Source: an uncultured bacterium
GTDB taxonomy: Bacteria > Oederibacteriota > PGYV01 > CAWJRG01
Direction of reading: 5' to 3'
Length of the DNA stretch: 64,000 nt
Assembly: GCA_963845185.1 (NCBI GenBank)
Contig: CAWJRG010000010.1
Location: forward strand, 389,297-453,296
Positions 1 through 64,000 of the stretch are shown one piece after another. A program made the position numbers and the translations under genes. Positions within the stretch are counted from its first letter, which is position 1. Each line of letters begins with the position of its first letter. The notes under the pieces were generated by a model that saw nothing but the letters and a program-made list of their open reading frames with translations, was not told the origin of the DNA and did not search any database.

Positions 1-1439
1 CCGGTTGTAATAAAAGTCGTGCCTCCTGAATTGTACTCTGTCATCAACACGTCTTTTGTGCCGGGCGCGCCGAATATCCTTGTCTGTATCCCGTTTATAA
101 ACGATTGCCAGTTTGTCCCGGAAGCCCAGTTGTCTGACTCAGCAAGCGTGACGGCTTCGTCTGTATTTGTCCAGTTCGGGTACAAATGGAAATCTATTCC
201 GTCGCATAGCCCGAGTTGGCCCTGCGCCTGCAAAACCCGCAGGAACCCCTCTATATACGAGTATCCGTCATACAGTTCTGAATTATTTTCTATGGAAGAT
301 ACAACAGGCCCGTATATTTTAATAGCGGGGTCAGCGGCCTTCATTGCCAGGGCTATCTGTATGTATTTATTGGCGTAATACTCTGCGTCATCCGGGCCGC
401 CTGTCTCCCACGCCCCGTCCTCCTCATTGCCGATGTGCCAGTATTTGATATTGTAGTGCTGCACATTATTGGCGTAGTTGACCCAGGCCGCTGCCTCCTG
501 CGGCGTGCCTGAGCCGAAATTTACCGTGATGAGCGGTTCCACATTGCTGCCCATGTTATGGACTATTGTTATAAATTCCTCAAATCCAAAATCAGGGTGG
601 CCTGCCGGGTTCGCGTCCTGGTTTGATATGTCGGTCGGCGAGGAAATAGTTTTTGTCTGTGTGTTGTAGTCATTTACGTTTACGGTCTGGGTGGTATTGT
701 TGTAAAAAAGCATAACTTCGTTCAGCCTGTAGCCCGTGCCTGAGCTTGTTTTAAACACAAACCTCAGGTTACGCGTGGACAGCACGTTAAAAGACTGCAC
801 GTCCACCCCTCCTGTACCGGCTGTCACGCTTTTAATTGTAGTCCAGTGGTTACCGGCTGCCTGGTGCGGCGCCCAGTCATAATCTCCTGTGTCTGTCCAT
901 CCCTGGATGTCATAGGACACCGCGTACGGCGAGCTCCAGTAAAGCACGGACGAGGTGACAAGGGTGTCGGAGTTGAAGTTTACTATGACGTACGGCTGCT
1001 GGCCGGCGTAAACATTGACCGTGTCCGAGCGCCACTGTGAAGCGTCCGAAGTATCCCCGTCGGTCAGTTTGGATGGTATATTATATGAGGACGATGTGCC
1101 CCTGTAATTGATAAGCCCCGGGAACCCGCGCGAATAAGCCGTTGACGACGGAACCCACACCCCGTCAGCGTTGTAGGCGCCAGTGCCGTTCCAGTGGTAA
1201 TCATCTGAAAGCGACCCGCCAGGGAACCTTAAAAACCTGCACCCTGCGTTGTAAACCTGATATGTCACGGCCGAATAACTGGCGTTTAGAATCCATATCA
1301 TTGTATTGTTGCCGTAAACATTGCCGTAATTAAAGCCGGCGACATCGGTGTTATAATCAACCAATATCGATGCTGTCGCGGCATAAACAGGGATTGAAAT
1401 TACGGTTATTGCGATTATTAAAAAGCATTTTTTCAGCAT
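1..1439 (-). CDS. Secreted glycoside hydrolase-like protein with discoidin/F5-8 type C-like carbohydrate-binding region. Partial: the C-terminus runs off the window start.
   Basis: My own minus-strand translation from ATG at 1439 (RBS GGAGA upstream) gives MLKKCFLIIAITVISIPVYA... with a signal peptide. It reads as an uninterrupted ORF to position 1. Motifs include WHIGNEEDGAWE (GNE acid/base-like, clan GH-A) and FHLYPNW. The track omits it because no stop lies in the window. Plus-strand ORFs 19..1333 are its antisense shadows. Confidence 0.6.
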   Translation of the reverse strand, partial: MLKKCFLIIAITVISIPVYAATASILVDYNTDVAGFNYGNVYGNNTMIWILNASYSAVTYQVYNAGCRFLRFPGGSLSDDYHWNGTGAYNADGVWVPSSTAYSRGFPGLINYRGTSSSYNIPSKLTDGDTSDASQWRSDTVNVYAGQQPYVIVNFNSDTLVTSSVLYWSSPYAVSYDIQGWTDTGDYDWAPHQAAGNHWTTIKSVTAGTGGVDVQSFNVLSTRNLRFVFKTSSGTGYRLNEVMLFYNNTTQTVNVNDYNTQTKTISSPTDISNQDANPAGHPDFGFEEFITIVHNMGSNVEPLITVNFGSGTPQEAAAWVNYANNVQHYNIKYWHIGNEEDGAWETGGPDDAEYYANKYIQIALAMKAADPAIKIYGPVVSSIENNSELYDGYSYIEGFLRVLQAQGQLGLCDGIDFHLYPNWTNTDEAVTLAESDNWASGTNWQSFINGIQTRIFGAPGTKDVLMTEYNSGGTTFITT

Positions 1440-1501
1440 GTCCCCATGGTCTCCATCTCTTCTTATGTTAAAAGGATATTATATAAATACAGCTGAATTT
1501 T

Positions 1502-2023
1502 TTATTGTTTGTTGAGGATCAGCGCGTTGGTGTTCGTGTACGTGCCGGTGCAGTATAAAATGCAGTCCCACATGTTCCACGTGCCTGTAATATTATGCGT
1601 CGTAAAATTCCCTTTGAAAGTTATGCCGTTGTTGTCGTCAACTGCGTTCAGCGAGGAACTGCTTATGGTCCCCACCATGCCATCCGGAGTCACAAGCGGC
1701 ACATAGCCGTCACTTCCGCCGTTACAGCTGCTCTGCACCGTCTGGTAATTTGAGGTTGAATAATTCAATGAAATATTGACCTTGTTTGAATCGCCGTTGT
1801 ATTTCGTAATAACCCACGTCATTGTCCAGCTTGCCTGCGCCGTTGTTTCAGGCACGCCGTTCATGCCGTTGCAAAAATCGCTCTGGTAATAAAATGTCAC
1901 GGGAATTGATGTTTTCCATGTGCCGATGAGATTCCTCGCCGGAGACAATAAGGAAGTCAGGCTGCATCCCACCATGAAAAGGGCAATAACTACAGCCAGC
2001 AAAAACAATAATAACTTTTTCAT
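1502..2023 (-). CDS. Small lipoprotein of unknown function (signal peptide plus MVGC lipobox).
   Basis: ORF MKKLLLFLLAVVIALFMVGCS with GGAGG RBS; N/T/S-rich mature part. Confidence 0.55.
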   Translation of the reverse strand: MKKLLLFLLAVVIALFMVGCSLTSLLSPARNLIGTWKTSIPVTFYYQSDFCNGMNGVPETTAQASWTMTWVITKYNGDSNKVNISLNYSTSNYQTVQSSCNGGSDGYVPLVTPDGMVGTISSSSLNAVDDNNGITFKGNFTTHNITGTWNMWDCILYCTGTYTNTNALILNKQ

Positions 2024-2273
2024 TTGCGCCTCCTGTTTTCCTTTTTGATTTACTTAATTCTATTTATATGATTAATTGTTATCTTATATAGCATAATTGA
2101 TAATTTAGTTTCTGTCAAGTATTTTGTTTGATTTTTTAAATCTTCCTCAAATACTATAATTCATTTTAATAGCTTAATTATTGGCATTTAGCAGCTATTT
2201 AAATGAACAAGCCCGTAGCTTGCGGCCACGGGCTTGTTACAATAATTTTATAACTTACTATTTAAAAACAAAT

Positions 2274-3254
2274 TTAATAAGTACGGGCAAAACGGAATCC
2301 GTAATCTAACATCGCATAATACGGGTTTTCAATGCCGCGGTTGCCCACCGGCATTACAGCCGCGCTATTGTCAAAACAGCCACCCCTTGCCACCCGGATG
2401 TCTGTAAGTGCGGCTCCTCTATAATCAGTGGATGTGCCGGGATAATTTCCAAAACAGTCCCAGCACCATTCATAAACATTTCCTGACATATCATAAATGC
2501 CAAGCGCGTTCGGTTTTTTGCTGCCTACGTCATGCGTAGCAGACCCTGAATCCTCGCTGCACCATCCTACAAGCTCCGTTGCCGTTAAATCGGTATAATC
2601 ATCAGTCGCGCCGCTGGCATAATCATACGGCGTCCAGCTTGACCCGTCTATGTAGCTTGCCGCACACTGATATTCGCCTTCTGTAGGCAGCCTGTATCCG
2701 TTCGCGCTCCAATTCACAAACGGGTTATCATAACTCCCTGCTGTTGTATTTATGCTGGCTCCATATGCCCCGTCTGTAGAATCCTCGATGGGCGTGGTAA
2801 AACCAGCTTCAGAATAATACACAGGCGTCAGCCCTGTTTTCAGACTGTACGCGTTGCACCAGACTATAGTATCCCGCCAGTTCACCATTATTACAGGCTG
2901 AAATTTTGCTGCTGTCGGCGCTGCTCCGTCTGTCCCGCTGCTGCCCTCCCTGCCTGCATTTTGAAAAGTAAAACCGTTGTTGATGGCCCATTGATAAACC
3001 GTGTACCACAACTCATATGTCACCTGGTACTTACCGATTTTAAAAGCAGAAATTGTATGGGTGAAGCCGTTTGTCCCGTCAGTTTGGTAAAATGTGCCGC
3101 CTGGAACCGATACAAGCGCTGAAGAATCAATCGTAGGTACAGGAGTCGCAGCCGGGGTTGTAGGCGATGAATTCTTTTTACTGCTGCAGCCTGTTATAAT
3201 ACTGAATAAAACAACAAATGCAATTAAAACAAAAAACAATACTGATTTTTTCAT
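2274..3254 (-). CDS. Surface lipoprotein with C-terminal FGE-sulfatase (SUMF1/formylglycine-generating-enzyme-like) domain.
   Basis: True start MKKSVLFFVLIAFVVLFSIITGCSSKK at 3254 (cat at 3252-3254, GGAGG RBS). Motifs GYRLPTEGEYQCAAS, GIYDMSGNVYEWCWD and RVARGGCFDN are typical of the SUMF1 family. Confidence 0.7.
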   Translation of the reverse strand: MKKSVLFFVLIAFVVLFSIITGCSSKKNSSPTTPAATPVPTIDSSALVSVPGGTFYQTDGTNGFTHTISAFKIGKYQVTYELWYTVYQWAINNGFTFQNAGREGSSGTDGAAPTAAKFQPVIMVNWRDTIVWCNAYSLKTGLTPVYYSEAGFTTPIEDSTDGAYGASINTTAGSYDNPFVNWSANGYRLPTEGEYQCAASYIDGSSWTPYDYASGATDDYTDLTATELVGWCSEDSGSATHDVGSKKPNALGIYDMSGNVYEWCWDCFGNYPGTSTDYRGAALTDIRVARGGCFDNSAAVMPVGNRGIENPYYAMLDYGFRFARTY

Positions 3255-3336
3255 CTGAAGCCTCCAGTTTTTACATTCGGTATTTGGTATTTTGGATTCA
3301 AATTCATGAATGCTGAATGCCAAATTGTTTTAAAAC

Positions 3337-4569
3337 CTACTGCGCCCACCACACGTCATTATAATAAACAGCGCCATTATCCCAGCCGGCTATTACCCAC
3401 ATAACATTGTTGTAAACAACACTTGTATGATAGGTTCTTACGGCAAATCCTGCCGCTGACGTTGCTTCTATCCATGTTATTCCGTCGCTTGAGTTCCATA
3501 TATCGTTCAAGAAACCACATGCTCCTGCCCCGCCTATCACCCAAATTAAGTTATTATATACCACGCTCGTATGGCCGTATCTCGCGCAAAATGCCGCGCC
3601 TGTTGTTGCAGGTGCCCAGTTTTTGCCGTCGGTTGAGCTCCAAACATCATTGTACCAGGCGCTGCCGTCTACACCGCCTATTACCCACATTTCATTTTTG
3701 AATACAACGCCGGAAAGATTCTGCCTGGCGTTGAAAGAAGCCGCTGTTGTGGTGCATCCCCAGTTTTTACCATCGCTTGAATACCACGCGTCATTTAAAA
3801 AACTGCTCCCATAACCGCCTATCACCCACATTTCATTGTTGAACACAACGCTGGTATGGTATGTCCTTGGTGTAAATGCGCCTGCGGTCGTGGTGCATCC
3901 CCAATTCACGCCGTTGCTGGAATACCAGACATCGCTGTGTACGCCGCTCCATGCACCGCCTATTACCCACATTAAATTATTGTATACCACACTTGTATGT
4001 CCGTACCTTACGCTGAATGCAGCGGATGCATTTGCTTCGTACCATGTAGTACCATTGCTGGAATACCATATGTCGTTGTAGTATTTACTGGCATCCATTC
4101 CGCCTATAACCCACATTTCATTGTTATATACCACGCTGGTATGGTTGCCCCTTGCGTTGAATCCTGGCGCCGCTGTCGATAACGCCCACATGCTGCCGGA
4201 TACAGGAGTGTATGTAATCGTAGCTGTTACTGTAACCGTGGGTGATATTGCCGGAGTAGAGGAAATAGTAAAAGTTGGCGTCCTTATCGTAGCTGTTGCT
4301 GTAATCGTGGGCGATATTGCCGGAGTAGAGGAAATAGTAAAAGTTGGCGTCCTTGTGGATGTCTTGGACCAATTCGGAGTGCCTGTAAACATTGCAGCCG
4401 TGGCTGTCTGGTGCAGTACAGCGTTTGTTGCGCTGGCAGCTGCAGTTTGTGTCATATTAGGCGTGTCTGTCGCCTGCGGTGCAACAGGGTTGCTTTTCTT
4501 CTTTGAGCAGGAATTGGAAAGGATTGCCAATAATAGAATTGCAATTGCGATTATCACGAGCTTTTTCAT
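3337..4569 (-). CDS. Surface lipoprotein, family member: conserved signal-peptide cassette, Thr/Pro/Ser-rich linker with 2x 23-aa tandem repeat, and a six-blade Kelch-type beta-propeller.
   Basis: Start MKKLVIIAIAILLLAILSNSCSKKK at 4569 (GGGAGG RBS). Repeated MWVIGG...WYSSDG..W blades. 69-nt tandem repeat at about 4238-4353. Confidence 0.75.
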   Translation of the reverse strand: MKKLVIIAIAILLLAILSNSCSKKKSNPVAPQATDTPNMTQTAAASATNAVLHQTATAAMFTGTPNWSKTSTRTPTFTISSTPAISPTITATATIRTPTFTISSTPAISPTVTVTATITYTPVSGSMWALSTAAPGFNARGNHTSVVYNNEMWVIGGMDASKYYNDIWYSSNGTTWYEANASAAFSVRYGHTSVVYNNLMWVIGGAWSGVHSDVWYSSNGVNWGCTTTAGAFTPRTYHTSVVFNNEMWVIGGYGSSFLNDAWYSSDGKNWGCTTTAASFNARQNLSGVVFKNEMWVIGGVDGSAWYNDVWSSTDGKNWAPATTGAAFCARYGHTSVVYNNLIWVIGGAGACGFLNDIWNSSDGITWIEATSAAGFAVRTYHTSVVYNNVMWVIAGWDNGAVYYNDVWWAQ

Positions 4570-4629
4570 GATTAATGCCTCCCTTTTTAATATTTTCATA
4601 TATTTTATCATTTATCCTGCTTCTGTCAA

Positions 4630-4658
4630 ACAAAAAAGCCCGGAGGTCATCCGGGCCT
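4630..4658 (-). terminator. Rho-independent terminator (GCCCGGA...TCCGGGC plus U-run). Representative of about 10 near-identical terminators after family genes.
   Basis: Similar aaaaaagcccgg...ccgggc hairpins at about 6238, 8872, 10522, 12292, 13937, 16330, 18902, 20395 and 21598. Confidence 0.6.
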
Positions 4659-4718
4659 TTTATAATTCCTTAATCAACTATCCACTTTCACCTGCTCAAC
4701 TTTCCCGCGCATCGCGCG

Positions 4719-6176
4719 CTACTGGCTCCACCACGAATCTGTCGGAAAAACATCGTAACTGCCCCATCCGTTCACTATCCACATTGCGTTGTTAAACACA
4801 ACGCAGCTTGCGCCTGCCCTCGCGCTGAAAGCAGCGCCGGAAGTCGCCTGCGTCCAGTTAAACCCGTTGTCCGAGTACCATACGTCATTGGTGCTGTTGT
4901 TCCCGGCTATTGCCAGCGTCTGGCCGGCAATGACCCATATCTTATTGTTATATACCACGCATGCGGCCAGAAACCTAGGCGTAAAGCCGGCGTTCCCCGT
5001 AGCGCCTGCCCAGTTTGCTCCGTCCGTGGACCACCAGACGTCGTTATAGAATATATTTTCTATGTTGTTGTATCCGCCGGTCAGCCACATGGACCCGTTA
5101 AATGCCACGCATGAAGGCCCTGCCCTTTTAATGAAAGGGGCCTCCGCTGTTGCCTCCTGCCAGTTTGCTCCGTCAGATGAATACCAGACGTCGTTAAAAT
5201 AGCCAACGCTGTCGCCTCCTGCTATCAACCACATTTTATTGTCATATACCACGCTGGCATGATAGCCCCTTAAGCCAAACGCCGCAGATGCGGTTGCCTC
5301 CTGCCAGTTTGCGCCGTCGTTTGAATACCATACGTCATTACAATAGCCTCCATAAATATTGCCTCCAATTACCCACATTTCGTTATTGAATACTACGCTG
5401 GAATGATAGGCTCTGCCGCTAAACCCGGCGCCTGCCGTTGCCTGCGTCCAGTTTGCGCCGTTGTTCGAATACCAGACATCGTTGTATAAATAGCGTGTTC
5501 CGGAAAGATAATATACCCCTCCTATGAGCCACATATTATTATTGTAAACCAGGCTCGTATATTCTCCCCTTCCGCTTATTCCTGTAGTGCCGGTTGCTTG
5601 CGTCCATACGCTGCCGGGCACAGGAGTAATAGTCGGGGTGTATGTCGGGGTTGAAGTGCTTGTCCACAAAGCAGCCGCGGCTGTCTGCTGTTGCGCAACT
5701 ATTGTCGCTATTGCCGCAGCAGTCTGTGTCGCATTTGGCGTTTGGGTATCTGTATATTCCGGCGTGACAGTAAACGTGCTCGTCGGGCTGTATCCTGCCG
5801 CTGCCGCTGTCTGCTGTGCCGCTATGCTCGTGGCTATCGCAGCTGATGTCTGCGTGGCATTTGGCGTAAGAGTATCAGTAAACGTGCTTGTCGGGCTAAA
5901 GCCCGCGGCTGCGGCTGTCTGCTGGGCAGCTATGATAGTTTCTATAGCCGCTATTGTCTGGCTTGCATTTGGAGTTGCCGTTATTGTCGGCGTGTTCGTA
6001 GGCGAGTAAAGTTTAATCGCCATTGTCTGCGTGGCGTTCGCGTTTGCCGTCGCCGCCAGTATCGCGCCAACTGTGCCCTGCACGTCCGGCGTGGATGGAG
6101 TTTTTGTTTTTGAGCAGGAATTGGAAAGGATTATGAATGATAAAATTGCGATTGCGGTTATCAAGGTTTTTTTCAT
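4719..6176 (-). CDS. Surface lipoprotein, family member: TQA-rich repeat linker plus Kelch-type beta-propeller.
   Basis: Start MKKTLITAIAILSFIILSNSCSKTKTPSTPDVQGTVGAI at 6176. Linker repeats NATQTAAAIATIVAQQQTAAAAGY. Blades MW(V/L)IGG...VWYS.DGANW. TAG stop at 4719-4721. Confidence 0.75.
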   Translation of the reverse strand: MKKTLITAIAILSFIILSNSCSKTKTPSTPDVQGTVGAILAATANANATQTMAIKLYSPTNTPTITATPNASQTIAAIETIIAAQQTAAAAGFSPTSTFTDTLTPNATQTSAAIATSIAAQQTAAAAGYSPTSTFTVTPEYTDTQTPNATQTAAAIATIVAQQQTAAAALWTSTSTPTYTPTITPVPGSVWTQATGTTGISGRGEYTSLVYNNNMWLIGGVYYLSGTRYLYNDVWYSNNGANWTQATAGAGFSGRAYHSSVVFNNEMWVIGGNIYGGYCNDVWYSNDGANWQEATASAAFGLRGYHASVVYDNKMWLIAGGDSVGYFNDVWYSSDGANWQEATAEAPFIKRAGPSCVAFNGSMWLTGGYNNIENIFYNDVWWSTDGANWAGATGNAGFTPRFLAACVVYNNKIWVIAGQTLAIAGNNSTNDVWYSDNGFNWTQATSGAAFSARAGASCVVFNNAMWIVNGWGSYDVFPTDSWWSQ

Positions 6177-6316
6177 GATTAATGCCTCCAGTTTGATATT
6201 TTTATATATTTTATCATTTACCCCGCTTCTGTCAAACAAAAAAGCCCGGAGTTTCGCCTCGGGCCTGTATTCTTTAATTGAGCTTTGAACTTTGAACCTT
6301 GAGCTTGGCAGTCAAC

Positions 6317-6883
6317 TTACGGGTGGAATTTTTCGACTCTGTAATTCCCGCTGTCCACTACATACACGTTCCCGCTGCTGTCTACTGCTACTCCATAAGG
6401 ACTGTTAAACTGGCCATTGCCGGTCCCGTAACTGCCCCATTGCGAAATATACACGCCTGTATTGCTGAATTTTTCTATCCTGTTGTTGCCTTGATCTACA
6501 ACAAACACATTTCCATTGCTGTCCACTGCTATCCCCTTTGGCCCGTTAAACTGCCCGTTGCCGCTTCCCTGAGTGCCCCACACGGTTACAAACATCGCGG
6601 TCATGGTAGCTGTTGCGTTTGCGTTGGCTACCATGGTGCATATTGCCTGGGCCGTCTGTGTAGCGTTCGGCTAGGCAGTTGACGTTGCCGTGACTGTCGG
6701 CGTGTGCGCGGCCACGGTCTGCGTCTCCTGCGCCGCCATCTGCGTGTCCACCGCCTCCACCGTCGCCTGCACGTTCTGCGTGGGCTGGGGCGTCGGTGCC
6801 GCAGGGTTGCTTGTCTTGCTGCAGCCTGCCAATGCCAAAATAACCGCCAAAACCACAGCCATGCACATTAATATTTTTTTCAT
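6317..6883 (-). pseudogene. Lipoprotein with NHL repeats, interrupted by an in-frame TAG at 6671-6673. The same lesion is present in the copy at 16519..16941.
   Basis: ORFs 6671..6895 (MKKILMCMAVVLAVILALAGCSK...) and 6317..6634 (NHL motifs NNRIEKF and YRVEKF) are in the same frame and separated only by one TAG. GGAGA RBS before ATG at 6883. Confidence 0.6.
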
Positions 6884-6956
6884 TATGTTCTCCATTTATT
6901 TTTAGCTTTGGCTGAATGCCGAATGCCAAATTCCGAATCCAAAATGTTATTTAAGC

Positions 6957-8810
6957 CTATGGTTTAAATTTTTGGATTATGCCACGATATCGATCCGACA
7001 CATAAACATCCCCGTTGTTGTCTGTTGCCATATAAGCGGGGTTGAGAAAATATCCATTCCCGGATCCTCCATAACCGCCCCATGAAGTTATAAACCCTCC
7101 GGATGACGTATATTCCTCGATTCTAACCGGCCCATTTCCCACTCCGTTATTATTCAGCACATACACAGTTCCGCTGCTATCTACAGTTATTCCATAATCC
7201 GACACGTTTTCAAAACCATCGCCCCATGAAGTTATAAACCCCCCCGATGATGTAAATTTCTGGATTCTTTCATTATTAGAATCCGCGACATACACATCAC
7301 CTGCGCTGTCTATAGCTATCCCAACTGGCCACGAAAACTGTCCGTTATCGGTTCCGGCGCTTCCCCATGATGTTATGAATGTTCCGGATGATGTGAATTC
7401 CTCTATCCTGTTATTACCCATATCCGTGGCATATACGTTACCGCTACTCATATTTACAGCTATTCCAATATAATAATCGAATCCATTTCCCCAGACAGTA
7501 TCAGAAGGCCAAAAATTCCCGTCTCCGAATCCTTGACCTCCCCATGCAGTTATGTATTGACCTGCGGTTGTAAATTTCACTATTAACCCAGTGTCGATAT
7601 TCCCGACGTATACATTACCGGCGTTGTCCAGAGCTAAGCCGGTGGACATTCCCATGCTCGGCCAACTGTTTATAGCTGCTCCCGATGAAGTGAATTCCTG
7701 TATTGTGCCATTTTGCGAGGCAGCAAACACATTTCCGCCGTTGTCAACTGCCAGTCCCTGCGCGCTGTCGAAACTCCATTGTGTCTGGAACATCGCCGTC
7801 ATTGTCGCTGTTTGCTGCACCGCGGCAGTGGCTGCCGCCGCCGCTGCCGTCTGCTGTGCTGCGGCTGTCGCTATCTGCTGCGCCGCGGCAGTTGCCGAAC
7901 AAATTGCCACCGCCGTTTCCGTACCCTGTATCTGCGCTGTTTGCGTGGCATATACCTGTGCCGTTGATGTTGCCTGCACCTGCGCTATTTCTGTCGCGAG
8001 CGCTTGAATTGCCTGCGCTGTTGCAGTAGCTATTGCATTAGCGTCAGGGGTTGGAGTATTTGTGATAGTCGGCGTATTAGTCGCAGTGCTTGTGCTTGTC
8101 CAACCCGCCGCCGCTGCTGTCTGCTGCTGCGCCACTATCGTAGCTATTGCTGCTGCTGTCTCTGTGGCGTTCGGTGTGAGCGTGTATGTGTCAGTCGGCA
8201 CCGTAGTATAGGTATTCGTAGCGCTGTAGCCTGCCGCTACTGCCGTCTGCTGCTGCGCTATCATTGTCAGTATGGCCGCCGCTGTCTGCGTCGCGTTTGG
8301 CGTCATTGTATTTGTAAAAGTGCTTGTTGCTGTATATCCTGCCGCTGCCGCTGTCTGCTGCTGCGCAACTGCCGTAAAAATCGCTGCCATTGTCTGAGTC
8401 GCATTCGGCGTAAGAGTATCAGTAAACGTGCTTGTAGGGCTGTATCCCGCGGCAGCCGCTGTCTCTTGCTGCGCTATTATAGTAAGTATAGCTGCCTGCG
8501 TAAGCGCCACATTCGGCGTGCTGGTGGCAGTATACCCTGCCGAAATAGCTGTCTGTTGCTGGGCAATCATGGTAAGTACTGCCGCTTCTGTCTGGGCAAT
8601 GTTCGGTGTCGCGCTGATTGTCGGAGTTGATGTTGGCGAATACAATTTTATGATTTCAGTCTGAGTGGCGTTTGCGTTTGCCGCTGCTGTCAGCGCCGCG
8701 TTCACCGTGGCTGCCACGTCCGGCGTAGACGGGGTTTTTGTTTTCGAGCAGGAATTGGAAAGGATTGTGAGTAGTAAGATTGTGACTGCGATTATCCCAA
8801 ACTTTTTCAT
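6957..8810 (-). CDS. Surface lipoprotein, family member: long TQA-rich repeat linker plus C-terminal NHL-repeat beta-propeller.
   Basis: Start MKKFGIIAVTILLLTILSNSCSKTKTPSTPDV at 8810 (cat at 8808-8810). About six ATQTAAAILTMIAQQQTA.AAGYTAT linker units. NHL motifs NNRIEEFTSSG and NERIQKFTSSG. Confidence 0.75.
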   Translation of the reverse strand: MKKFGIIAVTILLLTILSNSCSKTKTPSTPDVAATVNAALTAAANANATQTEIIKLYSPTSTPTISATPNIAQTEAAVLTMIAQQQTAISAGYTATSTPNVALTQAAILTIIAQQETAAAAGYSPTSTFTDTLTPNATQTMAAIFTAVAQQQTAAAAGYTATSTFTNTMTPNATQTAAAILTMIAQQQTAVAAGYSATNTYTTVPTDTYTLTPNATETAAAIATIVAQQQTAAAAGWTSTSTATNTPTITNTPTPDANAIATATAQAIQALATEIAQVQATSTAQVYATQTAQIQGTETAVAICSATAAAQQIATAAAQQTAAAAAATAAVQQTATMTAMFQTQWSFDSAQGLAVDNGGNVFAASQNGTIQEFTSSGAAINSWPSMGMSTGLALDNAGNVYVGNIDTGLIVKFTTAGQYITAWGGQGFGDGNFWPSDTVWGNGFDYYIGIAVNMSSGNVYATDMGNNRIEEFTSSGTFITSWGSAGTDNGQFSWPVGIAIDSAGDVYVADSNNERIQKFTSSGGFITSWGDGFENVSDYGITVDSSGTVYVLNNNGVGNGPVRIEEYTSSGGFITSWGGYGGSGNGYFLNPAYMATDNNGDVYVSDRYRGIIQKFKP

Positions 8811-8839
8811 GATTAATGCCTCCCTTTTAATATTTTCAT

Positions 8840-8870
8840 ATATTTTATCATTTATCCCGTTTCTGTCAAA
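8840..8870 (-). promoter_or_regulatory. Representative copy of the conserved family promoter (TTGACAG-16/17-TAAAAT) plus 5'UTR cassette. The RBS GGGAGG lies separately at 8817-8822.
   Basis: Near-identical copies lie upstream of the starts at 4569, 6176, 8810, 12229, 13877 and 18838. -35 tgtcaa at 8864-8869; -10 atttta at 8842-8847 (minus). Confidence 0.55.
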
Positions 8871-8993
8871 CAAAAAAGCCCGGAGCTTTCGCCCGGGCCC
8901 GTTGCTGTTTTTATTTGGATTTTGAATCAAAAATTCCTAGTTATCAATCGCCAATTTTCAATGAAAAACAATTCAGAAAAACAGGTTCAGCTA

Positions 8994-10292
8994 TTATTGG
9001 ACAGAAATCGAAAATGCCATTGTGCTGTGTGTGCCGTCGCCGACAAGGTCGGTCCTGGTTGCCCCTGTCCAAAAGCATCCGGTATATAACACTGCGGAAC
9101 TTGAAACATAATATCCGGCTATATAGGGCGTGCCTCCTGAGACAAATATCGAAGTTGCCTGACTTCCATATTGGCCCGCGCCTGCGCCTACAGTCAGGTG
9201 GTACTTTACATTTCCTGCCCAGTAACACGGGGTATAAGGCATTATGTCATATCCTGCGGCATATACCGAGCCATCCTGTGTGACATATATTGATTTTACC
9301 CATCCTGCGGTTAAATCCATAGGAGTAAGCCATATACAATTGGCATTCATCCAGTAACACGGGGATTGCGTGCCGCCGGTGTTTAAATCACCGCCAACAT
9401 ACACTGTCCCGTTTGATACAACTACAGAAGATGCTTCAGCACCATTCGGGCTGGTTTGAGGGAGAGCGCCCAGCGCATTTCCATTCCATACGCAGGGCAC
9501 GTAGTTTGTACCGTCATAATAATAACCCGCTGTATATATCGTGCCATTCGCTTCATATATCGAGTTCGCGTATCCGTTTACGCTGTTGCAGTAAAGGTCG
9601 GTTTTTACGCCTCCTGCCCAGTAGCATGGCACGTTAATGGTGCCGTTGCTGTAACCTCCGGCTGCGTATACCGTTCCATTATCGGCAAAAATCGAATTGG
9701 CGTAGCCTCCGCCGCTAAGGTCGGTCCTGATGCCGTTTGCCCAGTAGCATGCGCCGTTAACCAAGCCTCCGCCTATATACATTACACCGCCGGATATGTA
9801 TATTGAAGATGCTGACCCTGCGTTGACCCCGCCGTCAAGGTCGGTCTTTACTGTCCCTGTCCAGTAACACGGGATACTTTTTGTGCCGTTATCATAATTT
9901 CCGCACGTATATACGATGGGTGTTGCGGTCGGCGTCGCTGTAGAGGACACAATTGCCGTCAATGTCGCGCTTGGCTGAATTGCCGTAATTGTTTGTGTTA
10001 TTAAAGCTGTTATTGTCGTGGTTGCAGATGCTGTAAACGGGATTTGCAGGGTATTTGTTTCAGTGAATGTAACACCGAAATTCATTGTTGCGGTTTGCGT
10101 CTGTGTTTTTGGCACGTGCGTATTTGTTGATGTCGGAGTCGCAGCGGGAATGGACGGAGTTTTTGTCAGTGTGCTTATAATTTGTGCAGTATTAGTCGCC
10201 GCAGGCGGCGTCGGCGAAGGCATTTTTTTGCATCCAATGGCGATTATTATCCCGGTTAAAAGTATAAGTGCCGGAATCAGGATTTTTTTCAT
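8994..10292 (-). CDS. Lipoprotein (second N-terminal subfamily, MKKILIPALIL...) with C-terminal Y/CYW-containing beta-propeller-like repeats.
   Basis: Signal peptide plus AIGC lipobox. Repeats G(T)..PCYW.G..TDL ... YA(A)GYY.NGT. Consensus promoter TTGACA-17-TATAAT at 10329-10357 (minus). Confidence 0.6.
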   Translation of the reverse strand: MKKILIPALILLTGIIIAIGCKKMPSPTPPAATNTAQIISTLTKTPSIPAATPTSTNTHVPKTQTQTATMNFGVTFTETNTLQIPFTASATTTITALITQTITAIQPSATLTAIVSSTATPTATPIVYTCGNYDNGTKSIPCYWTGTVKTDLDGGVNAGSASSIYISGGVMYIGGGLVNGACYWANGIRTDLSGGGYANSIFADNGTVYAAGGYSNGTINVPCYWAGGVKTDLYCNSVNGYANSIYEANGTIYTAGYYYDGTNYVPCVWNGNALGALPQTSPNGAEASSVVVSNGTVYVGGDLNTGGTQSPCYWMNANCIWLTPMDLTAGWVKSIYVTQDGSVYAAGYDIMPYTPCYWAGNVKYHLTVGAGAGQYGSQATSIFVSGGTPYIAGYYVSSSAVLYTGCFWTGATRTDLVGDGTHSTMAFSISVQ

Positions 10293-10409
10293 GATTTAAC
10301 CTCCCTTTATTTATTTCGTTCTATAGCAATTATACCCCCTTAAAACCGCCCTGTCAAGCAGGGTAAATCCCGCCAATTTTAAAGAGTACGGGGGGTATTA
10401 TCATTCGTT

Positions 10410-10494
10410 GTAGAGACGTTTTGCAAAACGTCTCTACGTTTAATCATAAATCCTCTTTTATTTAAAGTAGAGACACGCCATGGCGTGTCTCTAC
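10410..10494. repeat. Two 28-bp perfect palindromes with shared arms: GTAGAGAC-GTTTTGCAAAAC-GTCTCTAC (10410-10437) and GTAGAGACACGCC-ATGGCGTGTCTCTAC (10467-10494).
   Basis: Read directly from the sequence. They lie between the terminator of 10604..12229 and the promoter of 8994..10292. Confidence 0.6.
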
Positions 10495-10603
10495 TTATAT
10501 CCCATCCATATAAACAAAAAAGCCCGGAGTTTGACCCGGGCCTTTTATAATTCCTTAATCAACTATCCACTTTCATCTGTTCAACTTTCCCGCGCATCGC
10601 GCG

Positions 10604-12229
10604 TCACTGGCACTGCCTTATCTCTGTCCACGCATGAATGTCGGTTGTGGTCCCGTTGCCAAGCTGCCCGTAACCGTTATACCCTGTGGCCCACAGGCTG
10701 TCATCGTCCTTTAACGCGAGACTATGATAATATCCGCATGATATTGTGCTCACTCCTGTCAGCAATTGCGTCCATGTGGTTAAATTCGTCGTGGTCCCAT
10801 TGCCAAGCTGCCCGACACTATTATATCCCGTTGCCCACAAACTGCCGTCGCTCTTTAGCGCGATGCTATGCTCATCTCCGCATGCTATCGCGCTCACTCC
10901 TGTCAGCACCTGCGTCCATGTATGAATGTCGGTTGTGGTCCCGTTGCCAAGCTGCCCGACAGCGTTATTCCCTGTGACCCACAGGCTGCCGTCGCTCTTT
11001 AACGCGAGGCTATGCAAATATCCGCATGATATCGCGCTCACTCCTGTCAGCACCTGCGTCCATGCATGAATGTCGGCTGTGGTCCCGTTGCCAAGTTGAC
11101 CGGTGACGTTCCACCCCGTGGCCCACAGGCTGCCGTCGCTCTTTAACGCGAGGCTATGGTAGAATCCGCCGGCTATCCCGCTAACTCCTGTCAGCACCTG
11201 TGTCCATGTGTTTAAATTCGTTGTGTTCCCGTTGCCAAGCTGCCCGTAGGGATTATACCCTGTGGCCCACAGGCTTCCGTCGTTCTTTAACGCAAGGCTA
11301 TGATTATATCCACATGATATCGCGCTCACTCCTGTTAAAACCTGCTCCCATGTATTTCTCTGGGTTGTGGTCCCGTCGCCAAGCTGACCGTCGATGTTAT
11401 ACCCGGTAACCCACAGGCTGCCGTCGCTCTTTAAAACTAAACTGTGCTGTGACCCTGCCGCTATGGCGCTCACTCCTGTCAGCACCTGCGTCCATGTGTT
11501 TAGATTCGTTGTGGTCCCGTTGCCAAGCTGACCGTTAGTATTATATCCCGTTGCCCACAAACTGCCGCCGTCCTTTAACGCGAGGCTATTATATACTCCG
11601 CCAGTTATTGACAAAGCCTGGAAAGGCACGCATGTCTGCGTCGGCGTCGAAGTGTACGTGCCTGTCGCCGTGTATCCGGCAGCAGCCGCTGTCTGCTGCT
11701 GCGCAACTATTGTCGCTATTGCCGCCGCTGTCTGCGTCTGGTCCGGTGTATCTATATTAGTAGGTGTTGTTGTTATCGTAGGCGTTATTGTAAAAGTGCC
11801 TGTTGACGTGTACCCGCCCGCTGCTGCTGTCTGCTGCTGCGCAACTATTGTCGCTATTGCCGCCGCTGTCTGCGTAGCATTCGGCGTAAGTGTATTTGTA
11901 TAAGTGCTTGTCGCGGTAAATAAATACGCAATATAAGTTTGCGTTATCGCGGCTATTTTCGTCTGCGTGGCGTTTGCCGCGCCTACTGCTGTGATTATTA
12001 CGGCCACTGTCTGCGTCATATTCGGCGTCATAGTGCTTGTCGGCGTTACAGTGGGTGAATATAATTTTATCACCTGCGTCTGCGTGGCGTTTGCGTTTGC
12101 CTGCGTGGTCATTATAGCGCCGACTGTGCCCTGCACGTCAGGTGTGGACGGTGTTTTTGTCTTTGAACAGGAATTGGAAAGGATTGTGAGTAGTAAAATT
12201 GCGGTTGCGATTATCCCAAACTTTTTCAT
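10604..12229 (-). CDS. Surface lipoprotein, family member: TQA linker plus RCC1-like repeat beta-propeller.
   Basis: Start MKKFGIIATAILLLTILSNSCSKTKTPSTPDVQGTVGAI at 12229. Seven repeats of the type GQLGNGTTT....W, characteristic of RCC1/ATS1-like proteins. Confidence 0.75.
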   Translation of the reverse strand: MKKFGIIATAILLLTILSNSCSKTKTPSTPDVQGTVGAIMTTQANANATQTQVIKLYSPTVTPTSTMTPNMTQTVAVIITAVGAANATQTKIAAITQTYIAYLFTATSTYTNTLTPNATQTAAAIATIVAQQQTAAAGGYTSTGTFTITPTITTTPTNIDTPDQTQTAAAIATIVAQQQTAAAAGYTATGTYTSTPTQTCVPFQALSITGGVYNSLALKDGGSLWATGYNTNGQLGNGTTTNLNTWTQVLTGVSAIAAGSQHSLVLKSDGSLWVTGYNIDGQLGDGTTTQRNTWEQVLTGVSAISCGYNHSLALKNDGSLWATGYNPYGQLGNGNTTNLNTWTQVLTGVSGIAGGFYHSLALKSDGSLWATGWNVTGQLGNGTTADIHAWTQVLTGVSAISCGYLHSLALKSDGSLWVTGNNAVGQLGNGTTTDIHTWTQVLTGVSAIACGDEHSIALKSDGSLWATGYNSVGQLGNGTTTNLTTWTQLLTGVSTISCGYYHSLALKDDDSLWATGYNGYGQLGNGTTTDIHAWTEIRQCQ

Positions 12230-12344
12230 GATTAATGCCTCCCTTTTAATATTTTCATATATTTTATCATTTATCCCGTTTCTGTCAAACAAAAAAGCCC
12301 GGAACTTCCGTCCGGGCTTAGATAATATTTATAATTTGCTGTTA

Positions 12345-13877
12345 TTATTGGCGTGTAACAACACGTATGCCGTTGCCAACTATAGATGAGTCGGCCGGGA
12401 AGTCGTCCCAACGGAAGCCAACCTGGAGGTTGGACGCGTCATAGTGATAGTTACCACCCCTCATTATACGGTTAGAGCCGCTCGTTGCGCCTTTATAATC
12501 AATTTCACCAGCGGCAGGATAAGCCGCATACCAATCCCAGCACCACTCGTATAAATTGCCCGACATATCATAGATGCCCAGGGCATTTGGCGCTTTAGTG
12601 CCCACAGGCTGTGTTCCGCCGCTTGCATTAAAAAGAAACCACGCTACAAGCGCAGTTGCTGTCGTGTCAGAATAAACGTCTGTTGCGCCGCTTGCATAGT
12701 TGGGCGGAGTGCCTGTATAACTTGCCGCGTACTGGTACTCGCCTTCTGTAGGCAGCCTGTAACCGTTCGCGGCCCAGTTCACATACGGATTATCAAAACA
12801 TCCGGCGGCAGTACAGGTAGTAGTGCTATAGCTCCCGCTTACAGATGATGTAATTGGCTGGGCAAATGCCGAGTCATAATAGTAAACAGGCGTTAAACCC
12901 TTATATTGGCTATATGCGTTACACCACACTATGGCATCCCTCCAGTTTATCTTTGTTACCGGCTGATTTACAGTAACCGGCGCTGCCCCGGGTGTCCCGC
13001 TGCCTGCCTCCTCCATGCCATAATTTTGAAATGCATAACTTGTGGCCCATATGCGCACCGTGTACCATAAATTATAGGTCAGCAGGTATTTCCCTATATT
13101 AAAAGCAGAAATTGTATGCGCAAAACTGTTTCCGCTTGTATCTTCCTGTACATATGTCCCGCCCGGAACCGAAACAAGTACTGAATAATCAATCGTAGCA
13201 GTTGGTGTTGCCGTAAAAGTAGGCGTCACTGTTGGTGTAGCCGTTATCGTCGTTGTAGCTGTCCATAAAGCCGCTGCTGCTGTCTGCTGCTGGGCCACTA
13301 TCGTCGCTATTGCCGCGGCTGTCTGCGTCTGGTCCGGCGTATTTATGTTGGTAGGTGTTGCTGTTATTGTAGGCGTTATTGTAACAGTGCATGTCGCGGT
13401 ATATCCGACTGCCGCTGCTGTTTGCTGCTGCGCAATCATTGTCAAAATCGAAGCGGCTGTCTGTGTCGCGTTCGGCGTCAACGTATTTGTAAAAGTGCTT
13501 GTCGCGGTATATCCGGCCGCTGCTGCTGTCTGTTGCTGCGCTATTATAGTAAGTACAGCTGCCTGCGTAAGCGCCACATTCGGCGTGCCGGTGGCAGTAT
13601 ACCCTGCTGAAATAGCTGTCTGCTGCTGGGCAATCATTGTGAGCACTGCCGCTTCTGTCTGGGCAATGTTCGGTGTCGCGCTGATTGTCGGAGTCGATGT
13701 CGGCGAATACAGCTTTATTATTTCTGTCTGTGTGGCGTTTGTCCCTGCTGCCGCTGTCAATGCCGCGTTTACCGTAGCTGCCACATTTGGCGTGGACGGG
13801 TTGTTTGTTTTCGAGCAGGAATTGGAAAGGATTGCGAATAATAGAATTCCGGCTGCGATTATCCCGGGCTTTTTCAT
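12345..13877 (-). CDS. Surface lipoprotein, family member: TQA linker plus FGE-sulfatase (SUMF1-like) domain. Paralog of 2274..3254.
   Basis: Start MKKPGIIAAGILLFAILSNSCSKT at 13877. Motifs GYRLPTEGEYQYAAS and GIYDMSGNLYEWCWD. The N-terminal ~450 nt are about 90% identical to 6957..8810. Confidence 0.75.
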   Translation of the reverse strand: MKKPGIIAAGILLFAILSNSCSKTNNPSTPNVAATVNAALTAAAGTNATQTEIIKLYSPTSTPTISATPNIAQTEAAVLTMIAQQQTAISAGYTATGTPNVALTQAAVLTIIAQQQTAAAAGYTATSTFTNTLTPNATQTAASILTMIAQQQTAAAVGYTATCTVTITPTITATPTNINTPDQTQTAAAIATIVAQQQTAAAALWTATTTITATPTVTPTFTATPTATIDYSVLVSVPGGTYVQEDTSGNSFAHTISAFNIGKYLLTYNLWYTVRIWATSYAFQNYGMEEAGSGTPGAAPVTVNQPVTKINWRDAIVWCNAYSQYKGLTPVYYYDSAFAQPITSSVSGSYSTTTCTAAGCFDNPYVNWAANGYRLPTEGEYQYAASYTGTPPNYASGATDVYSDTTATALVAWFLFNASGGTQPVGTKAPNALGIYDMSGNLYEWCWDWYAAYPAAGEIDYKGATSGSNRIMRGGNYHYDASNLQVGFRWDDFPADSSIVGNGIRVVTRQ

Positions 13878-14096
13878 GATTAATGCCTCCCTTTAAATAA
13901 TTTTCATATATTTTATCATTTACTCCGCCCCTGTCAAACAAAAAAAGCCCGGAGCTTTCGCCCCGGGGCTGTTGTTTTTAATATTATTCCATTTGGCATT
14001 TCTTTAATATTTCCTTCCGAACATCTTTAAGAACTATGTTTGAACTCTTTTTGAACTCCTTGCGGACATCCTCAAAGAACTCTTTCCGGGCGTTAT

Positions 14097-15332
14097 TTAG
14101 GTTTGATGCTGTTTTTCCAGTATTTTTTCCGTATTCATAAAAAATTCTTCTGCTTCAAGACATTTCGTATCTGATTTATCATGTTTTTTCATGAAAGACA
14201 CAACAACTTTTTCCGTGTTTTTATACCTGTTCGAAAAAATATCCAGCGCAGCCGCGGCCTTGCCTGGATCCCCGGATTTTACTTCCACTGCAATGAGTCT
14301 GCCGCCTATGCTTAATACATAATCAACCTCAAAGTCTCTTTCACGCCAATAAAACAGCTCTCCGCCCTGTTCCTGGGCCAGCCAGTATAATCTGGAACCG
14401 ACAGCGTTTTCAAACAGCCTTCCCCGGTAAGCAAGGTCTTTAAACGATTGTTTAAAAGTACGGTTGTTTACGACGCTTATTATTGAATTATCAAGGGAAA
14501 GTATTTTGGGGCTTGAACTTTTCTGTTTTATCCTGCTTCCGCTGTATTTATCAAGCGGAACAAGAAAAAAAGCATTTGCCATTAATCTTAAATAAAAAGC
14601 TATTGTGGTGGTGTTACCCGCATCCTGCAGTTGCCCCAGCATTTTTTGATAACTGAGTATTTCAGCAGGGTGATTAAGGCAAAGCGCAAAAGCCTGCCTT
14701 AACAAAGCAGGTTTTGTGACCGGATTCATAAGCAGGACATCTTTTGCTATTACAGTTTCAATTATGGCGTCCTTTATATATATTGCCCATCGTCTTATAT
14801 TTTTTCTGATTTTTGCGGCCCCGGGATACCCGCCGTAATAAATATAATCATTTAGGGTAAATTTAAAAAATTCTTTGCACTCCTCATAAGACCAGTGGCT
14901 GTGCCTGTTTATTTCAAATCTTCCGGCAAGGCTTTCTGTCAATCCGCGCTGCATTAACAAAGATGACGAGCCTAAAATTACTATTCTTACGCGTGCCTGT
15001 TCTCTTTCATTCTTATCGTAAACATATTTTAGAGTATTGCTCCACCCGGGTATTTTCTGTATTTCATCTATTATTAACAACGTCTCGCGCTTAATCCGTT
15101 TCGCGGCATCGGCGGCAGTGTTATTTAATTCAATTATCCAGTTTCTGCTCTCCGCGCCGGGCGCGTCTGCGGTCGCGTAAAAACTCGGCCCCTTCCAACT
15201 GTCTTTAATCTGCAATACGAGCGTAGTTTTGCCCGTCTGCCTAGGCCCAATTAAAGCCTGTATAAACCGCGGCCCCCGGTTTAATTTTCCATTTATCTCT
15301 TTGTACTGTTTTTTCCGCAAATATATTTTCAT
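14097..15332 (-). CDS. AAA+ ATPase of the AAA_14 + DUF4143 family.
   Basis: Walker A GPRQTGKTT near the N-terminus, ~410 aa, typical architecture of the DUF4143 ATPase family. Confidence 0.7.
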   Translation of the reverse strand: MKIYLRKKQYKEINGKLNRGPRFIQALIGPRQTGKTTLVLQIKDSWKGPSFYATADAPGAESRNWIIELNNTAADAAKRIKRETLLIIDEIQKIPGWSNTLKYVYDKNEREQARVRIVILGSSSLLMQRGLTESLAGRFEINRHSHWSYEECKEFFKFTLNDYIYYGGYPGAAKIRKNIRRWAIYIKDAIIETVIAKDVLLMNPVTKPALLRQAFALCLNHPAEILSYQKMLGQLQDAGNTTTIAFYLRLMANAFFLVPLDKYSGSRIKQKSSSPKILSLDNSIISVVNNRTFKQSFKDLAYRGRLFENAVGSRLYWLAQEQGGELFYWRERDFEVDYVLSIGGRLIAVEVKSGDPGKAAAALDIFSNRYKNTEKVVVSFMKKHDKSDTKCLEAEEFFMNTEKILEKQHQT

Positions 15333-15399
15333 TGTGTTTTATTCTATCACGCGCTAAAAACCTTGTCAACAATTTGCTCAGTCAATTGAGCAAATTGCA

Positions 15400-16325
15400 G
15401 TTCAATATTATACGCAAATAGTACTATCCCTGACTATTCCCCGGGTTATTCGACGGATAAAAGTCATCGTGATACTCCAAAATATGTTTTTTTCAAAAGG
15501 CAAAGAGGAGTGCTCAACTATTATAAATCTCCCTGCGGCAGAGACCGCAGGGTATTCTAAAGGCATTGATGATTTGAGTAACCTACGGTTTCTCAAACTC
15601 TTCCCTTACAAGGAAACCCCGTGGCAAGACCGACGGGGAATATGTTTATTTAATCTGTCCAGACTGTAATCGAGTAGGAGTCTGGCGATTAGTTCACCAG
15701 CCGTCCTCTCACACCACCCTGCATGCGGTTCCGCACAGGGCGGTTCCTGAAAATTATAAACAATTTATGCAGCTAACGGTTTATCCTTCAACCATCCGTT
15801 TCCTGACATCTTTTGTTCCGGGTTACTTAACTCTGCGTTTAGTCCTGGCTCGATTGACACACTCGTTAACATCCATGGCTGATTCCGTCAGCCTCCTATG
15901 TGCAGAGCGGAGGGTTTCTATCCTCTCTTGCTGCGTCTCCTCGTCCTGTAGGTTTCAAAGTTTCTTTTTCTCCCTGTTTTCAAGTTCTGCCCTTCGTTTG
16001 TGGCCTCAAACTACTATGGCTTCTGCTGACTCCTCGAATTTTCCTTCGAGGTCTCCCCAGATATCACACTCCCGCTTTCACGCTTATGCCTGCCGCATCT
16101 ACGTCCGTACCTCCCGTGCAAGTACTGGACTTTAGAGACATTGGCCTCCTCATCCGATACGTCCGCCTTATATGCGGTTTCTGTTCGTCAGGCCAGCGCT
16201 TTGCCTTTGGCTTCCTGCGGATTCCACCTCACGGTGGACACCCTTGCCATTAAGCTAACGATTCCCCTTGCCGGGTTCGTGAGGAACTTTCATCCCTTAT
16301 CGGATGTGCGCTGCTGGGCGTACCA
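15400..16325 (-). ncRNA. Non-coding region whose minus strand shows ordered, highly divergent similarity to the 5' domain (about the first 700 nt) of bacterial 23S rRNA. Either an rRNA relic or a structured ncRNA.
   Basis: No credible ORF. Motifs in the right order on the minus strand: ccaccgtgaggtggaatcc (cf. ACGGTGGATGCC), gcataagcgtgaaagcgggagtgtgatat (cf. GCGATAAGCGTCGGTAAGGTGATAT), gaacttgaaaacagggagaaaaagaaac (cf. GAACTGAAACATCTAAGTA..GAGGAAAAGAAA), gccaggactaaac (cf. CCAAGGCTAAATAC), agtctggacagatta (cf. GGGTCAGCGACTTA). Identity is far below normal 23S conservation. Confidence 0.35.
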
Positions 16326-16518
16326 AACAAAAAGCCCGGACTTTCGCCCGGGCCTTTTGCTTTATATTATTCTATTCTGTATTCTGCATTCAGCAAACCA
16401 TCCAACCCTCCGGCCTTCCATTCCTCCGCCTTTATTGCCCCGGGCTTATTACTTTTGCTTTATTCTATATTATATATGGCCTTTGGAATACCGATTACCA
16501 AATTCCAAATCTAAAATA

Positions 16519-16941
16519 TTACGGTTTGAACACTTCAACTATATTATTCCCATAATCTGCGACATACACGTTCCCGCTGCTGTCTACTGCTATTCCTTCA
16601 GGTGCAGAAAACTGCCCGTTACCGGTGCAGCAGCTGCCCCAGGAAGTCACAAACATCGCGGTCATGGTAGCTGTTGCGTTTGCGTTGGCTACCATGGTGC
16701 ATATTGCCTGGGCCGTCTGTGTAGCGTTCGGCTAGGCAGTTGACGTTGCCGTGACTGTCGGCGTGTGCGCGGCCACGGTCTGCGTCTCCTGCGCCGCCAT
16801 CTGCGTGTCCACCGTCGCCTGCACGTTCTGCGTGGGCTGGGGCGTCGGTGCCGCAGGGTTGCTGGACTTGGAGCACGCCGGAATAATAACCATTATTAAA
16901 ATTGTGGTGAAAGTTAAGAGCGCAAATCTGTTTTTTATCAT
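16519..16941 (-). pseudogene. Short lipoprotein plus single NHL repeat paralog, carrying the identical in-frame TAG (16731-16733) as 6317..6883.
   Basis: About 180 nt identical to 6600-6790 except a 9-nt indel. N-terminus MIKNRFALLTFTTILIMVIIPACSK. C-terminal part MVANANATATMTAMFVTSWGS...NNIVEVFKP. Confidence 0.55.
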
Positions 16942-16990
16942 TTCAACTCCTCCTATTTATTTCGCCGTATATTTTAAAAACAGCGAAATT

Positions 16991-18838
16991 CTATTGGCTG
17001 AACACCTCTACATACGGGTCGGCATCCGGATCAACAACATACACTTTGCCGCTGTTGCCAACGGCAATGGCCCACGGATACGCAAACTGCACCGAACTGC
17101 CCCACATTGTTATAAAATCCAGGTTTGACGTAAATTTCTGCACATCTAAACCTTGAAGATCAACGACATACACATTTCCGCTATTGTCCACTGTTACTCC
17201 CTGGGGATTCTCAAACTGCCCTGGCCCGTTCCCATAAGTTCCCCCAATCCCTTGTACAAATACTCCCATTGACGTGAATTTCCATAGCCCTTCGAGATTA
17301 ACTACATATACATAATTTCCGCTGTTGTCTATGGCTATTCCTGCTGGGAAAGTAGAACTTGTCCAAAGAGGATAACTCCACGACTTTATTAACTCTCCCG
17401 TTGGCGAATATTCCATGACATTATAGCCGGCAAAGACATAGATGTTGCCACTGTTGTCTACTGCTATTGTTTTATTGTCAGTAATACCAGCCAGTGTTTT
17501 TATGCATTCACCTGTTGATGTGAATTCAAATACTCCGCCATTATCAATTAAATAAACATTACCGCTGTTGTCCACCGTTATTCCATCAGGTGGCATATAA
17601 AAATTCCAGCCGCAGGCGCTGCCGTCCCATGCAATTATAAATTGACCGGCTGACGTAAACTCCTCTATTCTCTTATTGCCTGAGTCCGAGACATACACAT
17701 TCCCGTTGTTTTTGTTTACGGCCACGCCACCGGGAACGTAAAGCTGCCCGTCTCCGGAACCGGGGCTGCCCCATGCCGACATGTTCATTGCGGTCATTGT
17801 TGCCGTTTCCTGCGCATTCACCTGCGCTGTTGCCGTTGCCTGCGCATTTGCCTGTGCTGTGGCTGTTTCCTGTGCCTGCGCCTGCGCCGTTTCCGCTGCC
17901 TGTTCCGTCGCAGTTTCTGCCGGTGGCAGCGCTGCCGCTGTCTGCGTCGCCTGCGCCTGCGCTGTTGCTGTGCCAACCACCTGCGCTGTTAACTCTGCCT
18001 GCGCTGCGGCTGTCGCCTGCGCCTGTGCCGTTGCTGTGCCAACCACCTGCGCCGTTAACTCTGCCTGAGCCTGCGTTGTGGCCGTTGCCTGCACCTGCAT
18101 TATGGCAGTTAAAGTTGCCTGCGCCTGCGCCGTTGCGCCTGCCGTCAGCAGTATTACAGCTGTCTGTGTAGCCGGCGCCTCTGCCGTCTGCTGTGCCTGC
18201 GCGGTTGCTGTTTCCTGCGTCTGAATTGCCGCTGCTGTCTGCTGCTGCGCCACTATCGTGGCTATTGCCGCCGCTGTCTGCGTCGCGTTTGGCGTAAGAG
18301 TATATGTATCAGCCAGCACAGCGGTATAAGTACTTGTTGCGCTGTACCCTGCCGCCGCCGCTGTCTGCTGCTGCGCAACTATTGTCGCGATCGCGGCTGC
18401 TGTCTGCGTGGCATTCGGCGTGAGCGTGAAAGTAAATGTAGGCGTCGCGGTATATCCTGCCGCGCCTGCCGTCTGCTGCTGGGCTACAAGCGTCAAAATT
18501 GCCGCTGCTGTCTGCGTAGCGTTCAGCGTCGGGGTAAGCGTAAATGTTACTGTAACGGTATATCCTGCCGCGCCCGCTGTCTGCTGCTGGGCTACAAGCG
18601 TCAAAATTGCCGCTGCTGTCTGCGTAGCGTTCGGAGTATCCGTGATTGTCGGCGTATTTGTCGGTGAATACAGCTTTATTATCATTGTCTGAGTGGCGTT
18701 TGCGTTTGCCTGCGTGGTCATTATTGCGCCGACCGTGCCCTGCACATCGGGCGTGGACGGTGTTTTTGTTTTCGAGCAGGAATTGGAAAGGATTGCGAAT
18801 AATAGAATTCCGACTGCGATTATACCGAACTTTTTCAT
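16991..18838 (-). CDS. Surface lipoprotein, family member: TQA and Ala/Gln/Thr-rich linker plus NHL-type beta-propeller.
   Basis: Start MKKFGIIAVGILLFAILSNSCSKTKTPSTPDVQGTVGAI at 18838. NKRIEEFTSAG motif. Long AQAQATATAQ low-complexity stretch. Confidence 0.7.
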   Translation of the reverse strand: MKKFGIIAVGILLFAILSNSCSKTKTPSTPDVQGTVGAIMTTQANANATQTMIIKLYSPTNTPTITDTPNATQTAAAILTLVAQQQTAGAAGYTVTVTFTLTPTLNATQTAAAILTLVAQQQTAGAAGYTATPTFTFTLTPNATQTAAAIATIVAQQQTAAAAGYSATSTYTAVLADTYTLTPNATQTAAAIATIVAQQQTAAAIQTQETATAQAQQTAEAPATQTAVILLTAGATAQAQATLTAIMQVQATATTQAQAELTAQVVGTATAQAQATAAAQAELTAQVVGTATAQAQATQTAAALPPAETATEQAAETAQAQAQETATAQANAQATATAQVNAQETATMTAMNMSAWGSPGSGDGQLYVPGGVAVNKNNGNVYVSDSGNKRIEEFTSAGQFIIAWDGSACGWNFYMPPDGITVDNSGNVYLIDNGGVFEFTSTGECIKTLAGITDNKTIAVDNSGNIYVFAGYNVMEYSPTGELIKSWSYPLWTSSTFPAGIAIDNSGNYVYVVNLEGLWKFTSMGVFVQGIGGTYGNGPGQFENPQGVTVDNSGNVYVVDLQGLDVQKFTSNLDFITMWGSSVQFAYPWAIAVGNSGKVYVVDPDADPYVEVFSQ

Positions 18839-19006
18839 GATTAATTCCTCCCTTTTAATGTTTTCTATATTTTATCACTTATCCCGCTTCTGTCAAACAA
18901 AAAAGCCCGGAGTCTATGCCCCGGGCCTGTTGTTTTTGCATTTATCTATTCTGTATTCGGCATTCAGCATTCAAGCATTCGAATCCAGAATCCCAAATCT
19001 TAAAGA

Positions 19007-20179
19007 TTACGGATGGAATTTTTCGATTCTATTATTTATAGTGTCTGCAACATACACGTTTCCGCTGCTGTCTATTGCTATTCCAGTAGGCTCACTAAAC
19101 TGCCCGTTGCTTGTTCCATAACTTCCCCATTGCGTGATATACGTGCCCGTGCTGGTGAATTCCTGGATTCTATAATTGTTTACGTCCGTTACATATACGT
19201 TTCCGCTGCTGTCTATTGCTATCCACCCGGCGCCATTAAACGACCCATTGCCGCTTCCGGGAGTTGTTGCAGAACTGCCCCATTGTGATATATATGCGCC
19301 TGTGCTGGTGAATTCTTCGATTCTGTTATTATAATAATCTGCAACATATACATCTCCGCTGCTGTTTATTGCTATTCCGACAGGCTCATCAAACTGCCCG
19401 TTGGTTATTCCGGGACTGCCCCATTGTGTGATATATGCGCCCGTACTGCTGAATTCTTCGATTCTGTTGCCATTTGTGTCTGAAATATACACGTTTCCGT
19501 TGCTGTCTGTTGCTATTCCCTGGGGATGATTAAACTGCCCGTTGCCCGTTCCTAAACTACCCCATTGTGTGATATATGCGCCTGTACTGCTGAATTCTTC
19601 GATTCTGCTGTTTCCATAGTCTGCAACATACACATTCCCGCTGCTGCCTACTGCTATTCCAGCAGGACCTCTACTGCCAGCAATAGCCCCAAACTGCCCA
19701 ATGCCGTTTCCAAAACTGCCCCATTGAGTTATATATGTGCCTGCACTGTTAAATTTCTGGATCCTGTAATTTAAAGTATCTGCAACATATACATCTCCGC
19801 TGCTATCTACCGCCACTCCATAAGGATAATAAAACTGCCCGTTGCCGCTTCCCTGGCTGCTCCATGTGGTTACAAACATTACGGTCATTGTCGCTGTCTG
19901 CTGCGCTGAAGTTCCGGCTGTCTGCAGCGCAATAGCTGTTTGTGTCGCATTTGCCTGCGCCGTGGTTGTCTGCTGTGCCTGTGCCGTGGCTGTTTCCTGC
20001 GCCGATAGCCCGGCTGTCTGCAAATAAACTGCCGTGGCTGTTGCCGCCGCAGCCTGCGCTGTGGCTGTCATGTTGGGTGTGTTTGTTGCTGCAGGACGGG
20101 TAGGGGTAGGCAATTTTTTGCAATTGAATATAATTATGAATACAAATAGAATTAATGCCGGGATTAAGATTTTTTTCAT
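19007..20179 (-). CDS. Lipoprotein (MKKILIPALIL subfamily) with six NHL repeats.
   Basis: Repeats YRIQKF, SRIEEF, NRIEEF, NRIEKFHP with GNGQF. TTGACA-17-TATAAT promoter at 20326-20354 (minus). Confidence 0.75.
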   Translation of the reverse strand: MKKILIPALILFVFIIIFNCKKLPTPTRPAATNTPNMTATAQAAAATATAVYLQTAGLSAQETATAQAQQTTTAQANATQTAIALQTAGTSAQQTATMTVMFVTTWSSQGSGNGQFYYPYGVAVDSSGDVYVADTLNYRIQKFNSAGTYITQWGSFGNGIGQFGAIAGSRGPAGIAVGSSGNVYVADYGNSRIEEFSSTGAYITQWGSLGTGNGQFNHPQGIATDSNGNVYISDTNGNRIEEFSSTGAYITQWGSPGITNGQFDEPVGIAINSSGDVYVADYYNNRIEEFTSTGAYISQWGSSATTPGSGNGSFNGAGWIAIDSSGNVYVTDVNNYRIQEFTSTGTYITQWGSYGTSNGQFSEPTGIAIDSSGNVYVADTINNRIEKFHP

Positions 20180-20666
20180 TTAATGCCTCCCTTGATTTCG
20201 TTTACTTTGCCAAGCCGTCAACAGGCGCAGGTAAAGTATTACGAAATCATGTACCCGCTCAAGTCCGAGCCGCAGGTCCGGACAAGCGGTAAATTATTAA
20301 TTGGTAATTGTTATAATTATACCCCCTTAAAAACGCCCTGTCAAGCAGGGTAAATTTGCCCAATTTAAATGAAATATAATCTGCCAGCGCAAAAAAGCCC
20401 GGAGCTTTGCCCCGGGCTTGTATCTATTACACGCGCTTAAAAAGTCTTTTCGTTATCTTTCCGCCAATCCGACGAAAATCCCTGCCAAAATTTCCCAGAT
20501 AAAGTTATTTGCTGCTGCGATAAATTAATTTTATATAGTAATTTTTGTCATTAATAAACAGCGCGGAAGATGTCTTGAATATGCCCTTGACAAAGATATG
20601 AAGTTGACTATATTATTGCTATAATTTTATATGTTATAATAGAATCACCAGTAAAAAGGAGGGTTT

Positions 20667-21473
20667 ATGAAACATTTAAAATTAATTTCCCTGTCGGGTA
20701 TTCTTATTGCTTTTACAATATTTTCAGCATCAGTGAGAGCCGATGAAGACTCATATGCTTCATATGAAAATTATTCAAGTATCCTTATTAAAATGCAATG
20801 GAATATATCATCTTCTTCCGACATTTTTTCACCGGCACTATATGGAGGTGGATTTTTCTATAATAGCCCTGTCTTTAATTTCGGCGGGTATGCCGGTTAT
20901 CTTTATAATAATTCTGTATATGGATCATTCGGCACAGCCAGCGGCCTTGGCGCTGAAATAAAGGCCGGAATAAATCTGCTTAAATATTTCAATTCGCAGG
21001 CGGATTATTGTGTAATAGACGCAAATTATGAGCACAGTGATTTTTTTTCCAAAACAACAACGACTATTTGGCACCTCGAACAAGGAAAGAGCCTTTTCAC
21101 AATTTGCCCCTACGCAGGCGCTGATTATAACAACTGGACCGAATATTTCCCGGAGCAAATTCAAATCAATGCTATGGAAAATATATTATTTTTCGAGATA
21201 GAGTTGAAAAATAAATTCTTTTATAAAGATTATCCGGCTGTAAGTTTTCGCGAGGCTTATATGAATTTATGTGATTTCCGTTTTATTGCGCGCTTATTTT
21301 ATGACATTTCAAACGGGGCGTCATATACAAACAGAAACATTCCAGGAATGATGTTTACTCTTAACGACGCGATGCTTTCTTTTTCATACGCCTATTATTT
21401 TAACGGGCTCTCAAGGATATTCCTTGGCGTTGATTTTCCAATAGACATATTTACGCCGGAACCGAATTATTAA
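20667..21473 (+). CDS. Secreted protein, possibly an outer-membrane beta-barrel (signal peptide, Y/F/N-rich, C-terminal aromatic).
   Basis: MKHLKLISLSGILIAFTIFSASVRA signal. AGGAGGG RBS. One of only two plus-strand genes. Confidence 0.45.
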   Translation: MKHLKLISLSGILIAFTIFSASVRADEDSYASYENYSSILIKMQWNISSSSDIFSPALYGGGFFYNSPVFNFGGYAGYLYNNSVYGSFGTASGLGAEIKAGINLLKYFNSQADYCVIDANYEHSDFFSKTTTTIWHLEQGKSLFTICPYAGADYNNWTEYFPEQIQINAMENILFFEIELKNKFFYKDYPAVSFREAYMNLCDFRFIARLFYDISNGASYTNRNIPGMMFTLNDAMLSFSYAYYFNGLSRIFLGVDFPIDIFTPEPNY

Positions 21474-21673
21474 ATACGGCATTGCCCTTATGCCAGCGCC
21501 ATGCGCTTTGCCATAATTTTTTTTGTATGAACCAGTAATTCCCGTTAAGCATTCATTGCCAAGCAGTGAATTTTTAAAAGTCTTAGCGCAATTAAAAAAG
21601 CCCGGAGCTTGCGGCCCCGGGCTTTTATATGATATTCGTGCTTAAAACTGCTTAAAAATGCTGTTTTTTTAGG

Positions 21674-22168
21674 CTAAAACCGTGCCTCAAGCAGTGTTAA
21701 GCCTGCAATACTTTTATCGTGCTTGTTAATATCCATTGGATTTTCCGACGTTATATTGCTGCAGGTATAATTATATTTATCTATGGCATCATAGATAAAA
21801 GTTGTTTGAAGAATGCTTGACGCTACACCCAACAGGACAAGAGGCAAACAAATATAATTCGGCTGCCCTTTATGCAGTACCAGCACAAGGTCATCAACGG
21901 CAAAATAAAGCGCGGGTATGTCGAACACAAACATTGCTATCCTGGCTATCCTTGCATTCCTGAGCGAATCCATGGCCGCGGGGCAGCCTTTTATAACAGG
22001 CTCTATCTGTGGGGCAGCCCAGCCCCAGTCCCATCCCAGTTCTTTCCCGTCATATAAATACTGCACCGCCAGCCCGTTTGTTGATTCTGTAATTTTATTT
22101 GTTTCAGCCGCGCGTACTGGCGAAAACAGCATAATTATCATGATTATGAATATGTATTTATTTTTCAC
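21674..22168 (-). CDS. Small secreted hypothetical protein.
   Basis: Signal peptide MKNKYIFIIMIIMLFSPVRAAE. Confidence 0.4.
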   Translation of the reverse strand: MKNKYIFIIMIIMLFSPVRAAETNKITESTNGLAVQYLYDGKELGWDWGWAAPQIEPVIKGCPAAMDSLRNARIARIAMFVFDIPALYFAVDDLVLVLHKGQPNYICLPLVLLGVASSILQTTFIYDAIDKYNYTCSNITSENPMDINKHDKSIAGLTLLEARF

Positions 22169-22382
22169 AAATGTCCACCTTTTCTGTTCATTTTTTTAGT
22201 ACTGATGATTGTGATTTTTTCTGATTTGAAAAAGGATTATACAGTCCGACTGTTGCAAAGTCAATTTATCTTTTAAATGCGTATCACATGCCTGTAAAAC
22301 AGGGATATGATTTGTATATTATGCCGTGTATATAACCGGCGTTGAACCCCATCCTCCAACTACGTTCCTGCCTGCGTCGCAG

Positions 22383-23144
22383 TTAAACCCGAAATGAAAA
22401 TATTTTTTTCCGGGTTCGAAGCCTGCCGCTCTTGATGACTCCCGGATTTTGTTTGTCTTTTAAGGACAGCGCGTTTCCGGTCAGCAGGGCAAAAAATACC
22501 ACATCCTGGTTTTGAGGCTCATACACGGCATCATCTTTCCTTGATATTCCGTAAATGACAGCCGGCCCTGTGCCTGACGAAAACATTGAGCTGTCATTTA
22601 TGTAATCGCAGTTATCTTCGGCGCTTTTTCCTTTGGCTGGAGCAGGCACCGGACTTTTAGCGGATATGCCCACACCCCAGTCTATGGCCATTGCATGGCT
22701 GTAATTCATCGTCAGTTTCTGCTTGCTTCCTGCCGCAGTAATTTCCACTATTGTGCCTTTTTTTGCCGGTAATTTCGTTTCAAAATATGCTTTCGAGCAT
22801 GGCTTTATGCTGATTGTTTCCGTTAGGCCGTCAATGTAAATCGCAACGTCGCCGCTATAGGATTTTGACACGGCAAAAACCCCTGCAGTGTCCGCGGCAT
22901 GTATGTCCTCGGACTGCCAGTATTCGATAAAGGCAAACAGCCCGTACGGCAATTCGCCCTTATACAGCTCGTCACACAGTTTGCCCGGCTCTTCGCCCTC
23001 CTGCTGCGCCTGAGGATTGCCGCCGTAACTCTGCCCAAGCAGGTTCCCAAGTACATTGTCAAGACCCAGTTTTTTCACCACACTTCCGCGCAAGTGACCG
23101 AAAATCTTTTCCACTATCTGCTGAATTATGTCCTTTTCCGCCAT
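22383..23144 (-). CDS. Hypothetical protein.
   Basis: 253-aa ORF with no recognisable motif. Confidence 0.35.
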   Translation of the reverse strand: MAEKDIIQQIVEKIFGHLRGSVVKKLGLDNVLGNLLGQSYGGNPQAQQEGEEPGKLCDELYKGELPYGLFAFIEYWQSEDIHAADTAGVFAVSKSYSGDVAIYIDGLTETISIKPCSKAYFETKLPAKKGTIVEITAAGSKQKLTMNYSHAMAIDWGVGISAKSPVPAPAKGKSAEDNCDYINDSSMFSSGTGPAVIYGISRKDDAVYEPQNQDVVFFALLTGNALSLKDKQNPGVIKSGRLRTRKKIFSFRV

Positions 23145-23245
23145 TTTACGCCTCCGTTTCTACATAATTTTCAATGTCATTAATTCTCAATTGTCAATTA
23201 ACAGCCTTTCATTGAAAACTAATAATTCTTAATTAATAATTTCAC

Positions 23246-24037
23246 TCACTCTTCCCTTTTTTTCAGCATCATGTCGCTGTTTAATTCCTGCTTCAGCTTT
23301 TCCTCGTCGCCTTTTTCATTTGCCTTTATCTGGTTTATGAGCTCGTTTATTGACGCGAGCCTGATTTTCTCCTTTGCCGTGTCGCCCACCGGCCTCAACG
23401 AAAGGCTTATCCTGCCTTTTTCCCTGGCAAAAACCAGCAGTTCAGTCTCTTCAGGCGTGAGCGCGAGCGTCACCGCGCTGTAATTTGCTTCTTTTGACGC
23501 GCTTCCAGAAAAATCGTTGCCTGCCGCTATCACCCTCACCGCCTGCAGTATGGTGGCAGTGACCGTATAAACTTTTTTATTTTCGTTTATTTCGAAAGTA
23601 AGCACCACATCCACGTAATCGCCTGCTTTGACCATGTAGTCAACCAAGCTTTGCTCGTCCACTGCTATGCTCACGGCCCTCATGCCCGTGGGTATGGCCG
23701 TGTTTAATTTTTCCGCGCTTTCGGAAATCTTGTTCATCATTATGGGCTCTCCCTTGATGAAAGGCACCAGCGTGATTTTGTTTTTCGCCTTTTGAAAGTC
23801 AAGCACGTGCGCCGACGTGATGAAATTTTTCGGCATCTCCTTGTATTCGACATTTTCCCTTTTTATTTCAGCGTAAGCCGGGATGTAATCCGCTGCCACC
23901 AGCACCTTGACCGGCTCCATTTTCGACATGACGCTTTGTTCCATGCCTGTGATATAAAAATAACCCAGCCCAGCCGCTATCAATCCGGCTGTAACCGCTA
24001 TTAAAAAAAGCCTTCGTTCAGGTTTTTCGCTTGCCAT
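23246..24037 (-). CDS. cpaB: Flp pilus assembly protein CpaB/RcpC-like.
   Basis: N-terminal TM helix followed by a SAF/CpaB-like domain. Sits in the context of flp and tadE genes. Confidence 0.55.
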   Translation of the reverse strand: MASEKPERRLFLIAVTAGLIAAGLGYFYITGMEQSVMSKMEPVKVLVAADYIPAYAEIKRENVEYKEMPKNFITSAHVLDFQKAKNKITLVPFIKGEPIMMNKISESAEKLNTAIPTGMRAVSIAVDEQSLVDYMVKAGDYVDVVLTFEINENKKVYTVTATILQAVRVIAAGNDFSGSASKEANYSAVTLALTPEETELLVFAREKGRISLSLRPVGDTAKEKIRLASINELINQIKANEKGDEEKLKQELNSDMMLKKREE

Positions 24038-24061
24038 ATAAACCTCCTGTAAATTTTATTA

Positions 24062-25162
24062 TTACATTTTTATATTGTCTATTGCCGAAGCCGTTGACGG
24101 AATCAGGTTCACAACTTTTATAAGCAGCTGCGCCGCGGTATCTTCCGAGATATCCTCCATGCTGCCGGTCTCCTTGCATAAATCAATAAGCTTGCCGAAA
24201 GTATCTATGGTGCTGTTACCCTTGCCGAGCATTGAAATTATCTGCCTTACGCTGTCGAAATTTTCCAGGCTGTATTTGCCTTCCACCACGTCCTGCGCCG
24301 TGCTTATATCCTGGCTTGTAATGCCGTACTTTGACAGGGCTCCATTTCCTTTTTGGTCTATAAAACCCGCTATCTGGTCCTGGGCCACCTGCCCCTCGCT
24401 TGTCACAGCATCTATTTTATCCACAGCCCCGCCGATTTTCGATATGAAATCCGCGTTTGCGAGTATCATATTAAGGAATTTTTCCATTATATCGAGCATG
24501 CCGCTGCCCTGCTCGTCTCTGTTATTTTGGCCGTTGCCTGTAATATCGAGTTTGGAATTGATGTTTACCGGGTTTGGCGCGTTTCCTATGTTCAGGCTTC
24601 CGGGCATGTTCTTGTCCAGCCCCAGGCTGTTGTCGCTTAGCCCGAGTTTGGTATCGCTGCTCAGCAGGCTGTTGTTTTCTTCGGACAGCAGGTTCAGTTT
24701 GGCGGTATAACCTGAGCTTGCAGTAACCCCTGCGCCCGTATATGAAAAGTCATTGCCTGTGTTAAATTGGGTATAATTAAGCGCTGCTGCTCTCATTTCG
24801 TCTGTCATGCCTGTAAAATCCTGGTTGCTGGCCACTATTTTCCTGATTGCAGCGAAATATTGCTTTAAATCAATGTGATTAGGCGCGCCGGTTGCCTTTA
24901 AAATCTTCAAAATCATGCTTGCCACCCTTATTTTCTGGAGCCAGCCCTGGATCTGCCCTATAGGCAAAGTATTTTGTATTGCCCCGGTTATGTCCTGGCC
25001 TGCGGTTTTAATATCGCCAAAAACTCCGTTCGATACAAAAGGCGACATGACAAATTTCGCTATTATTTCGCCGTACGACATGTCTGCCGCGGCAAAACCG
25101 GCGCCGGCGGACAGGATAAGGCCGACTATAAAGGCCGCCTTCAGCCTATTATTGTGAGCCAT
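24062..25162 (-). CDS. Secreted hypothetical protein in the Tad cluster.
   Basis: Signal peptide; G/N/S-rich; 4-nt gap to cpaB-like gene. Confidence 0.4.
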   Translation of the reverse strand: MAHNNRLKAAFIVGLILSAGAGFAAADMSYGEIIAKFVMSPFVSNGVFGDIKTAGQDITGAIQNTLPIGQIQGWLQKIRVASMILKILKATGAPNHIDLKQYFAAIRKIVASNQDFTGMTDEMRAAALNYTQFNTGNDFSYTGAGVTASSGYTAKLNLLSEENNSLLSSDTKLGLSDNSLGLDKNMPGSLNIGNAPNPVNINSKLDITGNGQNNRDEQGSGMLDIMEKFLNMILANADFISKIGGAVDKIDAVTSEGQVAQDQIAGFIDQKGNGALSKYGITSQDISTAQDVVEGKYSLENFDSVRQIISMLGKGNSTIDTFGKLIDLCKETGSMEDISEDTAAQLLIKVVNLIPSTASAIDNIKM

Positions 25163-25872
25163 TGCTCCCCTCCGGAATAATAAATGTTGAAAAGGTATTG
25201 TTTTTTTGCTTTTTGTATCATGTAAGACACGCTGTCTTTTTCCTCTTTTTCGTACAAAATTTCCCAGCCCTGTTTCTTAAAAAAATCCCTGTAATAATCT
25301 TTTACCGCATTGCCTGAATAAGCCACCCTGTAAAAATTGCCGAAACCGGCGGTTTTGCCCGAAGAGAGCATTTCTATGCTTAAGATTTTTTCCGCGCCCG
25401 GAAAATGCGCAAGGCCGTCGTCAAAGCCCTTGAATTTATCCGGATTCATGCCGCCCCTGATTTTTACCTTCACCACTTCGGTTTTGCTTTTGCCGTTTAC
25501 AGCTGTTATTAAAGTCCCGTTGTTCTTTTCATCCCTGAAAAAAACATAGTCGTAATCGTAAACCGGCGTTTCCCTGCCGCTGTTTATAAAAAATTTCGCC
25601 ATGCTGTCAATGCCAGCGTTGTCTATCACAATATATTTTTTCTGCCGGGCCAGCGCAATGTAATACCCTATTATGTCGCCTGCGTCTTTGTCGCTTTCGT
25701 ACCGTGTGGCTTCCAGTTTCCTGTCATTTATTTTCATTTCTACCTGGTTTGTTTTCTTCGCGTTAAAATTATACTGCAGGGAGTCCGGTGTGCCCTCCAT
25801 TATGTCGAAAACGCCTGCGCAAGTCTGGCGGCAAAAGCATAAAAATAAAATTAAGGCGGCTATTTTCTTCAT
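25141..25872 (-). CDS. Secreted hypothetical protein in the Tad cluster.
   Basis: Signal peptide MKKIAALILFLCFC... Confidence 0.4.
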   Translation of the reverse strand: MKKIAALILFLCFCRQTCAGVFDIMEGTPDSLQYNFNAKKTNQVEMKINDRKLEATRYESDKDAGDIIGYYIALARQKKYIVIDNAGIDSMAKFFINSGRETPVYDYDYVFFRDEKNNGTLITAVNGKSKTEVVKVKIRGGMNPDKFKGFDDGLAHFPGAEKILSIEMLSSGKTAGFGNFYRVAYSGNAVKDYYRDFFKKQGWEILYEKEEKDSVSYMIQKAKKQYLFNIYYSGGEQWLTIIG

Positions 25873-26384
25873 TGTGTCCCCTCGCTGTACTGGCCCGTGT
25901 ATTCCTTGTCTAGTTTTATTGTATCAGTAACCTTAAAGGTAAAGCTTCCGCCGGTAGCTGTAAAAAGGCTTGTGCTTAAATCCAGTGCGCTTTTCCCCGT
26001 AATAACCGTGAACAGGTTAAAAAGTCCCTGCTTGTAATCAAGCTGCACATCCGTGCCGGTAAACTTTTTCAGAAGGTTCATTTGCCCCATTTGCCCGAAT
26101 CCCGCATCGCCCGACTGCTGGGTGCCCGAGTAAGTCACAGAAACCCCGTTGGCCATTCCCAGCTTTTTCCCCATCTCGTTTGCGAATGCCTGTATGTCGT
26201 TTCCCTGGTCAGCGTCCGACGCCACAAAAAGCATGGTTTCCCTCTCGAGCATCGCGAGCTGTATTTTTTTCATCAGGAGCACGGTAAACTGGAATATCGC
26301 AATAAAAAACAGGATAAGCAGCGGAAGGACTATTACCATCTCGGTCATCGCCTGCCCCTTATTGGACTTTAATATTTTTTTCAA
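25869..26384 (-). CDS. tadE: TadE-like pseudopilin.
   Basis: N-terminus MKKILKSNKGQAMTEMVIVLPLLILFFIAIFQF matches the TadE N-terminal motif. Confidence 0.6.
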   Translation of the reverse strand: MKKILKSNKGQAMTEMVIVLPLLILFFIAIFQFTVLLMKKIQLAMLERETMLFVASDADQGNDIQAFANEMGKKLGMANGVSVTYSGTQQSGDAGFGQMGQMNLLKKFTGTDVQLDYKQGLFNLFTVITGKSALDLSTSLFTATGGSFTFKVTDTIKLDKEYTGQYSEGTQ

Positions 26385-26440
26385 ACCATCCTCCTGAAAA
26401 TATTTTTGTTATATACCTGCAAACTTTTGCACGAAAATCT

Positions 26441-27475
26441 TTAGTGCAATAAAATGTCATTGCTTGCCTGGCCGGACAGGATATTTATATACTTTAAATA
26501 GTCTTTTAGTTTCGCAAGTGTCTGTAACTGCTGCATTTTTGGCAGCATAACATGCCTTATTTTAGGCGTATATCCGGCGCCGTTAATGTCCCATATTGAC
26601 ATTGACCCTCCGTCAATGGTCGTCATGGCTGTGCTCAGCAAAAAAGCAGGCTTGATTTCATTGCCCTTGTCGTCGGTTAAAAAGCCCGAGCTTAAAAGCT
26701 GTTTTACCCCGGTTTTAATTGAAACAACCTGCACTGTATGTATGCCTGTCTCTTCTATGGTAAGAGGTATTGATTTTGATTTCCGTTTTCTTTCCACTTT
26801 TCTTATTACATATCGCGGGCCGCCGTATACTTTTACGCCGTTGGTAGTACGGCATCCCGCATTGGTCTTCCAGCTTTTGCCGTTTTCAAGATGCACTTCG
26901 CTTTGATTAAAAGTATACCTTTTGCCGTCAACGTCGCTGTCAAAGTAATATGTCACTTCCTCGTTTTCCGTATCATCTATGTATCTCCGCTCAACGTTAA
27001 AAGAAGGGTTAAACCCCTGGTCGCTGAATTCTTCCGTATTGAAAAGCGGCACGTCAACAACCCCGTTTCTCATGCCGTTGCGCAAAACCAGCATTGCCGT
27101 CATCATGGCAGCCGGCTTTATTTTCCATTTTCCATAACCGCCTGTGCCGGCAAATACATCCTGGAGTTTTTGCACTATCTGCGGTATTTTTTCCGCCTCA
27201 GGCACTTCCAGAATCGTAAGTACTCCGGCCACTGCAGCTGAACACAGGAGTATCTTGTTGCTGAGGGAAAGTATGTTCAGACTCCTGGCGTACCATAACC
27301 CGGCTTCCATGGCGCCTGAGTCAGCTATATTTTGCATGTGTATTTTCTCGTAAATCAGATTGCCAGACTCTATGACCGCTATCGCGATTATAAAAAGCAC
27401 AACCAGCGCCACAAGCGCCGGCACGATAACCTGGCCCTTGTTCTTCGGCGACAATCTTATTTTAATCACGTTCAT
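26441..27475 (-). CDS. TadG-like (putative Flp pilus-assembly TadE/G-like) protein.
   Basis: N-terminal TM plus QNIADSGAMEAG motif of the Tad_N/TadG family. 344 aa. Confidence 0.5.
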   Translation of the reverse strand: MNVIKIRLSPKNKGQVIVPALVALVVLFIIAIAVIESGNLIYEKIHMQNIADSGAMEAGLWYARSLNILSLSNKILLCSAAVAGVLTILEVPEAEKIPQIVQKLQDVFAGTGGYGKWKIKPAAMMTAMLVLRNGMRNGVVDVPLFNTEEFSDQGFNPSFNVERRYIDDTENEEVTYYFDSDVDGKRYTFNQSEVHLENGKSWKTNAGCRTTNGVKVYGGPRYVIRKVERKRKSKSIPLTIEETGIHTVQVVSIKTGVKQLLSSGFLTDDKGNEIKPAFLLSTAMTTIDGGSMSIWDINGAGYTPKIRHVMLPKMQQLQTLAKLKDYLKYINILSGQASNDILLH

Positions 27476-28038
27476 AATCCCCAGAACCCGGGATGATACC
27501 TCATTACGGAACAGGCATTTATTGTGTAAACCGGAAAGCCGGATTCTGCCGCCAGGATATCTCCGGAATTTGAGGAACTTTTTTGAAATAGCCCGAAAAT
27601 TTTATTTACAAACGGCACTTTTAACGGCATGTCGTATGTTACGCTTACGGCTATAAACCTGCCTGCTGAACTCTTTATTGAATTGTCCCATCGCCAGCTT
27701 ACATTTGCGCCTTTGAATTTCCCGAGAAAAAATCCCTGCAGCGAATCAGCGCTCATTCCGGATAGAGTCGTCAGCATGCTGCCTGAAGGGTTGTTTGCCG
27801 CCGTCATCATGCCTTCCAGTATGCTGTCCGCTTTTGGCACCTGTGTGTATCTTTCAAGCGTATAAGTAGGATAGGCCACTGCCACTCTTGCGAGCATATA
27901 CGCGGAATACTGCAGCATCATTTTATTTATGAATATCATGGAAAGCTGCACTATCCCCAGCACAAGCAAAATGAAAACAGGCAGGATTAAGACAAACTCA
28001 ACCATGCTCTGGGCTTTTTTGCTTTTTATTAACTTCAA
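27472..28038 (-). CDS. tadE: TadE-like pseudopilin.
   Basis: MKLIKSKKAQSMVEFVLILPVFILLVLGIVQLS. Confidence 0.6.
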   Translation of the reverse strand: MKLIKSKKAQSMVEFVLILPVFILLVLGIVQLSMIFINKMMLQYSAYMLARVAVAYPTYTLERYTQVPKADSILEGMMTAANNPSGSMLTTLSGMSADSLQGFFLGKFKGANVSWRWDNSIKSSAGRFIAVSVTYDMPLKVPFVNKIFGLFQKSSSNSGDILAAESGFPVYTINACSVMRYHPGFWGL

Positions 28039-28111
28039 AAATTAACCTCCGGATAAAACAGCTAGGGGCAATACGCGAATTGCCCCTACTGCACTCTTTG
28101 TCCCTGGTTAT

Positions 28112-28300
28112 TTACTGCCCGGCTGTTCCGTTCTTTATTCCGTTATCTACCTGCGATCCCACCGCGTTGCCGGAGTTGCTGAAGGCGTCTTTTATTTTCC
28201 CGCCGAAGAGCTTGACTCCCGCGATAACAAGTATTGCAATCAGGGCAATTATCAAAATATACTCGGTCATTGCCTGTCCTTTCCTTTCGCTTATTTTCAT
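28112..28300 (-). CDS. flp: Flp/Fap family pilin.
   Basis: MKISERKGQAMTEYILIIALIAILVIAGV contains the G/XXXXEY Flp motif. 62 aa. Confidence 0.65.
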   Translation of the reverse strand: MKISERKGQAMTEYILIIALIAILVIAGVKLFGGKIKDAFSNSGNAVGSQVDNGIKNGTAGQ

Positions 28301-28315
28301 TTTCGCACCTCCCTT

Positions 28316-28480
28316 CTATGGTATTGGTAATGAAAATATGAAAACAAAGGTTTCAAAATACCTGGATAAAATAAAACGCCCAAACTGGATGCCCGCTATG
28401 CACATGATGCCTACAATAGCCGTCAGCAGCACGTATTCCGTGAACGCCTGTCCCCGCATACCCCGCAATAGTTTCCGCAT
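28316..28480 (-). CDS. flp: Second Flp-family pilin. Start uncertain: the ORF extends to 28603.
   Basis: MRKLLRGMRGQAFTEYVLLTAIVGIMCIAG. Confidence 0.5.
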   Translation of the reverse strand: MRKLLRGMRGQAFTEYVLLTAIVGIMCIAGIQFGRFILSRYFETFVFIFSLPIP

Positions 28481-29030
28481 TTTACCGCTCTTCAATGATT
28501 GTGATTTTTGAAATATTGTAGTTAGCGGGATTTTCGATATGCTTTTTTGCTTCAAAATGGGATTTCCAGGAATAAAGGTTGGAGAGTGCGCTTCCTTTCG
28601 CATTGTAATAAACGTTAGAAAGCGGCTTGCTTTGTGCTTGAAATACTAAAACTTTACGTTTTTCCCTCATATCTTTTCACACCTTTCGCGCCATAAAATA
28701 CCGGTTTTATTTAAAAAGTAATTTATTTGCTCCCTTTTTTATCATCTGCCCTTAATTTTAGGAAATATCCCGCGGGTTGTCAAGGATTATAATAAATAAT
28801 GCGGGGGGATTTTACCTTTTCTGCAGATTATCATTGTTATTATCCGTGTTTTCCATTGCGCCTATTTTTTCCAGCATTCGTGCCGCTTCGGTATTGCCGG
28901 CATCAATCGCAAATGCTTGTATTTTCTAAATAATGTTAACTAATATACATACCGTAATAAGTATTTTTGTCATAGTATTCTATATAAGAATAATTACTTA
29001 GAAAAGGAAAGGCTTCCCCCAGGTAGAGCG

Positions 29031-29591
29031 TTATTTAGTCTTTGAAGGTCCATAATTTAGGTCTTTAAGTTTGTGTATTCTGCTTAGTTTAAATAAACGT
29101 AAAAACCAATTACATGAGTAATATTTTTTCCCCGTAGTATCTTCTGCTTTAATTACTATATCATTAAAATTATAATTTTTAAGTAAATCATATGATTTTT
29201 TATATGTTATACCGTCATTAGGTAGAATTTGACGTAATCTATCAGCTTCATCTAGAGTTATTTTAATAAACTTAATGATTTTATCTATATTAATTAATAA
29301 ATAAACATCACTTATCTTTATTGGTTTGTTTCCTTTGTTTATAACAGAAACATTAAAAAATTTTTCGATTTTCCAATCTATTTTATTTTTATCATTAGAT
29401 ATAAATTCATTATCATTAAATAGATCATCATAGCTTCCTGTCGGTTCTTCATATATTTCTGATATTTTAATCTTAACAATTATTTTATTTTCCTTAAAAT
29501 GTCTAATTTCTTGATATAATGAAATAAATAAAGCTGACGCACTGGTAAACCCTGTCCAAAAAATAGGTTGTTTTAAAAAATTAAAATTCAT
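29031..29591 (-). CDS. Hypothetical membrane-anchored protein (N-terminal TM). Last gene of the island operon.
   Basis: AT-rich; 12-nt gap to upstream gene; N-terminal hydrophobic segment FWTGFTSASALFISLY. Confidence 0.45.
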   Translation of the reverse strand: MNFNFLKQPIFWTGFTSASALFISLYQEIRHFKENKIIVKIKISEIYEEPTGSYDDLFNDNEFISNDKNKIDWKIEKFFNVSVINKGNKPIKISDVYLLINIDKIIKFIKITLDEADRLRQILPNDGITYKKSYDLLKNYNFNDIVIKAEDTTGKKYYSCNWFLRLFKLSRIHKLKDLNYGPSKTK

Positions 29592-29603
29592 TTTAACGAT
29601 TCC

Positions 29604-29870
29604 TCAACGCTTCAATAGCACAACAATTATAGCGGTTATTGCGCTTATAACTGAAGCTATTGCCGATACTAAAGTAATTATCCAAAGTTTAGATTCTCTT
29701 AATGACCTTTCAGCTTCAATTACACGTCTCTGAATTTCAGCATCATCAGCATTACACGGAATGCTTTCCTGAGAAACAGAACCCATAGTATTTACTCCTA
29801 ACTCAATTGCGCGTTTTTTTAATTCATCACCAACTAATAATTTTTTCATAATTATCTCCTTATAAATCAA
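29604..29870 (-). CDS. Small protein with C-terminal TM helix.
   Basis: 88 aa; C-terminus LWIITLVSAIASVISAITAIIVVLL. Confidence 0.4.
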   Translation of the reverse strand: MIYKEIIMKKLLVGDELKKRAIELGVNTMGSVSQESIPCNADDAEIQRRVIEAERSLRESKLWIITLVSAIASVISAITAIIVVLLKR

Positions 29871-29884
29871 AAATTCTCTTCGAT

Positions 29885-30103
29885 TCAGATTAAAAAATCA
29901 TTAAAAAAAGAAGCCGGATTTCTAACTAAAATTTTAGGATTTTGAAACATATATTTGATATCGTCTATAACTTCGTAAAGCTCGCCCAATTCATTGTTTT
30001 TATAAGCGGCAACGTATACCTTCATATAAAAAGTTTTCTCCTGGGCGTGGTGCTCGGGCCCGAACAGGGAAATGATAAAGCCTTTAAACTGGTCCACGGT
30101 CAT
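29885..30103 (-). CDS. Small hypothetical protein (72 aa).
   Basis: Tightly packed between flanking operon genes; AT-rich. Confidence 0.35.
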   Translation of the reverse strand: MTVDQFKGFIISLFGPEHHAQEKTFYMKVYVAAYKNNELGELYEVIDDIKYMFQNPKILVRNPASFFNDFLI

Positions 30104-30122
30104 TTGCGGTTTGTATCACCTA

Positions 30123-31115
30123 TTAAGTTTTTTTAGTACTTATCAGGTCCGGGTCAAAACTACTTTGTTCATTAAGTTTTTTAAAAGCTTCTACATCAAA
30201 AGTTTTTTTGGTAATACTATCAACAGTTTTGATTTCTTTTGTAGTTTGAACAGGAGCTTTTATCCACCCTTGAAATTGAGGGTTGTTTTCATATTCCTTT
30301 AATATAGTTAGTATTTTAAATTTAAGTCCATCAATATTTGAAAAATATGCACATAATTTACTATCCAAAAGTTTCTTTTTAAAGTTTTTATACAATTTTA
30401 CATTGTCTTTTTCTTCAAAATCTTTGTTTTCCGAAGTTTTTATAGCTACATACTCTTTATCCATTAATAACGTAAAAGGCTTTTTCTTTAATTTTTTTGC
30501 ATAATTATATTCTAATTCAACATAGCTTCGGCCATGTCGTTTATAAATGCTTCCATATCTTCCTCCAACAATTAACATAAATGTATCAGAATCTTGAATC
30601 CATTTCTGTATTGTTTTCCATTGTGATTCATCATTTGCTGTAAATAGTTCCATGCCGGCAGGTATATGACCCGCTTGTAAAACAGCTCCTACGGCTGCTT
30701 GTCGCTCGGCTTCCATTAATTTATAAGTAGAAGATATAAAGACTTGTATTTTTTTCTTTTGATTTTGAAGCACCCTTATTTCTTTCTTTTCTACTTGCCG
30801 GTCTATATCTAAAGGTTCTTCATTAAAATCATCTTTTGCAGATTTCAATATTTCAATGCCTTTTTTTGTATCACCAACTTTATTTTCTTTAACATTAAAA
30901 TCAAACTCTTTTAGAAAGACATTATTTGATTTAAATAGGCGCTGTAAAAATAATTTTACTTCAACTTTCCATTTACAAAAAAATACACTTTGTACTGTAT
31001 AATCATTTTTTGTTGTATCAATGCCAATTATTAAAGGTTGTTTTTTAGTTTCTAATAGCAAAATTCCGCGAGTAATAAGTGAATCAAACCTATCGTTAAT
31101 CCTATTTTTATCCAT
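30123..31115 (-). CDS. DUF4062-like domain protein with unknown N- and C-terminal regions. Candidate defence-system component.
   Basis: Central segment VFISSTYKLMEAERQAAVGAVLQAGHIPAGMELFTANDESQWKTIQKWIQDSDTFMLIVGGRYGS matches the DUF4062 signature as I recall it (VFISST..DL.eER...AGH.P..ME.F ... RYGS). 28-nt gap to the RM gene. Confidence 0.5.
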   Translation of the reverse strand: MDKNRINDRFDSLITRGILLLETKKQPLIIGIDTTKNDYTVQSVFFCKWKVEVKLFLQRLFKSNNVFLKEFDFNVKENKVGDTKKGIEILKSAKDDFNEEPLDIDRQVEKKEIRVLQNQKKKIQVFISSTYKLMEAERQAAVGAVLQAGHIPAGMELFTANDESQWKTIQKWIQDSDTFMLIVGGRYGSIYKRHGRSYVELEYNYAKKLKKKPFTLLMDKEYVAIKTSENKDFEEKDNVKLYKNFKKKLLDSKLCAYFSNIDGLKFKILTILKEYENNPQFQGWIKAPVQTTKEIKTVDSITKKTFDVEAFKKLNEQSSFDPDLISTKKT

Positions 31116-31143
31116 GTATTTTCTTTTCCTTTTCCTTTAAAAT

Positions 31144-34077
31144 TTATTCTAACGATTCCTCAACGATTTTTATTTCTTCTTTATCTGAAATTTCGTAAAG
31201 TTCATAAATTTTTCGGTCAATCTCTTTATCAACAGCTTGTATTTCATTTTCTCTATTCGATTTAGATTCATTTAATGACAATATTTTTTCTACCAAACTA
31301 ATAATTTCAACAACTAAATCTTTATTGGTATTATTTAATTTAATTATTGGTATTTGTTCAATACTTTCAGGATAAACATTTAAATTATAACCTAGAAAAT
31401 TATTAAAATAGAAGTTTATTAGTTTTGAATTAATTAATCCTAACAAGAATTTAAGTGAATATTCCCTTGAAAGTTCTATATCGTTTTTTTCAATATTTAT
31501 TTTTCTTTTACCTAAAAAAGATTTATCTTTATTTTCAATATTATATTTTAGGATTACACAACTTAATGAGTCATCTGAATAGTATTTTTTATTATCATAA
31601 ACAGCTTTAATACCTTCTACACCTGTAACTTTTGAAATAAAAATTTTTTCTGATTCAAATAATTCCTCGAAAGCTGGCCTATATAATTTTGTTTTATCAT
31701 ATAACAACCATTTATCCGCCCAATCAAGTTTATATCTACTTATATTTTTACCTTTAATCATTTTTTTACAAAAATCATTTATTTTATTATCCAAATGAAA
31801 TTGTTCTACTGGAACCCCTCGAGCTCCCCATGAAGCTATAGCTACTTTCCCCAAATTAATACTATTCTCTTTTATTTTATTAATAATACCAATTGTTTTT
31901 TTAGAAAAAGCGTCTATTCGATACATATTTTCCGGAATTTCATAGAATTCTTTTTGTTTAATTTTATCAGTTTTATTGCCGTCATATACGGAAATGATAT
32001 TGCCATTTCTTTGCGCCTGGTCAGAACACTTTTCAATTATTAAAACAATATTTTTAACAGCAACGCCTTCAAATACATTTGTTTTAAATAAATTATAAAT
32101 ATTTATTATTTTACAGTTATCTAAAATGTATTTACGTAATTTTTGGCCATAATCTTGAGTAAGAAATGGGTAAGGTATAATAAAGCCCAATAAACCGCCT
32201 TCTTTAAGTAGCAATATAGATTTTTCAATGAAAGCTATATATATATCAAATCTTTTTAGCGAAGTTTCGTAAAATTTCATATAAAAAGCAAGTTCTTCAT
32301 CTTCAAGATTTTCAACGTTAATATATGGCGGATTTCCTATAATAAAATCAAAGCCATTATCACTAAGTGCTTCACAAAAGGAAATCTCAAAATTAAAAGG
32401 TCTAATTTTTTCAATGTCTTTGAAATTTTCCTTTAACAGATTCCGGGAATTAATTTTTAATTGTTCTTCCAAAACAAGTATTTTTTTATAAAGTTTTTCC
32501 TTTACTTCATCATCTGTGGTTTTATGAAAATGTTTTTTTAATTCTAATATGTCATTTATAAGTTCTTTACTATTAGAATTGGAGCTAAGCAAAGTTGTTT
32601 CTTTAATTACTTCTTCTGAAATTAATGAATTTCCACAACGAATATTTAATTTCATATTAGGCAATAATTTTTTCCCTTTTATATTTTGATACTTAATTCC
32701 TTCTAAGGTTTTAATTACTAAATTCAGTTTTGAAATTTCAACAGCTCTTTCATCTAAATCAACGCCATAAATATTGTTTTGTAATATTTTTTTTCTTAAA
32801 TCGAAATCAAATAACAATGTTCCTCCAGCAATCCGCCTATAATGAAAGAGTAATTCTTCAAATACCTTTATAAGGAAAGAACCACTACCGCAAGCAGGGT
32901 CTAATACTTTTATCTTTTTAAGATCCTCTTCAGTCTTAATTTTTGATAGTTTGGGTCTAATGGTATTTTCAATTATGTATTGAACGATGCTTTCGGGTGT
33001 GTAATAAATACCTTGTTTTTTCTTTTTCTTTTTACCTTCTTCTTCGTCTAAAGATATACTTTTTTTACTTTTTTTAAGCAATTCACCTAAATAATTTTCG
33101 TAAACTTCACCAATGATATTTACAGATAATTTTGAGAAATTAATAGAAGCTAGTTCTCGAATTATTGGAATAATAATAGCATCGTCAAGGTCAAGTTTAG
33201 TACATTCATCTATAGCAAAAATTTCCGAATTAAAACGCTCATCCATTTCTTTAAAAACAATATTTTTTAATTCGTCATATATGTTTTTCTTTGAGTGTAA
33301 TATTGCGTGTAGTTTGTCTTGCCCAATTATTTGATTGTCGGAACAGTAATCAATAAAAATAAGCTTATCTATAATTTTTTGTACAATTAATTCAATCTGC
33401 GTGGAGTTATAATGTTTTGAATATTTTTTTAAAATATATGTGCGTAATTGTTCTCTCCAATTTTTAAGTTTTATAAAAAAATCATTCTTAATTTCTTCTT
33501 GTTCAGGATAATATACAGAATTTAAGTCCCAACGCCCTTGTTCCTTAATTAGATTTTTTTTCGTTAATTTTGATAAAAACTCAATGCCTTGAGGTGATAA
33601 TATATTGATATAATTTTTTTTATCTACCTTATCCCATAGAATTGAATGAAAAGCATATTTTGTATCATTATAAAGTCTTTTCAAATGTGTATTGAAAACA
33701 CGCCATTCAATAAAATTTGTAAGAATACCCCAGTAAATACCTTCTGCTTCACAGTAACTATAAAGTTGTTCTGCATACGTTGTATCTTGATTAGTTCCAT
33801 TAAGTTTATCACTTTTAGAAGCGTCTTTCGTTTCAATAACTTGTATAGTATTGCCTTCATCGTCTTTTAATAAAATATCCGGTCTTTTACCAGTTTTGAC
33901 TTCTTGTCCTTCATTAATGAAAATATTATTTTTTTCCCAGCCTAAAATTTTTAGTAAATCCAAAAGATAATTTGCTTGAATATTTTCTTCTGAGGATTCA
34001 ACGGCATTATTTTCTTTAAAATCATTTAATAATTTTTCAATTTTTTGTTTAGTTATTTTCAAAATTTTATTATTCAT
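31144..34077 (-). CDS. Type IIG restriction-modification enzyme: single-chain PD-ExK endonuclease plus N6-adenine gamma-class methyltransferase plus target-recognition domain (TRD).
   Basis: 977 aa. N-terminus RPDILLKDDEGNTIQVIETKD (PD...ExK). Motif I VLDPACGSGSFL. Motif IV FIIGNPPYINV. Long C-terminal TRD. About 28% GC. Confidence 0.7.
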   Translation of the reverse strand: MNNKILKITKQKIEKLLNDFKENNAVESSEENIQANYLLDLLKILGWEKNNIFINEGQEVKTGKRPDILLKDDEGNTIQVIETKDASKSDKLNGTNQDTTYAEQLYSYCEAEGIYWGILTNFIEWRVFNTHLKRLYNDTKYAFHSILWDKVDKKNYINILSPQGIEFLSKLTKKNLIKEQGRWDLNSVYYPEQEEIKNDFFIKLKNWREQLRTYILKKYSKHYNSTQIELIVQKIIDKLIFIDYCSDNQIIGQDKLHAILHSKKNIYDELKNIVFKEMDERFNSEIFAIDECTKLDLDDAIIIPIIRELASINFSKLSVNIIGEVYENYLGELLKKSKKSISLDEEEGKKKKKKQGIYYTPESIVQYIIENTIRPKLSKIKTEEDLKKIKVLDPACGSGSFLIKVFEELLFHYRRIAGGTLLFDFDLRKKILQNNIYGVDLDERAVEISKLNLVIKTLEGIKYQNIKGKKLLPNMKLNIRCGNSLISEEVIKETTLLSSNSNSKELINDILELKKHFHKTTDDEVKEKLYKKILVLEEQLKINSRNLLKENFKDIEKIRPFNFEISFCEALSDNGFDFIIGNPPYINVENLEDEELAFYMKFYETSLKRFDIYIAFIEKSILLLKEGGLLGFIIPYPFLTQDYGQKLRKYILDNCKIINIYNLFKTNVFEGVAVKNIVLIIEKCSDQAQRNGNIISVYDGNKTDKIKQKEFYEIPENMYRIDAFSKKTIGIINKIKENSINLGKVAIASWGARGVPVEQFHLDNKINDFCKKMIKGKNISRYKLDWADKWLLYDKTKLYRPAFEELFESEKIFISKVTGVEGIKAVYDNKKYYSDDSLSCVILKYNIENKDKSFLGKRKINIEKNDIELSREYSLKFLLGLINSKLINFYFNNFLGYNLNVYPESIEQIPIIKLNNTNKDLVVEIISLVEKILSLNESKSNRENEIQAVDKEIDRKIYELYEISDKEEIKIVEESLE

Positions 34078-34251
34078 TAATCCTCCTTCAAATTGTCTTA
34101 CTTTACCACTTTTCTATTATTTTCTCAATTATTTTCGAGAGGCAAATAAAAAAAAGGCTTCGAGGTGTATAAAATTATTCATCTTTGACTTGTCTTAATA
34201 TCCCTTAAATTTTTATCTTTAATTGCGACATTTATGTTATATAGGTTATAT

Positions 34252-34653
34252 TTATTTAATTTTTTTCCCAGGTCGCCATGTAGTTTCTTTAACAAGCTTG
34301 CCATGCTTCCACTTTATTAAGCTAACAATTCCGGTACTGCTATCAAAATCCAATTCCCAACCATCTTTAACACCTTCAACATACGGAACAATTTTATCTA
34401 TCAATCCGCTAAAATCTTTATGGATTTCACCTTCGGTTGTATCATCCGGATTCAATCCATCAAAAATATTCCAGAGGTCTGAATTAACTTCACTATTTTT
34501 TGTTTCACGTCGTTGTTGTTGTTTTAGTTGCTGCTGTTGCTCATTATCTTGCTGATACCCCAGCAAAAAAAGTGCAGTCGCGTCATTAGAGTAGGCAAGA
34601 TAACTTGAGGATAAAAATATAATTATCATTAATAGTTTTAAATAAATTTTCAT
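34252..34653 (-). CDS. Small secreted hypothetical protein with a poly-Gln stretch.
   Basis: Signal peptide MKIYLKLLMIIIFLSSSYLAYS; QQDNEQQQQLKQQQ. Confidence 0.4.
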   Translation of the reverse strand: MKIYLKLLMIIIFLSSSYLAYSNDATALFLLGYQQDNEQQQQLKQQQRRETKNSEVNSDLWNIFDGLNPDDTTEGEIHKDFSGLIDKIVPYVEGVKDGWELDFDSSTGIVSLIKWKHGKLVKETTWRPGKKIK

Positions 34654-34933
34654 TTTTCCCTCCTGATTAAAAATTGCATTTTATATTTATATAATATATC
34701 TGAATATGTTTTAAACCATATTCACGAAGTTATTTATCACCTCTTAATATAAAATACACCCCAAAATAAAAAAGTCAATAGGATATAATAAAAAAGGGCT
34801 CCGTGTTTGTTAGGTGTGCAAATGATATAGAGGGTATATCAAAAGGTGTGAACGGAGCCCTTTGTAATTTTCATTTGTAAACCAACTTAATATCTTTGTC
34901 AATAATAAATTCTTTACACCTTTTTTTACGGGA

Positions 34934-36823
34934 TCATTTAGACTGCTCCTGCGTAGGTTCTTCCATACCTTCGGGCGGTGCCACGGTTGACTTTAACTCT
35001 TCAATCTTCGCTTTTATCTCCTTGTCGCCCGGGTTCATTTTAGAATACTTTTCATCGAACTCTACCGCACCCGTATAATCACCCAGATTCTCTTCGCATT
35101 CTCCCATATACTTGTAAATTTCCGCCTGGTCTCCGTGTTGCTCCCTGGTTTTTTCAAGCCACATAAACGCGCTTGCGTTGTCCCCTTGTGCGAAATATTG
35201 CATTGCATTTTTCCACTCACTGCTCTCATTATACGGGCCGCGCGCTATGACAGCGGGTTTGGTTGTATTATTGTCCGCGCCGGGCGCTATGGCAATTTGC
35301 TTCTGCGCTTTCAAGGAATATGCATTATTGATGTGCATAGCATGTACTATCTTCTTCATGCCAAGCCGCAGGACAAAGGCGCCTGCTACAACAGCAACAG
35401 CCATGGCTATAAGTATTGTGTTTCGCGCGATGGCAGAGCCATTCGGAATTTGGGATTTGGCATTTAGCATTCCAGAGCTTTCAACCTCTTGAATTTCTTG
35501 AGCTTTTGAACCTTGAGCATTGAGCTCTTGAACCTTTTCTTCATCCTTTTGCGCATTTGAACTTTGATCCTGCGCTTGCTTTCTGCGGGTGTACAGGCCG
35601 TATAAAAACACGGCAACTGATTTCAATATTTTGCCGGAAAAAGTCTTTGGCGTGTGGCCCGAGGCGGCGGTCAAAATATTTTTAACAAGGTCAAGGGAAT
35701 TCAATTTGGGATTTTCAGAGTTTGGGATTTGGAATTTACTTACCATACCCTCACTTTGAACCCCTTGAGCTTTTGAACCTTGAACCTCTCCTTCCACCTC
35801 TTCCCGGAGCGCCTCAGCCTCTTGTTGCCTTTTGGCATCCTTATCCGCTTTGCCAATAGCGATATCATATATAGAGGGCAGTTCGTTCTCAAATTCGTTA
35901 GCGTCGCCGGCCTGTCCCGGCCTCTCCTTTAGTTCCAGCCTTTTTAATCCAGCCATAGCGCTGTAAAACGCCATAAGCGCCTCAGGCTCGGACAGGTTCA
36001 TTATTACCTGGTACCCATGGGGCTTCATGCGCACCTGTATGTTTTTCGGGGCCTTAGACCAACGCCCGGCGTTTGGGTCATTCGGGTCAAACCTCTGGTT
36101 CTTTGCCCCTTTAACCTTTGAGGTCTTTCCGTCAGCCGGGAATGTCTCAGGAGCATTGCCTTTATTTACCCATTCTACCAGTTTCTCTGCCTGCTTAACC
36201 GTCATTTTGCGGTCAAACACGACCTTTAAAGCCTGTTCGACTGTATCCTGGTCATTTGGTTGTCCTTTGGCAAGGGCTGTCAACATCATTACAACGGCCA
36301 CCGGCAGCTGCCAGTCTTTGGATTTTACCGAATTTCGGTAAATCATTTCCTGTGCTGATTTATTCAATATTGACAAGGCTTTTATGGCATTACTTACCTC
36401 TTGTTGGCTGAGTGCAACTCTATCAGCTATCTGTATTTGGGTCAGGTCAGGGTGTTTTTCCATGTAATCGGCAATATACCTGTACTTGTCCAGCCAGTGG
36501 TATGGCTCCCCATTATTGTTCATGAATCCCTTCAGGGAAAAGTCCTCCCTGCCACCCGTAAATACTTCAGCCTCTATCTCGGTCCAGCCAAGTTTCATGG
36601 CTGCCCGCAGGCGCCTCTCGCCCTCAAAAAGCTCGTACCCGGCAAGCTCTTTGCCGGTGCACCCCTGCGAGGCTGTGTCCTGGGCGGTCAGTTCGCGGAC
36701 TTTCACGGATTCGAGCTGGCCGTTTGCCTTCATGGACGCAGCAAGGCTGTCAATACCGTCGGGGTTGATAAAATGCCTGGGATTTTCGGGATTAAAGCGG
36801 ATTTTTGAGATTTGAATTTTCAT
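34934..36823 (-). CDS. ParB/Srx N-terminal-domain protein with internal imperfect repeats, a TM helix and a C-terminal TPR-like region.
   Basis: KIQISKIRFNPENPRHF ... YELFEGERRLRAAMKLGWTEIEAEVF (GERRxRA ParB box). TM helix NTILIAMAVAVVAGAFVLRL. Repeats KAQGVQSEGMVSKFQIPNS and KAQEIQEVESSGMLNAKSQIPNGS. Confidence 0.6.
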   Translation of the reverse strand: MKIQISKIRFNPENPRHFINPDGIDSLAASMKANGQLESVKVRELTAQDTASQGCTGKELAGYELFEGERRLRAAMKLGWTEIEAEVFTGGREDFSLKGFMNNNGEPYHWLDKYRYIADYMEKHPDLTQIQIADRVALSQQEVSNAIKALSILNKSAQEMIYRNSVKSKDWQLPVAVVMMLTALAKGQPNDQDTVEQALKVVFDRKMTVKQAEKLVEWVNKGNAPETFPADGKTSKVKGAKNQRFDPNDPNAGRWSKAPKNIQVRMKPHGYQVIMNLSEPEALMAFYSAMAGLKRLELKERPGQAGDANEFENELPSIYDIAIGKADKDAKRQQEAEALREEVEGEVQGSKAQGVQSEGMVSKFQIPNSENPKLNSLDLVKNILTAASGHTPKTFSGKILKSVAVFLYGLYTRRKQAQDQSSNAQKDEEKVQELNAQGSKAQEIQEVESSGMLNAKSQIPNGSAIARNTILIAMAVAVVAGAFVLRLGMKKIVHAMHINNAYSLKAQKQIAIAPGADNNTTKPAVIARGPYNESSEWKNAMQYFAQGDNASAFMWLEKTREQHGDQAEIYKYMGECEENLGDYTGAVEFDEKYSKMNPGDKEIKAKIEELKSTVAPPEGMEEPTQEQSK

Positions 36824-36887
36824 GTTAAAACCCTCCTTTGATTCTTTTTTTAAAATATTATCATTTTACACCTAATAAAACAGGCCG

Positions 36888-36916
36888 ATTTTAGGAAATA
36901 TAACGTGGGTTGTCAA
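36888..36916 (-). promoter_or_regulatory. Second shared promoter module (TTGACA-17-TAAAAT plus about 60 nt of upstream sequence). It is reused before the ParB-like gene, before GT4 copy 1 (40648-40725) and in weaker form before flp (28760-28790).
   Basis: 80-nt near-identical stretch ...gggttgtcaagaattatttaaa.aattgaaattaacgcttattggataaaaaattga... at 36900-36975 and 40648-40725. Confidence 0.45.
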
Positions 36917-37131
36917 GAATTATTTAAAGAATTGAAATTAACGCTTATTGGATAAAAAATTGAGTTGACAAGCTAAGACAGGTTTGTAATTTATTAAATT
37001 AATTAAAAATCGTTCTCCCCGCCTTTAAAATTCGAATACCAGGCATCATCATAATAACTAAGGCTCCCCTGTGCCGGGATATGTTCCCAGACATTTTTTA
37101 TAATGTAACCTCCTGTTTGTTGTTTTAAAAA

Positions 37132-39276
37132 TTACTGTTGAATAATTATTTGCTCATTTTTGATGGTTATATTATTTATTTTATATAAATCAGTACTTAC
37201 AACGCCTTCGTCAAAGAGCGAGTTATATTCATTCAATCTGTTATCAACAATTATACCCGGCAAAGGAAAACCATTAATTTTATAGTAAGTATATTTAAAA
37301 CGCGGCTCATTGTTTATATCAAGATATGGTTTTACAGCATATTCATAAGTTTTATTTTTTCTTATGCCGCTATAAACAATATTTCCTTTTTCAAATCGAA
37401 TTACAGGATTTTCAATCTTATTTACCCTGTATCGGATAAATGTTGAAAAAATCTTAAAATTATTATCATTTAATTTCATTCCATAATTTTTACTAAATTT
37501 TTCAAAATCATTTTGACTTATTATCAGTTCGTTTACTTCAACTGCATCAAAAGTGGACAATTCCATGTTACCGTTAAACATTGTAAATCCGGCATTTTTG
37601 ACATTTAAATCTATTTTACTTATCCGGAATATTTGTTCATTTTTATTAAATTTATTTCCTATTATGCACCCGTCTGATACAAGCCTAATATCTGTTCCGC
37701 TCTGGTTTTGACTTACTGCCTTAACATTTACCCCTTTGATAAATGGAAACATTCTCTTGAATACTATATTAGCTTCTTCCTTATTCACAAACCTGTTTTG
37801 CCTTTTAAAAATAAACGCATTTGTTCCATCAGGAAGCGGATACTTTGCCATTTTCTTGAAACCGGTATACTTGCCCGATAATAGTAAATCTGTTATTTTT
37901 TTTCGTTCATCAAATCTTCCGGATTCAAGCCCGTTATCTTTGTCTTTTATCAGGACATAATCTGTAAAATAAGGAAATTTATCGCTTTCAGTAACAGCAA
38001 TGTTGTATTTACCGCTTAGCACTTTAAACCCCATTGTGTAATTATTTATATAACAAAAATCCGGCATAACACATAAACGGGTTTTGCCTTTTGAATCAGA
38101 CTTAACGTCGGAAAGCATTTGTTCAATTTTCCAATCAGATTCTGATGGCCATATTTTTATAGGCCAGTTTTGAATAATATTAAAATTACTTACAATGTAT
38201 ATTGCCATGGACAAAACAACTACAGTTGTCGTAGTAATTATGCCTGCGATTTTGTTTTTTATTATATAAATCAAATAAGACGTCAATATTGCCGCAAAAG
38301 GCAGAATTGGCATCAAATATCTGCCTTGCTTGTTTTTTATTAGAAAAAAAATTGTAAGCGGCACAATAACATACATCACGTACTTCCTGTTTTTTTCATC
38401 CAAAATCATGATAACAATTGCTGCCATCAATAAAAAAATAAATATTGGATTCATAGAACCGGCCAGTGCCTGAAAACAGAGTGCCAAACTCTTTAAAGAT
38501 AATACAGGAGGCGCGTTTTGTAAGTCAGCTCCGCTATATGCTGCAAATTTTAATATGTCATATGCAGTGAACCCGTTCTCGATATACCATGCACCGCATA
38601 TAAGTATTGAGGAAACAGCAAAAATAGCTAGATTTTTCAGCCTGTCCCCCATCTTCTCCCTGTTGAATACCTGCAATTCCAATATTAATGGGGTTATTGC
38701 ATAAATAATAAATGTCCATTTTGTAAGCATTCCAATTCCGGCTGTTATACCCGCAAGAAAAGAACAGACACCCGATTTAAAATTTTCAGTTCTTAATATG
38801 AGATAAATATATATGGCTGTAACTGAAGCCAGCGGAACGTCAAGCATAAAATAATGTCCTTCGGTAATTAATGCCGGATATGCCGCTGCTATTGACGCTG
38901 CGGCAATAGCGCTTTTAAACCCAAAAATCCGCCTGGTAAAAAGAAATACTCCTGTTATTAACAGTAATTGAAATAAAATAATTATATATGTAAACCCGTC
39001 TTCGTTGCTTCCAAATACCCGCGCTGAAACCGAACCAGCTATCGGAACAAACGGCGGATAATAGCGGTTTATTGATAAAAAAGCGTCCGGAAAATCGCGC
39101 GGCTTGGTTATGCGGAATTGCTCAGCATTTTTAAGATGCAATGATTCATCCCATCGTTGCGGGGTATTATCCATCCTTAGCCATAAGACATTAGATATTG
39201 CAATAAATATAAGTAATGAAACCAAAATAGAAATTTTTATTATTGTTAAATTATTTCCTATTTTTAATTCGGGCAT
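37132..39276 (-). CDS. GT-C fold glycosyltransferase of the GT39/GT83 (PMT/ArnT-like) family. Polytopic membrane protein.
   Basis: Start MPELKIGNN at 39276 (GGAGG RBS). More than 10 predicted TM helices. DE motif (RWDESLHL) in the first loop. Large C-terminal soluble domain. Confidence 0.6.
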   Translation of the reverse strand: MPELKIGNNLTIIKISILVSLLIFIAISNVLWLRMDNTPQRWDESLHLKNAEQFRITKPRDFPDAFLSINRYYPPFVPIAGSVSARVFGSNEDGFTYIIILFQLLLITGVFLFTRRIFGFKSAIAAASIAAAYPALITEGHYFMLDVPLASVTAIYIYLILRTENFKSGVCSFLAGITAGIGMLTKWTFIIYAITPLILELQVFNREKMGDRLKNLAIFAVSSILICGAWYIENGFTAYDILKFAAYSGADLQNAPPVLSLKSLALCFQALAGSMNPIFIFLLMAAIVIMILDEKNRKYVMYVIVPLTIFFLIKNKQGRYLMPILPFAAILTSYLIYIIKNKIAGIITTTTVVVLSMAIYIVSNFNIIQNWPIKIWPSESDWKIEQMLSDVKSDSKGKTRLCVMPDFCYINNYTMGFKVLSGKYNIAVTESDKFPYFTDYVLIKDKDNGLESGRFDERKKITDLLLSGKYTGFKKMAKYPLPDGTNAFIFKRQNRFVNKEEANIVFKRMFPFIKGVNVKAVSQNQSGTDIRLVSDGCIIGNKFNKNEQIFRISKIDLNVKNAGFTMFNGNMELSTFDAVEVNELIISQNDFEKFSKNYGMKLNDNNFKIFSTFIRYRVNKIENPVIRFEKGNIVYSGIRKNKTYEYAVKPYLDINNEPRFKYTYYKINGFPLPGIIVDNRLNEYNSLFDEGVVSTDLYKINNITIKNEQIIIQQ

Positions 39277-39413
39277 TTCAATTCCTCCGTTGTGCAATAT
39301 ATACCTTGGATATAAAACTGTTCTTATTTCAAACAGTTTATCACAAATTATTTTGCGGGTTGCAGCAAATTAGACCTTGTTTTTTGCAGAACCTCGTCAA
39401 TCGAAGTTTACAA

Positions 39414-40570
39414 CTAATCTTCCCTCCCCATCATTTCCCCATACATTTTTAAATGCTTCATTGCAATATCATTCCACTCCGGCACCATCTTTTTCGTCCT
39501 TTTCCTGCGGCCTGTGAAATCCATTGCGGTCTTTAGTTCTTCCGGTGAGCCGGGTTTCACGTAATATATATTTTCACCGGGATAAAACCCGTGCTTATCC
39601 CTGCTTGCCGTCACTATGTACGTATCCTGTTGCGCAGCGGCGAGAAAACTGCCGTTGCGCGGGGACAGGCCGCCTTTAAACGGGAACACGCATAAATCCG
39701 CAGAAGCCAGCCACTGCGCTATTTTTTGCGGGCCAAGCCCGGGAATGAACTTAATTTGCCCGAATACGCCTGCTTCAATTGCCTTTTGTTTCCACTCTGC
39801 CTGAAATGCCTCTGATTCATTGACGCGGCCAAGGTGCACCCATTTGAACTTAAGGAAATCAAAAGCTTTTACAATCTCGTCAAAACCTTTGGCCCCGGTT
39901 ATAAACCCGAATGTTACCATTAATTTCCGGCCTTTCCTGAGCCCTGCCTGTTTTTGTATTTTTTTCTTTTCGCTGCCTTTTAAAACTGCCTTTGGTATTT
40001 TTGAGCCTATTTCTATCACTTTTTTTGCCCTGTTGCCGAGCGCTGCCGCAATCAGCATGCCGGTTGTTTTCATGTTTTCCTCTTCCACAAAAACTGCTGC
40101 GTCGGAGAACGCGAGGTTTATTGCCAGCCTCAGCCTGCCGGTAAATTTCAGGCGCTTTAAAGGCTCGTGCAGCATGGACACCACTTTCACGCCCGGCATG
40201 AAAATTTTTATCAGCATGGGTAAAAGGTTTGTGCCGGGATTTTTCCTGTACTGCGTGTTTGGATACTGGAAATGCGCTATGTTATGTCAGGTTTCAGTCC
40301 CTTTATCCTTTTCAGAATGCTGAAAACATTACCTGCTTTCCATGAATTTACTTCAGGATACACCGATGGGTTCCCGCCTGACTTTTTTATACCGAGGTAA
40401 GATGACGTCAGCACTGACACGCCAGCGCCGCTGCGCGCGAGCGTTTCAGCAAGTAAAGACGTGTAGTCCCCTATGCCGCACACCTCAGGCGGGTAGCTGC
40501 CTATTACAAACAGCACGTTCAAATTATTTTTCTTCATACTGCCCCATCCTGTTGTTAAAAAAATCCGCAT
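39414..40570 (-). pseudogene. GT4 glycosyltransferase, copy 1. Disrupted by a 5-nt tandem insertion near 40240.
   Basis: N-terminal ORF 40277..40570 (MRIFLTTGWGSMKKNN...KPDIT) and C-terminal ORF 39414..40217 together match intact segments of copy 2. gctatgttatgtcagg here versus gctatgtcagg in copy 2. Confidence 0.6.
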
Positions 40571-40876
40571 AACTATTTCTTTATTATTTGCCTATAGAGT
40601 ATTATCATTTGCCACCTAATAAATTAGTTTAATTTTATGAAATACCCTGCGGGTTGTCAAGAATTATTTAAAAAATTGAAATTAACGCTTATTGGATAAA
40701 AAATTGATTTGGCAAGCTTGGGTTTTTAAGGTTGCGCTTGGAAGGAAAAAGTATTAAGATTCGAACAAAAGGAGCACAATAATGGCAAATATAATACTGA
40801 AAAAAGAAACAGAAATAATGCAAGTCATTTATAGCAAATGCAGGTCAATTAGAAAAGCAAGTGTGGTATCGGCAGC

Positions 40877-42397
40877 TTGAATAAACCCATTTTTAAATTA
40901 AATACAATTATTATTATCCTTTTGTATACCATTCCTGCGGCAATTGCTGTATTTTTTCTTTTTGGCAACCTCGGCAATCGATACCTGTGGCAGGATGAGG
41001 CAGTAACGGCTTTTGTCGGCAAGACTGTAATCCAGCGGGGACTACCGTACGGGGATGACGGACTGAATATCGTAACGCAAAACGACAGATGTGATTGGGG
41101 AAACGGCAGGATATGGAAATGGCATCCATGGCTTCAGTTTTACATAGCCGCGGCTTCCATGAAGCTTTTTGGATTTGATTCCTTTGGCGCAAGGTTCCTG
41201 TTTTCCCTTTTCGGGTTGTTTACAATAATAATTTTATATTTTTTCGCCATGGAACTGTTTTCAGATAAAAAAATCGCCTTTTTCTCGGCGCTATTGCTTA
41301 TTGTCACGGTGCCTTTCATGCTGATTTCCAGGCAATGCAGGTATTACAGCCTGTTAAACTTCTTTTTTTTATTGACCCTCCTGGGTTATATTAGGGCAAT
41401 AAAAGGGAGAAAATACGGTTATACGCTTTTTGCAGTCGCCATGTTTTTTCTTTTTCATACGCAGTATGTATATTGCGCGCCTGCCGCAGGAGCCGTACTG
41501 CTGCATGCGTTTTTATACCATAAAAACCGGTTGAAAATTCTGGCTGTAATAATGGCCTGCGTTTTTATCATAAGTTTCCCAATGTACCAGTTTTTTTATA
41601 AATCAAATTTTCTCACAAAAAATTTCATTTGGGATATGTTGAAAAGGATTCATTCGTACTTTTTTTATTATACATCCTTTATTTTAAAATATATACTGCC
41701 TGGTTATATGGTGGCTATTGGTGGACTACTGCTTTTTATAAAGATTAAAAACGATAAAAGTTATTTTTTTCGGACAGACGGCATGCAGGAAGGATTAAGC
41801 CTTGTTTTCTTCTTAATAGTTTTTACATTCATATTTCTCTTCACAGGGCGCAATGATTATTCCAGGTATATCGAGCCGTTAATACCATTTTTTGCCCTGA
41901 TAACGGCCGTGATTTTAATTAAATCCGCGCAGATTACTCCTGTCATCCCGGCAGTACTCATTGTTTTATTGTTAAACACTTATAATATAAAAGATTTTTT
42001 ATATGAACTTACCCATAATTATGATGGGCCAATAAAAGGCATATCAAAATACCTGAATGAAAACGCGAAAAAAGGTGATATAGTCGCTATGGCGGGATAC
42101 GGCGATATAGCAATTAAATTCCATACGGGATTAAGAGTGGTTGGCGGAGAATCAAAAGACTTGAATAAGCAGGATATACTAAATGCAAAATGGGTGATAG
42201 TAAGGAAACATACGGTGTATGACAGGGATGAATTCTCAAAAAATGAAATTTTAAGTCTGGTTGACCTCAAAAAATACAAAAAGATAGTAATAAATTACCC
42301 TGATACAACATTTGAAACCAGGGAAAATCCCGAAGAGCACATGTTTAAGACCGACACAAAAGAAGACAGGGTTGTAATTTACGAAAAAATGAATTAA
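40877..42397 (+). CDS. Second GT-C (PMT/ArnT-like) membrane glycosyltransferase.
   Basis: Track ORF starts at TTG. RYLWQDEAVTAFVGK DE motif after the first TM. Multiple TM helices plus C-terminal soluble domain. Confidence 0.55.
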   Translation: MNKPIFKLNTIIIILLYTIPAAIAVFFLFGNLGNRYLWQDEAVTAFVGKTVIQRGLPYGDDGLNIVTQNDRCDWGNGRIWKWHPWLQFYIAAASMKLFGFDSFGARFLFSLFGLFTIIILYFFAMELFSDKKIAFFSALLLIVTVPFMLISRQCRYYSLLNFFFLLTLLGYIRAIKGRKYGYTLFAVAMFFLFHTQYVYCAPAAGAVLLHAFLYHKNRLKILAVIMACVFIISFPMYQFFYKSNFLTKNFIWDMLKRIHSYFFYYTSFILKYILPGYMVAIGGLLLFIKIKNDKSYFFRTDGMQEGLSLVFFLIVFTFIFLFTGRNDYSRYIEPLIPFFALITAVILIKSAQITPVIPAVLIVLLLNTYNIKDFLYELTHNYDGPIKGISKYLNENAKKGDIVAMAGYGDIAIKFHTGLRVVGGESKDLNKQDILNAKWVIVRKHTVYDRDEFSKNEILSLVDLKKYKKIVINYPDTTFETRENPEEHMFKTDTKEDRVVIYEKMN

Positions 42398-43540
42398 ATT
42401 TTTATAATTTCTCTATACATTTTTAAATGCTTCCCTGCAATATCCTCCCACTCCGGCACTAATTTTTTAGTCCTTTTGCTTTTCCCCCTGAAATCCATGG
42501 CTTTTTTTAGTTCTTCTGCCGGGCCGGGTTTCACGTAATATATATTTTCACCGGGATAAAACCCGTGCTTATCCCTGCTTGCCGTCACTATGTACGTATC
42601 CTGTTGCGCAGCGGCGAGAAAAACTGCCGTTGCGCGGGGAAAGGCCGCCTTTAAACGGGAACACGCATAAATCCGCAGAAGCCAGCCACTGCGCTATTTG
42701 CTGCGGGCCGAGCCCGGGAATGAACTTAATTTGCCCGAATACGCCTGCTTCTGTTGCCTTTTGCTTCCACTCCAGCTGAAATGCCTCTGATTCATTGACT
42801 CTGCCAAGGTGCACCCATCTGAACTTTTTGCTGTCAAAAGCCCTGATAAGCTCGTCAAAACCTTTGGCTGCGGTTATAAACCCGAATGTTACCATTAGTT
42901 TCTGGCCTTTTTTAAGCCCTGCCTGTTTTTGTATTTTTTCCTTTTCGCTGCCTTTTAAAACTGCCTTTGGTATGTTTGAGCCTATTTCTATCACTTTTTT
43001 TGCCCTGTTGCCGAGCGCTGCCCCAATCAGCAGGCCGGTTGTTTTCATGTTTTCCTCTTCCACAAAAACTGCTGCGTCGGAGAACGCGAGGTTTATTGCC
43101 AGCCTCAGCCTGCCGGTAAATTTGAGGCGTTTTAAAGGTTCGTGCAGCGTTGACACGACTTTCACCCCGGGCACAAAAATTTTTATCAGCATTGGCAAAA
43201 GGTTTGTGCCGAGGTTTTTCCTGTATTGCGTGTTCGGATACTGGAAATGCGCTATGTCAGGCTTCAGTTCCCTTATTCTTTTCAATATGCTGAAAACATT
43301 GCCTGCTTTCCATGATTTTACTTCAGGATAGACTGCCGGGTTTGCTTTGGATTTTTTTATGCCAAGGTAAGATGACGTCAGCACCGACACGCCAGCGCCG
43401 GTGCGCGCGAGCGCCCCGGCAAGCAAAGAAGTATAGTCTCCTATGCCGCACACCTCGGGCGGAAAACTGCCTGTTACAAACAGCACGTTAAAATTATTTT
43501 TCTTCATACTGCCCCATCCTGTTGTTAAAAAAATCCGCAA
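42394..43540 (-). pseudogene. GT4 glycosyltransferase, copy 2. Disrupted by +1 T in a T4/T5 homopolymer near 42625.
   Basis: ORFs 42569..43540 and 42394..42588 overlap in different frames. AACGGCAGTTTTTCTCGCC here versus AACGGCAGTTTTCTCGCC in copy 1. Otherwise more than 90% nt identity to copy 1. Confidence 0.6.
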
Positions 43541-44375
43541 AAGCCCTGAGCACGTATTTTAAGTTCTGCCTGTTTTTAAATATGGCGCCGAGCAAAGGCC
43601 AGCGCACGCACCACGCCGCAACAAAAAAAAGGAAAGCCGGGAAATGCTTGCGCGATATATAAAGCCTGTTGCGTGTGAAATAATAAAGCCTTAAAGGCGA
43701 GTCAGGGAAGGTTTTTGAAACCTTGTGGTACACTGTTGAGTCCGCTGCCATGGTTACTGCCATGCCTGATTTTTTTATCCGCGCGCATATGTCTGTTTCC
43801 TCGAACAGAAGAAAGAGTTTTTCGTCAAGCATGCCTGCTTTTTCTATTGCCTGCCTTGACAGCATCATGCTGCAGCCCGATACATAGTCGAGGCGCGCGC
43901 CGTCAAGGACCTTGATGCCCGTGTCCTGTTTGTTCTCCAAATAATGCGACGTAGTGCCGCTGAACTTGCGATAAATCCCGCCCGCGAACCACGTTGTTTT
44001 TTTGTCAGGGTAGCACAGTATCCTGGAGCCTGCCGCGCCTGTCCCCGGTTTTTTCTCAAACGCGCTGAGCAGGCCGCTGCACGCGGATTTGTCAGCCAGC
44101 GTGTCGTTGTTCAGTATCCATATGTAATCTGCGCCCTGCTCCATGGCGCGGCTTATGCCCGCGTTGTTCCCGCCGGCGTAGCCGAGATTAGCCGCAAGTT
44201 CCAGGTAGCTTATGTCAGGGTGCGCCTGCTTTATTTTTTCCAGAGAGCCGTCATGCGAGCCATTGTCCACGCACAATATGGAAACCTGCGTGTCCTGCGA
44301 TTTAAGCGGCGTTATGCACTCTATGGTGTCGGAAAAATTTTTCCATGTGAGCACAACTGCAAAAACTTTTGCCAT
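43494..44375 (-). CDS. GT2 family glycosyltransferase.
   Basis: MAKVFAVVLTWKNFSDTIECI...VDNGSHDGS; DxD-type region. Start chosen at MAKVF. Confidence 0.6.
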   Translation of the reverse strand: MAKVFAVVLTWKNFSDTIECITPLKSQDTQVSILCVDNGSHDGSLEKIKQAHPDISYLELAANLGYAGGNNAGISRAMEQGADYIWILNNDTLADKSACSGLLSAFEKKPGTGAAGSRILCYPDKKTTWFAGGIYRKFSGTTSHYLENKQDTGIKVLDGARLDYVSGCSMMLSRQAIEKAGMLDEKLFLLFEETDICARIKKSGMAVTMAADSTVYHKVSKTFPDSPLRLYYFTRNRLYISRKHFPAFLFFVAAWCVRWPLLGAIFKNRQNLKYVLRAFADFFNNRMGQYEEK

Positions 44376-44556
44376 TTTTAATCCTGCCTTTTCAGTGGAA
44401 CCCCGTTGACGAGAGTCGGCGGCACCTTTAAAATCCACTGGAGCATTATAATCATCTCGCGACGTCCCCGAAGCGTCAAAGCGTAGCGGGGCCGGAGGTT
44501 CTCATAAGTTCCCTCCGGAAAGGCTATAGTCCCGAGCGAAGTCGAGCGGATATTAT

Positions 44557-45858
44557 TCATCCCTCAACCGGAGTTGTGGGGATTTCTTTCCGGATGAATC
44601 CGAGCGCGAGCAGCCCGAAAAAATAAATTGAGTCCTCTATAAAATAAAACTCCTTGCCGAAAAATCCCGACGCCAGCCAGCCTGCCAGCCAGCACAGGCT
44701 TGCAAGCGCAAAGGCGTCTCCTGCTGCCCTGCGCGCCAGGAAAATGACCGAGGAGCCGAAAAAAAACAGCGCTGCCAGGAGGCCTAAAGCCCCGGACGCC
44801 AGCGCTATGCCGAGGTAAAACGAATGCGGGGATTCTATCAGCGCCGCCATTCCCTTGTTGATGCCATCAAAAACATACTGCGGGTCATTGTGGATTTTTA
44901 TGCCATACGTTGCGAAGCCCGTGCCTGTCCACAGGGACTTATTGAGCATGTCCATGGCAGCTGCCTGCAGTTTTGCCCTTTCAGAAAACAAAATATCCTG
45001 CTCCGAGCTCGCCAGCCTCTGGCGCATTGCCGGCACAAAAAGCATAAATGCAATGTAAAGCACGGCAAAAAGAAGCAGCGGCGCCGCTGCCTTTGCCCTT
45101 TGCATTCCTGCTGCGGGCTTGAATTTAACTGTTGCCATTACTGCCAGGGAAACAAATACCGCGATAATGTTCGAGCGCGAAAAAGTCAGGATAAGCGCGG
45201 CCATTGCTGCTGCCAGCAGCAGCAGCCAGAAGATGATTTTTGATTTGTCAGCCCTGAAATAAAAATACGCGGTTATGAAGGTTATGAAAAAAAGCATGTA
45301 ATTGGAAAAATAATTGGTGTCGCAGAAAATCCCGCCCAGCCTCAGGCTGCCGTTATAATTCCAGTGCACAAGGCTGCCTGCCTTGAAAATGCGGAAAAAC
45401 CAGTCCGCGGAATTCCCGGGAAAAAGCTCCAGAAATGCCGCTGCCGTGCTTATTATGCCTGTAACGAGCAGTACTTTTGCCAGGGTTTCCCTTCCTGAGT
45501 CATGCTGAAACGCGCTTAAACACGCGCAAAAAACCAGCATTGCAACTGCCGGGTTAAGCGCGTATTTCAGGTTTTGCAGCCGCGGCTCCCTGAAAAAAGC
45601 CAGGATCACCCCGTATAAAACGCAGGCGCAGATAAAAAGAAGCTCCCTTGGCAGAGTGTTTTTTTCCCTGCGCAGCAGGCGCAAAAGCCACGCAAGGATG
45701 AAAATAAAAGCAAGCGCCTTTGTGAGCGTAAAGGTATTCAGGCCCGGCAGTTTGACAGAAAAAGGCAAAAGCAGGTAAAAAGAAAATGACGCGTAAAGCG
45801 CCAGCCCCAGCCAAAAGCAAACCCTGTCTAAAATGTCTTTTTTTGCATCGTTGTCCAT
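44557..45858 (-). CDS. O-antigen ligase/polymerase-like (Wzy_C) membrane protein.
   Basis: About 11 TM helices with a large loop. Size and hydropathy match the Wzy/WaaL family. Confidence 0.5.
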   Translation of the reverse strand: MDNDAKKDILDRVCFWLGLALYASFSFYLLLPFSVKLPGLNTFTLTKALAFIFILAWLLRLLRREKNTLPRELLFICACVLYGVILAFFREPRLQNLKYALNPAVAMLVFCACLSAFQHDSGRETLAKVLLVTGIISTAAAFLELFPGNSADWFFRIFKAGSLVHWNYNGSLRLGGIFCDTNYFSNYMLFFITFITAYFYFRADKSKIIFWLLLLAAAMAALILTFSRSNIIAVFVSLAVMATVKFKPAAGMQRAKAAAPLLLFAVLYIAFMLFVPAMRQRLASSEQDILFSERAKLQAAAMDMLNKSLWTGTGFATYGIKIHNDPQYVFDGINKGMAALIESPHSFYLGIALASGALGLLAALFFFGSSVIFLARRAAGDAFALASLCWLAGWLASGFFGKEFYFIEDSIYFFGLLALGFIRKEIPTTPVEG

Positions 45859-45862
45859 ATTT

Positions 45863-47335
45863 TTACTGCCTTTTTTTCAGCACGTACCTGATGTCCTCAA
45901 CATAAGTCCTTGCGTTGAGCGCGAAGCAGACTGCGGCATAAACGGCGATTGCAAGGCACGCGAAAATTATCAGCAGGAAGAGGTTTTTCACCGGGTGCAT
46001 TCCCGCAAGCCATTGTATGAGCGGGACAGTCAGGCAAAAAGCAGCCACAGGCGCAAAGAGCGCGCTTATCGGCTTGAACCCGTAGTCCCTTGCCGCGTCA
46101 GCCATGTACTTGAACGAAGTGAGGTTCATGAGCAGGTTCGCCATGCCAAAGCCCGCTATGCCGAACTTCGGCACGAGAAAGACAGAGAGCAGCCACATCG
46201 TACCGGCCCAGACAAAGGAATACCTGAAATTATAGCCTGCCCTGCCCATGGCGTTAAACGCCGCGACAAGCGGGTATATCGCGGCAAGTATGAAATTTAT
46301 CGGTATAAAGTACTTGAAAAGCACGAGCGCGCTGGCCCATTTATCAGTATAAATTATGTGCGTTATCGGCCCGCTCAGCGACAGTATTACGCATGAAAAT
46401 CCCGCTATCAACAGCGCGTTCAGGCGCACGGTGGTGTTCAGCACGCGGCTGAACTTCTCTTTGTCCTGCTGCAGCTTGGAAAAAAGCGGGAAAAGGACCC
46501 TGGACAATATGGCTGACGCGAGCAGCGGGTAGTTTGCGACCGAAGTCGCCCAGTTGATAAGTCCCACGGAAGCGGTGCCCAGCATCGGCGCGATGACAAC
46601 CGGTATGAAGCTGTCCTTTGCCATGTTTACGAAGTGCACGCCCTGGAAAGAAAGGCCGAAAGGAAGGATGGGCTTGATGAGCCTGAAGTTCCATTTAAAC
46701 CGCGGCTTGAACCTGGCGAAAAAGAATACAAATAAAAGCATGCAAATGTTTTTCACAGCGAGCCCGGCGATAAGCGAGAAAACCCCTTTGTGCATGAGCG
46801 CCAGCGTCACCGCGGTTGCCTGGAAAGCCACGACCTCTATGACTTCGAGCGCGGCAATCCTCGCAAAAGAAAGCTTGCGCTCCATCATCATGACCGGTAT
46901 TATCCTGAAAGAAACCAGGTAGTAGGATACTATGGAAATGCGTATGAGCCAGATTGTCGACCTGTCGGCGAAAAGCCCGCCAGCAAAAAACGAGGCGATG
47001 AGCAGAAGCACGGCTATGCCTGCCATCACTACCTGTTGGAAGGAAAACACGGCGTCAATGGCACGTTCGGAAACCTTGCCCGGCTTCCTGATGAGCGCGC
47101 TTCCCAGGCCGCCGTCCCCCACGTACGTCAGAAAATTTATGACAAAAAGTATTATGAAATATATCCCGAAGTCCGAGGGCATGAGCACCCTCGCAAGCGC
47201 CACCTGCCCGGCAAAATTCACCAGGTTCATGGCAGCCTGCCTGAATATCATGAAAAACGCCGCTCTTGAAGCTTTATGCCTCAGCTCGGACATTGCCGCC
47301 AACTTTGCGGCCCCCTGCGTTTTTTTCTTTCCCAA
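45863..47335 (-). CDS. Polysaccharide biosynthesis flippase (Wzx, MOP superfamily).
   Basis: 490 aa, 12-14 TM helices. N-terminal RQAAMNLVNFAGQVALARVL is typical of Wzx. Confidence 0.6.
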   Translation of the reverse strand: MGKKKTQGAAKLAAMSELRHKASRAAFFMIFRQAAMNLVNFAGQVALARVLMPSDFGIYFIILFVINFLTYVGDGGLGSALIRKPGKVSERAIDAVFSFQQVVMAGIAVLLLIASFFAGGLFADRSTIWLIRISIVSYYLVSFRIIPVMMMERKLSFARIAALEVIEVVAFQATAVTLALMHKGVFSLIAGLAVKNICMLLFVFFFARFKPRFKWNFRLIKPILPFGLSFQGVHFVNMAKDSFIPVVIAPMLGTASVGLINWATSVANYPLLASAILSRVLFPLFSKLQQDKEKFSRVLNTTVRLNALLIAGFSCVILSLSGPITHIIYTDKWASALVLFKYFIPINFILAAIYPLVAAFNAMGRAGYNFRYSFVWAGTMWLLSVFLVPKFGIAGFGMANLLMNLTSFKYMADAARDYGFKPISALFAPVAAFCLTVPLIQWLAGMHPVKNLFLLIIFACLAIAVYAAVCFALNARTYVEDIRYVLKKRQ

Positions 47336-47362
47336 AAGCGGCTGCCTGATATTGCCACGGTT

Positions 47363-47710
47363 TTAGTCCCCTATCATTTTTCTTATTATGTTTATATGGT
47401 CTTCCTTTATCACCAGGAATTCCATGCCAGACCTGTATTTTTTTATGCTGTCGTCGAATTTCGACCACTTGACTTCGGCAAAGGTGGCTATCGGCTCATG
47501 CTCGTCCTCGAGCATTATGTCCAGCCTCAGCATCTGGTCGGGGTTGAGGGTTTCGTCGCACAAAAGCTGTATGCCCATTATGCTAATGTCCGCGCTGTCA
47601 ACCGTCTTTTTCGGCGGCTCCCAGCCCGGCTTGTCAATGTCGGAATTGGAAATTATTTTATACACCACTTTCAATTTTTTATTTGCCCTCTTATGCCTTC
47701 TTCTTTCCAT
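47363..47710 (-). CDS. PilZ domain (c-di-GMP-binding) protein.
   Basis: RRHKRANKKLKVVYKI ... DISIMGIQLL (RxxxR ... D.S.xG). Confidence 0.55.
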   Translation of the reverse strand: MERRRHKRANKKLKVVYKIISNSDIDKPGWEPPKKTVDSADISIMGIQLLCDETLNPDQMLRLDIMLEDEHEPIATFAEVKWSKFDDSIKKYRSGMEFLVIKEDHINIIRKMIGD

Positions 47711-47880
47711 GAATAATTCTCCCTGGGCATTGCACTGCTCCTGTTTCGGCGCTTCATTTGAACTGCGCCTTTTAATTTGCTTTATAACTAATTATATACT
47801 TTTATCATTAAAATATCAAGGATATGTGTGGTGAAAAATGACGGCAAAGAATTTTGATATCGCCTACCGACTTTTTAAAC

Positions 47881-48819
47881 TTACAATTTTTCATATGATT
47901 CTGTTCTATTGTGCCGCCTCGCAAGTTCGCTCGCATATTTGAAACCTAAACTATTCTTGTTTGCTTCTGCCCAATCAGTCAGTTTGGTTTCTCCTGTTGG
48001 ATGCGAATTGACACATAAAAGTCCGTCCATTAACCCCTTTATTTCTTCTTTTGTAATTACCACATCCCTAACAATCTTGCCCAAAATCCATCCCGCTATA
48101 TATCCCCAAAAAGGTGGAATTGAAACAAGCAGCCGTTTCTTACCGATTATCCTGCCAATAATTTCAACAAGTTCTCTGTAAGAAAATGTTTCAGGACCAA
48201 TAGCATCTATAATTGCATTCTCTGATTTCTCACCTTTTTCAACTGCTAATTTTGCTAAATCATCAACATAAATTGGCTGTAATCGATATTTCCCATCCCC
48301 AAATATACCCATAACGGGCAGGTATCGCAGCATCCAAGCAATATTATTAATCAATATGTCTTCCTTTCCAAAAAGGACAGCAGGACGCAAAATAGCATAC
48401 GAAATTCCTAACTCTATTAATGCTTTTTCCAATTTTGCCTTGCCATTAAAATACGGCAATTTCGAATTTTCTGAAGGGTTCGTAATACTTATATGGACTA
48501 TTTTCTGAACTCCTGCTTCTTCTGCCGCTTGAAACATCTTTAAAGTATTTTCAACCGCTGTTGTGTGGTTAAAATCTCTGTAATCAAACCTCACCCAATA
48601 AGTATTGTACAGAACCTTTGTCCCTTTTAATGATTCAACAATTTTATTTTTGTCATTAAAATTAAAGGGATAGGATTTAATTTTCCCTTCAAATTGATTT
48701 GTCCTATCAGGTGAATTGGTAAGCGTATAGACATCATAACCCTTATTTAATAATCGTCTTGCTATGTATTTCCCCGAATATCCAAATGCTCCTGTTACAA
48801 CATGTTTTACTACGGTCAT
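47881..48819 (-). CDS. NAD(P)-binding epimerase/dehydratase-like (NmrA/SDR a/b) protein.
   Basis: VTGAFGYSGKYIARRLL Rossmann motif; YxxxK-like region. Confidence 0.55.
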   Translation of the reverse strand: MTVVKHVVTGAFGYSGKYIARRLLNKGYDVYTLTNSPDRTNQFEGKIKSYPFNFNDKNKIVESLKGTKVLYNTYWVRFDYRDFNHTTAVENTLKMFQAAEEAGVQKIVHISITNPSENSKLPYFNGKAKLEKALIELGISYAILRPAVLFGKEDILINNIAWMLRYLPVMGIFGDGKYRLQPIYVDDLAKLAVEKGEKSENAIIDAIGPETFSYRELVEIIGRIIGKKRLLVSIPPFWGYIAGWILGKIVRDVVITKEEIKGLMDGLLCVNSHPTGETKLTDWAEANKNSLGFKYASELARRHNRTESYEKL

Positions 48820-48919
48820 TCTTTCCCCTTTCTTTTATCTAACCTGCCCCTATTTTATCACCTTAAATTTTAATGGCAAACCAAATAATTGATATATATC
48901 TTTGCTTTATCAGTTTATG

Positions 48920-49741
48920 TTATCTTGGTTCTGATATTTTTTTTGATAAACCATATACATCTCCATTATAAGTCCATTCCTGAATAGTTTTGTAGACATT
49001 ACCTTTTTCAAAAATTTGTTCAATATAAACCTTCGGATAAACACTTGCAGTATCCGGAATAATACTTAAATATCCGTCTGTTTTAGTCAGGTTTTTATAA
49101 TTATCCTGAAACCAAAGGCCGTAGGACAAATCAAATATTTTGTAAAAATCCATATCCTTTAATTTATATATCTGGTAACTCTGGTCACTAATTCCACCAT
49201 TCCCATAATGTGTATCTAAGACACCAATAAAAATAGTTTTTGAATCAGAATATATTGTTTGCGAATCAAATCCGCTTTCAAAATGTTCGTTTAGTTCAAT
49301 TTCAGCAACTGTATTCAGTTTTGAATCGCAAAGAATATAGCCATCAAATACACAATTACCGCAATCTCCATTTTCCGAGTAATGAAAAACATACGGAGCA
49401 TTCTTAATTTGAGTCTTATATCCTGCCTTAATTTCTGTATTTAACATTTCATCTTTAGTTTGCTTGAAAGTCCTATTCCATTCTTCATTGTAATGGCTTT
49501 CTATAGGGTGCATTTCAGTATATAGGTTAACGATGTTTTCTTTCGAAGGCGAATTTAAATCGCTTGCTGTTATCGTAGGCAAATTAACAATTATACTTGT
49601 CGGAGTTCCCGTAAATGTTGCAGTCGTTTTAGCTGATATTTTAGATATTCCTGAAGTTGTAGCATTAGAGTTCCCAGATGCAGATATCGTAAATTTAAAC
49701 AGTATCATAATTAACGTTGCTAAAATTAATACTTTTTTCAT
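48920..49741 (-). CDS. Secreted hypothetical protein.
   Basis: Signal peptide MKKVLILATLIMILFKFTISASG. Confidence 0.4.
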   Translation of the reverse strand: MKKVLILATLIMILFKFTISASGNSNATTSGISKISAKTTATFTGTPTSIIVNLPTITASDLNSPSKENIVNLYTEMHPIESHYNEEWNRTFKQTKDEMLNTEIKAGYKTQIKNAPYVFHYSENGDCGNCVFDGYILCDSKLNTVAEIELNEHFESGFDSQTIYSDSKTIFIGVLDTHYGNGGISDQSYQIYKLKDMDFYKIFDLSYGLWFQDNYKNLTKTDGYLSIIPDTASVYPKVYIEQIFEKGNVYKTIQEWTYNGDVYGLSKKISEPR

Positions 49742-49790
49742 TCTTTCCCCTTTCTTTTTTAACCTACCCCTATTCTGCCAGCTCTGTTTT

Positions 49791-50432
49791 TTACATTATC
49801 CCCTCTACTTCTTTATTCATCCTTTCAAAAAAATCCTTCATATACTCATGCCTTTTCTGCGCCATGCGCCTGCCGGCGCTGGTAAGCATGCGGCTTTTAA
49901 CCTTGCGCAGCTTTACCATATACTCCCTGTATGCCGTGTCTTCTGCCGTATATGGTTTTGTCATGCTTATGTCAGTGCCTTTGCTGTTATGGAGTTTGGC
50001 GCCTATTTCGCCCGCGAATAAAAAAGCCCTTCCTATGCCGACCGCGCCGATAGAATCCAGCTTGTCCGCGTCAAAAAGCACTTTTGCCTCAAGCGTGTCA
50101 GGCCTGTTTTTGCCCCTGAACCTGTGGCTCGCTATGCATTGGGTAATTTGTTTTATTTTTTCCGCTCCGAATTTGTGCCTTTTCAGCATATGCCCCACTA
50201 TTGCGGCGCCGCGCTCCGCGTGGTCTATCCTGCCGCTTGACTTGTCCTCGCAGCTGCGCGCTATGTCGTGTAGGATTGCCGCGTATTTTATTGTTTCAAT
50301 ATCAGCTTTTTCTTTTTTGCCTATGCGCAGCGCCAGCTTAAACACCCTTTCAGTGTGCTCCCAGTCGTGGCTGCCCTTGGACCAGGAAAACATTTTCTTT
50401 GCTTCTGTTTTGATTTTATTGAAGGTGTCCAT
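49791..50432 (-). CDS. HD-domain phosphohydrolase.
   Basis: H..ILHDIARS ... HAERGAAIVGHML ... D motif spacing of the HD superfamily. Confidence 0.6.
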   Translation of the reverse strand: MDTFNKIKTEAKKMFSWSKGSHDWEHTERVFKLALRIGKKEKADIETIKYAAILHDIARSCEDKSSGRIDHAERGAAIVGHMLKRHKFGAEKIKQITQCIASHRFRGKNRPDTLEAKVLFDADKLDSIGAVGIGRAFLFAGEIGAKLHNSKGTDISMTKPYTAEDTAYREYMVKLRKVKSRMLTSAGRRMAQKRHEYMKDFFERMNKEVEGIM

Positions 50433-50446
50433 AAGATATGCCTGCT

Positions 50447-51295
50447 TTATTCCAGGCTTTTTTTGCTGCGGGTTTTCTGTAGCTCTATATCCGCTTTCCT
50501 GTTTTCCAGCATGGAAAGCGACAGCTCTATGTTTTCCTCAACCTCATATGTGCTCATGGTGCCTATTGCCACCATGTCTATTTCCCTTATGCTCGACCAC
50601 ACAAAATGAAGCCCGGTCGGCGGCATTATCCTTCCGGCAGCGAGCGGTTTTATAATCATAACCGGCTTTTTCGCTTCGCTGATTGTTTTTGCTATCCAGT
50701 CTGTTTCCACCTGGCACAAGAACCCTTCCGCGTTGTAAGGCTGCAAATAGGTTTCCACGTCAAGGCCGTTCTTGTCAGCGTAAACTATTGCCTCGGGCAT
50801 GTGCGTGGAAAGCCCGGGTATCATGCCGCGCTCGCGCACAGCCTTAAGCCACGGCTCAATGCCTTTTATGTCCTGCTTGGCGCGGCTGATAAAAATATCG
50901 GTTATTGACTGGTGGGGAAAGCAGAATACCGCCCCGTTTTCCTTGGCCCAGTCAATGCTTTTCATCTCGCTCACTGTGCAGATAAAATTGATTTTTTTGC
51001 CGGATTTGTCCTGCGCGTCCCTGATTGCGCCGGCCAGCATGTCATTCGCCGGCCCCATTACCGCGTCAATGCCGTATTTTAAATAGGTTAAAAGTATTCC
51101 GGTTATTTTTTCGCGGGTAAAAAAATCCTTTATGAACTTGTCTTTGGCGGCTGATATGTGCGAGTATCCCAAAAACCAGTTTGTGCCGCAGATCATGCGC
51201 GGCATTGAAATCCCCCCAACAATTGTCCTTGGAAAAAACTTATCCGCCATATTATATCTCGGCAAGCCAGTCTTTGGCTTTTTCAATGTCGTCAA
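50447..51295 (-). CDS. Hypothetical protein.
   Basis: 282-aa ORF; no motif recognised. Confidence 0.35.
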   Translation of the reverse strand: MTTLKKPKTGLPRYNMADKFFPRTIVGGISMPRMICGTNWFLGYSHISAAKDKFIKDFFTREKITGILLTYLKYGIDAVMGPANDMLAGAIRDAQDKSGKKINFICTVSEMKSIDWAKENGAVFCFPHQSITDIFISRAKQDIKGIEPWLKAVRERGMIPGLSTHMPEAIVYADKNGLDVETYLQPYNAEGFLCQVETDWIAKTISEAKKPVMIIKPLAAGRIMPPTGLHFVWSSIREIDMVAIGTMSTYEVEENIELSLSMLENRKADIELQKTRSKKSLE

Positions 51296-51632
51296 AAAGC
51301 ACCAGGTTTTTCCTGCCTGTAAACTCCGCTACAACGGAGTAAATCGCGGTTTTCAGGCCCTCAACGCCTATTATCGCGGTCATCCTCATATAAGGCTTGT
51401 TGTGGGCCGCGAAGTCTTTAAGCGCCTTGACAATATCAGGGTCAAAATCGCTGTCAGTCACGTCCATGAGCCCGAGCCCTGTCCCCGGCTTTATTTGTTT
51501 TTCAATCATGCCCTTTGTCTGCTCCAAGGCTTTTAATATGTCCTTTTTCTGGGAATTTGAAAAATCCATGAAAAGTATTTTTTTCCCCTTGTGCTCGATA
51601 AATTCAGTTTTTGGCATTTCCTTCACCTTCAA
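51252..51632 (-). CDS. Hypothetical small protein (possibly STAS/SiaC-like).
   Basis: 126 aa; overlaps the downstream gene by 44 nt. Confidence 0.3.
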   Translation of the reverse strand: MKVKEMPKTEFIEHKGKKILFMDFSNSQKKDILKALEQTKGMIEKQIKPGTGLGLMDVTDSDFDPDIVKALKDFAAHNKPYMRMTAIIGVEGLKTAIYSVVAEFTGRKNLVLFDDIEKAKDWLAEI

Positions 51633-51840
51633 TATTTTAAATCTCTCGAAGTGTCATTGCAAGAGTTAAAAAGTCCAGTGGACTTATTAACGGGTAGTTA
51701 CATTATATTATCATGATAAAGACTGCCCCGAAGCGACGAAGCAATCCCGCATTTAAAAGAAAAACCGAGATTGCCACGCTCCCTTTGGTCGCTAGCAATG
51801 ACAAATTATCGAATTTTTCAGCAACCTGCTAAAATACCTT

Positions 51841-52602
51841 TTAAAGCTTCATTATATTGAAAGCCCACGTTCCTATGGCTATCAGCGCAACGTCAAACCC
51901 GAGGATAATAATTAAATTCTGCATGTACGGCATCGCCGCAAAGCTCGCGCCAAGTATCGCGCTCCGCAGCCCGTCCACAGCGTATGACGCGGGGTCAATG
52001 CGCGTCAGTATCCTGAGCCACACAGGCAGCTTGTCCAGCGGGAAAAGCGCGCCGGACAAAAGGAACAGCGGGTAAACAATAAAGCCTGAAAGTATCGCGT
52101 AACCCTCCGGGCTTTCCATGAAAGAGCCTATGATGAGCCCGAAGCTCACAAGCCCCATTGCAAGCAGGACAAGCATTATGATTGAGAGCAAAATGCCCAC
52201 GGCCGTGTACGGTATGCCGAGGAAAAAACCTATGATAAGAAGTATGAAAGCCTGTAGCAGGGCGTCTGTCATGCATCCCACGACCTTGCCCATGAAAATG
52301 GTTGTCCTTGAAAGCGGCGCTATGAGCACCTCCTTTAAAAAATCTATTTTCCTGTCCCACACTATATACGCGCCGTTGAATATCCCGCTGAATATCACGA
52401 GCATGGCGAGGAACCCCGGGAAAATAAAGTGCTGGTAATTTACGTCTGGCTTCGTGATAGAGCCCATGCCCCCGCCGAAAACAAGGTACCAGAAGAGCGG
52501 CATGAATACCGAGGAAATGACCCTTATTTTTTCCTTGGTAAAAACCTTGAATTCCCTGTACCAGATGGCGTATATGCCTTTTAATGTCTTTTTCATGTTC
52601 AT
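51841..52602 (-). CDS. ABC-2 type transporter permease.
   Basis: Six TM helices; ABC-2 family pattern; translationally coupled to the ATPase gene. Confidence 0.65.
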   Translation of the reverse strand: MNMKKTLKGIYAIWYREFKVFTKEKIRVISSVFMPLFWYLVFGGGMGSITKPDVNYQHFIFPGFLAMLVIFSGIFNGAYIVWDRKIDFLKEVLIAPLSRTTIFMGKVVGCMTDALLQAFILLIIGFFLGIPYTAVGILLSIIMLVLLAMGLVSFGLIIGSFMESPEGYAILSGFIVYPLFLLSGALFPLDKLPVWLRILTRIDPASYAVDGLRSAILGASFAAMPYMQNLIIILGFDVALIAIGTWAFNIMKL

Positions 52603-53570
52603 TTGTTCTGTCTCGCCTTTGTCATGGCGCGCAAATGCTCCATGCCGGTCCCTTCCTCTTCCCTGATTTCCTTGCCTGTATAATACAGGAAGACGTCGTT
52701 TAAATCCGGTGAGTGCGCCTGCACATACGCCACTTCGCCCGCGGCGCGCAGCAGCTCAGGAAGGTTCTTGGCAGACTCCTCCACCGATATCTGCGTGAAC
52801 GCGCCCTGCTTTTCCACGCTTTTCACAAAAGCAAGCTTTTTAATCGCGATAATATTCAGCGCGTCGCCTTTTAAGAGAACAATATCCCCGCCCAAAGCGT
52901 GCTTTAAGTTATCCGGCGTGTCAAGCGCCACTATCATGCCGTGGTCTATTATGGCTACCCTGTTGCACAGGTGGTCAGCCTCTTCCATATAATGAGTGGT
53001 AACAACTATGGTCATGCCCGTGTTTTTGGCAAGCGACATTATGTATTCCCATATATGCTCCCTTGTCTGAGGGTCGAGCCCGAGCGTGGGCTCGTCAAGG
53101 AACAGTATTTTCGGCTCGTGCAGCAGCCCGCGCGCTATTTCCATCCTCCTGCGCATGCCGCCCGAGTATGTCCTGACCATGTCGTTTTTCCTTTTCTGCA
53201 AATCGACAAGGGACAGGACATCGTCTATTTTTTTGTTTATTATGCCCATGGGCAGGTTGTAAAGCAGGGCGTGCAGCTTTAAATTCTCGTATGCGGATAA
53301 AAGCTCGTCCGAGCTCGGGTCCTGGAACACCATGCCTATTGACGATCTCACCTCGCTAGGCTTTGCGACAACGTCAAAGCCGTTCACCGTCGCGCTGCCG
53401 GAGGTCGGCTTCAGCAAAGTGGAAAGCATCATCAGGGTCGTGGTCTTGCCCGCGCCGTTTGGGCCCAGGAGGCCGAAAATCTCGCCCTGCCTGACGCTGA
53501 AGCTTATGCTGTTGACCGCGGCCAGCTCTCCGTAATTCTTTGTAAGGTTTGTTATTGTTATGGCATCCAT
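52599..53570 (-). CDS. ABC transporter ATP-binding protein (DrrA-like).
   Basis: Walker A GPNGAGKTT, signature YSGGMRRR, Walker B LFLDEPT. Confidence 0.8.
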   Translation of the reverse strand: MDAITITNLTKNYGELAAVNSISFSVRQGEIFGLLGPNGAGKTTTLMMLSTLLKPTSGSATVNGFDVVAKPSEVRSSIGMVFQDPSSDELLSAYENLKLHALLYNLPMGIINKKIDDVLSLVDLQKRKNDMVRTYSGGMRRRMEIARGLLHEPKILFLDEPTLGLDPQTREHIWEYIMSLAKNTGMTIVVTTHYMEEADHLCNRVAIIDHGMIVALDTPDNLKHALGGDIVLLKGDALNIIAIKKLAFVKSVEKQGAFTQISVEESAKNLPELLRAAGEVAYVQAHSPDLNDVFLYYTGKEIREEEGTGMEHLRAMTKARQNK

Positions 53571-53642
53571 AGTGGAAAGATTATATTATAAAAAAAAGAT
53601 TTGTCAATGACTGCGTACCTGCTATGCTTGATAAATAAAAAA

Positions 53643-53873
53643 GTGTGTAATTTCAATTCTTATTATTGTCTAAAAAAAATTTCCCCTCTCCCTCGACTGA
53701 GTTAAATATCCCTGTGGGATATTTAACGGGTAGAAGTCATCTTTGTAATGCAAAATATGCTTTTTCTACCCACGGGCAGGGTGAGGGTGAGGATTTTGAT
53801 GGTTTCTCCGCACCCCTCACTCTGACTCTCTCCCGCAGGGGGGAGAGAGGTTATTTGTTTTTGAAATTACACA
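53643..53873. mobile_element. 231-bp MITE-like, transposase-less derivative of the IS110-family element at 55770-57208. Flanked by about 28-bp imperfect direct repeats.
   Basis: Terminal inverted repeats gtgtgtaatttcaa / ttgaaattacaca. Internal hairpins ctctctcccgcaggggggagagagg and cagggtgagggtgagg are shared with the non-coding end of the IS copy. Flanks cgtacctgctatgcttgataaataaaaaag (53613-53641) and cgtacctgctatgtttgataaacaaaaaag (53891-53920). Confidence 0.55.
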
Positions 53874-53913
53874 AAAATTAAGTCAGCATCGTACCTGCTA
53901 TGTTTGATAAACA

Positions 53914-53946
53914 AAAAAGCCCGGAGAAAAATCCTCCGGGCTTTTT
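53914..53946. terminator. Bidirectional rho-independent terminator.
   Basis: aaaaaagcccggagaaaaatcctccgggcttttt, with an A-run before and a T-run after the hairpin. Confidence 0.55.
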
Positions 53947-54066
53947 GTAGCTTATTATTTCTAGTTTCTTGTTTCCTGTTAACTCACCTATCACCTTTCG
54001 CCTATCTCTTGCTTTTTATCACTTACCCCTTACCCCATCCCACTTGGCACTTTTATCTTCCGGCAC

Positions 54067-55065
54067 TTAATTCGACCACCACACGTTGTTATAATTAACA
54101 GTGACGTTAGTTCCTGCTATTACCCACATTTCATTGTTATACACTACACTCGTATGGCCCACTCTCGGGCTGAATCCCGCGTTTCCTGTCGTTTCAGTCC
54201 AGTTTGTTCCGTCGCTCGAATGCCATATGTCATTTAAAAAACTGCTGCTTCCATTTTGCCCTGCTATCACCCACATTTCATTGTCAAATACCAGAACCGT
54301 AGGAGCTATCCGTGCGCCAAAATTCGCGCCGGACGTTGCCTGATTCCATGTTATTCCGTCACTTGAACTCCACACATCACTTAAATAAGTGGCGCCGTCG
54401 AGCCCTGCCGCTATCCACATCTTATTGTTATAAACCACGCTCACAAAATAACACCTTGGGCTGAAGCCTCCTGAAGCCGTTGCCCGCACCCAGTTTACTC
54501 CGTCGCTTGAGCTCCATGCATCACTCAAATAGCCGGTGGAAATGCCATATCCGCTTATTACCCACATCGCATTATTATATACTACGCTTGCATGCCCGTT
54601 TCTGGCAGAAAATGCCGCTGCCGTCGTGGTGCAACCCCAGCTTATACCGTCGCTTGAATACCATACATCGTTTAGATAGCCTCCGGTAAAGCCACCTATC
54701 ACCCACATTTCATTATTAAACACAACGCTTGTGTGTAATTTCCTTGGGACAAACCCTGCTGCTGCCGTCGCCTGGTTCCATGTTGCCCCGTCGCTTGAGC
54801 TCCATACATCACTTTTCAGGCCGCCCGAATCATTGCCGGCTATCACCCACATTTTATTATTTAACACAACGCTCGTGTGGGCATTTCTTGCGCTAAAAAG
54901 CGCCGCAGAAGTTGCTTTTGTCCAGTTAAGGCCCGGGACCGGGGTATTTGTAGGCGTGGCTGTTGAGGCAGTCGGCGGCGCAGTAGGTGTTTTTATTTTC
55001 CTGCATGCGTTTGCCAAAGTTAAAATAATAATTACTAAAAATATTGCCGTCAGTATTTTTTTCAT
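54067..55065 (-). CDS. Lipoprotein with six-blade Kelch-type beta-propeller.
   Basis: MKKILTAIFLVIIILTLANAC lipobox; MWVIAG / WSSSDG..W blades. Confidence 0.7.
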   Translation of the reverse strand: MKKILTAIFLVIIILTLANACRKIKTPTAPPTASTATPTNTPVPGLNWTKATSAALFSARNAHTSVVLNNKMWVIAGNDSGGLKSDVWSSSDGATWNQATAAAGFVPRKLHTSVVFNNEMWVIGGFTGGYLNDVWYSSDGISWGCTTTAAAFSARNGHASVVYNNAMWVISGYGISTGYLSDAWSSSDGVNWVRATASGGFSPRCYFVSVVYNNKMWIAAGLDGATYLSDVWSSSDGITWNQATSGANFGARIAPTVLVFDNEMWVIAGQNGSSSFLNDIWHSSDGTNWTETTGNAGFSPRVGHTSVVYNNEMWVIAGTNVTVNYNNVWWSN

Positions 55066-55066
55066 G

Positions 55067-55678
55067 TTAAAACTCCTTTTTTAAGGCCAGCTTGACCTGC
55101 CCTTTATTTGGGTCATAGCCTGCCGAAATATTTACAGGGAAAGCGGCGTGGATAAAAAACACGTCGGCTAAAGTGTATATCACCGCAGCGCCGGCCAGGC
55201 TGCTGAATAATACCATGGTATTTTGCTTGCTTTGCGCGTTATCCATATCCCCCAGCAGTGTCTGGTAATTCTGCTGGGTTGTGTAGTTTATTTGCGCGTA
55301 TAAATTGTTATAACTATCAAGCGTGTTGTTATAATCAAGATATTCGTATGCTGATATGCCGACAAGGGCCAGGTCAACTATCACCATGGCGATTGATGCG
55401 GGGTAAATTGATGTTTTTGGTTTTTCTTCAGGCTGAATCGCTGCTGCCTGCTTTTGCACGTTTGATTTTTTGACTATTTGCTCAAGCTTGACTATAAAGC
55501 TCCCGAGCTGCGTGGTGGGATTTTCCGAGAAAGCTTCCTTGTAATATTTCAGCGCCTCATTGTAATTGCCTGCCATGTAAGCTTCTTTGCCCTTGTTCAT
55601 GTCCTGGCTGTAATCCGCAAACGCGCTGCTCCCCAAAAGCATAATTAACACAAAAAGACTAACCAGGAATTTCTTCAT
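55067..55678 (-). CDS. Secreted TPR-like protein, co-transcribed with the Kelch lipoprotein.
   Basis: Signal peptide; ALKYYKEAFSENP TPR-like helix pair; 1-nt gap to 55065. Confidence 0.45.
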   Translation of the reverse strand: MKKFLVSLFVLIMLLGSSAFADYSQDMNKGKEAYMAGNYNEALKYYKEAFSENPTTQLGSFIVKLEQIVKKSNVQKQAAAIQPEEKPKTSIYPASIAMVIVDLALVGISAYEYLDYNNTLDSYNNLYAQINYTTQQNYQTLLGDMDNAQSKQNTMVLFSSLAGAAVIYTLADVFFIHAAFPVNISAGYDPNKGQVKLALKKEF

Positions 55679-55769
55679 TTTTTAACCTTCCCATTTTTTA
55701 TTTAAATAAAGTATATAACAGTTTCTTCCGTTTGTCAAAGCCAAAGCATTTTCGATATTGTCTTTATTA

Positions 55770-57208
55770 GTGTGTAATTTCAATTCTATTATAATTAGAA
55801 AGAGAAACCCCTTCTCTGAAAAGGCTTGTCAAGCACAAATCCAAGTATAAGGGCTAAAATGTTAATTAACCTTCTCTTCGCCGCAGTTCTTTTCACCCGG
55901 CATTATAACAAATCAAATTAAGGCCCTCTAACCTCTCCCACAGCCCAGAAGATTTACTGACTCAGGGGAAAACAGAGCGGCCTATAAGTATATTTTTTAT
56001 ATATCCTTTCTTCATAACCACGATTTTCTTTGAGCATTTTAAATATTATTTCTGCCATGTGCCTTGCAACTGCTATTATTGCCTTGTTTGAACCTCTGCG
56101 GCTTTTTACGTTCAAGTATATTGATTTAAAATACAAAGAACTTCTTACCGCTGTCCAAGCTGCTTCTACAAACGCACATTTTAAATGTTTGTTTGCCTGC
56201 CTTATTATCGGACCTCTATGTATTGTTTTATTACTCGCATATTCGCTTGGAACCAATCCGGCATATGACGCTAATCGTTTTGCCTTAGAGAATCTATTTA
56301 TATCAACTATTTCAAACGCCACTACCTTTGAAAGAACTTCTCCAAATCCAGGTACCGTCTTTATTATTTCCACATATCTATCTTTCCCTGTCATTTCTTT
56401 TGCAAGTTTTTCTGTTGCCTTTATTCCTGTATTAAGTTCGTCCACCAAATGCATCTCGAGGTTCAGCAATTCACGTTCGCTTTTTACCAGTTCGACTCTT
56501 TCTATTGTGTCCCTGCCTTTTTTCCCAAACAAATCGCTGTGTACGCTTGTATCTATATGGTTCCTTGTCAATAACTGGTGCACCCTATTTTTTACAGCTG
56601 TCCGTGTGCTCACCAGGAATTGCCTCTCTCTTAATATGTTCTTCTTAAGCCTTATTTCCTTCGACGGCACATATACTTCCGGTATTAAATTTGCTCTCAA
56701 CAAATGGGCCAATATCTCCGAATCCCTTACATCGTTTTTTATCTGGCTTTCCGCTATCGCTCTCAGCTTCTGCGCATGCGCCAATTTTGTCTTTACGCCG
56801 AGTTCCTCCAAAAGGTCGTACACTACTCCCCAGCAGTACGTTGTCTCAATTACCGCTTCGCATTCCTCTCCAATCTCAGCCAGCATTTTCTTAAAATCCT
56901 CTGTCCTGTTTGAAAGAGCTCCTCTAAATCTGACTTGACCTTCTTTTGTCACCGCTGTAACATAAGACACGTTCTTGTGCACGTCCACACCAAGATACAA
57001 CATACGGCACCTCCTAGGTTTTTAATGTTGTGGGTGCTAACACACGCCACGTTACCATTATACCTGGGGGTGCCTTCTTTTCATATTACCTCTCCCTTGA
57101 TGGGAGAGGGACAGGGTGAGGGTGATAATTCCTATATTTCCTCCGCCCCCTCTCTCTTACTCTCTCCCTCAAGGGGCGAGAGTCTGTTTGTTTTTGAAAT
57201 TACACACA
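55770..57208 (-). mobile_element. IS110-family insertion sequence with terminal inverted repeats and a roughly 200-nt structured non-coding region 5' of the transposase. Possible IS1111-like subgroup assignment follows from the terminal inverted repeats.
   Basis: Inverted repeats gtgtgtaatttcaa (55770-55783) and ttgaaattacacac (57195-57208). Transposase ORF inside. Hairpins cctctcccttgatgggagagg and ctctccctcaaggggcgagag at 57090-57185. Confidence 0.65.
55954..57003 (-). CDS. IS110-family (DEDD) transposase.
   Basis: MLYLGVDVHKNVSYVTAV N-terminus and 349-aa length, typical of IS110/IS1111 transposases. Confidence 0.8.
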   Translation of the reverse strand: MLYLGVDVHKNVSYVTAVTKEGQVRFRGALSNRTEDFKKMLAEIGEECEAVIETTYCWGVVYDLLEELGVKTKLAHAQKLRAIAESQIKNDVRDSEILAHLLRANLIPEVYVPSKEIRLKKNILRERQFLVSTRTAVKNRVHQLLTRNHIDTSVHSDLFGKKGRDTIERVELVKSERELLNLEMHLVDELNTGIKATEKLAKEMTGKDRYVEIIKTVPGFGEVLSKVVAFEIVDINRFSKAKRLASYAGLVPSEYASNKTIHRGPIIRQANKHLKCAFVEAAWTAVRSSLYFKSIYLNVKSRRGSNKAIIAVARHMAEIIFKMLKENRGYEERIYKKYTYRPLCFPLSQ

Positions 57209-57246
57209 ATAGTGTACACTAACGCATCTTCAAGGCAAATATTATA

Positions 57247-60200
57247 TTAACGAATCACGAATATCGTGCCCATTTTTAATATATCGGACTTTAACTTGAT
57301 TATATAATAATACACCCCTGGAGATACTGGGCTGCCGTATGAATTCCTGCCGTTCCAGTACACATCCGGAGTCTGCGCCGTCAGTGAAATTACAAGCTCC
57401 ACTGATATTGTGTAAATGTATATGTTTGCGCCGATAGGCAGGTTGATGATTTTTAAAGTCCCATCAAATGCTTTGCCGGGGCTGAAAGGGTTGGGATAAA
57501 TAATAATGTCACCAATGGGATATGGAGTAGGTGTTGGCGTGATTGTAGGCGATATTGTTATAGTGGGCGTTATGCTTGATGTGGGTGTTTGTGTTGAAGT
57601 AATCGTGCCGGTCGGCGATATTGTATAAGTTGGGGTCGGGGTAAACGTTTCCGTTATTGTTAATGTCGCTGTGTCCGTATAAGTAATTGTATAGGTTGAC
57701 GTCACGGTATAAGTCGGCGTTAATGTATAAGTCCGTGTTATTGTAGCAGTGTTTGTACTTGTGCTTGTAGTTGTGGCGGTGTATGTATTTGTATATGTGC
57801 ATGTAGGAGACTTTGTGTTTGTATAAGTTGGCGTCGGGCTGGCGCATGCGCCGAATTCCTGGATTCTGTAATTGTATGTATCTGCAATATATATATTGCC
57901 GTTGCTGGACACTGCTACTGCTTCAGGCCAATTAAACTGCCCGGCACTGCTTCCAGCACTGCCCCATTGTGTTATATATACCCCGCTTGATGTGAATTTC
58001 TGTATCCTGTTGTTGTTCATATCTATCACATATATGTTCCCGCTGCTGTCCGTGGCTATTCCAGTAGGATCATTGAACTGCCCTGCCCCGCTCCCGGCGC
58101 TGCCCCATTGTGTTATATATACACCGCTTGATGTGAATTTCTGTATCCTGTTGTTCACCATATCAGTCACATAAATATTTCCGCTATTATCAATGGCTAT
58201 GTTAATAGGTGAATTAAATTGTCCATTACCGTTACCAAGACTTCCCCATTGTGCTAAATAATTTCCGGCCGAATCAAATTTTTGTATCCTGTTGTTAATT
58301 GTATCCGCAACATACACGTTTCCGCTGCTGTCCGTGACTAATCCGTGGGGAGTACTGAATTGCCCGTTGCCGCTTCCAGCGCTGCCCCATTGAGTTATAT
58401 ATGCTCCGCTTGATGTAAATTTCTCTATCCTGTTATTCCAGCTATCCGAAACATAAATATTGCTGCTGCTGTCCGCGGTTACTCCGCAAGGATGATTAAA
58501 CTGCCCGTTGCCGCTTCCAGAACTACCCCATTGAGTTATATAACTTCCACTTGAAGTGAATTCCTGTATCCTGCTATTGTCTATATCCGCCACATAAATA
58601 TTGCCGCTGCTGTCTACGGCTAAATTCCACGGAGAATTAAATTGCCCATTGCCGGTTCCCAAAATACCCCATGCCGTGATAAAACAGGGCGGTGGTACAG
58701 CTTCCGGTGTATTGGTTGGCGTTATGGACATAGTGTTTGTCGGTGTCTCTGTTTGAGTTATTGTTTGTGTTATTGAAGGCGTTGCCGACAAAGTGGGCGT
58801 CGGGCTGAGGCACGCGCCGAATTCTTCCATCCTGTAATTGCCCCCGTCTGAAGCATAAATGTCTCCGCTGCTGTCCACTGCTACTCCGTTAACACCTTCA
58901 AACTGCCCACTGTTTGTTCCAGTACTGCCCCACTGCGTTATATACGCGCCCGTGCTGCTGAATTCCTCGATCCTGTTATTCCCGTCGTCTGCAACATATA
59001 CGTTTCCGCTGCTGTCCACTGCCACTTCCACAGGATAGTTAAGCTGCCCGTCGCCGCTTCCGGGATTTAAATATGAACTTCCAAACTGGGTAATATATGC
59101 TCCTGTGCTGCTGAATACCTCAATTCTGTTATTATTCAGGTCTGCGACATACACATCCCCGCCGCTGCCCACTGCTATTCCGTAAGGATAATTAAACTGC
59201 CCGTTCCCGGATCCAAGGCTTCCCCACTGTGTTATATATGTTCCCGTGCTGGTAAATTCTTCAATCCTGTTGTTGCTGGAATCTGCTACATACACGTTTC
59301 CGCTGCCTGATATCGCTACTCCATGGGGTTGGTTTAACCCTCCGCCCCATTGTGTTATATATGTTCCTGTGCTGCTGAACTCTTCGATTCTGCCATTGGT
59401 CCAGTCTGCAACAAATACATTTCCGCTGCTGTCTATTGCCATTCCGGTGGGGCCTCCAAACTGGCCGTTGCCGCTCCCGCCGCTGCCAAATTGCGTTATA
59501 TACGCGCCTGTGCTGCTGAACACTTCAATCCTGTTATTAATTCCATCCGCAACATACACGTCCCCGCTGCCTGATACTGCCACTTCCCATGGGACTCCAA
59601 ACTGCCCGTTGCCGTTTCCATAACTGCCCCATGCCCTGATAAAACAAGGCGCCCCGGGCGCTGTCGTGCTTGTCGGCGTCGGGGTTATATTGCACGGTCC
59701 GAATTCTTCAATCCTGTTGTTTGAATAATCGGAAATATAAATATCCCCACTGCTGTTTACTGCCACTCCATAAGGATTGCGGAACTGCCAGTTGCCGTTT
59801 CCGGGACTGCCCCATTGCGTTATGTATGTGCCTGTGCTGCTGAATTCTTCGACCCTGTCAAGAGTGGAATTATTTTCCGCTACATACACGTTTCCGCTGC
59901 TGTCTATTGCTATCCCTACAGGGTTAAGAAACTGTGCGGGGTCGCTTCCATAACCGCCAAACTGTGTTATATACGCGCCCGAACTGCTGAATTCTTCGAC
60001 CCTGTCATTGCTTGAATCTACTACATATACGTTTCCGCTGCTGTCTGTTGCTATCCCGGTAGGTTCAATAATCTGCCCGTTGCCGCTTCCATAACTGCCG
60101 AATTGGGTTATGTACACGCCAGTGCTGGTGAATTTTTCGATCCTGTCATTACCGCCGTCCGTAACATACACGTTTCCGCTGCTGTCTGTTGCTATTCCGT

Positions 60201-60771
60201 TGGGACGGACAAACTGCCCGTCGCCTGCTCCATGACCGCCCCATTGTGTGATATATGCGCCTGTACTGCTGAATTCCTCTATCCTGAGATTACCATAATC
60301 TATGACATATACGTTCCCGCCTGCGCCGACTGCCACTCCAACAGGGTTGATAAACTGCCCATAGCCGGATCCGGAAATTCCCCACTGGGTAATATACGCT
60401 CCTGTGCTGCTGAATTCCTCTATCCTGTTATTACCAGAATCCGCGACATACACGTCCCCGTTGCTGTCTGTTGCTATTCCTTTAGGGCCATAAAACTGTC
60501 CGTTGCCGCTCCCGCCGCTGCCCACTGCAGTAATAAAACATGGCGTCGGCCCTGATACTAAAGTGGCAGTATTGGTCGGCATCAAAGTAAATGTGCCTGT
60601 CGGAGACACTACAGGCGTGTCTGTCAAAGACGCAGTCGGTGTAAACGTGTCCGGCGGGGTAGGCGTTATGGAAGGAGTATCTGTCACAGATACTACAGGA
60701 GTATTTGTCATTGTCGAGCCGGGCGGCACTGGCGTATCTGTCTGGGTTGTTGTCGGTACGCACAAGCACAT
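57247..60771 (-). CDS. Very large NHL-repeat beta-propeller protein (more than 20 NHL units in 4 blocks separated by Thr/Pro linkers) with C-terminal T9SS/FlgD-Ig-like sorting domain. Probably the distal part of a longer frameshifted gene extending to 62396.
   Basis: Repeats NNRIEEFSSTGAYITQWG..GNGQF. C-terminus IIIYPNPFSPGKA...GVYYYIIKL. No signal peptide at the annotated start, but the reading frame is open upstream. Confidence 0.65.
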   Translation of the reverse strand: MCLCVPTTTQTDTPVPPGSTMTNTPVVSVTDTPSITPTPPDTFTPTASLTDTPVVSPTGTFTLMPTNTATLVSGPTPCFITAVGSGGSGNGQFYGPKGIATDSNGDVYVADSGNNRIEEFSSTGAYITQWGISGSGYGQFINPVGVAVGAGGNVYVIDYGNLRIEEFSSTGAYITQWGGHGAGDGQFVRPNGIATDSSGNVYVTDGGNDRIEKFTSTGVYITQFGSYGSGNGQIIEPTGIATDSSGNVYVVDSSNDRVEEFSSSGAYITQFGGYGSDPAQFLNPVGIAIDSSGNVYVAENNSTLDRVEEFSSTGTYITQWGSPGNGNWQFRNPYGVAVNSSGDIYISDYSNNRIEEFGPCNITPTPTSTTAPGAPCFIRAWGSYGNGNGQFGVPWEVAVSGSGDVYVADGINNRIEVFSSTGAYITQFGSGGSGNGQFGGPTGMAIDSSGNVFVADWTNGRIEEFSSTGTYITQWGGGLNQPHGVAISGSGNVYVADSSNNRIEEFTSTGTYITQWGSLGSGNGQFNYPYGIAVGSGGDVYVADLNNNRIEVFSSTGAYITQFGSSYLNPGSGDGQLNYPVEVAVDSSGNVYVADDGNNRIEEFSSTGAYITQWGSTGTNSGQFEGVNGVAVDSSGDIYASDGGNYRMEEFGACLSPTPTLSATPSITQTITQTETPTNTMSITPTNTPEAVPPPCFITAWGILGTGNGQFNSPWNLAVDSSGNIYVADIDNSRIQEFTSSGSYITQWGSSGSGNGQFNHPCGVTADSSSNIYVSDSWNNRIEKFTSSGAYITQWGSAGSGNGQFSTPHGLVTDSSGNVYVADTINNRIQKFDSAGNYLAQWGSLGNGNGQFNSPINIAIDNSGNIYVTDMVNNRIQKFTSSGVYITQWGSAGSGAGQFNDPTGIATDSSGNIYVIDMNNNRIQKFTSSGVYITQWGSAGSSAGQFNWPEAVAVSSNGNIYIADTYNYRIQEFGACASPTPTYTNTKSPTCTYTNTYTATTTSTSTNTATITRTYTLTPTYTVTSTYTITYTDTATLTITETFTPTPTYTISPTGTITSTQTPTSSITPTITISPTITPTPTPYPIGDIIIYPNPFSPGKAFDGTLKIINLPIGANIYIYTISVELVISLTAQTPDVYWNGRNSYGSPVSPGVYYYIIKLKSDILKMGTIFVIR

Positions 60772-60803
60772 TATATTAGTCCATGGGGATAATATCGGGC
60801 ATA

Positions 60804-62396
60804 TTATGGAACTGTCAGGCGATGATTCTGTTTGAAATATGATACTATACGAAAACAGGTGCCACCCGCCCCAGGACCCGGCGCCCAGCAGTTTGCTGGG
60901 GCAGTTGCGCCCGGACCTCCAGCGCTTGTGTCGCCGTAAGTCACTGTTATCTGCCCTGTATTGGCAGCCAGGCCCGCAACCTCAACTGTTATATTGCCTC
61001 CGCTTACGCTTGAGCTGACCAGAGTCCCGCTGTTTACTGTTACTGTAAAATATCCCGGGTCAGTAGTTGTTGCGCTCGGCGTGTTCCATCCTGTCCCGGA
61101 CATTGTTATTATTAAAGTCCCGTATCCGGGCAAGCTCGCCATGTGTCAGGCCCTGCTGTATAAGTAAAAACAATCGTATTGCCAGTGCTTCCCGCACAAA
61201 ATGATGCCGGGTTTACAGCTATGCTCCCCTCGCCGATACATTGCGTTTGTGTCACAGTTGGAGTGGACGTATTCTGCGGAGTCTCTGTTCCGGTAAATGT
61301 CTGTGTTACAGGCAGCGTGTTTGTCGGAGATACTATGGGTGTGTTTGTCAACGACGCAGTCTGCGTCGGCGTATCCTGCGGAGTCGGTGTTTCGGTAAAT
61401 GTCGGCGTCATAGAAGGCGTGCTTGTTGCCGATACAACAGGCGTTATTGTCGGGCTTGGGCATGTGCCGAATTCCTGTATCCTGTAATTTAAAGTGTCTG
61501 CAACATACACATCCCCATTGCTGTCTATAGCTATTCCGTCAGGATCATTAAACTGCCCGTTGCCGCTTCCTTCACTTCCCCATTGTGTAATGTATGCGCC
61601 TGTGCTGCTGAATTCCTGTACCCTGTAATTGCCGTCCACGATATAAACATCCCCGCTGCTGTCTATTGTCACTCCGACAGGATGATTAAACTGCCCGTTG
61701 CCGTATCCCTGGGTGCCCCATTGTGTTATATAATTGCCTGAACTGTCGAATTCTTCGATTCTGTTATTATATTGGTCCAGGACATACACGTCCCCGTTGC
61801 TGTCTGCTGCTATTCCCGTGGTTATATTAAACTGCCCATTTCCCGTTTCCAATGCCGCCCCATTGTGTAATGTATGCGCCTGTACTGCTGAATTCCTGGA
61901 CCCTGTTATTATTCGAGTCAGTTACATATATATACCCGCTGCTGTCTATTGCTATCCCATAAGGGGACCAAAACTGCCCGTTGGCCTGACCTCCGCTTCC
62001 CCATTGTGTTATGTAATTGCCCGAGCTGTCGAATTCTTCGATTCTGTTATTATCCAGGTCTGCAACATACACATTCCCGCTGCTGTCTATTGCCAGTCCT
62101 TCAGGGTCCATAAACTGCCCGTTGCCGGTTCCATAACTGCCCCATTGTGTAATATATGTCCCTGTGCTGCTGAATTCTTCTATTCTACTGTTTACTGAGT
62201 TGTCTGCAACATACACATCCCCGCTGCTGTTTATTGCTATCCCATTCGGGGAATCAAACTGCCCGTTACCGCTTCCGTAAGTTCCCCAGCTGAGAATATA
62301 ACAGGGCGGGGCAGTGCCTGCGAATAAATTATTTGCCGCGAAAATAAATGACAATAACAAAATTGTGGTTATTATTTTTGCCTTACTTTTGCCCAC
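60804..62396 (-). pseudogene. N-terminal portion of the giant NHL gene (signal peptide MGKSKAKIITTILLLSFIFAANNLFA) split into 3 ORFs by frameshifts.
   Basis: ORFs 61827..62396, 61112..61852 and 60804..61142 overlap in different frames. The shift near 61845 lies in GGGAAATGGG, where removing one A restores WGGIGNGNGQFN. Confidence 0.55.
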
Positions 62397-62584
62397 CTAT
62401 AATGCTCCTTTTAAAAAATATGCATCTTTTCCGCTCCAGTTGACATAAATGCATTAAAACGCCCTTAATTACAGGTTGAATTATTAGACAAATTATACAC
62501 CAATAAGTTCCTTGTTTATTTAAAAAAATTCAATGGTTTAAGGCTTTTTATTGTTTCGGCTTATAAAACCCCCTGCTTTTAAAA

Positions 62585-63175
62585 TCAGCTAAACTTATTA
62601 TTAATAATCCGTTCCACGTCCTTGAGCCAGTTTTTCCTTTGCTGCGGCGTGCTTGTTACCATGATGCCGTAGGTTTTCCTGTAAAAATCCTTTATTCCGG
62701 CCAGGCCGAACACGCAGTTTTTCCATATTGTCTCCAGCGGGTCCCTGAATGTTTTCTTTTCCCTTAGCGGCTTTGTATTTGAAGTATTAAAAACAATCGC
62801 GGTTTTTGCCTTTAACAGCCCTACAGGCACGCCCTCGCCCTTGTCGCCTTCCAGGAATTTATATGCTGTGCCAACCCTTATCACCCTGTCTATCCAGCCT
62901 TTCATTATTGCCGGCGGCATGCCCCACCAGTTCGGGTGCACTATAATAATGCCGTTTGCTTCCCAGATTTCTTTGCAGTGCTTTTTTACGATTGCAGGCA
63001 GCATCGCTCCTCTTTTATCTTCCCCCTCCGGCAAGACAGGCGGAAATTTTTCCTCGTAAAGGTCGTGGAAAATTATTTCACAGCCTTTTTTCTCAAGCGC
63101 CTTTGCCGCTGTTTCTGCTATTGCCCTGCAGAAACTTTTTTTGTTTGGATTTGCCAGTATTATCAATATTTTCAT
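62585..63175 (-). CDS. Flavodoxin-like fold NAD(P)H-dependent FMN reductase / NQO1-like oxidoreductase.
   Basis: MKILIILANPNKKSF ... architecture of the Flavodoxin_2 family. Confidence 0.5.
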   Translation of the reverse strand: MKILIILANPNKKSFCRAIAETAAKALEKKGCEIIFHDLYEEKFPPVLPEGEDKRGAMLPAIVKKHCKEIWEANGIIIVHPNWWGMPPAIMKGWIDRVIRVGTAYKFLEGDKGEGVPVGLLKAKTAIVFNTSNTKPLREKKTFRDPLETIWKNCVFGLAGIKDFYRKTYGIMVTSTPQQRKNWLKDVERIINNKFS

Positions 63176-63185
63176 TGCGTCTCCT

Positions 63186-63416
63186 TTATCGCTTATTAAA
63201 CCATTCTTTAATCTGTTTTGTTTTATCCCCCTGTATTTCTATTGTGCCGTTCTTTACAGTTCCGCCTGTTCCAAGGATTGTTTTTAAATCCTTTGCAATC
63301 GCGTTTAACCTGTATTCGCCGTAAGTGTGCAGGCCCGATATGATCGTCACCTGCTTCGCGCCCCTTTTTTCAAAGTATATTTTTGGCTTTGGCGGCTGCG
63401 GATTGGATTTTTTCAT
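63186..63416 (-). CDS. yciH: SUI1/YciH family translation initiation factor.
   Basis: GGTVKNGTIEIQGD motif; 76 aa. Confidence 0.6.
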   Translation of the reverse strand: MKKSNPQPPKPKIYFEKRGAKQVTIISGLHTYGEYRLNAIAKDLKTILGTGGTVKNGTIEIQGDKTKQIKEWFNKR

Positions 63417-63468
63417 TGTAACGAACCGATAAATGTGGCTATAGTCGTAAACCGCATCAGTGTTTTCA

Positions 63469-64000
63469 TTACAATACCACCAGCACGCCTGTCCAGTGTT
63501 TTTTTGCTTTTCCCTGGTTTGCCTGTTTTACTGCAGTCACATCCACAAAATAAATCCCGTTATCAATTTTTCTGCTGTTTTCCAGTATTATTTCCAGCTT
63601 TGTGCCCGGTGTCACACCGGCAAATACATTGTTATAAACCTTTCTCATGCTTACGGTAAATATTTTCACCCTTAAGTCTATTACGCCGCACATATCAAAA
63701 AGCAGGTTCACTGTCCTCCCGTTGCACGGATTTGGATATAACATGGCGCTCAGGTTCATGTCGCACACAGGCGTCTGTGTGTATGCCGGTGTCGTGGTGC
63801 ATGTGGCAGTAAACGTCGCGGGGTATAATGTCTGCGTGGGCGAAGCTGTTGCAGTGAATGTCTGCGTATATGTCCTGGTCGCTGTGTATGTGATTGTGAC
63901 CGTCGCTGTCTGGTTGCATGTGAAATAAGCAGGCTGGGGCAATTGATTGCAGGATTTCATTTTTACCGCTGTATAAACGCCGAAAATAGTATCAGCCAGG
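63469..64000 (-). CDS. C-terminal part of a secreted protein with Thr-rich linker and T9SS/FlgD-Ig-like C-terminal domain. The ORF stays open past the window end.
   Basis: LYPNPCNGRTVNLLFD...GIYFVDV. No stop upstream of the listed ATG up to position 64000. Confidence 0.45.
   Translation of the reverse strand, partial: LADTIFGVYTAVKMKSCNQLPQPAYFTCNQTATVTITYTATRTYTQTFTATASPTQTLYPATFTATCTTTPAYTQTPVCDMNLSAMLYPNPCNGRTVNLLFDMCGVIDLRVKIFTVSMRKVYNNVFAGVTPGTKLEIILENSRKIDNGIYFVDVTAVKQANQGKAKKHWTGVLVVL

Follow-up and report, generated by a model that had tools for sequence, protein, structure and literature searches.

What upholds near-identity at the 5′ ends of neighboring genes whose products end in unrelated domains? 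The question is raised by a tandem array of minus-strand lipoprotein genes near one end of a 64,000-nucleotide stretch of DNA from an uncultured bacterium (contig CAWJRG010000010.1; hereafter, the window). A preliminary description had read the pattern as concerted evolution and cassette exchange and had likened it to variable surface-protein systems. We consider it likely that the genes are tandem lipoprotein paralogs homogenized by short-tract gene conversion, and that no programmed switch is involved.

The array and its shared 5′ module

Six genes begin with a common 5′ module (start codons at 4569, 6176, 8810, 12229, 13877 and 18838). All genes of the array lie on the minus strand and face the same direction, in a context that is chromosomal-type with no phage genes nearby. 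The preliminary description had placed at least eight genes behind a near-identical module and had listed further members at 54067 and 57247-62396; the recurrence of the module stands, but the count is six, and the genes at the two distant locations lacked the module in motif and alignment searches. The module, here called type 1, consists in order of the 3′ arm of a terminator hairpin, T6-G, a TTGACA-16-TGnTAAAAT promoter, a short A/U-rich leader, GGGAGG, the ATG, and a 23-codon signal peptide ending in ILSNSC. Its copies were located by alignment, motif counts and promoter scanning at 4501..4660, 6108..6266, 8742..8900, 12161..12319, 13809..13967 and 18770..18928, all on the minus strand. 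Both ATCCTTTCCAATTCCTG and CCGGGCTTTTTTGTTTGACAG occur six times against 0.01 expected; five occurrences of the latter are exact, and the copy at 13877 has three mismatches because of an extra T (T7 in place of T6). TTGACA-16-TAAAAT with an upstream TG was predicted at 6/6 copies (at 4629-4602 in the first). The predicted promoters are adjoined by terminator-like hairpins, with short G+C stems and then T-runs. An integron gene-cassette array, in which cassettes lack promoters and end in attC sites, was considered and rejected, given that there is no integrase, each gene has its own promoter, and the hairpins are typical of intrinsic terminators.

In the 75 nt that precede the ATG, the six copies are 85-99% identical. 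The identity over 75 nt reported earlier for the 8810 and 12229 copies proved to be longer, spanning 98 nt (8787-8884 = 12206-12303), and the fifth and sixth copies share 48 identical nt (13804-13851 = 18765-18812). Common to the six type-1 proteins is MKK..ILSNSC followed directly by SKTKTPSTPDV. In their signal peptide, the n-region is positively charged, the h-region is hydrophobic and Cys21 is invariant; the lipobox reads L-S-N-S-C. The usual lipobox consensus is [LVI][ASTVI][GAS]C (PROSITE PS51257), and we take the Asn at -2 to lie outside it. The products of the array are predicted to be membrane-anchored lipoproteins.

Behind the module signal peptide, the six genes differ in their plan. 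K4569 (3337..4569) continues with a divergent Thr/Pro-rich linker and a Kelch propeller, as judged from Pfam and the module alignment. K6176 (4719..6176) has a conserved head, three stalk repeats of 36 aa and a Kelch propeller. N8810 (6957..8810) and N18838 (16991..18838) each carry a head, stalk repeats (five and four, respectively), an Ala/Gln-rich region and an NHL propeller. R12229 (10604..12229) joins a head and stalk to an RCC1 propeller, and F13877 (12345..13877; identical to cluster representative P0005) combines an N8810-like head and an R12229-like distal stalk with an FGE-sulfatase domain. Pfam thus bears out the C-terminal domains named in the preliminary description, with four unrelated types across the array: Kelch (4569, 6176 and, farther away, 55065), NHL (8810, 18838, 20179), RCC1 (12229) and FGE-sulfatase (13877, 3254).

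The head and 36-aa-repeat stalk, present in 5/6 type-1 genes, are absent from Pfam, and this protein module matched only 13 of 1.84 billion representative proteins in a search of protein cluster representatives. Each repeat unit is a short Ala/Gln-rich helix followed by a Thr/Pro-rich spacer. Since the repeat units are nearly identical in amino acids and only 73-85% identical in nucleotides, the stalk is, by this measure, a protein module under selection. Its AlphaFold model is of low confidence (pLDDT 42). There are two types of head, and the stalks vary in repeat number and at synonymous sites.

Other genes are interspersed on the same strand. An FGE-sulfatase lipoprotein gene at 2274..3254 (PF03781, E = 6.5e-33) has its own signal peptide and neither stalk nor module; it follows K4569 by 82 nt, in a gap that holds an RBS and no promoter or terminator, and is probably the second gene of an operon begun by K4569. 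Two small NHL lipoprotein genes with the same in-frame TAG lie downstream of the NHL genes, one at 6317..6895, in one transcription unit with N8810, and one at 16519..16941, after N18838. Two further genes, here called type 2, share a different module (CCCTGCTTGACAGGGCG...GGGGGTATAAT) and the signal peptide start MKKILIPALIL. One of them (8994..10292) encodes a protein with repeats of ~40 aa and no Pfam match, and has a perfect-consensus promoter at 10357-10329. The other (19007..20179) encodes an NHL lipoprotein with the signal peptide MKKILIPALILF; its upstream region (20180..20440) contains a structured leader of ~110 nt, a perfect TTGACA-17-TATAAT promoter (20344-20316) and a family-type hairpin (about 20390-20420). 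The promoter scan thus gave six TTGACA-16-TAAAAT and two TTGACA-17-TATAAT promoters in the array.

On this layout, the six type-1 genes would be independent transcription units, each insulated by the intrinsic terminator upstream of it and each driven by an extended -10 sigma-70 promoter, followed by a leader that is short and unstructured, then a strong Shine-Dalgarno sequence and the signal peptide. Because all six are built on one regulatory plan, coordinated expression at comparable levels may be expected. Each product would consist of a lipid-anchor signal peptide, a conserved head, the repeat stalk and, at the far end, a globular domain that differs between copies (Kelch, NHL, RCC1 or FGE-sulfatase-like).

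Mosaic relationships among the copies

The alignment of the type-1 copies is a mosaic, in which the best-matching partner changes along the sequence. N8810 and R12229 are 100% identical over alignment columns 30-120, F13877 and N18838 are 100% identical over columns 120-150, R12229 resembles N18838 at 87-97% over columns 180-240, and N8810 resembles F13877 at 93-97% over columns 270-360. The PHI test on the type-1 paralogs gave p=0.0016, and longest-run permutation tests gave p<1e-4, 4e-4 and 1.7e-3. Exact shared tracts of 98 and 166 nt have sharp edges. Parts of the genes differ widely in their rate of divergence. Where copies share an amino acid, the codon is also the same 78% of the time in the signal peptide and 56% of the time in the head, and C-terminal domains of the same type are only 46-55% identical in amino acids. 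The 5′ coding sequences of genes 6957-8810 and 12345-13877, about 450 nt of which had been called almost identical, are less alike than that: N8810 and F13877 agree at ~85% across their first 460 nt, rising to 95% (128/135) in a core at +193..+327, and blastn gave 80.6% over 713 nt.

The two small NHL genes provide a tract of another kind. Block 6588-6811 of one matches 16649-16863 of the other as a 166-nt exact block and a 56-nt exact block, with the genes diverged elsewhere and the same nonsense codon inside. Selection cannot account for this 222-nt identical block with its nonsense codon. Judged by its sequence, the block is a gene-conversion tract through which a nonsense codon was copied.

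Concerted evolution among the paralogs, as the preliminary description had proposed, is thus borne out by the mosaic alignment, the PHI and runs tests and the 166+56-nt block, and gene conversion among them appears well supported within the one assembly analyzed. From the mosaic pattern we infer that repeated short-tract, non-allelic gene conversion between tandem copies upholds the near-identity of the 5′ module, and that it would add to the purifying selection that acts on the promoter core. Homology may also permit exchange farther downstream. K6176 (4719-6176) and R12229 (10604-12229) have a common linker ahead of the domain and, behind it, 3′UTRs that are 92% identical; the 3′UTR and terminator of K6176 (4628..4726, minus strand) match those of R12229 (10512-10611) from the stop codon onward. 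These features support a cassette-like layout for at least this pair. With homology on both sides of the domain segment (stalk repeats 5′, 3′UTR and terminator 3′), heads and domains could sometimes be swapped.

Relatives and competing explanations

In relatives from metagenomes of peat and soil, the same stalk recurs, joined to NHL, FGE-sulfatase, Kelch, RCC1 and CBM-like domains; because the domain types are the same, the stalk-domain fusions are, on this distribution, old and predate the organism of the window. The earlier suggestion of cassette exchange finds support in the layout of at least the K6176/R12229 pair; the varied C-termini did not arise by recent switching. Promoters and signal peptides of the family are not homogenized in the relatives. 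Over the first 32 aa, the type-1 proteins have at most 66% identity to any relative, against a mean of 76% among the six. In two relatives, L008 and L009, family genes have unrelated promoters and signal peptides that are only loosely similar; one L008 gene has an identical CCGGGCTTTTTTGTTTGACAG-16-TAAAAT core with a different leader, which argues that the core is under selection and the leader is not. Heads and domains are also incongruent between species: protein P0003 joins an R12229-like head to a tail and FGE domain like those of F13877, and an RCC1 gene in L008 has a K6176-like N-terminus (73% aa, 79% nt), with its RCC1 domain only 55% identical to that of R12229. We infer from this incongruence that heads and domains are occasionally exchanged. 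Searches of genome contigs and metagenome contigs for the module pattern found no match, and the window proteins were not found in the contig index.

Four other explanations were weighed against homogenization by gene conversion. Ordinary tandem paralogs, with the module kept by purifying selection and no gene conversion, would fit both the protein-level selection on the stalk repeats and the promoter core that is identical in L008, where the proteins are only 50-73% identical. Selection of this kind would leave unexplained the long runs identical between pairs of copies at sites variable elsewhere (e.g., the 98 nt of N8810 and R12229), with their sharp edges and changing partners; the PHI and runs tests reject a single tree, the leader varies between species yet is nearly invariant in the six paralogs, and the block with the nonsense codon stands against it as well. 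We regard this account as improbable. An artefact of metagenome assembly, through chimeric joins or consensus collapse over repeated modules or co-existing strains, seems more improbable still. Exact repeats of 98-166 nt and a stalk of 108-nt period are hard for short-read assemblers, and in a short-read assembly such repeats could give rise to chimeric joins resembling mosaics; there are also two apparent disruptions of nonsense or frameshift type (6317-6895 and 16519-16941; 57247-62396). The six copies, however, each sit within unique flanks with their long ORFs intact, the many short patches of intermediate identity (80-97%) are not what collapse gives, and the same architecture and incongruence of heads and domains reappear in independently assembled relatives. 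Recent spread of the module, in which one promoter-leader-stalk segment was fused by recombination onto pre-existing propeller and FGE genes in this lineage, is unlikely, though less so than the two preceding accounts. It agrees with genes of the window that encode family-type domains but lack the module (FGE at 2274-3254, Kelch at 54067-55065, NHL at 19007-20179), with the single stalked gene at each locus retrieved from relatives, and with the FGE domain of P0003, which is nearer to that of the stalk-less gene 3254 (61%) than to that of F13877 (50%). It does not agree with relatives in which FGE, Kelch, NHL and RCC1 domains already bear the stalk, and it would not lead one to expect two head types or stalks varied in repeat number and synonymous sites. 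It also overlaps with homogenization by gene conversion, as both need recombination among paralogs.

Programmed antigenic or phase variation, in which alternative C-terminal cassettes are moved behind one expressed leader or copies are switched on and off, is the reading to which we give the least credence. In its favor are the conserved 5′ non-coding region and signal peptide with differing mature parts, as in Mycoplasma Vsp/Vpma (PMC2268961), the recombination signals among copies, and the homology that brackets the domain segments of at least one pair of genes. Against it, the promoter and RBS are complete at all six copies, which leaves the array with no single expression site, and the genes all face the same way. 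In the array and neighboring ORFs we found no silent or promoterless cassette arrays, no tyrosine or serine recombinase and no inverted repeats flanking the promoters; the only transposase among the neighboring ORFs is an IS110 element at 55954-57003. Neither the promoter spacer nor the 5′ coding sequence contains a tandem, slippage-prone repeat, and the relatives derive from peat and soil rather than a host with adaptive immunity. The likeness to variable surface-protein systems drawn in the preliminary description is accordingly not upheld. A bolder extension of the gene-conversion reading is that the array serves as a natural "display platform", in which conversion keeps a homogenized promoter-leader-stalk interchangeable while binding or enzymatic domains are re-assorted between copies at the population level, giving strain-to-strain surface variation in a free-living peat or soil lineage, e.g., under phage or predator pressure. 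We hold this to be doubtful; were it true, the 36-aa unit of Ala/Gln helix and Thr/Pro would represent a new, possibly glycosylated, stalk domain.

Comparison with known systems

Among known systems, the closest analogue by organization is the Erp family of Borrelia burgdorferi (OspE/F-related, with an "upstream homology box"), in which promoter/operator DNA, leader peptide and first mature residues are conserved, while the rest of each ORF is of diverse origin and recombines frequently; erp genes have their own promoters and are co-expressed, not switched (PMC10016077). The array likewise has conserved promoter DNA, a shared leader and first mature residues, and diverse, recombining remainders. 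Erp loci occupy allelic positions on multiple cp32 prophage plasmids, whereas the genes described here stand in tandem in a chromosomal context. The two share no sequence homology, and a Pfam scan of the array found no OspE/F-type family. The array also differs in the long conserved repeat stalk between leader and variable part, in variable parts that are recognizable folds, and in an organism related to bacteria of peat and soil metagenomes rather than a vertebrate pathogen.

In the clustered lipoprotein genes of the Mycoplasma Vsp/Vpma/Vsa loci, the 5′ untranslated region and signal peptide are highly conserved, the mature regions are repetitive, and the coding sequences are unrelated apart from this (PMC2268961); in the array, too, the 5′UTR and signal peptide are conserved across clustered lipoprotein genes. 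Those loci have a single promoter, genes in both orientations, an adjoining Xer-like recombinase, recombination sites in the 5′UTR and switching by inversion; the array has a promoter for each copy, genes that all point one way, and neither recombinase nor inverted sites. In VlsE, Vmp and Msp2, segments are transferred non-reciprocally between homologous copies with conserved ends (PMC4534519). These systems combine one expression site with many promoterless silent cassettes or pseudogenes, whereas the array has neither: no full-length member lacks a promoter, RBS or signal peptide, and the two small NHL pseudogenes come with an RBS and signal peptide of their own. The conversion tracts of the array, moreover, mainly homogenize the 5′ module rather than diversify an exposed region.

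As a case of short-tract gene conversion among tandem bacterial genes, the array is clean and testable, with mapped tracts, one of which copied a nonsense codon; its head and stalk make up a rare lipoprotein module undescribed in Pfam. For annotation, identical 5′ ends such as these should not be taken as evidence for a switching system. The best-known cases of promoter-plus-leader homogenization are in host-associated pathogens such as Borrelia and Mycoplasma; the array would extend the phenomenon to an uncultured environmental lineage and to genes for recognizable propeller and FGE-type domains.

Organization of the array and its module

Nine full-length predicted lipoprotein genes and two short ones occupy positions 2274-20440 on the minus strand, in an array broken by an unrelated AAA-ATPase gene (14097-15332) and by a group II intron RNA (15669-16238). 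The domains that a preliminary description had assigned from the sequence alone were borne out by Pfam: Kelch in the genes starting at 4569 and 6176, NHL at 8810, 18838 and 20179, RCC1 at 12229, and FGE-sulfatase at 13877 and 3254. The gene starting at 10292, also on the minus strand like all of these, encodes a protein of ~40-aa repeats without a Pfam match. Gene 3254 lacks a promoter and probably shares a transcript with the Kelch gene starting at 4569, which ends 82 nt upstream of it.

When the sequence preceding each start codon was aligned along with the initial 160 nt of the ORF, a module (type 1) emerged that is common to exactly six genes, with starts at 4569, 6176, 8810, 12229, 13877 and 18838 (hereafter K4569, K6176, N8810, R12229, F13877 and N18838, after domain and start codon). 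Each of them is an independent unit that has a predicted terminator, promoter, ribosome-binding site and signal peptide. The shared cassette of the preliminary description is therefore real, but its count of at least eight genes was too high, and the further members it listed, a Kelch gene (54067-55065) and a fragmented NHL gene (57247-62396), lack the module and are related by domain only. The module begins at its 5' end with the 3' arm of a G+C hairpin (CTCCGGGC), followed by T6 (T7 in one copy) and a G. High identity among the copies starts within the hairpin loop, and the 5' arm and loop differ from copy to copy. The promoter consists of TTGACA and, after a spacer of 16 nt, TAAAAT with a TG before it, making an extended -10 element. 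It is followed by an A/U-rich leader estimated at about 25-30 nt with the 3' end GGGAGGCATTAATC, and then by the ATG and a 23-codon signal peptide ending in ILSNSC, of which the lipobox, LSNSC, is non-canonical. Each of two diagnostic module strings occurs six times versus 0.01 expected by chance, and the DNA pattern TGATAAAATATA-N14-20-GGAGGMATTAATCATGAAAAA gave no matches in a scan of genome and metagenome contig collections.

Genes 10292 and 20179 have another module in common, with a promoter of perfect consensus (CCCTGCTTGACAGGGCG-TTTTAAGGGGGTATAAT) and the signal peptide MKKILIPALIL. A leader of ~100 nt upstream of the NHL gene 20179 (20183-20290, minus strand) recurs at positions 2410-2518 of L007, a locus from a related uncultured bacterium, where it sits upstream of an unrelated secreted-protein gene. 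The two copies fit a two-hairpin consensus in which 9 of 29 pairs are retained via changes on both sides, and no significant match was found in Rfam; on these two examples only, the leader is a candidate new cis-regulatory RNA.

A terminator of the form GCCCGG-loop-CCGGGCTTTTTTGTTT, in many cases with AAGGAATTAT(C)AAA before it, is kept almost base for base in relatives whose proteins share only 50-70% identity with those of the window (window 10512-10560 and 4628-4690; L007:2275-2310; upstream of the genes at 1231, 4625 and 6097 of a second related locus, L008). The ORF-less group II intron RNA on the minus strand (15669-16238; Rfam RF02001 at 139 bits, RF01998 and RF00029) lies directly downstream of a family-type terminator hairpin (16327-16375), whereas the equivalent hairpin in the six module copies is followed by the type-1 promoter. 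We take the intron to resemble the class C introns of bacteria, whose insertion sites follow intrinsic terminators.

Several other features of the window were recorded. Intergenic stretches right after stop codons carry degenerate, GGA-rich short repeats of GAATGC or GGATTY type (about 3260-3330, 6905-6950, 16380-16500 and 18930-19000), and such repeats also occur in related organisms, at L007:640-700 and in L008 upstream regions. The very large NHL-repeat gene at 57247-62396 (minus strand) is apparently in three ORFs (57247-60771, 61112-61852 and 61827-62396), reflecting either gene decay or assembly errors; its 1174-aa ORF has 13 NHL stretches, and in place of the lipoprotein module there is an ordinary signal peptide. 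An IS110-family transposase gene (PF01548 and PF02371; 55954-57003, minus strand) lies between it and Kelch gene 54067. A low-GC island at 28000-34100 (GC 0.27-0.33 versus about 0.45-0.50 elsewhere) codes for a protein of 977 aa that has an NPPY methyltransferase motif, and the island looks like a horizontally acquired restriction-modification-like element. A glycosylation-type cluster (37132-47335) includes two PMT_2-family membrane proteins, proteins that by eye from their translations are GT2-like, O-antigen-ligase-like and flippase-like, and a duplicated glycosyltransferase gene (39430-40572 and 42404-43542, 89% identity).

Mosaic similarity among the copies

Amino-acid identity between C-terminal domains of one type is 46-55%, and nucleotide identity over the 75 nt before the ATG is 85-99% among the six type-1 copies. 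Where the same amino acid is encoded, the codon is also the same in 78% of cases within the signal peptide versus 56% within the head, the conserved N-terminal segment that follows. Similarity among the six copies is mosaic. N8810 and R12229 are 100% identical over alignment columns 30-120, with an exact match of 98 nt (8787-8884 and 12206-12303), and F13877 and N18838 are 100% identical over the next 30 columns, with an exact match of 48 nt. Farther along the alignment, R12229 pairs with N18838 at 87-97%, and then N8810 with F13877 at 93-97%; the latter pair (6957-8810 and 12345-13877), previously described as almost identical over about 450 nt, shows about 85% identity across its first 460 nt and 95% in a 135-nt core. 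Parsimony-informative sites form clustered, mutually incompatible partitions (PHI permutation test, p = 0.0016), a longest-concordant-run test gave p < 1e-4, 4e-4 and 1.7e-3 for three pairs, and painting in 60-nt windows assigned to each gene patches of 50-250 nt from differing paralogs.

Two small NHL genes on the minus strand, located 3' of N8810 (6317-6895) and of N18838 (16519-16941), have exact blocks of 166 nt and 56 nt in common, parted by a 9-nt indel. Outside these blocks, the two genes show no relationship in the signal peptide and farther upstream, and about 75% identity in the 3' part. The shared 222 identical nt contain the same in-frame TAG in both genes (...TATSTA*PNATQT...), a position that is read through in an intact homologue, the related protein P0009. 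Judged by sequence, this block would be the clearest single conversion event in the array, and the genes look like twin pseudogenes produced by gene conversion. Since a nonsense codon was copied, selection cannot explain the copying; reassignment of the stop codon was ruled out, as TAG ends four array genes. The sequence derives from one assembly, and the mosaic could conceivably, though with low probability, stem from chimeric joins at exact repeats. In addition, K6176 and R12229 share a 92%-identical 3'UTR from the stop codon on, so that their domain segments are flanked by homology on both sides.

A conserved head and stalk in the array and its relatives

In five of the six type-1 proteins, the Cys is followed by a head of the form KTKTPSTPDV-(QGTVGAI or AATVNAA)...ANANATQT..IKLYSPT and by a stalk in which a 36-aa unit (TPNATQTAAAIATIVAQQQTAAAAGY-T.T.TFT; DNA period 108 nt) occurs two to five times. 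The units are almost identical in amino acids and only 73-85% identical in nucleotides, which indicates that the stalk is conserved at the protein level and is not merely homogenized DNA. It had no match in Pfam. A low-confidence AlphaFold model (pLDDT 42) placed isolated helices at Ala/Gln-rich segments and unstructured Thr/Pro-rich spacers between them, a weak hint that fits an extended stalk without proving it. Because the repeats are Thr/Pro-rich and each begins with N-A-T, glycosylation of the stalk is conceivable.

Of 1.84 billion cluster representatives, only 13 proteins matched a profile of head and stalk; relatives come from peat, soil and other metagenomes. A protein search with signal peptide and head only returned no candidates, and of 545 pattern stretches matched by the stalk alignment in genome contigs, none was confirmed by tblastn. 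Exact look-up found no record of R12229, F13877 or the ABC ATPase in the contig index and none of relatives P0001 and P0014, and the window itself had no match in the contig collections searched. Among the relatives, this head and stalk are joined to NHL (P0004, P0006, P0009), FGE-sulfatase (P0003, P0007, P0012), Kelch (P0014), RCC1 (the L008 gene at 1231) and CBM-like domains (P0001, P0002, P0013), which makes the stalk-domain fusion an old one.

L008, the first 11.5 kb of a 155-kb contig, has a comparable tandem array (NHL, RCC1, CBM-like, NHL, NHL, RCC1). Its only type-1 promoter core, an identical CCGGGCTTTTTTGTTTGACAG-16-TAAAAT, is found at the stalked RCC1 gene and is followed by a leader that is different from and longer than that of the window. 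At the remaining L008 genes the promoters are unrelated and the signal peptides show only loose similarity, and a more distant relative, L009, likewise lacks homogenization. Over the first 32 aa, the six window genes are on average 76% identical to one another versus at most 66% to any relative. This excess of within-genome over between-species identity is, at the sequence level, a classical signature of concerted evolution, and together with the partner switching and the PHI and run tests it supports that element of the preliminary description. The histories of heads and domains differ: in P0003 an R12229-like head is joined to an F13877-like tail and FGE domain, and the RCC1 gene of L008 resembles K6176 at its N-terminus (73% aa, 79% nt), whereas its RCC1 domain and that of R12229 share only 55% identity.

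Proposed working and comparison with known systems

We propose that the six genes would be co-expressed from equivalent strong promoters, and that their products would be lipid-anchored, with the globular domain held on a flexible stalk. Short-tract non-allelic gene conversion within the tandem array would keep the 5' module uniform, purifying selection on the promoter core would add to this homogenization, and heads and domains may occasionally be re-assorted via the repeated stalk and the shared 3'UTR.

The array had also been likened to variable surface-protein systems. However, every type-1 copy has its own promoter, and all array genes have the same orientation. No inverted repeats indicative of invertible promoters bracket the array promoters, no slippage-prone repeats occur in the promoter spacer or 5' coding sequence of the array genes, no recombinase was found near the array, and no promoterless, silent cassettes were found within it. 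Such switching features define the Mycoplasma Vsp/Vpma loci (PMC2268961) and the expression-site antigenic-variation systems (PMC4534519); the array lacks them and is thus not a switching system. An integron cassette array was likewise ruled out by the lack of an integrase or attC sites and by the promoter at every gene.

The closest counterpart is the Borrelia Erp family, in which many paralogous lipoprotein genes have conserved promoter/operator DNA, leader peptide and first mature residues, and in which the rest of the ORFs is of diverse origin and recombines often (PMC10016077). The array has this organizational logic in common with it, although the sequences differ, Erp genes are carried on prophage plasmids, and Erp proteins lack a long stalk like that of the array proteins. 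The array adds a new example, from an uncultured environmental lineage, to an already-known type of lipoprotein-family organization.

Follow-up and report, generated by a model that had tools for sequence, protein, structure and literature searches.

The gene g2 codes for a protein with a Thr/Pro/Ser-rich tandem repeat near its N-terminus, and repeats of another kind are found in several genes next to it. The question raised by this locus is what these repeats make of the proteins that carry them, and how, and how fast, their number changes. In the initial annotation they were described as mucin-like modules, shuffled between paralogs and varying in length. The answer given below is based on the window, that is, the whole stretch of 64,000 nucleotides that was analyzed, and on homologs from other genomes and metagenomes.

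Gene cluster and the common 5' cassette

All long open reading frames near g2 lie on the minus strand. The products of nine adjoining genes on this strand, g1-g9 (2274-20179), are built alike: an N-terminal signal peptide that ends in Cys is followed by a low-complexity tether and then by a globular head. Six of the genes (g2, g3, g4, g6, g7, and g8) are paralogous, monocistronic, all located on the minus strand, and carry unrelated heads behind the tether. These six form the TQA family, named here after the module described in the next section; their tethers are 106-339 residues long and contain 23-28% Thr, 14-28% Ala and 2-7% charged residues. The features are as follows.

g1, minus strand: FGE-sulfatase-type head; tether of 23 residues; TQA module absent
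g2, 3337..4569, minus strand: probable lipoprotein (MKK...LSNSC) with a degenerate TQA unit at about 4381-4464, the 23-residue duplication and then a Kelch beta-propeller
g2 duplication, 4216..4353, minus strand: in-frame 69-nt tandem duplication, 2 x 23 residues, RTPTFTISSTPAISPT[I/V]T[A/V]TATI, in the Thr/Pro/Ser/Ile-rich linker
g3, 4719..6176, minus strand: probable lipoprotein; three TQA units (5634-5975); Kelch propeller
g4, 6957..8810, minus strand: probable lipoprotein; five TQA units (8070-8609); NHL propeller; tether of 339 residues
g5, minus strand: head without assignment
g6, 10604..12229, minus strand: probable lipoprotein; a long variant unit and two canonical TQA units (11642-12028); RCC1 propeller
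g7, 12345..13877, minus strand: probable lipoprotein; four TQA units (13233-13676); FGE-sulfatase-type domain
g8, 16991..18838, minus strand: probable lipoprotein; four TQA units (18188-18637); Ala/Gln/Thr-rich repeats; NHL propeller
g9, minus strand: NHL propeller; last gene of the cluster of probable lipoproteins
g2 5' cassette, 4570..4660, minus strand: found by alignment A2, pattern search and promoter scan
g3 5' cassette: 6177-6268
g4 5' cassette: 8811-8900
g6 5' cassette: 12230-12319
g7 5' cassette: 13878-13967
g8 5' cassette: 18839-18928

The head of g2 matches PF24681 at 4.5e-49 and Kelch_1 at 1.7e-28, and the head of g6 matches PF25390 at 1.7e-83 (Pfam); the translation of g7 has the same sequence as the database protein P0001. 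A search with full-length g2 yielded only distant Kelch proteins, at most 56% identical and aligned in the propeller region only, and no close ortholog was found in the protein collection. The g4 tether contains an extra Ala/Gln/Thr-rich stretch besides its TQA units.

The 5' cassette is common to the six paralogs at about 90% identity (alignment A2), and nucleotide identity between them is 85-100% in the part that starts with the terminator hairpin and ends with the signal-peptide codons. It consists, in this order, of a G+C-rich hairpin followed by T6-7 (the form of an intrinsic terminator), TTGACA, a 16-nt spacer, TGaTAAAAT, the ribosome-binding site GGGAGG eight bases ahead of the ATG, and the codons for MKK...ILSNSCSK. 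A 39-nt cassette pattern had five matches at no more than one mismatch, against zero expected; the promoter scan detected TTGACA-16-TAAAAT, with TG before the TAAAAT, ahead of each of the six genes, four of which also had a hairpin directly upstream according to the terminator scan. As one near-consensus sigma-70 promoter precedes each gene, each gene should be a transcription unit of its own. The promoter contains no switch element, the 16-nt spacer (GAAGCGGGATAAATGA) being free of repeat tracts and homopolymers, and the T6-7 run, which belongs to the terminator, precedes the -35 box. No RNA family was found in the conserved 5' cassettes with Rfam. The terminator-promoter junction is the same in L002, an RCC1 gene of a related genome.

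In all six paralogs and in all homologs the signal peptide has MKK at its start and about 17 hydrophobic residues after it; residues 2-19 were modeled as a helix in the AlphaFold prediction for full-length g3. A Cys ends the hydrophobic region in every homolog retrieved and is the invariant C21 of the ten-sequence alignment A1. The window genes have L-S-N-S-C at this place. Its Asn at position -2 departs from the usual lipobox, [LVI][ASTVI][GAS]-Cys, and we take it to fall outside the PROSITE PS51257 set; the homologs have SGSC, QGC, YAC, and NTC. Since this lipobox is atypical, the conserved Cys is the sole sign from which lipidation is deduced, and g2 and the other cassette paralogs are probably lipoproteins.

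Two distinct repeats of the tether

The tandem 69-nt unit reported in the initial annotation is present at 4216-4353 on the minus strand by both methods applied. Tandem Repeats Finder gave a period-69 array at 4217-4354 (2.0 copies, 95% matches), and when the first 22 kb of the window were compared with themselves by BLAST, 4217-4285 aligned with 4286-4354 at 95.65% identity (E=1.5e-25), with no further match to the unit elsewhere in these 22 kb. In the phase of the protein, the copy at 4353..4285 (minus strand) encodes RTPTFTISSTPAISPTITATATI and the copy at 4284..4216 (minus strand) encodes RTPTFTISSTPAISPTVTVTATI. The copies are identical in 66 of 69 bases, the three differences being one synonymous change and the conservative replacements I->V and A->V; 14 of the 23 residues of the unit (61%) are Thr, Pro, or Ser. 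This is a recent duplication of 23 codons, in frame, in the flexible tether of a probable lipoprotein; it is undescribed, yet it represents an ordinary sort of linker variation.

The TQA unit is a different repeat, with the consensus TPNATQTAAAIxTxVAQQQTAAAAGYTxTxTxTxTP (alignment A3). Units of 30 residues in two to six copies had been proposed for the other family members; this has to be corrected, as the period is 108 nt, or 36 residues (30-, 42-, and 46-residue variants also occur), and the counts obtained with a profile built from the 30 units of alignment A3 range from zero to five. Five units passed the profile in g4, four in g7, four in g8, three in g3, and two in g6, which also has one longer variant; none passed in g2, where one degenerate unit is visible by eye. 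The profile search found no units in the window beyond 22 kb. All five further coordinate ranges to which repeats had been assigned, those of g3, g4, g6, g7, and g8 in the list above, do hold TQA units, and the repeats are coding, in frame and situated in the low-complexity N-terminal part of secreted paralogs. In g8, Tandem Repeats Finder additionally detected a 66-nt tandem pair (17946-18075, 92%) among the Ala/Gln/Thr-rich repeats.

For the TQA module an amphipathic helix (TQTAAAIATIVAQQQTAAAAG, about 20 residues) is predicted, and behind it comes an (X-Thr)n/Pro linker of 12-22 residues; the unit contains 33% Ala and 33% Thr+Ser+Pro. Large hydrophobic residues at i, i+3, and i+4 (I-x-x-I-V), as read from the sequences of alignment A3, make up one apolar stripe. 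AlphaFold was run on the N-terminal region of g8 (10-sequence alignment, mean pLDDT 45.6) and on full-length g3 (38-sequence composite alignment, mean pLDDT 81.6), and both runs produced one helix of about 20 residues per unit, with no regular structure in the (X-Thr)n/Pro segments. In the g3 model the Kelch propeller has pLDDT of 95-99, the stalk helices (32-49, 71-90, 107-126, and 149-168) of about 50-64, and the Pro/Thr/Ser-dominated linkers between them below 50; no confident contact of the stalk with the propeller is seen in this full-length model. Given pLDDT of 45-64, the isolation of the stalk helices may simply reflect the shallow alignment. In the g8 N-terminal model, short TFT segments of adjacent units were assigned by DSSP to a strand or bridge. 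The description of the repeats as mucin-like thus holds for the 23-residue unit with its high Thr+Pro+Ser content and fails for the TQA core, which is predicted to be helical and is 33% Ala. The NAT at the start of the unit was considered as an obligatory N-glycosylation sequon and ruled out, since several units have NIA, NVA, or DQT instead.

Selection, age, and probable exchange of the units

Canonical units differ little in protein and strongly in DNA, with pN of 0-0.09 vs. pS of 0.28-0.70; in units with identical peptides, 40-70% of the synonymous sites are different. For instance, in 24 codons the third units of g3 and g8 (g3.3 and g8.3) are separated by 12 synonymous changes and by no non-synonymous one. 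When all unit pairs are taken together, pN/pS is 0.24 in the helix (0.141/0.593) and 0.45 in the tail (0.309/0.693). The TQA helix peptide is under strong purifying selection and is not a drifting low-complexity sequence. Six units of the window have the same 17-residue core, TQTAAAIATIVAQQQTA, which recurs unchanged in units of L002 and L004 from other genomes, the nucleotide differences between the window and these two loci being mostly synonymous. As the RCC1 heads of L002 and L004 are only 59-60% identical to that of g6 and the core is unchanged, the module is better conserved than the head that it carries.

The same nucleotide blocks had been said to recur in the paralogs; the ranges were right, the sameness was not, identity over the 75-nt unit core being 59-95%, with a within-gene mean of 72% and a between-gene mean of 71%. 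BLAST matches across arrays of different genes are at about 65-88%, and the closest unit pairs are g4.1/g7.1 (93%), g4.2/g7.2 (92%), and g8.1/g8.2 (95% of nucleotides). Adjacent TQA units share about 60-80% of nucleotides and are near synonymous saturation (pS 0.4-0.7). Since units are as similar between genes as within a gene, and pS is high, the arrays are old, and units of this age and identity are a poor substrate for slippage. Only three duplications are young: the 69-nt one in g2 (95.7%), the 108-nt g8.1/g8.2 pair (95%), and the 66-nt pair at 17946-18075 (92%).

Copy number does vary, as had been noted: it ranges from zero to five between paralogs and also differs between RCC1 homologs of related genomes, all such comparisons of module number being between species or paralogs and not strains. 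Among RCC1-headed homologs, g6 has two canonical units, L002 four, and L004 one, while L006 has variant units only, none of which passes the profile; among FGE-headed ones, g1 has no units, g7 has four, and P0006, P0008, P0010, and P0013 have one or two. Of the two mechanisms suggested earlier for the length variation, slipped-strand mispairing is disfavored by the age of the units, and the changes in the arrays fit occasional duplication or unequal recombination and not frequent slippage.

Shuffling of modules between paralogs was also part of the initial annotation, and the identity pattern, read from sliding windows, is the mosaic expected of recombination or gene conversion. Between g4 and g7 identity is 92-97% in a stretch of about 150 nt that spans the first two units, and then drops below 75%; g7 and g6 are 50-65% identical in the leader and 80-90% over the last unit and the linker preceding it; g4 and g6 have promoters identical at 97-100% and coding regions at 83-88%; and the FGE head of g7 has 68% nucleotide identity to g1. 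With identity distributed so patchily, g7 looks like a g4-type front joined to a g6-type back and a g1-related FGE head. Units 1 and 2 of g8, with the unusual TLTPTLNATQT junction, recur in P0002 and P0004, which come from other contigs and have a different head. Tracts of 97% identity beside tracts of 50% point to gene conversion, and exchange between paralogs by recombination or gene conversion is what these patterns would suggest for the tether genes.

A more direct case is provided by two small NHL genes of the same region (6317-6895 and 16519-16941), in which a tract of about 250 nt is 100% identical, the flanks being only about 70% identical; a tract of this kind in diverged flanks is direct evidence of recent gene conversion here. 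Both small genes contain in-frame stop codons. A TAG common to them was considered as conserved recoding, which was ruled out because it lies inside the converted tract.

Possible roles of the tether and related systems

We consider it somewhat probable that the repeats build a lipid-anchored, length-adjustable tether of helix-plus-linker modules, remodeled slowly by duplication or deletion of units and by gene conversion. The module array would then serve as a partly stiff stalk that holds the heads off the lipid anchor. Its length would change slowly, through occasional gain or loss of a unit by unequal recombination and through conversion between paralogs, and the 69-nt duplication would be the latest such change, adding 23 residues, rather than a product of rapid slipped-strand switching.

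A merely passive spacer would not require the residue-for-residue conservation of the helix, which goes beyond that of the heads; this points toward self-association or a specific partner. A tentative possibility, less probable than the stalk, is that the TQA helix is an interaction module, which binds a shared envelope component or associates with itself and so docks different heads at one site. The peptide is kept within and between genomes while synonymous sites and heads diverge; the hydrophobic residues at i, i+3, and i+4 would form an amphipathic helix; the same module precedes five kinds of heads (Kelch, NHL, RCC1, FGE-type, and the domain without a Pfam match in P0002 and P0004); and the strand or bridge between TFT segments of adjacent units in the N-terminal AlphaFold model is also in line with it. 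However, the AlphaFold models contain no confident packing, from zero to five copies are tolerated on homologous heads, with none on the FGE-type g1, and the helix has no match to known anchoring families in Pfam, NCBIfam, or PDB. In function such a module would resemble dockerins, SLH domains, and choline-binding repeats. The stronger form of this idea, in which the TQA unit of 36 residues would be a structural or interaction repeat that is new and restricted to the lineage, a shared "handle" docking or co-assembling heads onto one envelope structure in FCPU426-like bacteria, seems rather unlikely; the heads would in that case be co-expressed as a set from the six identical strong promoter cassettes. 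Candidates for a partner are an outer-membrane or S-layer protein or a polysaccharide, and the Ile/Ile/Val stripe could alternatively form a coiled coil or helical bundle.

The reading closest to the initial annotation, heavily O-glycosylated mucin-like stalks with fast length variation by slipped-strand mispairing and size variation at the population level, is improbable in our opinion. The composition of the 23-residue unit, the (X-Thr)n/Pro-rich linkers between the helices and the three young tandem duplications agree with it, and possible glycosylation enzymes are encoded 17-26 kb from g9, where two PMT_2-family GT-C glycosyltransferases (37132-39297 and 40877-42397), a Wzy_C protein, and a GT2 enzyme were found; PMT-family enzymes O-mannosylate Thr-rich regions of actinobacterial lipoproteins. 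Yet the PMT_2 family is broad and the genes in question seem to belong to a polysaccharide locus, the promoter spacer lacks a homopolymer or other switch, alanine makes up one third of the TQA core, for which a helix is predicted, and the synonymous divergence of the units (see above) makes them old. Finally, it is very improbable that the repeats are assembly artifacts or meaningless low-complexity non-coding or pseudogenic DNA. The source is probably a metagenome assembly, in which repeat-rich paralogs are prone to mis-assembly, and the two small neighboring genes are interrupted by stop codons; against this, in all six genes a long reading frame stays open across the tether and into a head with a well-scoring Pfam match, the copies differ enough to be assembled separately, with differences biased to synonymous sites, and independent contigs of other samples carry the same modules.

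Several known systems resemble the tether in part. Pro/Thr-rich (PT) linkers occur in secreted bacterial enzymes, and actinobacterial lipoproteins have Thr-rich O-mannosylated N-terminal regions; like the tether, these are uncharged low-complexity Thr/Pro segments of variable length that separate a globular domain from an anchor or signal peptide. The 23-residue unit of g2 fits this description. In PT linkers, however, composition alone is conserved, whereas the TQA module is an Ala/Gln-rich helix conserved in sequence under strong purifying selection. Braun's lipoprotein Lpp is a helical spacer that sets envelope distance, and the tether may be compared to it as a lipid-anchored Ala-rich helical element whose length would have the same effect; but Lpp is a continuous trimeric coiled coil without a head domain, while the window tether is predicted to alternate short helices with flexible linkers and ends in propeller or enzyme heads.

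Two surface-protein families provide parallels at the level of the gene cluster. Mycoplasma Vlp/Vsa genes likewise form a lipoprotein multigene family with a conserved 5' region and signal peptide and in-frame tandem repeats variable in number. There, near-identical nucleotide repeats are the variable surface part and the promoters have a switch, whereas in the window the repeats are old and conserved in peptide, the promoters have no switch, and the variable part is the folded head. The window cluster lacks the features that define phase- or size-variable systems, as its repeats are not near-identical and its promoters lack a switch. The OspE/OspF/Elp genes of Borrelia, plasmid genes of a spirochete, have "upstream homology boxes", a pattern attributed to recombination, and resemble the window genes in having near-identical upstream regions and leader peptides ahead of divergent mature proteins; they lack a shared repeat-built tether, and the window genes form a chromosomal tandem cluster.

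No known family accounts for the tether: it had no match in Pfam or NCBIfam, its best match in PDB was at E=0.6, and no match to the peptide motifs of the module was found in the literature. Two resemblances suggested by the motifs were discarded. The TQxA motif does not mark a thioester adhesin domain, as there was no match to the NCBIfam "TQXA" family and the partner Cys is absent, and an ice-binding role (TxT strands, Ala-rich helices) was dropped because the Thr spacing is not regular. A word-indexed search of 5.8 billion clusters yielded 11 proteins, a profile search of the word-indexed collection with alignment A1 returned two and added nothing, and when 1.84 billion representative proteins were searched exhaustively with a profile, only five contained the TQA module. 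The module is undescribed, lineage-specific and unusually conserved for a linker. No long-standing question hinges on the repeats of the g2 family, which as a phenomenon belong to a familiar class. Conservation of a tether module above that of the heads is nevertheless unusual for a linker and makes it a candidate new motif for anchoring or spacing. If the slowly remodeled tether is the right reading, a barely sampled candidate phylum reuses one export and tether front end before interchangeable heads, with recombination. In practice, the repeat arrays warn that the assembly and annotation of such genomes are likely to run into trouble, and the 36-residue profile can serve as a specific marker for TQA proteins.

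The genome collection contained one locus, L001, in a genome of the candidate division FCPU426 assembled from palsa peat, FCPU426 being a rare and poorly sampled candidate phylum (PMC10434106). From this one named relative, the window can be placed tentatively in the same lineage. At least five further loci were found in the metagenome collection, all from one sample among the matches listed.

Probable sequence exchange among the lipoprotein paralogues

Two small lipoprotein/NHL genes, each downstream of a larger gene with an NHL head (g4 or g8), share an in-frame stop codon:

6317-6895, minus strand: small lipoprotein/NHL gene downstream of g4
16519-16941, minus strand: small lipoprotein/NHL gene downstream of g8

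In both, a TAG falls exactly at the expected start of the TQA unit, the helix-plus-linker module of the tethers (TATSTA*PNATQTAQAI...). Since the TAG lies inside a tract of about 250 nt that is 100% identical between the two genes, while the flanks have diverged, we infer from the sequence that it was spread between them by recent gene conversion. These genes are probably either pseudogenes or users of an internal start.

The 100 nt immediately 3' of the stop codons of g3 (Kelch head) and g6 (RCC1 head) are 92% identical (4628-4726 vs. 10512-10611) and include the next terminator hairpin; thus, the paralogues have 3' flanks in common in addition to the 5' cassettes of terminator hairpin, promoter, ribosome-binding site and signal peptide. 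In g8, further repeats separate the TQA array from the NHL head:

17798-18110, minus strand: short Ala/Gln/Thr repeats of g8

They have periods of 30 and 24 nt, together with a 66-nt pair that encodes AQAELTAQVVGTATAQAQAT twice; comparable Ala/Gln/Thr-rich stretches are present in g4 and g9 (both NHL heads).

The g5 and g9 genes form a second front-end family, with the leader MKKILIPALIL...C-KK and a perfect consensus promoter each (TTGACA-17-TATAAT):

10329-10357, minus strand: g5 promoter
20316-20344, minus strand: g9 promoter

Their relatives in two loci of related genomes (L002 and L004) have a leader of the same kind and a TAQ-rich tether.

A group II intron beside a cassette copy

15669-16238, flank to about 16355, minus strand: group II intron (Rfam)

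The intron matched Rfam families RF02001 (139 bits), RF01998 and RF00029, and no ORF for an intron-encoded protein was found in it. The intron is preceded by another copy of the family's terminator hairpin, the seventh, at 16334-16353, and the cassette copy there ends abruptly within the -35 box, TTTTTGTTTGG being followed directly by TACGCC... Bacterial class C introns insert after intrinsic terminators, and the arrangement here is similar to theirs.

Glycan-assembly and NHL-repeat loci elsewhere in the window

A glycan-assembly locus is located at 37132-47335:

37132-39297 and 40877-42397: two PMT_2-family GT-C glycosyltransferases
39414-40217 and 42569-43540: two near-duplicate ORFs, one apparently partial
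43494-44438: GT2 enzyme
44557-45858: Wzy_C/O-antigen-ligase-like protein
45863-47335: multi-pass membrane protein, putative flippase

This locus is the only lead for the putative glycosylation of the Thr-rich tethers.

More NHL-repeat proteins are encoded at 57247-63960 (minus strand), one of them, of 1174 aa, having three propeller blocks made up of 17 NHL repeats in all, with Thr/Pro linkers between the blocks. The C-terminal tails of these NHL-repeat proteins are similar to the type IX secretion sorting domain; a weak match to Por_Secre_tail lies at 63469-63960 (E=5.7e-4). The ORFs at 61112-62396 are apparently split, which suggests a frameshift or an assembly problem.

Follow-up and report, generated by a model that had tools for sequence, protein, structure and literature searches.

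A probable composite, AT-rich defense island flanked by a ParB-like gene and the flp/tad promoter in an uncultured bacterium

The analyzed window, a 64-kb stretch of the genome of an uncultured bacterium, includes an AT-rich block beside two Flp pilin genes on the minus strand (flp1, positions 28112-28300; flp2, 28316-28483), which head a tad cluster reaching down to position 22383. The GC content of positions 28700-34900 was 27.5% on recalculation, whereas 453 other 6.2-kb segments not overlapping the island had a mean of 45.9% (standard deviation [SD], 2.6%; minimum, 37.5%), placing the island ∼7 SD under the mean. The sharp drop next to the flp genes reported in the preliminary description was thus recovered, but the value of roughly 50% GC given there for the flanks was not, as these have roughly 46 to 48% GC (45.7% for the Tad flank, 22383-28603; 48.3% for the ParB-like gene, 34934-36823). 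Codon use is not host-like: GC3 is 13 to 27% in five of the six island genes and 44% in the sixth, a 72-amino-acid (72-aa) open reading frame (ORF), compared with 46 to 57% in the adjacent flp/tad and ParB-like genes. The dinucleotide distance (Karlin delta*, ×1000) also peaks over the island, with values of 132 to 162 against 31 to 126 in the rest of the window.

Based on the composition transitions, we refined the island to approximately positions 28,935-34,785 (∼5.9 kb, 27.0% GC), with all genes on the minus strand. Its left limit is marked by a flp promoter-like site (28783 to 28755, minus strand) that, by reading, resembles the sequence upstream of flp2 in a related Tad locus, L035; blastn similarity between the window and L035 stops at 28474. 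A patch of 45% GC at 28,800-28,930 was rejected as a gene relic, having no match to window or ParB-like proteins. The right limit is a host-side, terminator-like hairpin (34787-34869, minus strand) just 3' of the ParB-like gene, with the arms GGGCUCCG ... CGGAGCCC followed by a U-run. It has a folding z-score of −5.7, its pattern arose in 0 of 100 shuffles, and it is conserved in a second locus with a ParB-like gene, L120. The ParB-like gene itself, which forms the right-flank anchor (34934-36823, minus strand; 48% GC), encodes a 629-aa protein with ParB_N (GERRxRA box), HTH, linker, and TPR regions and, by inspection only, a hydrophobic putative membrane segment between the linker and the TPR.

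The sequence evidently comes from a metagenome-assembled genome, and its composition shifts abruptly, as might be expected if assembly or binning had joined the DNA of two organisms. Such an artifact is extremely improbable. The Logan assembly of run ERR10755942 (L001, 11,739 bp) is 99.99% identical to window positions 23723-35461 over 11.7 kb and crosses both junctions, showing that the island is not an assembly chimera, and related loci display the same order of ParB-like gene, hairpin, promoter, and AT-rich block.

A 977-aa ORF (31144-34077, minus strand) was identified as a Type IIG restriction-modification (RM) enzyme based on Pfam, PADLOC, motifs, and full-length homologues, in agreement with the preliminary description. 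It matched Eco57I (E = 8.5e-38), N6_Mtase (1.9e-24), MmeI_Mtase, and TaqI_C (2.7e-12) in Pfam, as well as REase_MTase_IIG (2.6e-80; residues 9-511) and a second IIG model (4.7e-52; residues 543-974) in PADLOC. Nuclease, methyltransferase, and target-recognition domains all lie on this one polypeptide, and the catalytic motifs are intact. The N-terminal PD-(D/E)xK nuclease (PD at 66-67, E82-T-K84) was assigned from the motif pattern together with a weak Pfam match to HSDR_N_2 (E = 0.0012); the gamma-class N6-adenine methyltransferase has motif I (DPACGSG) at 393 and motif IV (NPPY) at 582; and target recognition corresponds to TaqI_C at residues 772-911. The single-chain combination of nuclease, gamma N6-adenine methyltransferase, and TaqI_C-type domain is that of Eco57I/MmeI-like Type IIG enzymes, although the window enzyme lacks a companion methyltransferase gene. 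Full-length homologues, of which thousands exist, aligned at 97 to 100% coverage, and no relatives were found in viral contigs. The closest homologue is only 61% identical; its gene (26% GC) adjoins a tyrosine integrase in a genome of 51% GC. The methyltransferase core is also similar to BREX PglX, but this identity was ruled out by a score of 129 bits for NF033452 (cutoff, 500) and by the lack of other BREX genes in the island, where Pfam and PADLOC detected no BrxA/B/C, PglZ, or BrxL companions. On host DNA, the enzyme would N6-methylate the adenine of its recognition site, and incoming DNA that lacks the modification would be cut near such a site by the N-terminal PD-ExK nuclease.

Separated from the Type IIG gene by 28 bp is a gene for a 330-aa DUF4062 protein (30123-31115, minus strand), which we assign to the Swarozyc/Evangelion family of TIR-like NADase homologues based on PF13271 (95 bits against a gathering cutoff of 24.7; E = 3e-27), a match to the solved KpSwz structure (PDB 10wc; E = 3.9e-19, residues 121-289), and conserved residues. 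A DUF4062-like gene, as described earlier, is therefore present. In an alignment of 13 homologues, F126, E156, Q165, W172, Y198, E202, and G283-W284 are invariant and Y203 is nearly so. E200 is also present and, on the assumption that residue 16 is the first of the deposited chain, aligns to the catalytic E97 of KpSwz. The AF2 model has block-mean pLDDT values mostly of 85 to 96 over the core (residues 120-285), which consists of beta-alpha repeats. Foldseek matches in the PDB, at weak E values (∼1e-3 to 1e-2), include the TIR domains of RRS1, TcpB/BtpA, SPARTA, and SARM1 and also NDT-like DNPH1/BcmB, mixed with other flavodoxin-like folds. Bacillus/Paenibacillus-type proteins are among the closer relatives (45 to 51% identity). 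Homologues were found on 214 plasmids and 294 IMG/VR contigs; over residues 116-317, the window protein is ∼36% identical to the product of a DUF4062 gene of ∼20.6-kb S. aureus plasmids, probably of the pMW2/Eva01 type.

DUF4062 proteins were recently described as anti-phage, TIR-like NADases that deplete NAD+ and cause abortive infection, with a catalytic Glu and the AUX domain needed for defense (bioRxiv 10.64898/2026.05.01.722283; 10.64898/2026.06.25.731849). In KpSwz, the DUF4062 domain is N-terminal, and the C-terminal HTH/winged-helix AUX domain binds the phage portal and is needed for defense; Swarozyc structures are available as PDB 10wc/11cq/11cv (bioRxiv 10.64898/2026.05.01.722283). 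Evangelion (Eva01) is a plasmid-borne, single-gene DUF4062 defense (bioRxiv 10.64898/2026.06.25.731849). The window protein shares with KpSwz the DUF4062 core and helical stalk (residues 120-285 of the window protein) but ends ∼45 residues past the stalk and its GW motif, without an AUX domain, and it carries a unique N-terminal extension (residues 1-118). DUF4062 lies at the N terminus in 106 of the 120 closest homologues. Relative to Eva01, the motifs match at an offset of 115 (F11 = F126, W51 = W166, and E87-Y88 = E202-Y203), but the AUX region cannot be aligned, the N-terminal extension is added, the closer kin are Bacillus/Paenibacillus-type proteins, and the gene is chromosomal in an uncultured lineage rather than on an antimicrobial resistance plasmid. 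No AUX remnant was detected downstream of the gene, where the single significant match falls within the core domain. The loci of two homologues that likewise have long N-terminal extensions (L028 and L029) were recovered; neither they nor 79 viral-contig DUF4062 loci contained homologues of the window extension.

By analogy with the characterized proteins, a phage cue would activate NAD+ hydrolysis by the DUF4062 protein, and the infected cell would abort. Because the C-terminal AUX/sensor of those proteins is missing, sensing would most likely reside in the unique 118-aa N-terminal extension. Given the absent AUX domain and an extension that lacks homologues and has AF2 pLDDT values of <50, the DUF4062 protein could also be nonfunctional.

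The remaining island ORFs are small. Upstream of the Type IIG gene, between the ParB-like terminator and a conserved island promoter, is a 133-aa ORF (34252-34653, minus strand) whose hydrophobic residues 1-21 form a signal-peptide-like N terminus (MKIYLKLLMIIIFLSSSYLAYS/ND); the small secreted protein noted earlier is thus present as a prediction. It forms a singleton cluster, had no family match in Pfam, PADLOC, PHROGs, or NCBIfam and no plasmid match, and its position is empty in L120. The conserved promoter and 5' untranslated region (34076-34141, minus strand; 66 bp) comprise TTGAGA-17-TGgTAAAGT, with a TG extension in the promoter-like site (34128 to 34100), followed by AAGGAGG and the ATG of the Type IIG gene. 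The element is common to the heads of AT-rich blocks, with 83% identity in L120 and 91% over 33 bp in another ParB-like locus, L121. This one sigma-70-like promoter (34141-34076) would probably drive the minus-strand transcription unit, which is tightly packed, with intergenic gaps of 12 to 28 bp.

Downstream of the DUF4062 gene are ORFs of 72 aa (29885-30103), 88 aa (29604-29870; 81 aa from the ATG at 29849), and 186 aa (29031-29591), all on the minus strand. None of the three matched a family in PADLOC, PHROGs, NCBIfam, or Pfam, and the 72- and 186-aa ORFs had no plasmid or phage match. CRASP-2 and HSDR_N matches among the 72-, 88-, 186-, and 133-aa ORFs fell under the cutoff and were rejected. 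The 72-aa ORF, whose GC3 is atypical for the island, has a homologue in the AT-rich block after the L120 ParB-like gene (66% identity at the aa level and, over 136 bp, 82% at the DNA level), which indicates that the gene is real. The 88-aa product has a single hydrophobic segment, at its C terminus, and is a predicted tail-anchored membrane protein. The 186-aa ORF has the lowest GC content of the island genes (22.5%; GC3, 13%) and, among 1.84 billion representative proteins, matched only itself and two marginal sequences; with no credible homologue, it is an ORFan. A 32-nt direct repeat, with one copy at the junction of the Type IIG stop codon and the DUF4062 gene (31137-31168) and the other where the 88-aa ORF stops and the 186-aa ORF begins (29581-29612), encloses a 1,556-bp cassette of the DUF4062, 72-aa, and 88-aa ORFs. 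The copies are identical at 29 of 32 positions, compared with 26 of 32 for the best match in 100 shuffles.

This arrangement raises the alternative that the DUF4062 enzyme acts with the 72-aa, tail-anchored 81/88-aa, and 186-aa proteins as one multigene system, in which the TIR-like enzyme would produce a nucleotide signal for a membrane effector, as in Thoeris or CBASS, or would itself be sensed or regulated. The gaps between the ORFs are only 12 to 19 bp, the repeat encloses most of them as one cassette, one downstream protein has a clear predicted membrane anchor, and the enzyme lacks the canonical AUX sensor; some DUF4062 proteins also share operons with other enzymes (bioRxiv 10.64898/2026.05.01.722283). 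We nonetheless regard such a system as very unlikely. The small ORFs had no homologue in the 79 viral-contig DUF4062 loci, L028, or L029 (about 81 loci), the 72-aa gene occurs in L120 without any DUF4062 gene, and the 186-aa protein is an ORFan. On these sequence comparisons, the 133-, 72-, 81/88-, and 186-aa ORFs are not conserved partners of DUF4062. Of the "DUF4062-like operon" described earlier, the DUF4062 gene stands and a conserved multigene system does not.

No route of integration is apparent from the flanks. We found no tRNA or tmRNA in the whole 64-kb window, no integrase either in the island ORFs or in the main window ORFs that were scanned, and no transposase at the island ends; the closest gene of a mobile element, an IS110 transposase, is 21 kb away, and Rfam at gathering thresholds returned only a group II intron ∼13 kb away. 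Two candidate att sequences, a 19-nt direct repeat (28650 and 34644; 84% identity) and a 28-nt inverted repeat (28732 and 34771; 75%), bracket the island but were rejected, as they are no better than ∼60 other repeats of the AT-rich stretch and both overlap a ribosome-binding site or terminator. When the ParB-like 3' flanks of the window and two other loci (L004 and L003) were aligned, no common att-like sequence emerged. The integrase or att remnants that the preliminary description suggested looking for were not recovered. The integrase, tRNA/att site, and flanking repeats of classical integrase islands are missing; deviant composition and variable presence among relatives are both observed.

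A degraded integrative element, with its integrase lost or acting in trans, might still have targeted the 3' end or terminator of the ParB-like gene in the way that other islands target tRNAs. This would specify an arrival route and is compatible with the reading that we favor below. Between the window and L120, the last ∼50 to 100 nt of the ParB-like gene, the hairpin, and the promoter retain 73 to 83% DNA identity, whereas the rest of the gene is mostly 30 to 67% identical, except for one 82% block near nucleotide 900. The tyrosine integrase directly beside the closest Type IIG homologue and the presence of an AT-rich 3' block at all six ParB-like loci are also in keeping with this route. 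Nevertheless, we consider it unlikely: neither in nor adjoining the island is there an integrase gene or fragment, the ParB-like 3' end is not directly repeated at the flp end, and the boundary repeats resemble dozens of other matches. Moreover, mosaicism extends over the full length of the ParB-like genes, a pattern that agrees better with gene conversion between paralogues than with att duplication.

Comparison with relatives, proposed earlier as a check of presence or absence, revealed a variable locus. L035, recovered in a metagenome scan with the TadE-like protein, keeps its Tad cluster in the same order and lacks both the island and the ParB-like gene upstream of flp; the other side of its Tad cluster is rearranged, so that the exact empty site cannot be defined there. 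A scan of genome contigs with the ParB-like protein for an empty site gave no match, and a second with the ParB-like alignment gave only relatives at ≤38% identity. AT-rich blocks follow the ParB-like gene in all five relatives retrieved (six of six loci with the window), a set that leaves out P0129, the closest ParB-like relative, and P0140. Blocks of three of the five carry defense or toxin-antitoxin genes (Vsr and Dcm; MazE/PIN, SIR2_2, and RelB/ParE; AbiEi/AbiEii), and L004, L119, L120, and L121 have cargo other than that of the window island. Two of these, L120 and L121, have the island promoter, and L120 additionally has the 72-aa gene and a deleted remnant of the Type IIG C terminus. 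The recurrence of promoter, 72-aa gene, and Type IIG remnant at ParB-like-linked loci suggests a variable, cassette-exchanging locus and not a one-off insertion. The island does adjoin flp, as previously stated, but the role of conserved anchor falls to the right-hand ParB-like gene.

At 82% DNA identity, part of the scaffold of the island matches L120 as closely as the core Tad genes of the window match those of L035, which allows for long residence rather than recent acquisition. One might therefore envisage an old, vertically inherited variable locus whose content changed by deletion and whose AT-richness was kept by mutation bias or by selection on, for example, promoters, silencing, or Lys/Asn/Ile-rich proteins. 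The promoter, 72-aa gene, and Type IIG remnant are indeed common to L120 at Tad-like divergence, and the window contains other AT-rich patches, at 37.1 to 39.3, 40.9 to 42.4, and 47.9 to 49.7 kb. However, the GC3 contrast with the flanks would be hard to sustain vertically, the island proteins form singleton clusters at 90% identity, in contrast to the flanking CpaB, for which close relatives exist, and cargo is wholly different between ParB-like loci. The Type IIG and DUF4062 families are also patchy across phyla, plasmids, and viral contigs, and an AT-rich gene for the same kind of Type IIG enzyme is present in an unrelated 51% GC genome. Purely vertical descent is thus quite unlikely.

The horizontal acquisition claimed in the preliminary description agrees with the un-host-like codon use, the absence of the island in L035, the AT-rich Type IIG homologue beside an integrase, and the occurrence of DUF4062 on plasmids. 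No close relative with an empty site was recovered in the genome-contig and metagenome scans, and foreign origin is consequently supported indirectly, by composition, patchy distribution, and comparisons at ∼40 to 80% aa identity. A defense role, also claimed there, is consistent with the presence of two unrelated systems 28 bp apart, the RM enzyme and the DUF4062 gene, the latter from a family that the preprints describe as anti-phage. We conclude that positions ∼28,935-34,785 are probably a compositionally foreign, composite defense island with RM and abortive-infection layers, assembled by cassettes between the ParB-like terminator and the flp/tad promoter. The island would have been built by cassette gain and loss, not by a single integrase-mediated event, and would be one of a family of variable AT-rich blocks behind ParB-like genes in this lineage.

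In several respects, the island is fairly ordinary, as both families are already described (Type IIG RM enzymes and the DUF4062 NADases characterized in 2026); the analysis extends both to an uncultured lineage. The proximity of the two systems also has precedent, in that more than half of bacterial Swarozyc homologues adjoin another defense system (bioRxiv 10.64898/2026.05.01.722283), as the window gene does. Like defense islands and hotspots marked by anchor genes, the locus combines two unrelated adjacent systems, foreign composition, and different cargo in relatives. It differs in that the anchor belongs to a mosaic, recombining ParB-like family whose own genomic position is variable and in that a shared hairpin and promoter head, with no integrase or tRNA, precede the variable cargo. 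The pairing of ParB-like gene and AT-rich block at six of six loci, together with a hairpin and promoter in common, suggests a lineage-specific platform on which defense cassettes are exchanged without a visible integrase. If this proves true on complete genomes, it would be a new way of organizing defense islands; a literature search gave no match, by title or abstract, for ParB-like anchors of such islands.

Only tentatively do we entertain the stronger and rather doubtful proposal of a previously undescribed kind of variable locus, consisting of a ParB-like gene, hairpin, promoter head, and swapped AT-rich defense cassettes, with an N-terminal-sensor DUF4062 protein as a second novelty. The swapped cassettes would then be Type IIG RM, DUF4062, Vsr/Dcm RM, SIR2, and toxin-antitoxin pairs. 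The ParB-like (Noc-like) protein might anchor recombination, or it might tether the foreign AT-rich DNA to the membrane or silence it, and the DUF4062 sensor would be the N-terminal domain or the small downstream membrane proteins. Since AUX was essential in both preprints, the AUX-less window protein, with its inverted sensor position, offers a natural test of how such NADases are activated. As to the host, one flank gene has its nearest named relatives in metagenome-assembled genomes of candidate division FCPU426, at only 38% aa identity.

The AT-rich block in the window is real and sharply delimited, and our analysis confirmed the preliminary description and supported its interpretation, with corrections. 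A sliding GC profile showed a sharp trough at 28700-34900, where the GC content is 27.5%, compared with 43.9% over the whole window and a mean of 45.9% (standard deviation, 2.6; minimum, 37.5) for the 453 other 6.2-kb windows that have no overlap with it, which puts the island ∼7 standard deviations under the mean. The same block also stands out in dinucleotide signature, with the highest Karlin distances to the remaining window sequence (132 to 162, versus 31 to 126 elsewhere). The GC deficit is largest at third codon positions, with GC3 of 13 to 27% in five of the six island genes (44% in the 72-aa ORF) and 46 to 57% in the neighboring flp/tad and ParB-like genes. The block is not chimeric, because a Logan assembly of run ERR10755942 is 99.99% identical through both island junctions, and we therefore consider an assembly artifact extremely improbable.

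Fine-scale composition and conserved flanking signals refined the island limits to about 28,935-34,785. The left limit is marked by an flp promoter-like site (TTGACA-17-TAAAAT, 28783 to 28755), which appears to resemble the sequence upstream of flp2 in L035, a relative that keeps the Tad cluster, although blastn similarity stops at 28474. The right limit is marked by a terminator-like hairpin of the ParB-like gene (34787-34869, minus strand). A patch of 45% GC (28800-28930) separates the flp promoter from the island; its minus-strand translation, ending in KIQAFAIDAGNTEAARMLEKIGAMENTDNNNDNLQKR before a stop codon, resembles the C terminus of a helical-repeat protein. Its product had no match among local proteins, and the patch may be what is left of a host gene that was disrupted. 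Gene calls on the Logan assembly include a 62-aa ORF of the flp leader (28482-28670, minus strand), which ends at the flp2 start. This ORF had neither a family match nor a homolog in L034 or L035 and is probably not a real gene. Other AT-rich genes (31 to 37% GC; GC3, 24 to 41%) occur at 37132-39297, 40877-42397, 47881-49741, and 20667-21473. They lie mostly within a polysaccharide-biosynthesis cluster (two PMT_2-type glycosyltransferases, an epimerase, and one unknown), and the ORF at 20667-21473, with no assigned product, is outside it. Base composition is mosaic across the entire 28-50 kb region.

Every gene of the island is encoded on the minus strand. The first, next to the ParB-like gene, is a 133-aa ORF (34653-34252) with no family match; its hydrophobic, signal-peptide-like N terminus is consistent with the small secreted protein proposed previously. 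A promoter and 5′ untranslated region (UTR) follow (34141-34076; TTGAGA-17-TGgTAAAGT, then AAGGAGG and ATG), leading into the genes for a 977-aa Type IIG restriction-modification (RM) enzyme (34077-31144) and a 330-aa DUF4062 protein (31115-30123), a 72-aa ORF without a family match (30103-29885), an 88-aa ORF (29870-29604; 81 aa from the ATG at 29849), and a 186-aa ORFan (29591-29031). Between the IIG gene and the 186-aa ORF, adjacent genes are separated by just 12 to 28 bp, suggesting a single transcription unit. A 32-nt direct repeat occurs at the IIG/DUF4062 junction (31137-31168), where it provides the IIG stop codon, and at the junction of the 88-aa and 186-aa ORFs (29581-29612), where it provides the 186-aa start codon. 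The copies match at 29 of 32 positions, versus a best of 26/32 in 100 shuffles. These repeats bracket 1,556 bp comprising the DUF4062 gene and the 72-aa and 88-aa ORFs, suggesting insertion or exchange of the cassette as a whole.

The Type IIG assignment of the 977-aa protein is firm by sequence criteria. Pfam matches include Eco57I (8.5e-38), N6_Mtase, MmeI_Mtase, and TaqI_C, and two PADLOC REase_MTase_IIG models jointly span residues 9 to 974. The motifs expected of a IIG enzyme are intact (PD66...E82xK84 nuclease, DPACGSG393, and NPPY582), and homologs are alignable across 97 to 100% of the length of the window protein. BREX PglX was rejected as an identity for this protein, which scored 129 bits where the cutoff is 500; other BREX genes are also lacking. 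The nearest homolog, P0142 (61% identity), is encoded by a gene with 26% GC in a genome with 51% (GCA_002407865.1, contig DHPI01000077.1; L030 10001-12940). Remoter homologs (37 to 47% identity) are scattered among Patescibacteria, Brachyspira, Leptospira, Edwardsbacteria, and TA06.

PF13271 matched residues 124 to 206 of the DUF4062 protein with 95 bits (cutoff, 24.7). DUF4062 is a TIR-like NADase; in the Swarozyc protein KpSwz, a phage portal activates it via a C-terminal HTH/winged-helix AUX domain, and active KpSwz depletes NAD+, leading to abortive infection, for which E97 and AUX are both needed (Osinski et al., bioRxiv 10.64898/2026.05.01.722283). Evangelion (Eva01), carried on Staphylococcus aureus plasmid pMw2, needs F11, E87, W162, and AUX (Ibarra-Chavez et al., bioRxiv 10.64898/2026.06.25.731849). 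The solved KpSwz chain (PDB 10wc/11cq/11cv) matches residues 121 to 289 of the window protein (E=3.9e-19), and E97 (chain index 82) corresponds to E200, provided that residue 16 is the first of the deposited chain. Eva01 residues F11, W51 (window W166), and E87-Y88 also have counterparts, offset by 115. S. aureus plasmids of ∼20.6 kb, which we infer to be of the pMW2/Eva01 type, carry a DUF4062 gene whose product is about 36% identical to the window protein over window residues 116 to 317. F126, E156, Q165, W172, Y198, E202, and G283-W284 are invariant in a 13-sequence alignment and Y203 is nearly so; the window protein keeps all conserved residues. An AlphaFold2 model was confident for residues 120 to 285, and TIR and NDT-like domains were among its weak Foldseek matches.

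Among the 120 closest homologs, 106 have DUF4062 at the start, followed by a C-terminal coiled coil and an AUX domain of about 100 aa. Unlike Swarozyc and Eva01, the window protein stops about 45 residues past the GW motif and has a 118-aa N-terminal extension, which had no detectable homolog and low model confidence. There is no AUX remnant downstream of the gene. Despite the family match, the missing AUX and the N-terminal extension therefore make this a DUF4062 family member rather than a canonical Swarozyc or Eva01. Homologs were found on 214 plasmids and 294 IMG/VR contigs.

With these two defense families side by side, the block qualifies as a defense island, as initially proposed. Both modules belong to already described families, and by sequence an intact IIG RM gene and the DUF4062 gene lie behind one predicted conserved promoter. 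Based on family knowledge, the IIG enzyme would methylate adenine at its own site on host DNA and cut unmodified incoming DNA, and the DUF4062 protein would form a second, abortive layer by hydrolyzing NAD+ upon a trigger. Speculatively, its N-terminal extension could sense that trigger. The parts worth pursuit are this inverted DUF4062 architecture and the pairing of ParB-like genes with AT-rich blocks.

The DUF4062-like operon is not conserved as a multigene system. At the loci of the two homologs likewise bearing long N-terminal extensions (L028 from Flavobacterium rakeshii and L029), the DUF4062 gene occurs by itself, and the small island ORFs had no match in 79 viral-contig DUF4062 loci. 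The 186-aa protein had no credible homolog in 1.84 billion representatives or in plasmid or phage records. The 72-aa ORF is a real gene, with a homolog (66% amino acid identity) in L120, a ParB-like locus whose block has no DUF4062 gene. Because they are absent from the other DUF4062 loci examined, we regard the small ORFs as neighbors rather than conserved partners. The 88-aa ORF has one C-terminal hydrophobic anchor; a multigene system pairing DUF4062 with membrane effectors is nevertheless very unlikely, given this absence.

The island adjoins the flp genes, as described, but its anchor is the ParB-like gene on the other side (34934-36823, minus strand). In L035, whose Tad proteins are 38 to 82% identical to those of the window and keep the flp2-flp1-tadE... 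order, the region upstream of flp contains radical-SAM, PAP2, GNAT, and glycosyltransferase genes of normal GC and neither the island nor the ParB-like gene. In the 629-aa ParB-like protein, ParB_N and HTH are followed by a linker, a hydrophobic stretch that by inspection alone is a putative membrane segment, and TPR. Its relatives are few (14 matches in 5.8 billion proteins), and five were retrieved with their context (L003, L004, L119, L120, and L121). In all six loci, including the window, an AT-rich block (lowest 1-kb GC, 0.22 to 0.32) lies within 4 kb downstream of the ParB-like gene, which itself has 47 to 50% GC. Such blocks have a background frequency of 0.26 to 0.37 in the same sequences, so that 6/6 corresponds to ∼1e-3, for loci that are possibly not independent.

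Cargo and 5′ neighborhoods both vary between these loci. Vsr, a Dcm methyltransferase, and unknowns lie in or beside the block in L004, and MazE/PIN, a 591-aa SIR2_2 protein, and RelB/ParE do so in L121. L119 has AbiEi/AbiEii upstream and DUF5677 and unknowns downstream, and L120 has four small unknown ORFs adjoining dnaA-dnaN-gyrA. The ParB-like genes are themselves mosaic: the window gene is 85 to 88% identical to that of L004 in the first 400 nt and 30 to 60% elsewhere, and at nt 700 to 900 it is 78 to 85% identical to L003 and L119, suggesting gene conversion among paralogs. Island proteins are singletons at 90% identity, and the flanking CpaB has close relatives. We consider it unlikely that this is an old variable locus passed on vertically. 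The island is best seen as belonging to a family of variable AT-rich loci, linked to ParB-like genes, that would gain, lose, and exchange cassettes; a single insertion next to flp describes it less well. AAA_14/DUF4143 ATPase genes were also observed near the ParB-like gene in L121 (8502-9686, directly upstream) and L119 (16500-17822, about 5 kb downstream); that of the window (14097-15332) is about 20 kb away.

Sequence shared at the head of the blocks links these loci further. The hairpin that closely follows the ParB-like gene on its 3′ side (GGGCUCCG...CGGAGCCC enclosing a stem-loop, then a U-run) has a form common to the window and L120 (11905-11976), GGGCTCCG...CGGAGCCC, with folding z-scores of -5.7 and -6.0, respectively. 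It is probably the terminator of the ParB-like gene and possibly a recombination landmark. The 66-bp promoter/5′ UTR (window 34076-34141, minus strand) is 83% identical to L120 11986-12051, and 33 bp recur in L121 (14392-14424) at 91%. This head thus sits ahead of the first cargo gene in three ParB-like-linked blocks and was not found upstream of the closest IIG homolog (L030-L033). After the promoter, L120 has only a 33-codon ORF (12053-12151; LDKEQTNKINKLVYQLYEIMPDERTIIGDFFK, then a stop codon). Its product matches the extreme C terminus of IIG-family proteins (best, 38.8 bits, versus a maximum of 32 in 50 shuffles), where nearly all top-scoring matches fall, and the ORF is most likely what remains after deletion of a IIG gene. 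A still shorter relic, LDKEQANL followed by a stop codon, is present in L121.

In L030, a tyrosine integrase gene lies directly beside the P0142 IIG gene, 250 bp upstream, and host-level GC resumes right after the IIG stop codon. In the window, there is no tRNA, and a scan of the island ORFs and the window's main ORFs turned up no integrase. Candidate boundary repeats were rejected as att sites, being no better than many other repeats. A degraded integrase-borne element aimed at the 3′ end of the ParB-like gene, for which L030 offers a parallel, is an unlikely alternative to a variable ParB-like-linked locus. The nearest mobile-element gene, and the only transposase or integrase among the scanned ORFs, encodes an IS110 transposase (55954-57003, minus strand; DEDD_Tnp_IS110 with Transposase_20). 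Elsewhere in the window, Rfam group II intron models matched within about 570 nt at 15669-16238 on the minus strand (D1-D4, 139 and 53 bits; D5-D6, 44 bits). No reverse-transcriptase ORF was identified nearby, the adjoining 411-aa ORF encoding an AAA_14/DUF4143 ATPase, and the element looks like an ORF-less group II intron.

Follow-up and report, generated by a model that had tools for sequence, protein, structure and literature searches.

Preprints of 2026 have characterised proteins with the domain DUF4062 as TIR-like NADases which act against phages. Two such systems, Swarozyc (10.64898/2026.05.01.722283) and Evangelion (10.64898/2026.06.25.731849), act as single genes and cause abortive infection by NAD+ depletion. 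In the Swarozyc protein KpSwz from Klebsiella pneumoniae, an auxiliary (AUX) domain binds the phage portal and is needed for defence (10.64898/2026.05.01.722283). Mutation of F11, E87 or W162 abolishes defence by the Evangelion protein Eva01, and the inactivity of its truncated form L177* shows that the C-terminal AUX is required (10.64898/2026.06.25.731849). According to the Swarozyc and Evangelion literature, more than half of the DUF4062 genes adjoin known defence genes. The available part of a further report (10.64898/2026.09.04.749371) renames the same Pfam domain NIR, describes it as an NADase in bacterial immunity and refers to TEP1. Operons which combine a TIR protein with a transmembrane (TM) effector are an established design as well (10.64898/2025.12.03.692087).

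We analysed a row of four open reading frames (ORFs), designated g1 to g4, within a stretch of 64,000 nucleotides (the window). A first-pass annotation had proposed the row as a candidate undescribed defence operon, with an arrangement typical of sensor plus effector or abortive-infection modules. Because the 2026 preprints describe the DUF4062 family, the term "undescribed" no longer holds. Our analysis identifies g1 as belonging to a defence family that is known by now, though with an unusual look, rather than to a new four-gene system.

The low-GC islet and its restriction-modification gene

The four ORFs are part of a low-GC islet of ~6 kb (about 28.9-34.9 kb of the window) with a GC content of 24-30%, the remainder of the window being mostly at 40-53%. 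A search for the borders of the islet revealed neither a tRNA nor an integrase, and the only convincing repeat was an internal one of 30 nt. The islet is small, foreign and AT-rich, and we consider it to have been acquired horizontally together with its restriction-modification (RM) gene and g1.

The RM gene (31144-34077, minus strand) codes for a protein of 977 aa with an N-terminal nuclease region, an Eco57I/N6_Mtase methyltransferase and a TaqI_C specificity domain. Pfam matches were obtained for Eco57I (8.5e-38), N6_Mtase (1.9e-24), TaqI_C (2.7e-12) and MmeI_Mtase, together with a weak match to HSDR_N_2; the PADLOC model REase_MTase_IIG matches with 2.6e-80. By its domain content, the protein is a single-polypeptide type IIG enzyme comprising a nuclease, a gamma-class N6-adenine methyltransferase and a TaqI_C-type specificity domain.

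The coordinates (29031-31115, all minus strand) bear out that four co-directional ORFs are located directly downstream of the RM gene. The spacers between RM, g1, g2, g3 and g4 are, in this order, 28, 19, 14 and 12 nt when g3 is counted from a TTG codon. The range of 12-28 nt given in the first-pass annotation is thus correct for the ORFs as first annotated, but the spacer between g2 and g3 is 35 nt if g3 begins at the ATG at 29849. ORFs of 330 and 186 codons (g1 and g4) are far beyond chance, as neither length was reached in any of 2000 shuffles. The tight spacing and the common strand fit an operon, and this weighs against the view that the downstream ORFs are passengers. Since promoter and terminator signals across g1-g4 were not above background, co-transcription is plausible, though not more than that.

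The DUF4062 protein g1

The first ORF, g1 (30123-31115, minus strand), codes for a protein of 330 aa. An HMM search, which had been suggested in the first-pass annotation, confirmed the DUF4062-like core and the motif quoted for it: PF13271 matches residues 124-206 with model positions 1-82 of 82 (E=3.1e-27; 95 bits, cut-off 24.7). The protein also matches phrog_15411 (E=2.7e-49) and KpSwz, and DUF4062 homologues occur in phages and prophages (PHROG families). PADLOC (2023) has no model covering g1. We found 3157 homologues; g1 itself is a singleton, present in one genome only, and its nearest relatives in sequence are those of the Swarozyc-like clade. On the basis of these matches, g1 belongs to the DUF4062/NIR TIR-like NADase superfamily (PF13271). 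Its first-pass placement in a family of conflict systems was thus correct, and the gene adjoins an RM gene within the horizontally acquired islet.

The conserved catalytic core comprises residues 121-285 (30261-30755, minus strand). Alignment A1 has 30 invariant columns, and g1 keeps every one of them, including F126, E202-Y203 and G283-W284. The Eva01 residues F11, E87 and W162 have their counterparts in F126, E202 and W284, and E202 is the putative catalytic Glu. Structure prediction with AF2, also suggested earlier, assigned a pLDDT mostly >90 to the core, and the best Foldseek matches in the PDB are TIR domains (RPS4/RRS1, BtpA/TcpB, SPARTA, SARM1, AbTir), with DNPH1 also among the fold matches. 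The core is thus predicted to adopt a TIR-like alpha/beta fold.

The regions on both sides of the core make the layout of g1 unusual for DUF4062. Residues 1-120 (30756-31115, minus strand) are read in frame with the core, no stop codon intervening, and have no homologue among the 140 loci or 159 proteins compared; there is a weak pairwise match to the protein P0045 (E=0.002). In 75 of 83 related loci, the N-terminal extension has 30 aa or less, while the core of g1 begins at residue 121. The AF2 pLDDT of this candidate sensor region is 34-54. As it has neither homologues nor a confident fold, a sensor role for these 120 aa is a guess.

At the C-terminal end, residues 286-330 plus the stop codon (30123-30260, minus strand) form a short low-confidence tail, at a site where the relatives carry a coiled coil and an AUX domain of 120-270 aa. 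Measured from the core alignment, the C-terminal extension has 40 aa in g1 as compared to 98-296 aa in 69 of the 83 loci. Counted from the conserved GWI motif, 45 residues follow in g1, and this tail aligns to only the first ~30 post-GWI residues of an S. aureus Eva01-type protein. The same domain order, an N-terminal extension with no C-terminal domain, was encountered in only two relatives, from the flavobacterial loci L002 and L026. Since both characterised systems need their AUX, its absence from g1 counts against a role in defence.

Comparison with KpSwz (PDB 10wc/11cq/11cv) illustrates both sides. Residues 121-289 of g1 align to chain residues 4-168 (E=3.9e-19), and E202 falls on the position mutated in E97A, so that the catalytic Glu is conserved. 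Both proteins are encoded beside other defence genes in a defence-island context, and their output, NAD+ hydrolysis and abortive infection, is presumed to be common. However, the core of KpSwz is N-terminal and is followed by a helical stalk and the C-terminal portal-binding AUX, whereas g1 has its 120-aa N-terminal extension and a 45-aa tail devoid of AUX similarity, the alignment ending at chain residue 168 of 326. Swarozyc in the sense of KpSwz is defined by a homologous C-terminal AUX and an N-terminal core, and g1 has neither. Lacking a KpSwz-like AUX, g1 is unlikely to sense its trigger in the way KpSwz does.

Eva01, encoded on a plasmid of the S. aureus pMW2 family, shows 36% sequence identity to g1 over 210 aa. 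In common are a DUF4062 domain on mobile DNA and non-catalytic regions which are diverse; Eva01 acts as a single gene. They differ in that the AUX of Eva01 is C-terminal and required, while g1 has no comparable region and carries the N-terminal 120 aa. Also, the E of the Q/W/E motif of Eva01 is K167 in g1, and the low-GC islet with g1 is part of a chromosome whereas Eva01 resides on an ARG plasmid. With the NIR proteins, as far as they are covered by the available part of that report, g1 shares the Pfam domain.

The downstream ORFs and the direct repeat

The 72-aa protein proposed for g2 (29885-30103, minus strand) is present as an open reading frame, but it had no family match in Pfam, PADLOC, NCBIfam or PHROG and no relative in 139 other loci (tblastn) or in IMG/VR. 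An open stretch of 72 codons occurs about once per shuffle of the AT-rich region, so that its length is compatible with chance. The GC content is 45% in the 5' half and 27% in the 3' half. In view of its length and the lack of relatives in these searches, we treat g2 as a putative gene.

For g3, the C-terminal TM helix that had been annotated is strong (residues 53-81, Kyte-Doolittle 2.68), but the protein most likely has 81 aa (29604-29849, minus strand) rather than 88 aa as in the longer frame from TTG (29604-29870). The ATG at 29849 is the most likely start codon because AAGGAG is found 7 nt upstream, the homologues start with MKKLL, and the call on a Logan contig has 81 aa. This tail-anchored membrane protein has 33 homologues with 52-68% sequence identity (alignment A2) and no Pfam, PADLOC, NCBIfam or PHROG family. 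With about 80 aa, a helical or coiled N-terminal part and one C-terminal TM helix, g3 resembles XhlA and small holin-like phage proteins, and single members of its family give weak matches (XhlA, 0.044; r1t holin, 0.003; DUF2951, 0.03). However, these matches are sporadic and below threshold, and the g3 homologues are located outside of lysis cassettes. The family consists of conserved, unannotated, promiscuous solitary small tail-anchored genes.

The 186-aa ORFan g4 (29031-29591, minus strand) retrieved only itself in a word-index search of 5.8 billion and in an exhaustive phmmer search against 1.84 billion representative proteins. There was no homologue in IMG/VR and no significant match in Pfam, PADLOC, NCBIfam or PHROG, and the AF2 pLDDT in single-sequence mode is 36. 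While this ORF clearly exceeds chance expectation, the N-terminal TM attributed to it is insecure: residues 8-27 form an uncharged stretch of 20 residues with a Kyte-Doolittle value of about 0.9 (hand count), and none of the 19-residue windows exceeds 1.15. This weakly hydrophobic segment is a possible TM. Candidates for g4-like genes behind g3 homologues were rejected; the 167-aa protein in locus L004, for example, is Cys-rich and unrelated.

A direct repeat of ~30 nt brackets g1-g3. One copy (31137-31168) includes the 3' terminus of the RM gene and the RM-g1 spacer, and the other (29581-29612) spans the last codons of g3 as well as the ribosome-binding site and start of g4. The copies are identical at 29 of 32 positions, and 100 shuffles yielded no match. 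This repeat is absent elsewhere, as judged from IMG/VR and all loci. In the frame of the RM gene, the second copy reads VEESLK-TGA, its TGA overlapping the ATG of g4; in the past, translation of g4 was probably coupled to that of the RM gene. The position of the repeat around g1-g3 indicates that recombination put the gene row together and that the row was not passed on as one unit. The repeat points to a mosaic assembly of g1-g4 and implies separate histories for g1-g3 on the one hand and g4 on the other.

Conserved co-occurrence of the four genes was not found, an outcome that the first-pass annotation itself had named as a refutation of its proposal. None of g2, g3 and g4 is present within 4-6 kb of the related DUF4062 genes (0 of 82 loci), and a TM protein is encoded immediately downstream of the DUF4062 gene in only 7 of the 82. 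Conversely, no DUF4062 gene was detected near the g3 homologues in about 55 other loci, where these are solitary. We noted no conserved partner gene of DUF4062 in the loci compared, which is consistent with single-gene action but does not prove it.

Interpretation of the gene row

The explanation which we favour, with a probability of roughly 60%, is a horizontally acquired defence islet that combines a type IIG RM gene with an adjoining DUF4062 gene for a TIR-like NADase of the Swarozyc/Evangelion/NIR family, the downstream ORFs being passengers. We consider g2-g4 most likely to be unrelated passengers of a recombination-prone islet. By analogy to characterised homologues, we ascribe to g1 an NADase activity that is triggered by phage and aborts the infection, with the N-terminal region as the sensor. 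Accordingly worded as a model, g1 would be kept inactive in the uninfected cell. A phage-derived cue would be sensed by its non-catalytic part; as g1 lacks the usual C-terminal auxiliary domain, the orphan region of 120 aa at the N-terminus is the most likely candidate. The TIR-like cores would then assemble, and depletion of NAD+ by g1 would abort the infection. In this way, g1 would back up the RM enzyme as a second layer of defence.

It is rather unlikely, although the short C-terminus invites the idea, that g1 is a decayed gene that was truncated and lost its AUX, with its tail and g2 maybe being remnants in a non-defending fragment graveyard at a recombination hotspot. Only 45 residues follow GWI where most relatives have 98-296, g2 has a chance-compatible length and an odd GC content, and the 30-nt repeat attests to rearrangement. 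There is also a precedent: on the S. aureus plasmid p18809-P04, an Eva01-type gene is split into ORFs of 205 aa and 71 aa, the latter corresponding to residues 254-324 of an intact 324-aa Eva01-type protein. However, the core of g1 is complete and lacks none of the invariant residues, and its N-terminal 120 codons are open in DNA of 28% GC, which argues for selection on g1. An HMM built from the AUX/C-terminal regions of the relatives gave negative scores in all frames, including g2, g3 and g4. The frame of g2 is closed by stop codons before and after the stop codon of g1, which prevents g1 and g2 from being joined by a single frameshift. For these two reasons, we rejected the idea of an AUX remnant in g2, whether alone or together with the g1 tail. 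Finally, that L002 and L026 share the layout with g1 indicates that such an architecture can be stable. These two loci bear on a further view, that g1 is not a defence gene but a housekeeping or regulatory enzyme of nucleotide or NAD metabolism (nucleoside 2-deoxyribosyltransferase/TIR-like superfamily) which adjoins the RM gene by chance. They lie in a housekeeping-looking context, between DUF1015 and a YggS-like PLP protein; DUF4062 is distantly related to NDT enzymes, and DNPH1 is one of the fold matches. We regard this as extremely unlikely, as g1 occurs in a low-GC foreign island immediately after the RM gene, was found in only one genome, is closest to the Swarozyc-like clade and has homologues in phages and prophages.

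A multi-component system, in which one or more small downstream proteins supply the missing auxiliary function of g1 in trans, would account for the absence of the AUX that the relatives need. The products might be a membrane-anchored sensor or adaptor, or Thoeris-like membrane effectors triggered by an ADP-ribose-derived product. The row indeed resembles Thoeris-type loci (10.64898/2025.12.03.692087) in that small proteins, of which one or two are membrane-anchored, are encoded behind a TIR-like gene; g3 is tail-anchored, and no minus-strand terminator-like site interrupts the four ORFs with their spacers of 12-35 nt. But the effectors of Thoeris possess ligand-binding domains and are found together with TIR across many genomes, neither of which applies here: PADLOC yielded no ThsA/ThsB or other Thoeris match, and g2-g4 are devoid of domains, among them Macro, SLOG, SAVED and SLATT. 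Given also the lack of conserved co-occurrence, the solitary g3 homologues, the absence of detectable relatives for g2 and g4, and the separate histories of g1-g3 and g4, we judge a multi-component system to be quite unlikely, even if a lineage-specific partnership of g1 with g2-g4 may be compatible with the missing homologues. We consider very unlikely the specific variant of a "split" DUF4062 system, in which g1 lost its cis AUX and depends on g3, g4 and possibly g2 as membrane sensors or effectors. If true, this system would be without precedent among DUF4062 defences in being multi-gene and membrane-coupled, and it would be a Thoeris analogue on the NIR/DUF4062 TIR-like branch.

Returning to the favoured defence islet, its significance depends on g1. 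Should g1 be inactive, it would be one more ordinary homologue in a family known since 2026, with no evidence that the small downstream genes belong to it. With an active g1, the pair of RM gene and g1 would be a clean example of the layering of RM and abortive infection in a minimal islet of 6 kb. Control of a DUF4062 core could then lie with an N-terminal module in place of a C-terminal AUX, which would provide a compact new specificity and imply that a wider range of sensors can be coupled to the NADase effector.

The low-GC segment and its genes

Between about 28.9 and 34.9 kb, the GC content is 24-30%, compared to 40-53% in most of the remaining window. The segment lies between Flp/Tad pilus genes and a ParB_N-domain protein, and neither a tRNA nor an integrase was found in it. 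Based on these features, it is a small foreign islet. It carries a type IIG restriction-modification (RM) gene (31144-34077, minus strand, 977 aa), which is assigned by Pfam (Eco57I, 8.5e-38, plus N6_Mtase and TaqI_C) and by PADLOC (REase_MTase_IIG, 2.6e-80). Directly 3' of it are the four co-directional minus-strand ORFs described in the first-pass annotation: g1 (30123-31115, 330 aa), g2 (29885-30103, 72 aa), g3 (29604-29870 when started at TTG, 88 aa), and g4 (29031-29591, 186 aa), with spacers of 28, 19, 14, and 12 nt. When the region was shuffled 2000 times, no ORF as long as 330 or 186 codons appeared, and a 72-codon open stretch arose about once per shuffle; g1 and g4 are thus secure by length alone and g2 is not. 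All five islet proteins are singletons at 90% identity, with a single 908-kb contig and a single Logan assembly as their sources.

At the upstream islet edge (34252-34653, minus strand, 34% GC), there is a 133-aa ORF whose N-terminus resembles a signal peptide; a family scan gave no match for it. A second low-GC stretch (37132-39297, minus strand, 30-35% GC) encodes a 721-aa PMT_2-type membrane glycosyltransferase, and several large NHL-repeat proteins are encoded in the window (16991-20179, 57247-60771). In composition, the genome appears to be a mosaic.

Family membership and domain order of g1

DUF4062 is a TIR-like NADase domain (Osinski et al., 10.64898/2026.05.01.722283). Swarozyc systems consist of a single gene and abort infection by depleting NAD+; defence requires both the catalytic residue E97 and an auxiliary domain (AUX) at the C-terminus, which binds the phage portal, and known defence genes adjoin more than half of the DUF4062 genes (10.64898/2026.05.01.722283). 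Evangelion (Eva01) is also a single gene, and its defence is abolished by each of F11A, E87A, W162A, and the AUX truncation L177* (Ibarra-Chavez et al., 10.64898/2026.06.25.731849). The same domain has been renamed NIR in a third 2026 preprint (10.64898/2026.09.04.749371). With the family described in these preprints, g1 cannot be called undescribed.

The first-pass assignment of g1 to DUF4062 holds: the Pfam match runs over the full model length (E=3.1e-27, residues 124-206), and residues 120-296 match two phage protein families (phrog_15411, E=2.7e-49). There are 3157 homologues, the best non-self one having 49% identity and covering only 57% of g1 (approximately residues 120-300). Residues 121-289 match the solved chain of the Klebsiella pneumoniae Swarozyc protein KpSwz (10wc/11cq/11cv, E=3.9e-19), and E202 aligns with the residue replaced by Ala in the E97A construct. 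The Eva01-type protein from a Staphylococcus aureus plasmid shows 36% sequence identity over 210 residues, and F126, E202-Y203, and W284 align to Eva01 F11, E87-Y88, and W162. All 30 invariant columns of a 36-sequence alignment are kept in g1. AlphaFold2 modelled residues 121-285 with pLDDT mostly >90, and the best PDB fold matches of the model are TIR domains (RPS4/RRS1, BtpA/TcpB, SPARTA TIR-APAZ, SARM1, AbTir), with the NDT-family enzyme DNPH1 lower in the list. The KpSwz and Eva01 alignments, the invariant columns, and the TIR-like model indicate that g1 genuinely belongs to the DUF4062 NADase family and has an intact catalytic core. Together with the islet and RM context, this supports the defence interpretation for g1.

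The domain order is unusual. We compared 83 DUF4062 loci (80 from GTDB species genomes, two from protein look-ups, and the g1 locus itself). In 69 of them, the core is N-terminal (extension <=30 aa), and the 98-296 residues C-terminal to it typically form a coiled coil and a small globular domain. An N-terminal extension of >100 aa with almost nothing after the core was found in only three, the g1 locus and two orthologous flavobacterial loci, L002 (Flavobacterium rakeshii, 6001-6969) and L026 (a Bacteroidetes MAG), which have a 150-165 aa extension and lack a C-terminal domain. In L002, the DUF4062 gene has a DUF1015 gene on one side and a gene for a YggS-like PLP protein on the other, a housekeeping-looking context in contrast to the defence-island context of most relatives; L026 has a similar ORF of ~220 aa directly downstream. 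For the 120-aa N-terminal region of g1, no homologue was detected among the 140 loci and 159 proteins compared, the sole signal being a weak pairwise match to the protein P0045 (E=0.002), and its model has low confidence (pLDDT 34-54). While the closest relatives of g1 (P0003, P0038) match KpSwz through the stalk (E 1e-28 to 1e-30), the match of g1 is limited to the core. Swarozyc and Eva01 are both defined by the C-terminal AUX, which g1 lacks by sequence comparison; we thus regard g1 as a superfamily member which is strictly neither.

In pWBG750 (L132, 1501-2475), an Eva01-type gene encodes the complete 324-aa protein. In S. aureus plasmid p18809-P04 (L131, NC_018968.1, 2501-3351) it is split into ORFs of 205 and 71 aa, the latter sharing 99% identity with residues 254-324 of the complete protein. 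Many staphylococcal plasmids match only residues 116-220 of g1, so that truncated copies may be common.

The small ORFs g2, g3, and g4

The C-terminal TM helix proposed for g3 is confirmed (Kyte-Doolittle 2.68, residues 53-81) but the 88-aa length is not. An ATG at 29849 is preceded by an AAGGAG box at a distance of 7 nt, all homologues begin with MKKLL, and an independent Logan contig has g3 called as 81 aa, so that this ATG is most likely the start. The 33 relatives (76-91 aa, 52-68% identity) share the motif ADDxELQRRVIEAERSxRESKLW, followed by the TM helix; Pfam, NCBIfam, and PADLOC have no entry for the family. The settings of its genes differ widely and include the mreB-mreC interval, the space between a pair of IS transposase genes, and the vicinity of Fic/HTH genes or of integrase fragments. 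The family (29604-29849 in the window; L004-L006, L087-L130, L133-L140) consists of tail-anchored proteins of ~80 aa, always encoded by a solitary gene, which looks like a tiny mobile cassette gene. Inverted repeat-like sequences flank it in L137 and L133. In L140 (750-1402), the g3 homologue is followed by an unrelated 72-aa tail-anchored protein, and small tail-anchored genes may cluster.

For g2, there was no family match (Pfam, PADLOC, NCBIfam, PHROG) and no tblastn match in the compared loci or IMG/VR. Its 5' half and the g1-g2 spacer (29995-30103) have ~42-45% GC, near the host level, its 3' half has 27%, and the surrounding islet 22-28%; the 29995-30103 stretch may mark a recombination joint or derive from elsewhere.

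A word-index search of 5.8 billion proteins retrieved only g4 itself, and exhaustive phmmer against 1.84 billion representatives added two low-complexity matches (E ~1e-4). IMG/VR gave no match, and single-sequence structure prediction no usable model. Concerning its proposed N-terminal TM segment, residues 8-27 are indeed uncharged, but only weakly hydrophobic (average ~0.9 by hand count; at most 1.15 in any 19-residue window on the Kyte-Doolittle scale), so that a membrane anchor is possible rather than secure.

Gene co-occurrence and assembly of the islet

Neither g2, g3, nor g4 occurs within 4-6 kb of DUF4062 in any of the 82 other DUF4062 loci. The genes immediately downstream in these are mutually unrelated, and only seven have any TM segment. 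Conversely, ~55 other g3-family loci contain no DUF4062, g2, or g4, and no conserved neighbour. The first-pass observation of the sequence was essentially right, but its proposal of a four-gene system is not supported by these comparisons, as g2-g4 and DUF4062 are together in none of the other loci compared, an outcome which the first-pass annotation itself named as speaking against it.

A 30-nt direct repeat (coding strand: CGTTGAGGAATCGTTA[G/A]AAT[A/G]AATTTTAA) occurs in two copies, at the RM gene end just before g1 (31137-31168) and from the g3 end into the g4 start (29581-29612). The copies bracket g1-g2-g3 and are identical at 29 of 32 positions (0 matches in 100 shuffles). The repeat was not found in the other loci compared or in IMG/VR, and there is no recombinase near it. 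In the RM frame, the second copy reads VEESLK, then a TGA overlapping the g4 ATG (ATGA); the RM gene itself ends with VEESLE-TAA. We infer, as the simplest reading of the repeat, that RM and g4 would formerly have been adjacent and translationally coupled, the 1556-bp g1-g2-g3 segment having later been inserted or recombined between them. This reading speaks against a common evolution of the four genes as one unit.

Since g1 lacks an AUX in cis, it might be complemented in trans or belong to a Thoeris-like multi-gene system, and operons of TIR and TM-effector genes are common (10.64898/2025.12.03.692087). We consider this improbable, as the locus comparisons lend it no support, a ligand-binding domain is absent, and PADLOC gave no match. 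That g1 is the remnant of a decayed gene has a precedent in the split Eva01-type gene of p18809-P04 but is unlikely: the core of g1 is fully intact, its N-terminal extension has stayed open, a profile of the relatives' AUX matches nothing in g2-g4 or any frame, and stops close the g2 frame both before and after the g1 stop codon. In view of the islet and RM context, a role of g1 outside defence is very unlikely.

Also worth noting are the 30-nt repeat, the unannotated family of small g3-like genes, and the ORFan g4, possibly once coupled to RM. The remaining interest lies in g1, which represents a rare domain order among DUF4062 NADases, in which the N-terminal region is an orphan and the C-terminal AUX is missing.
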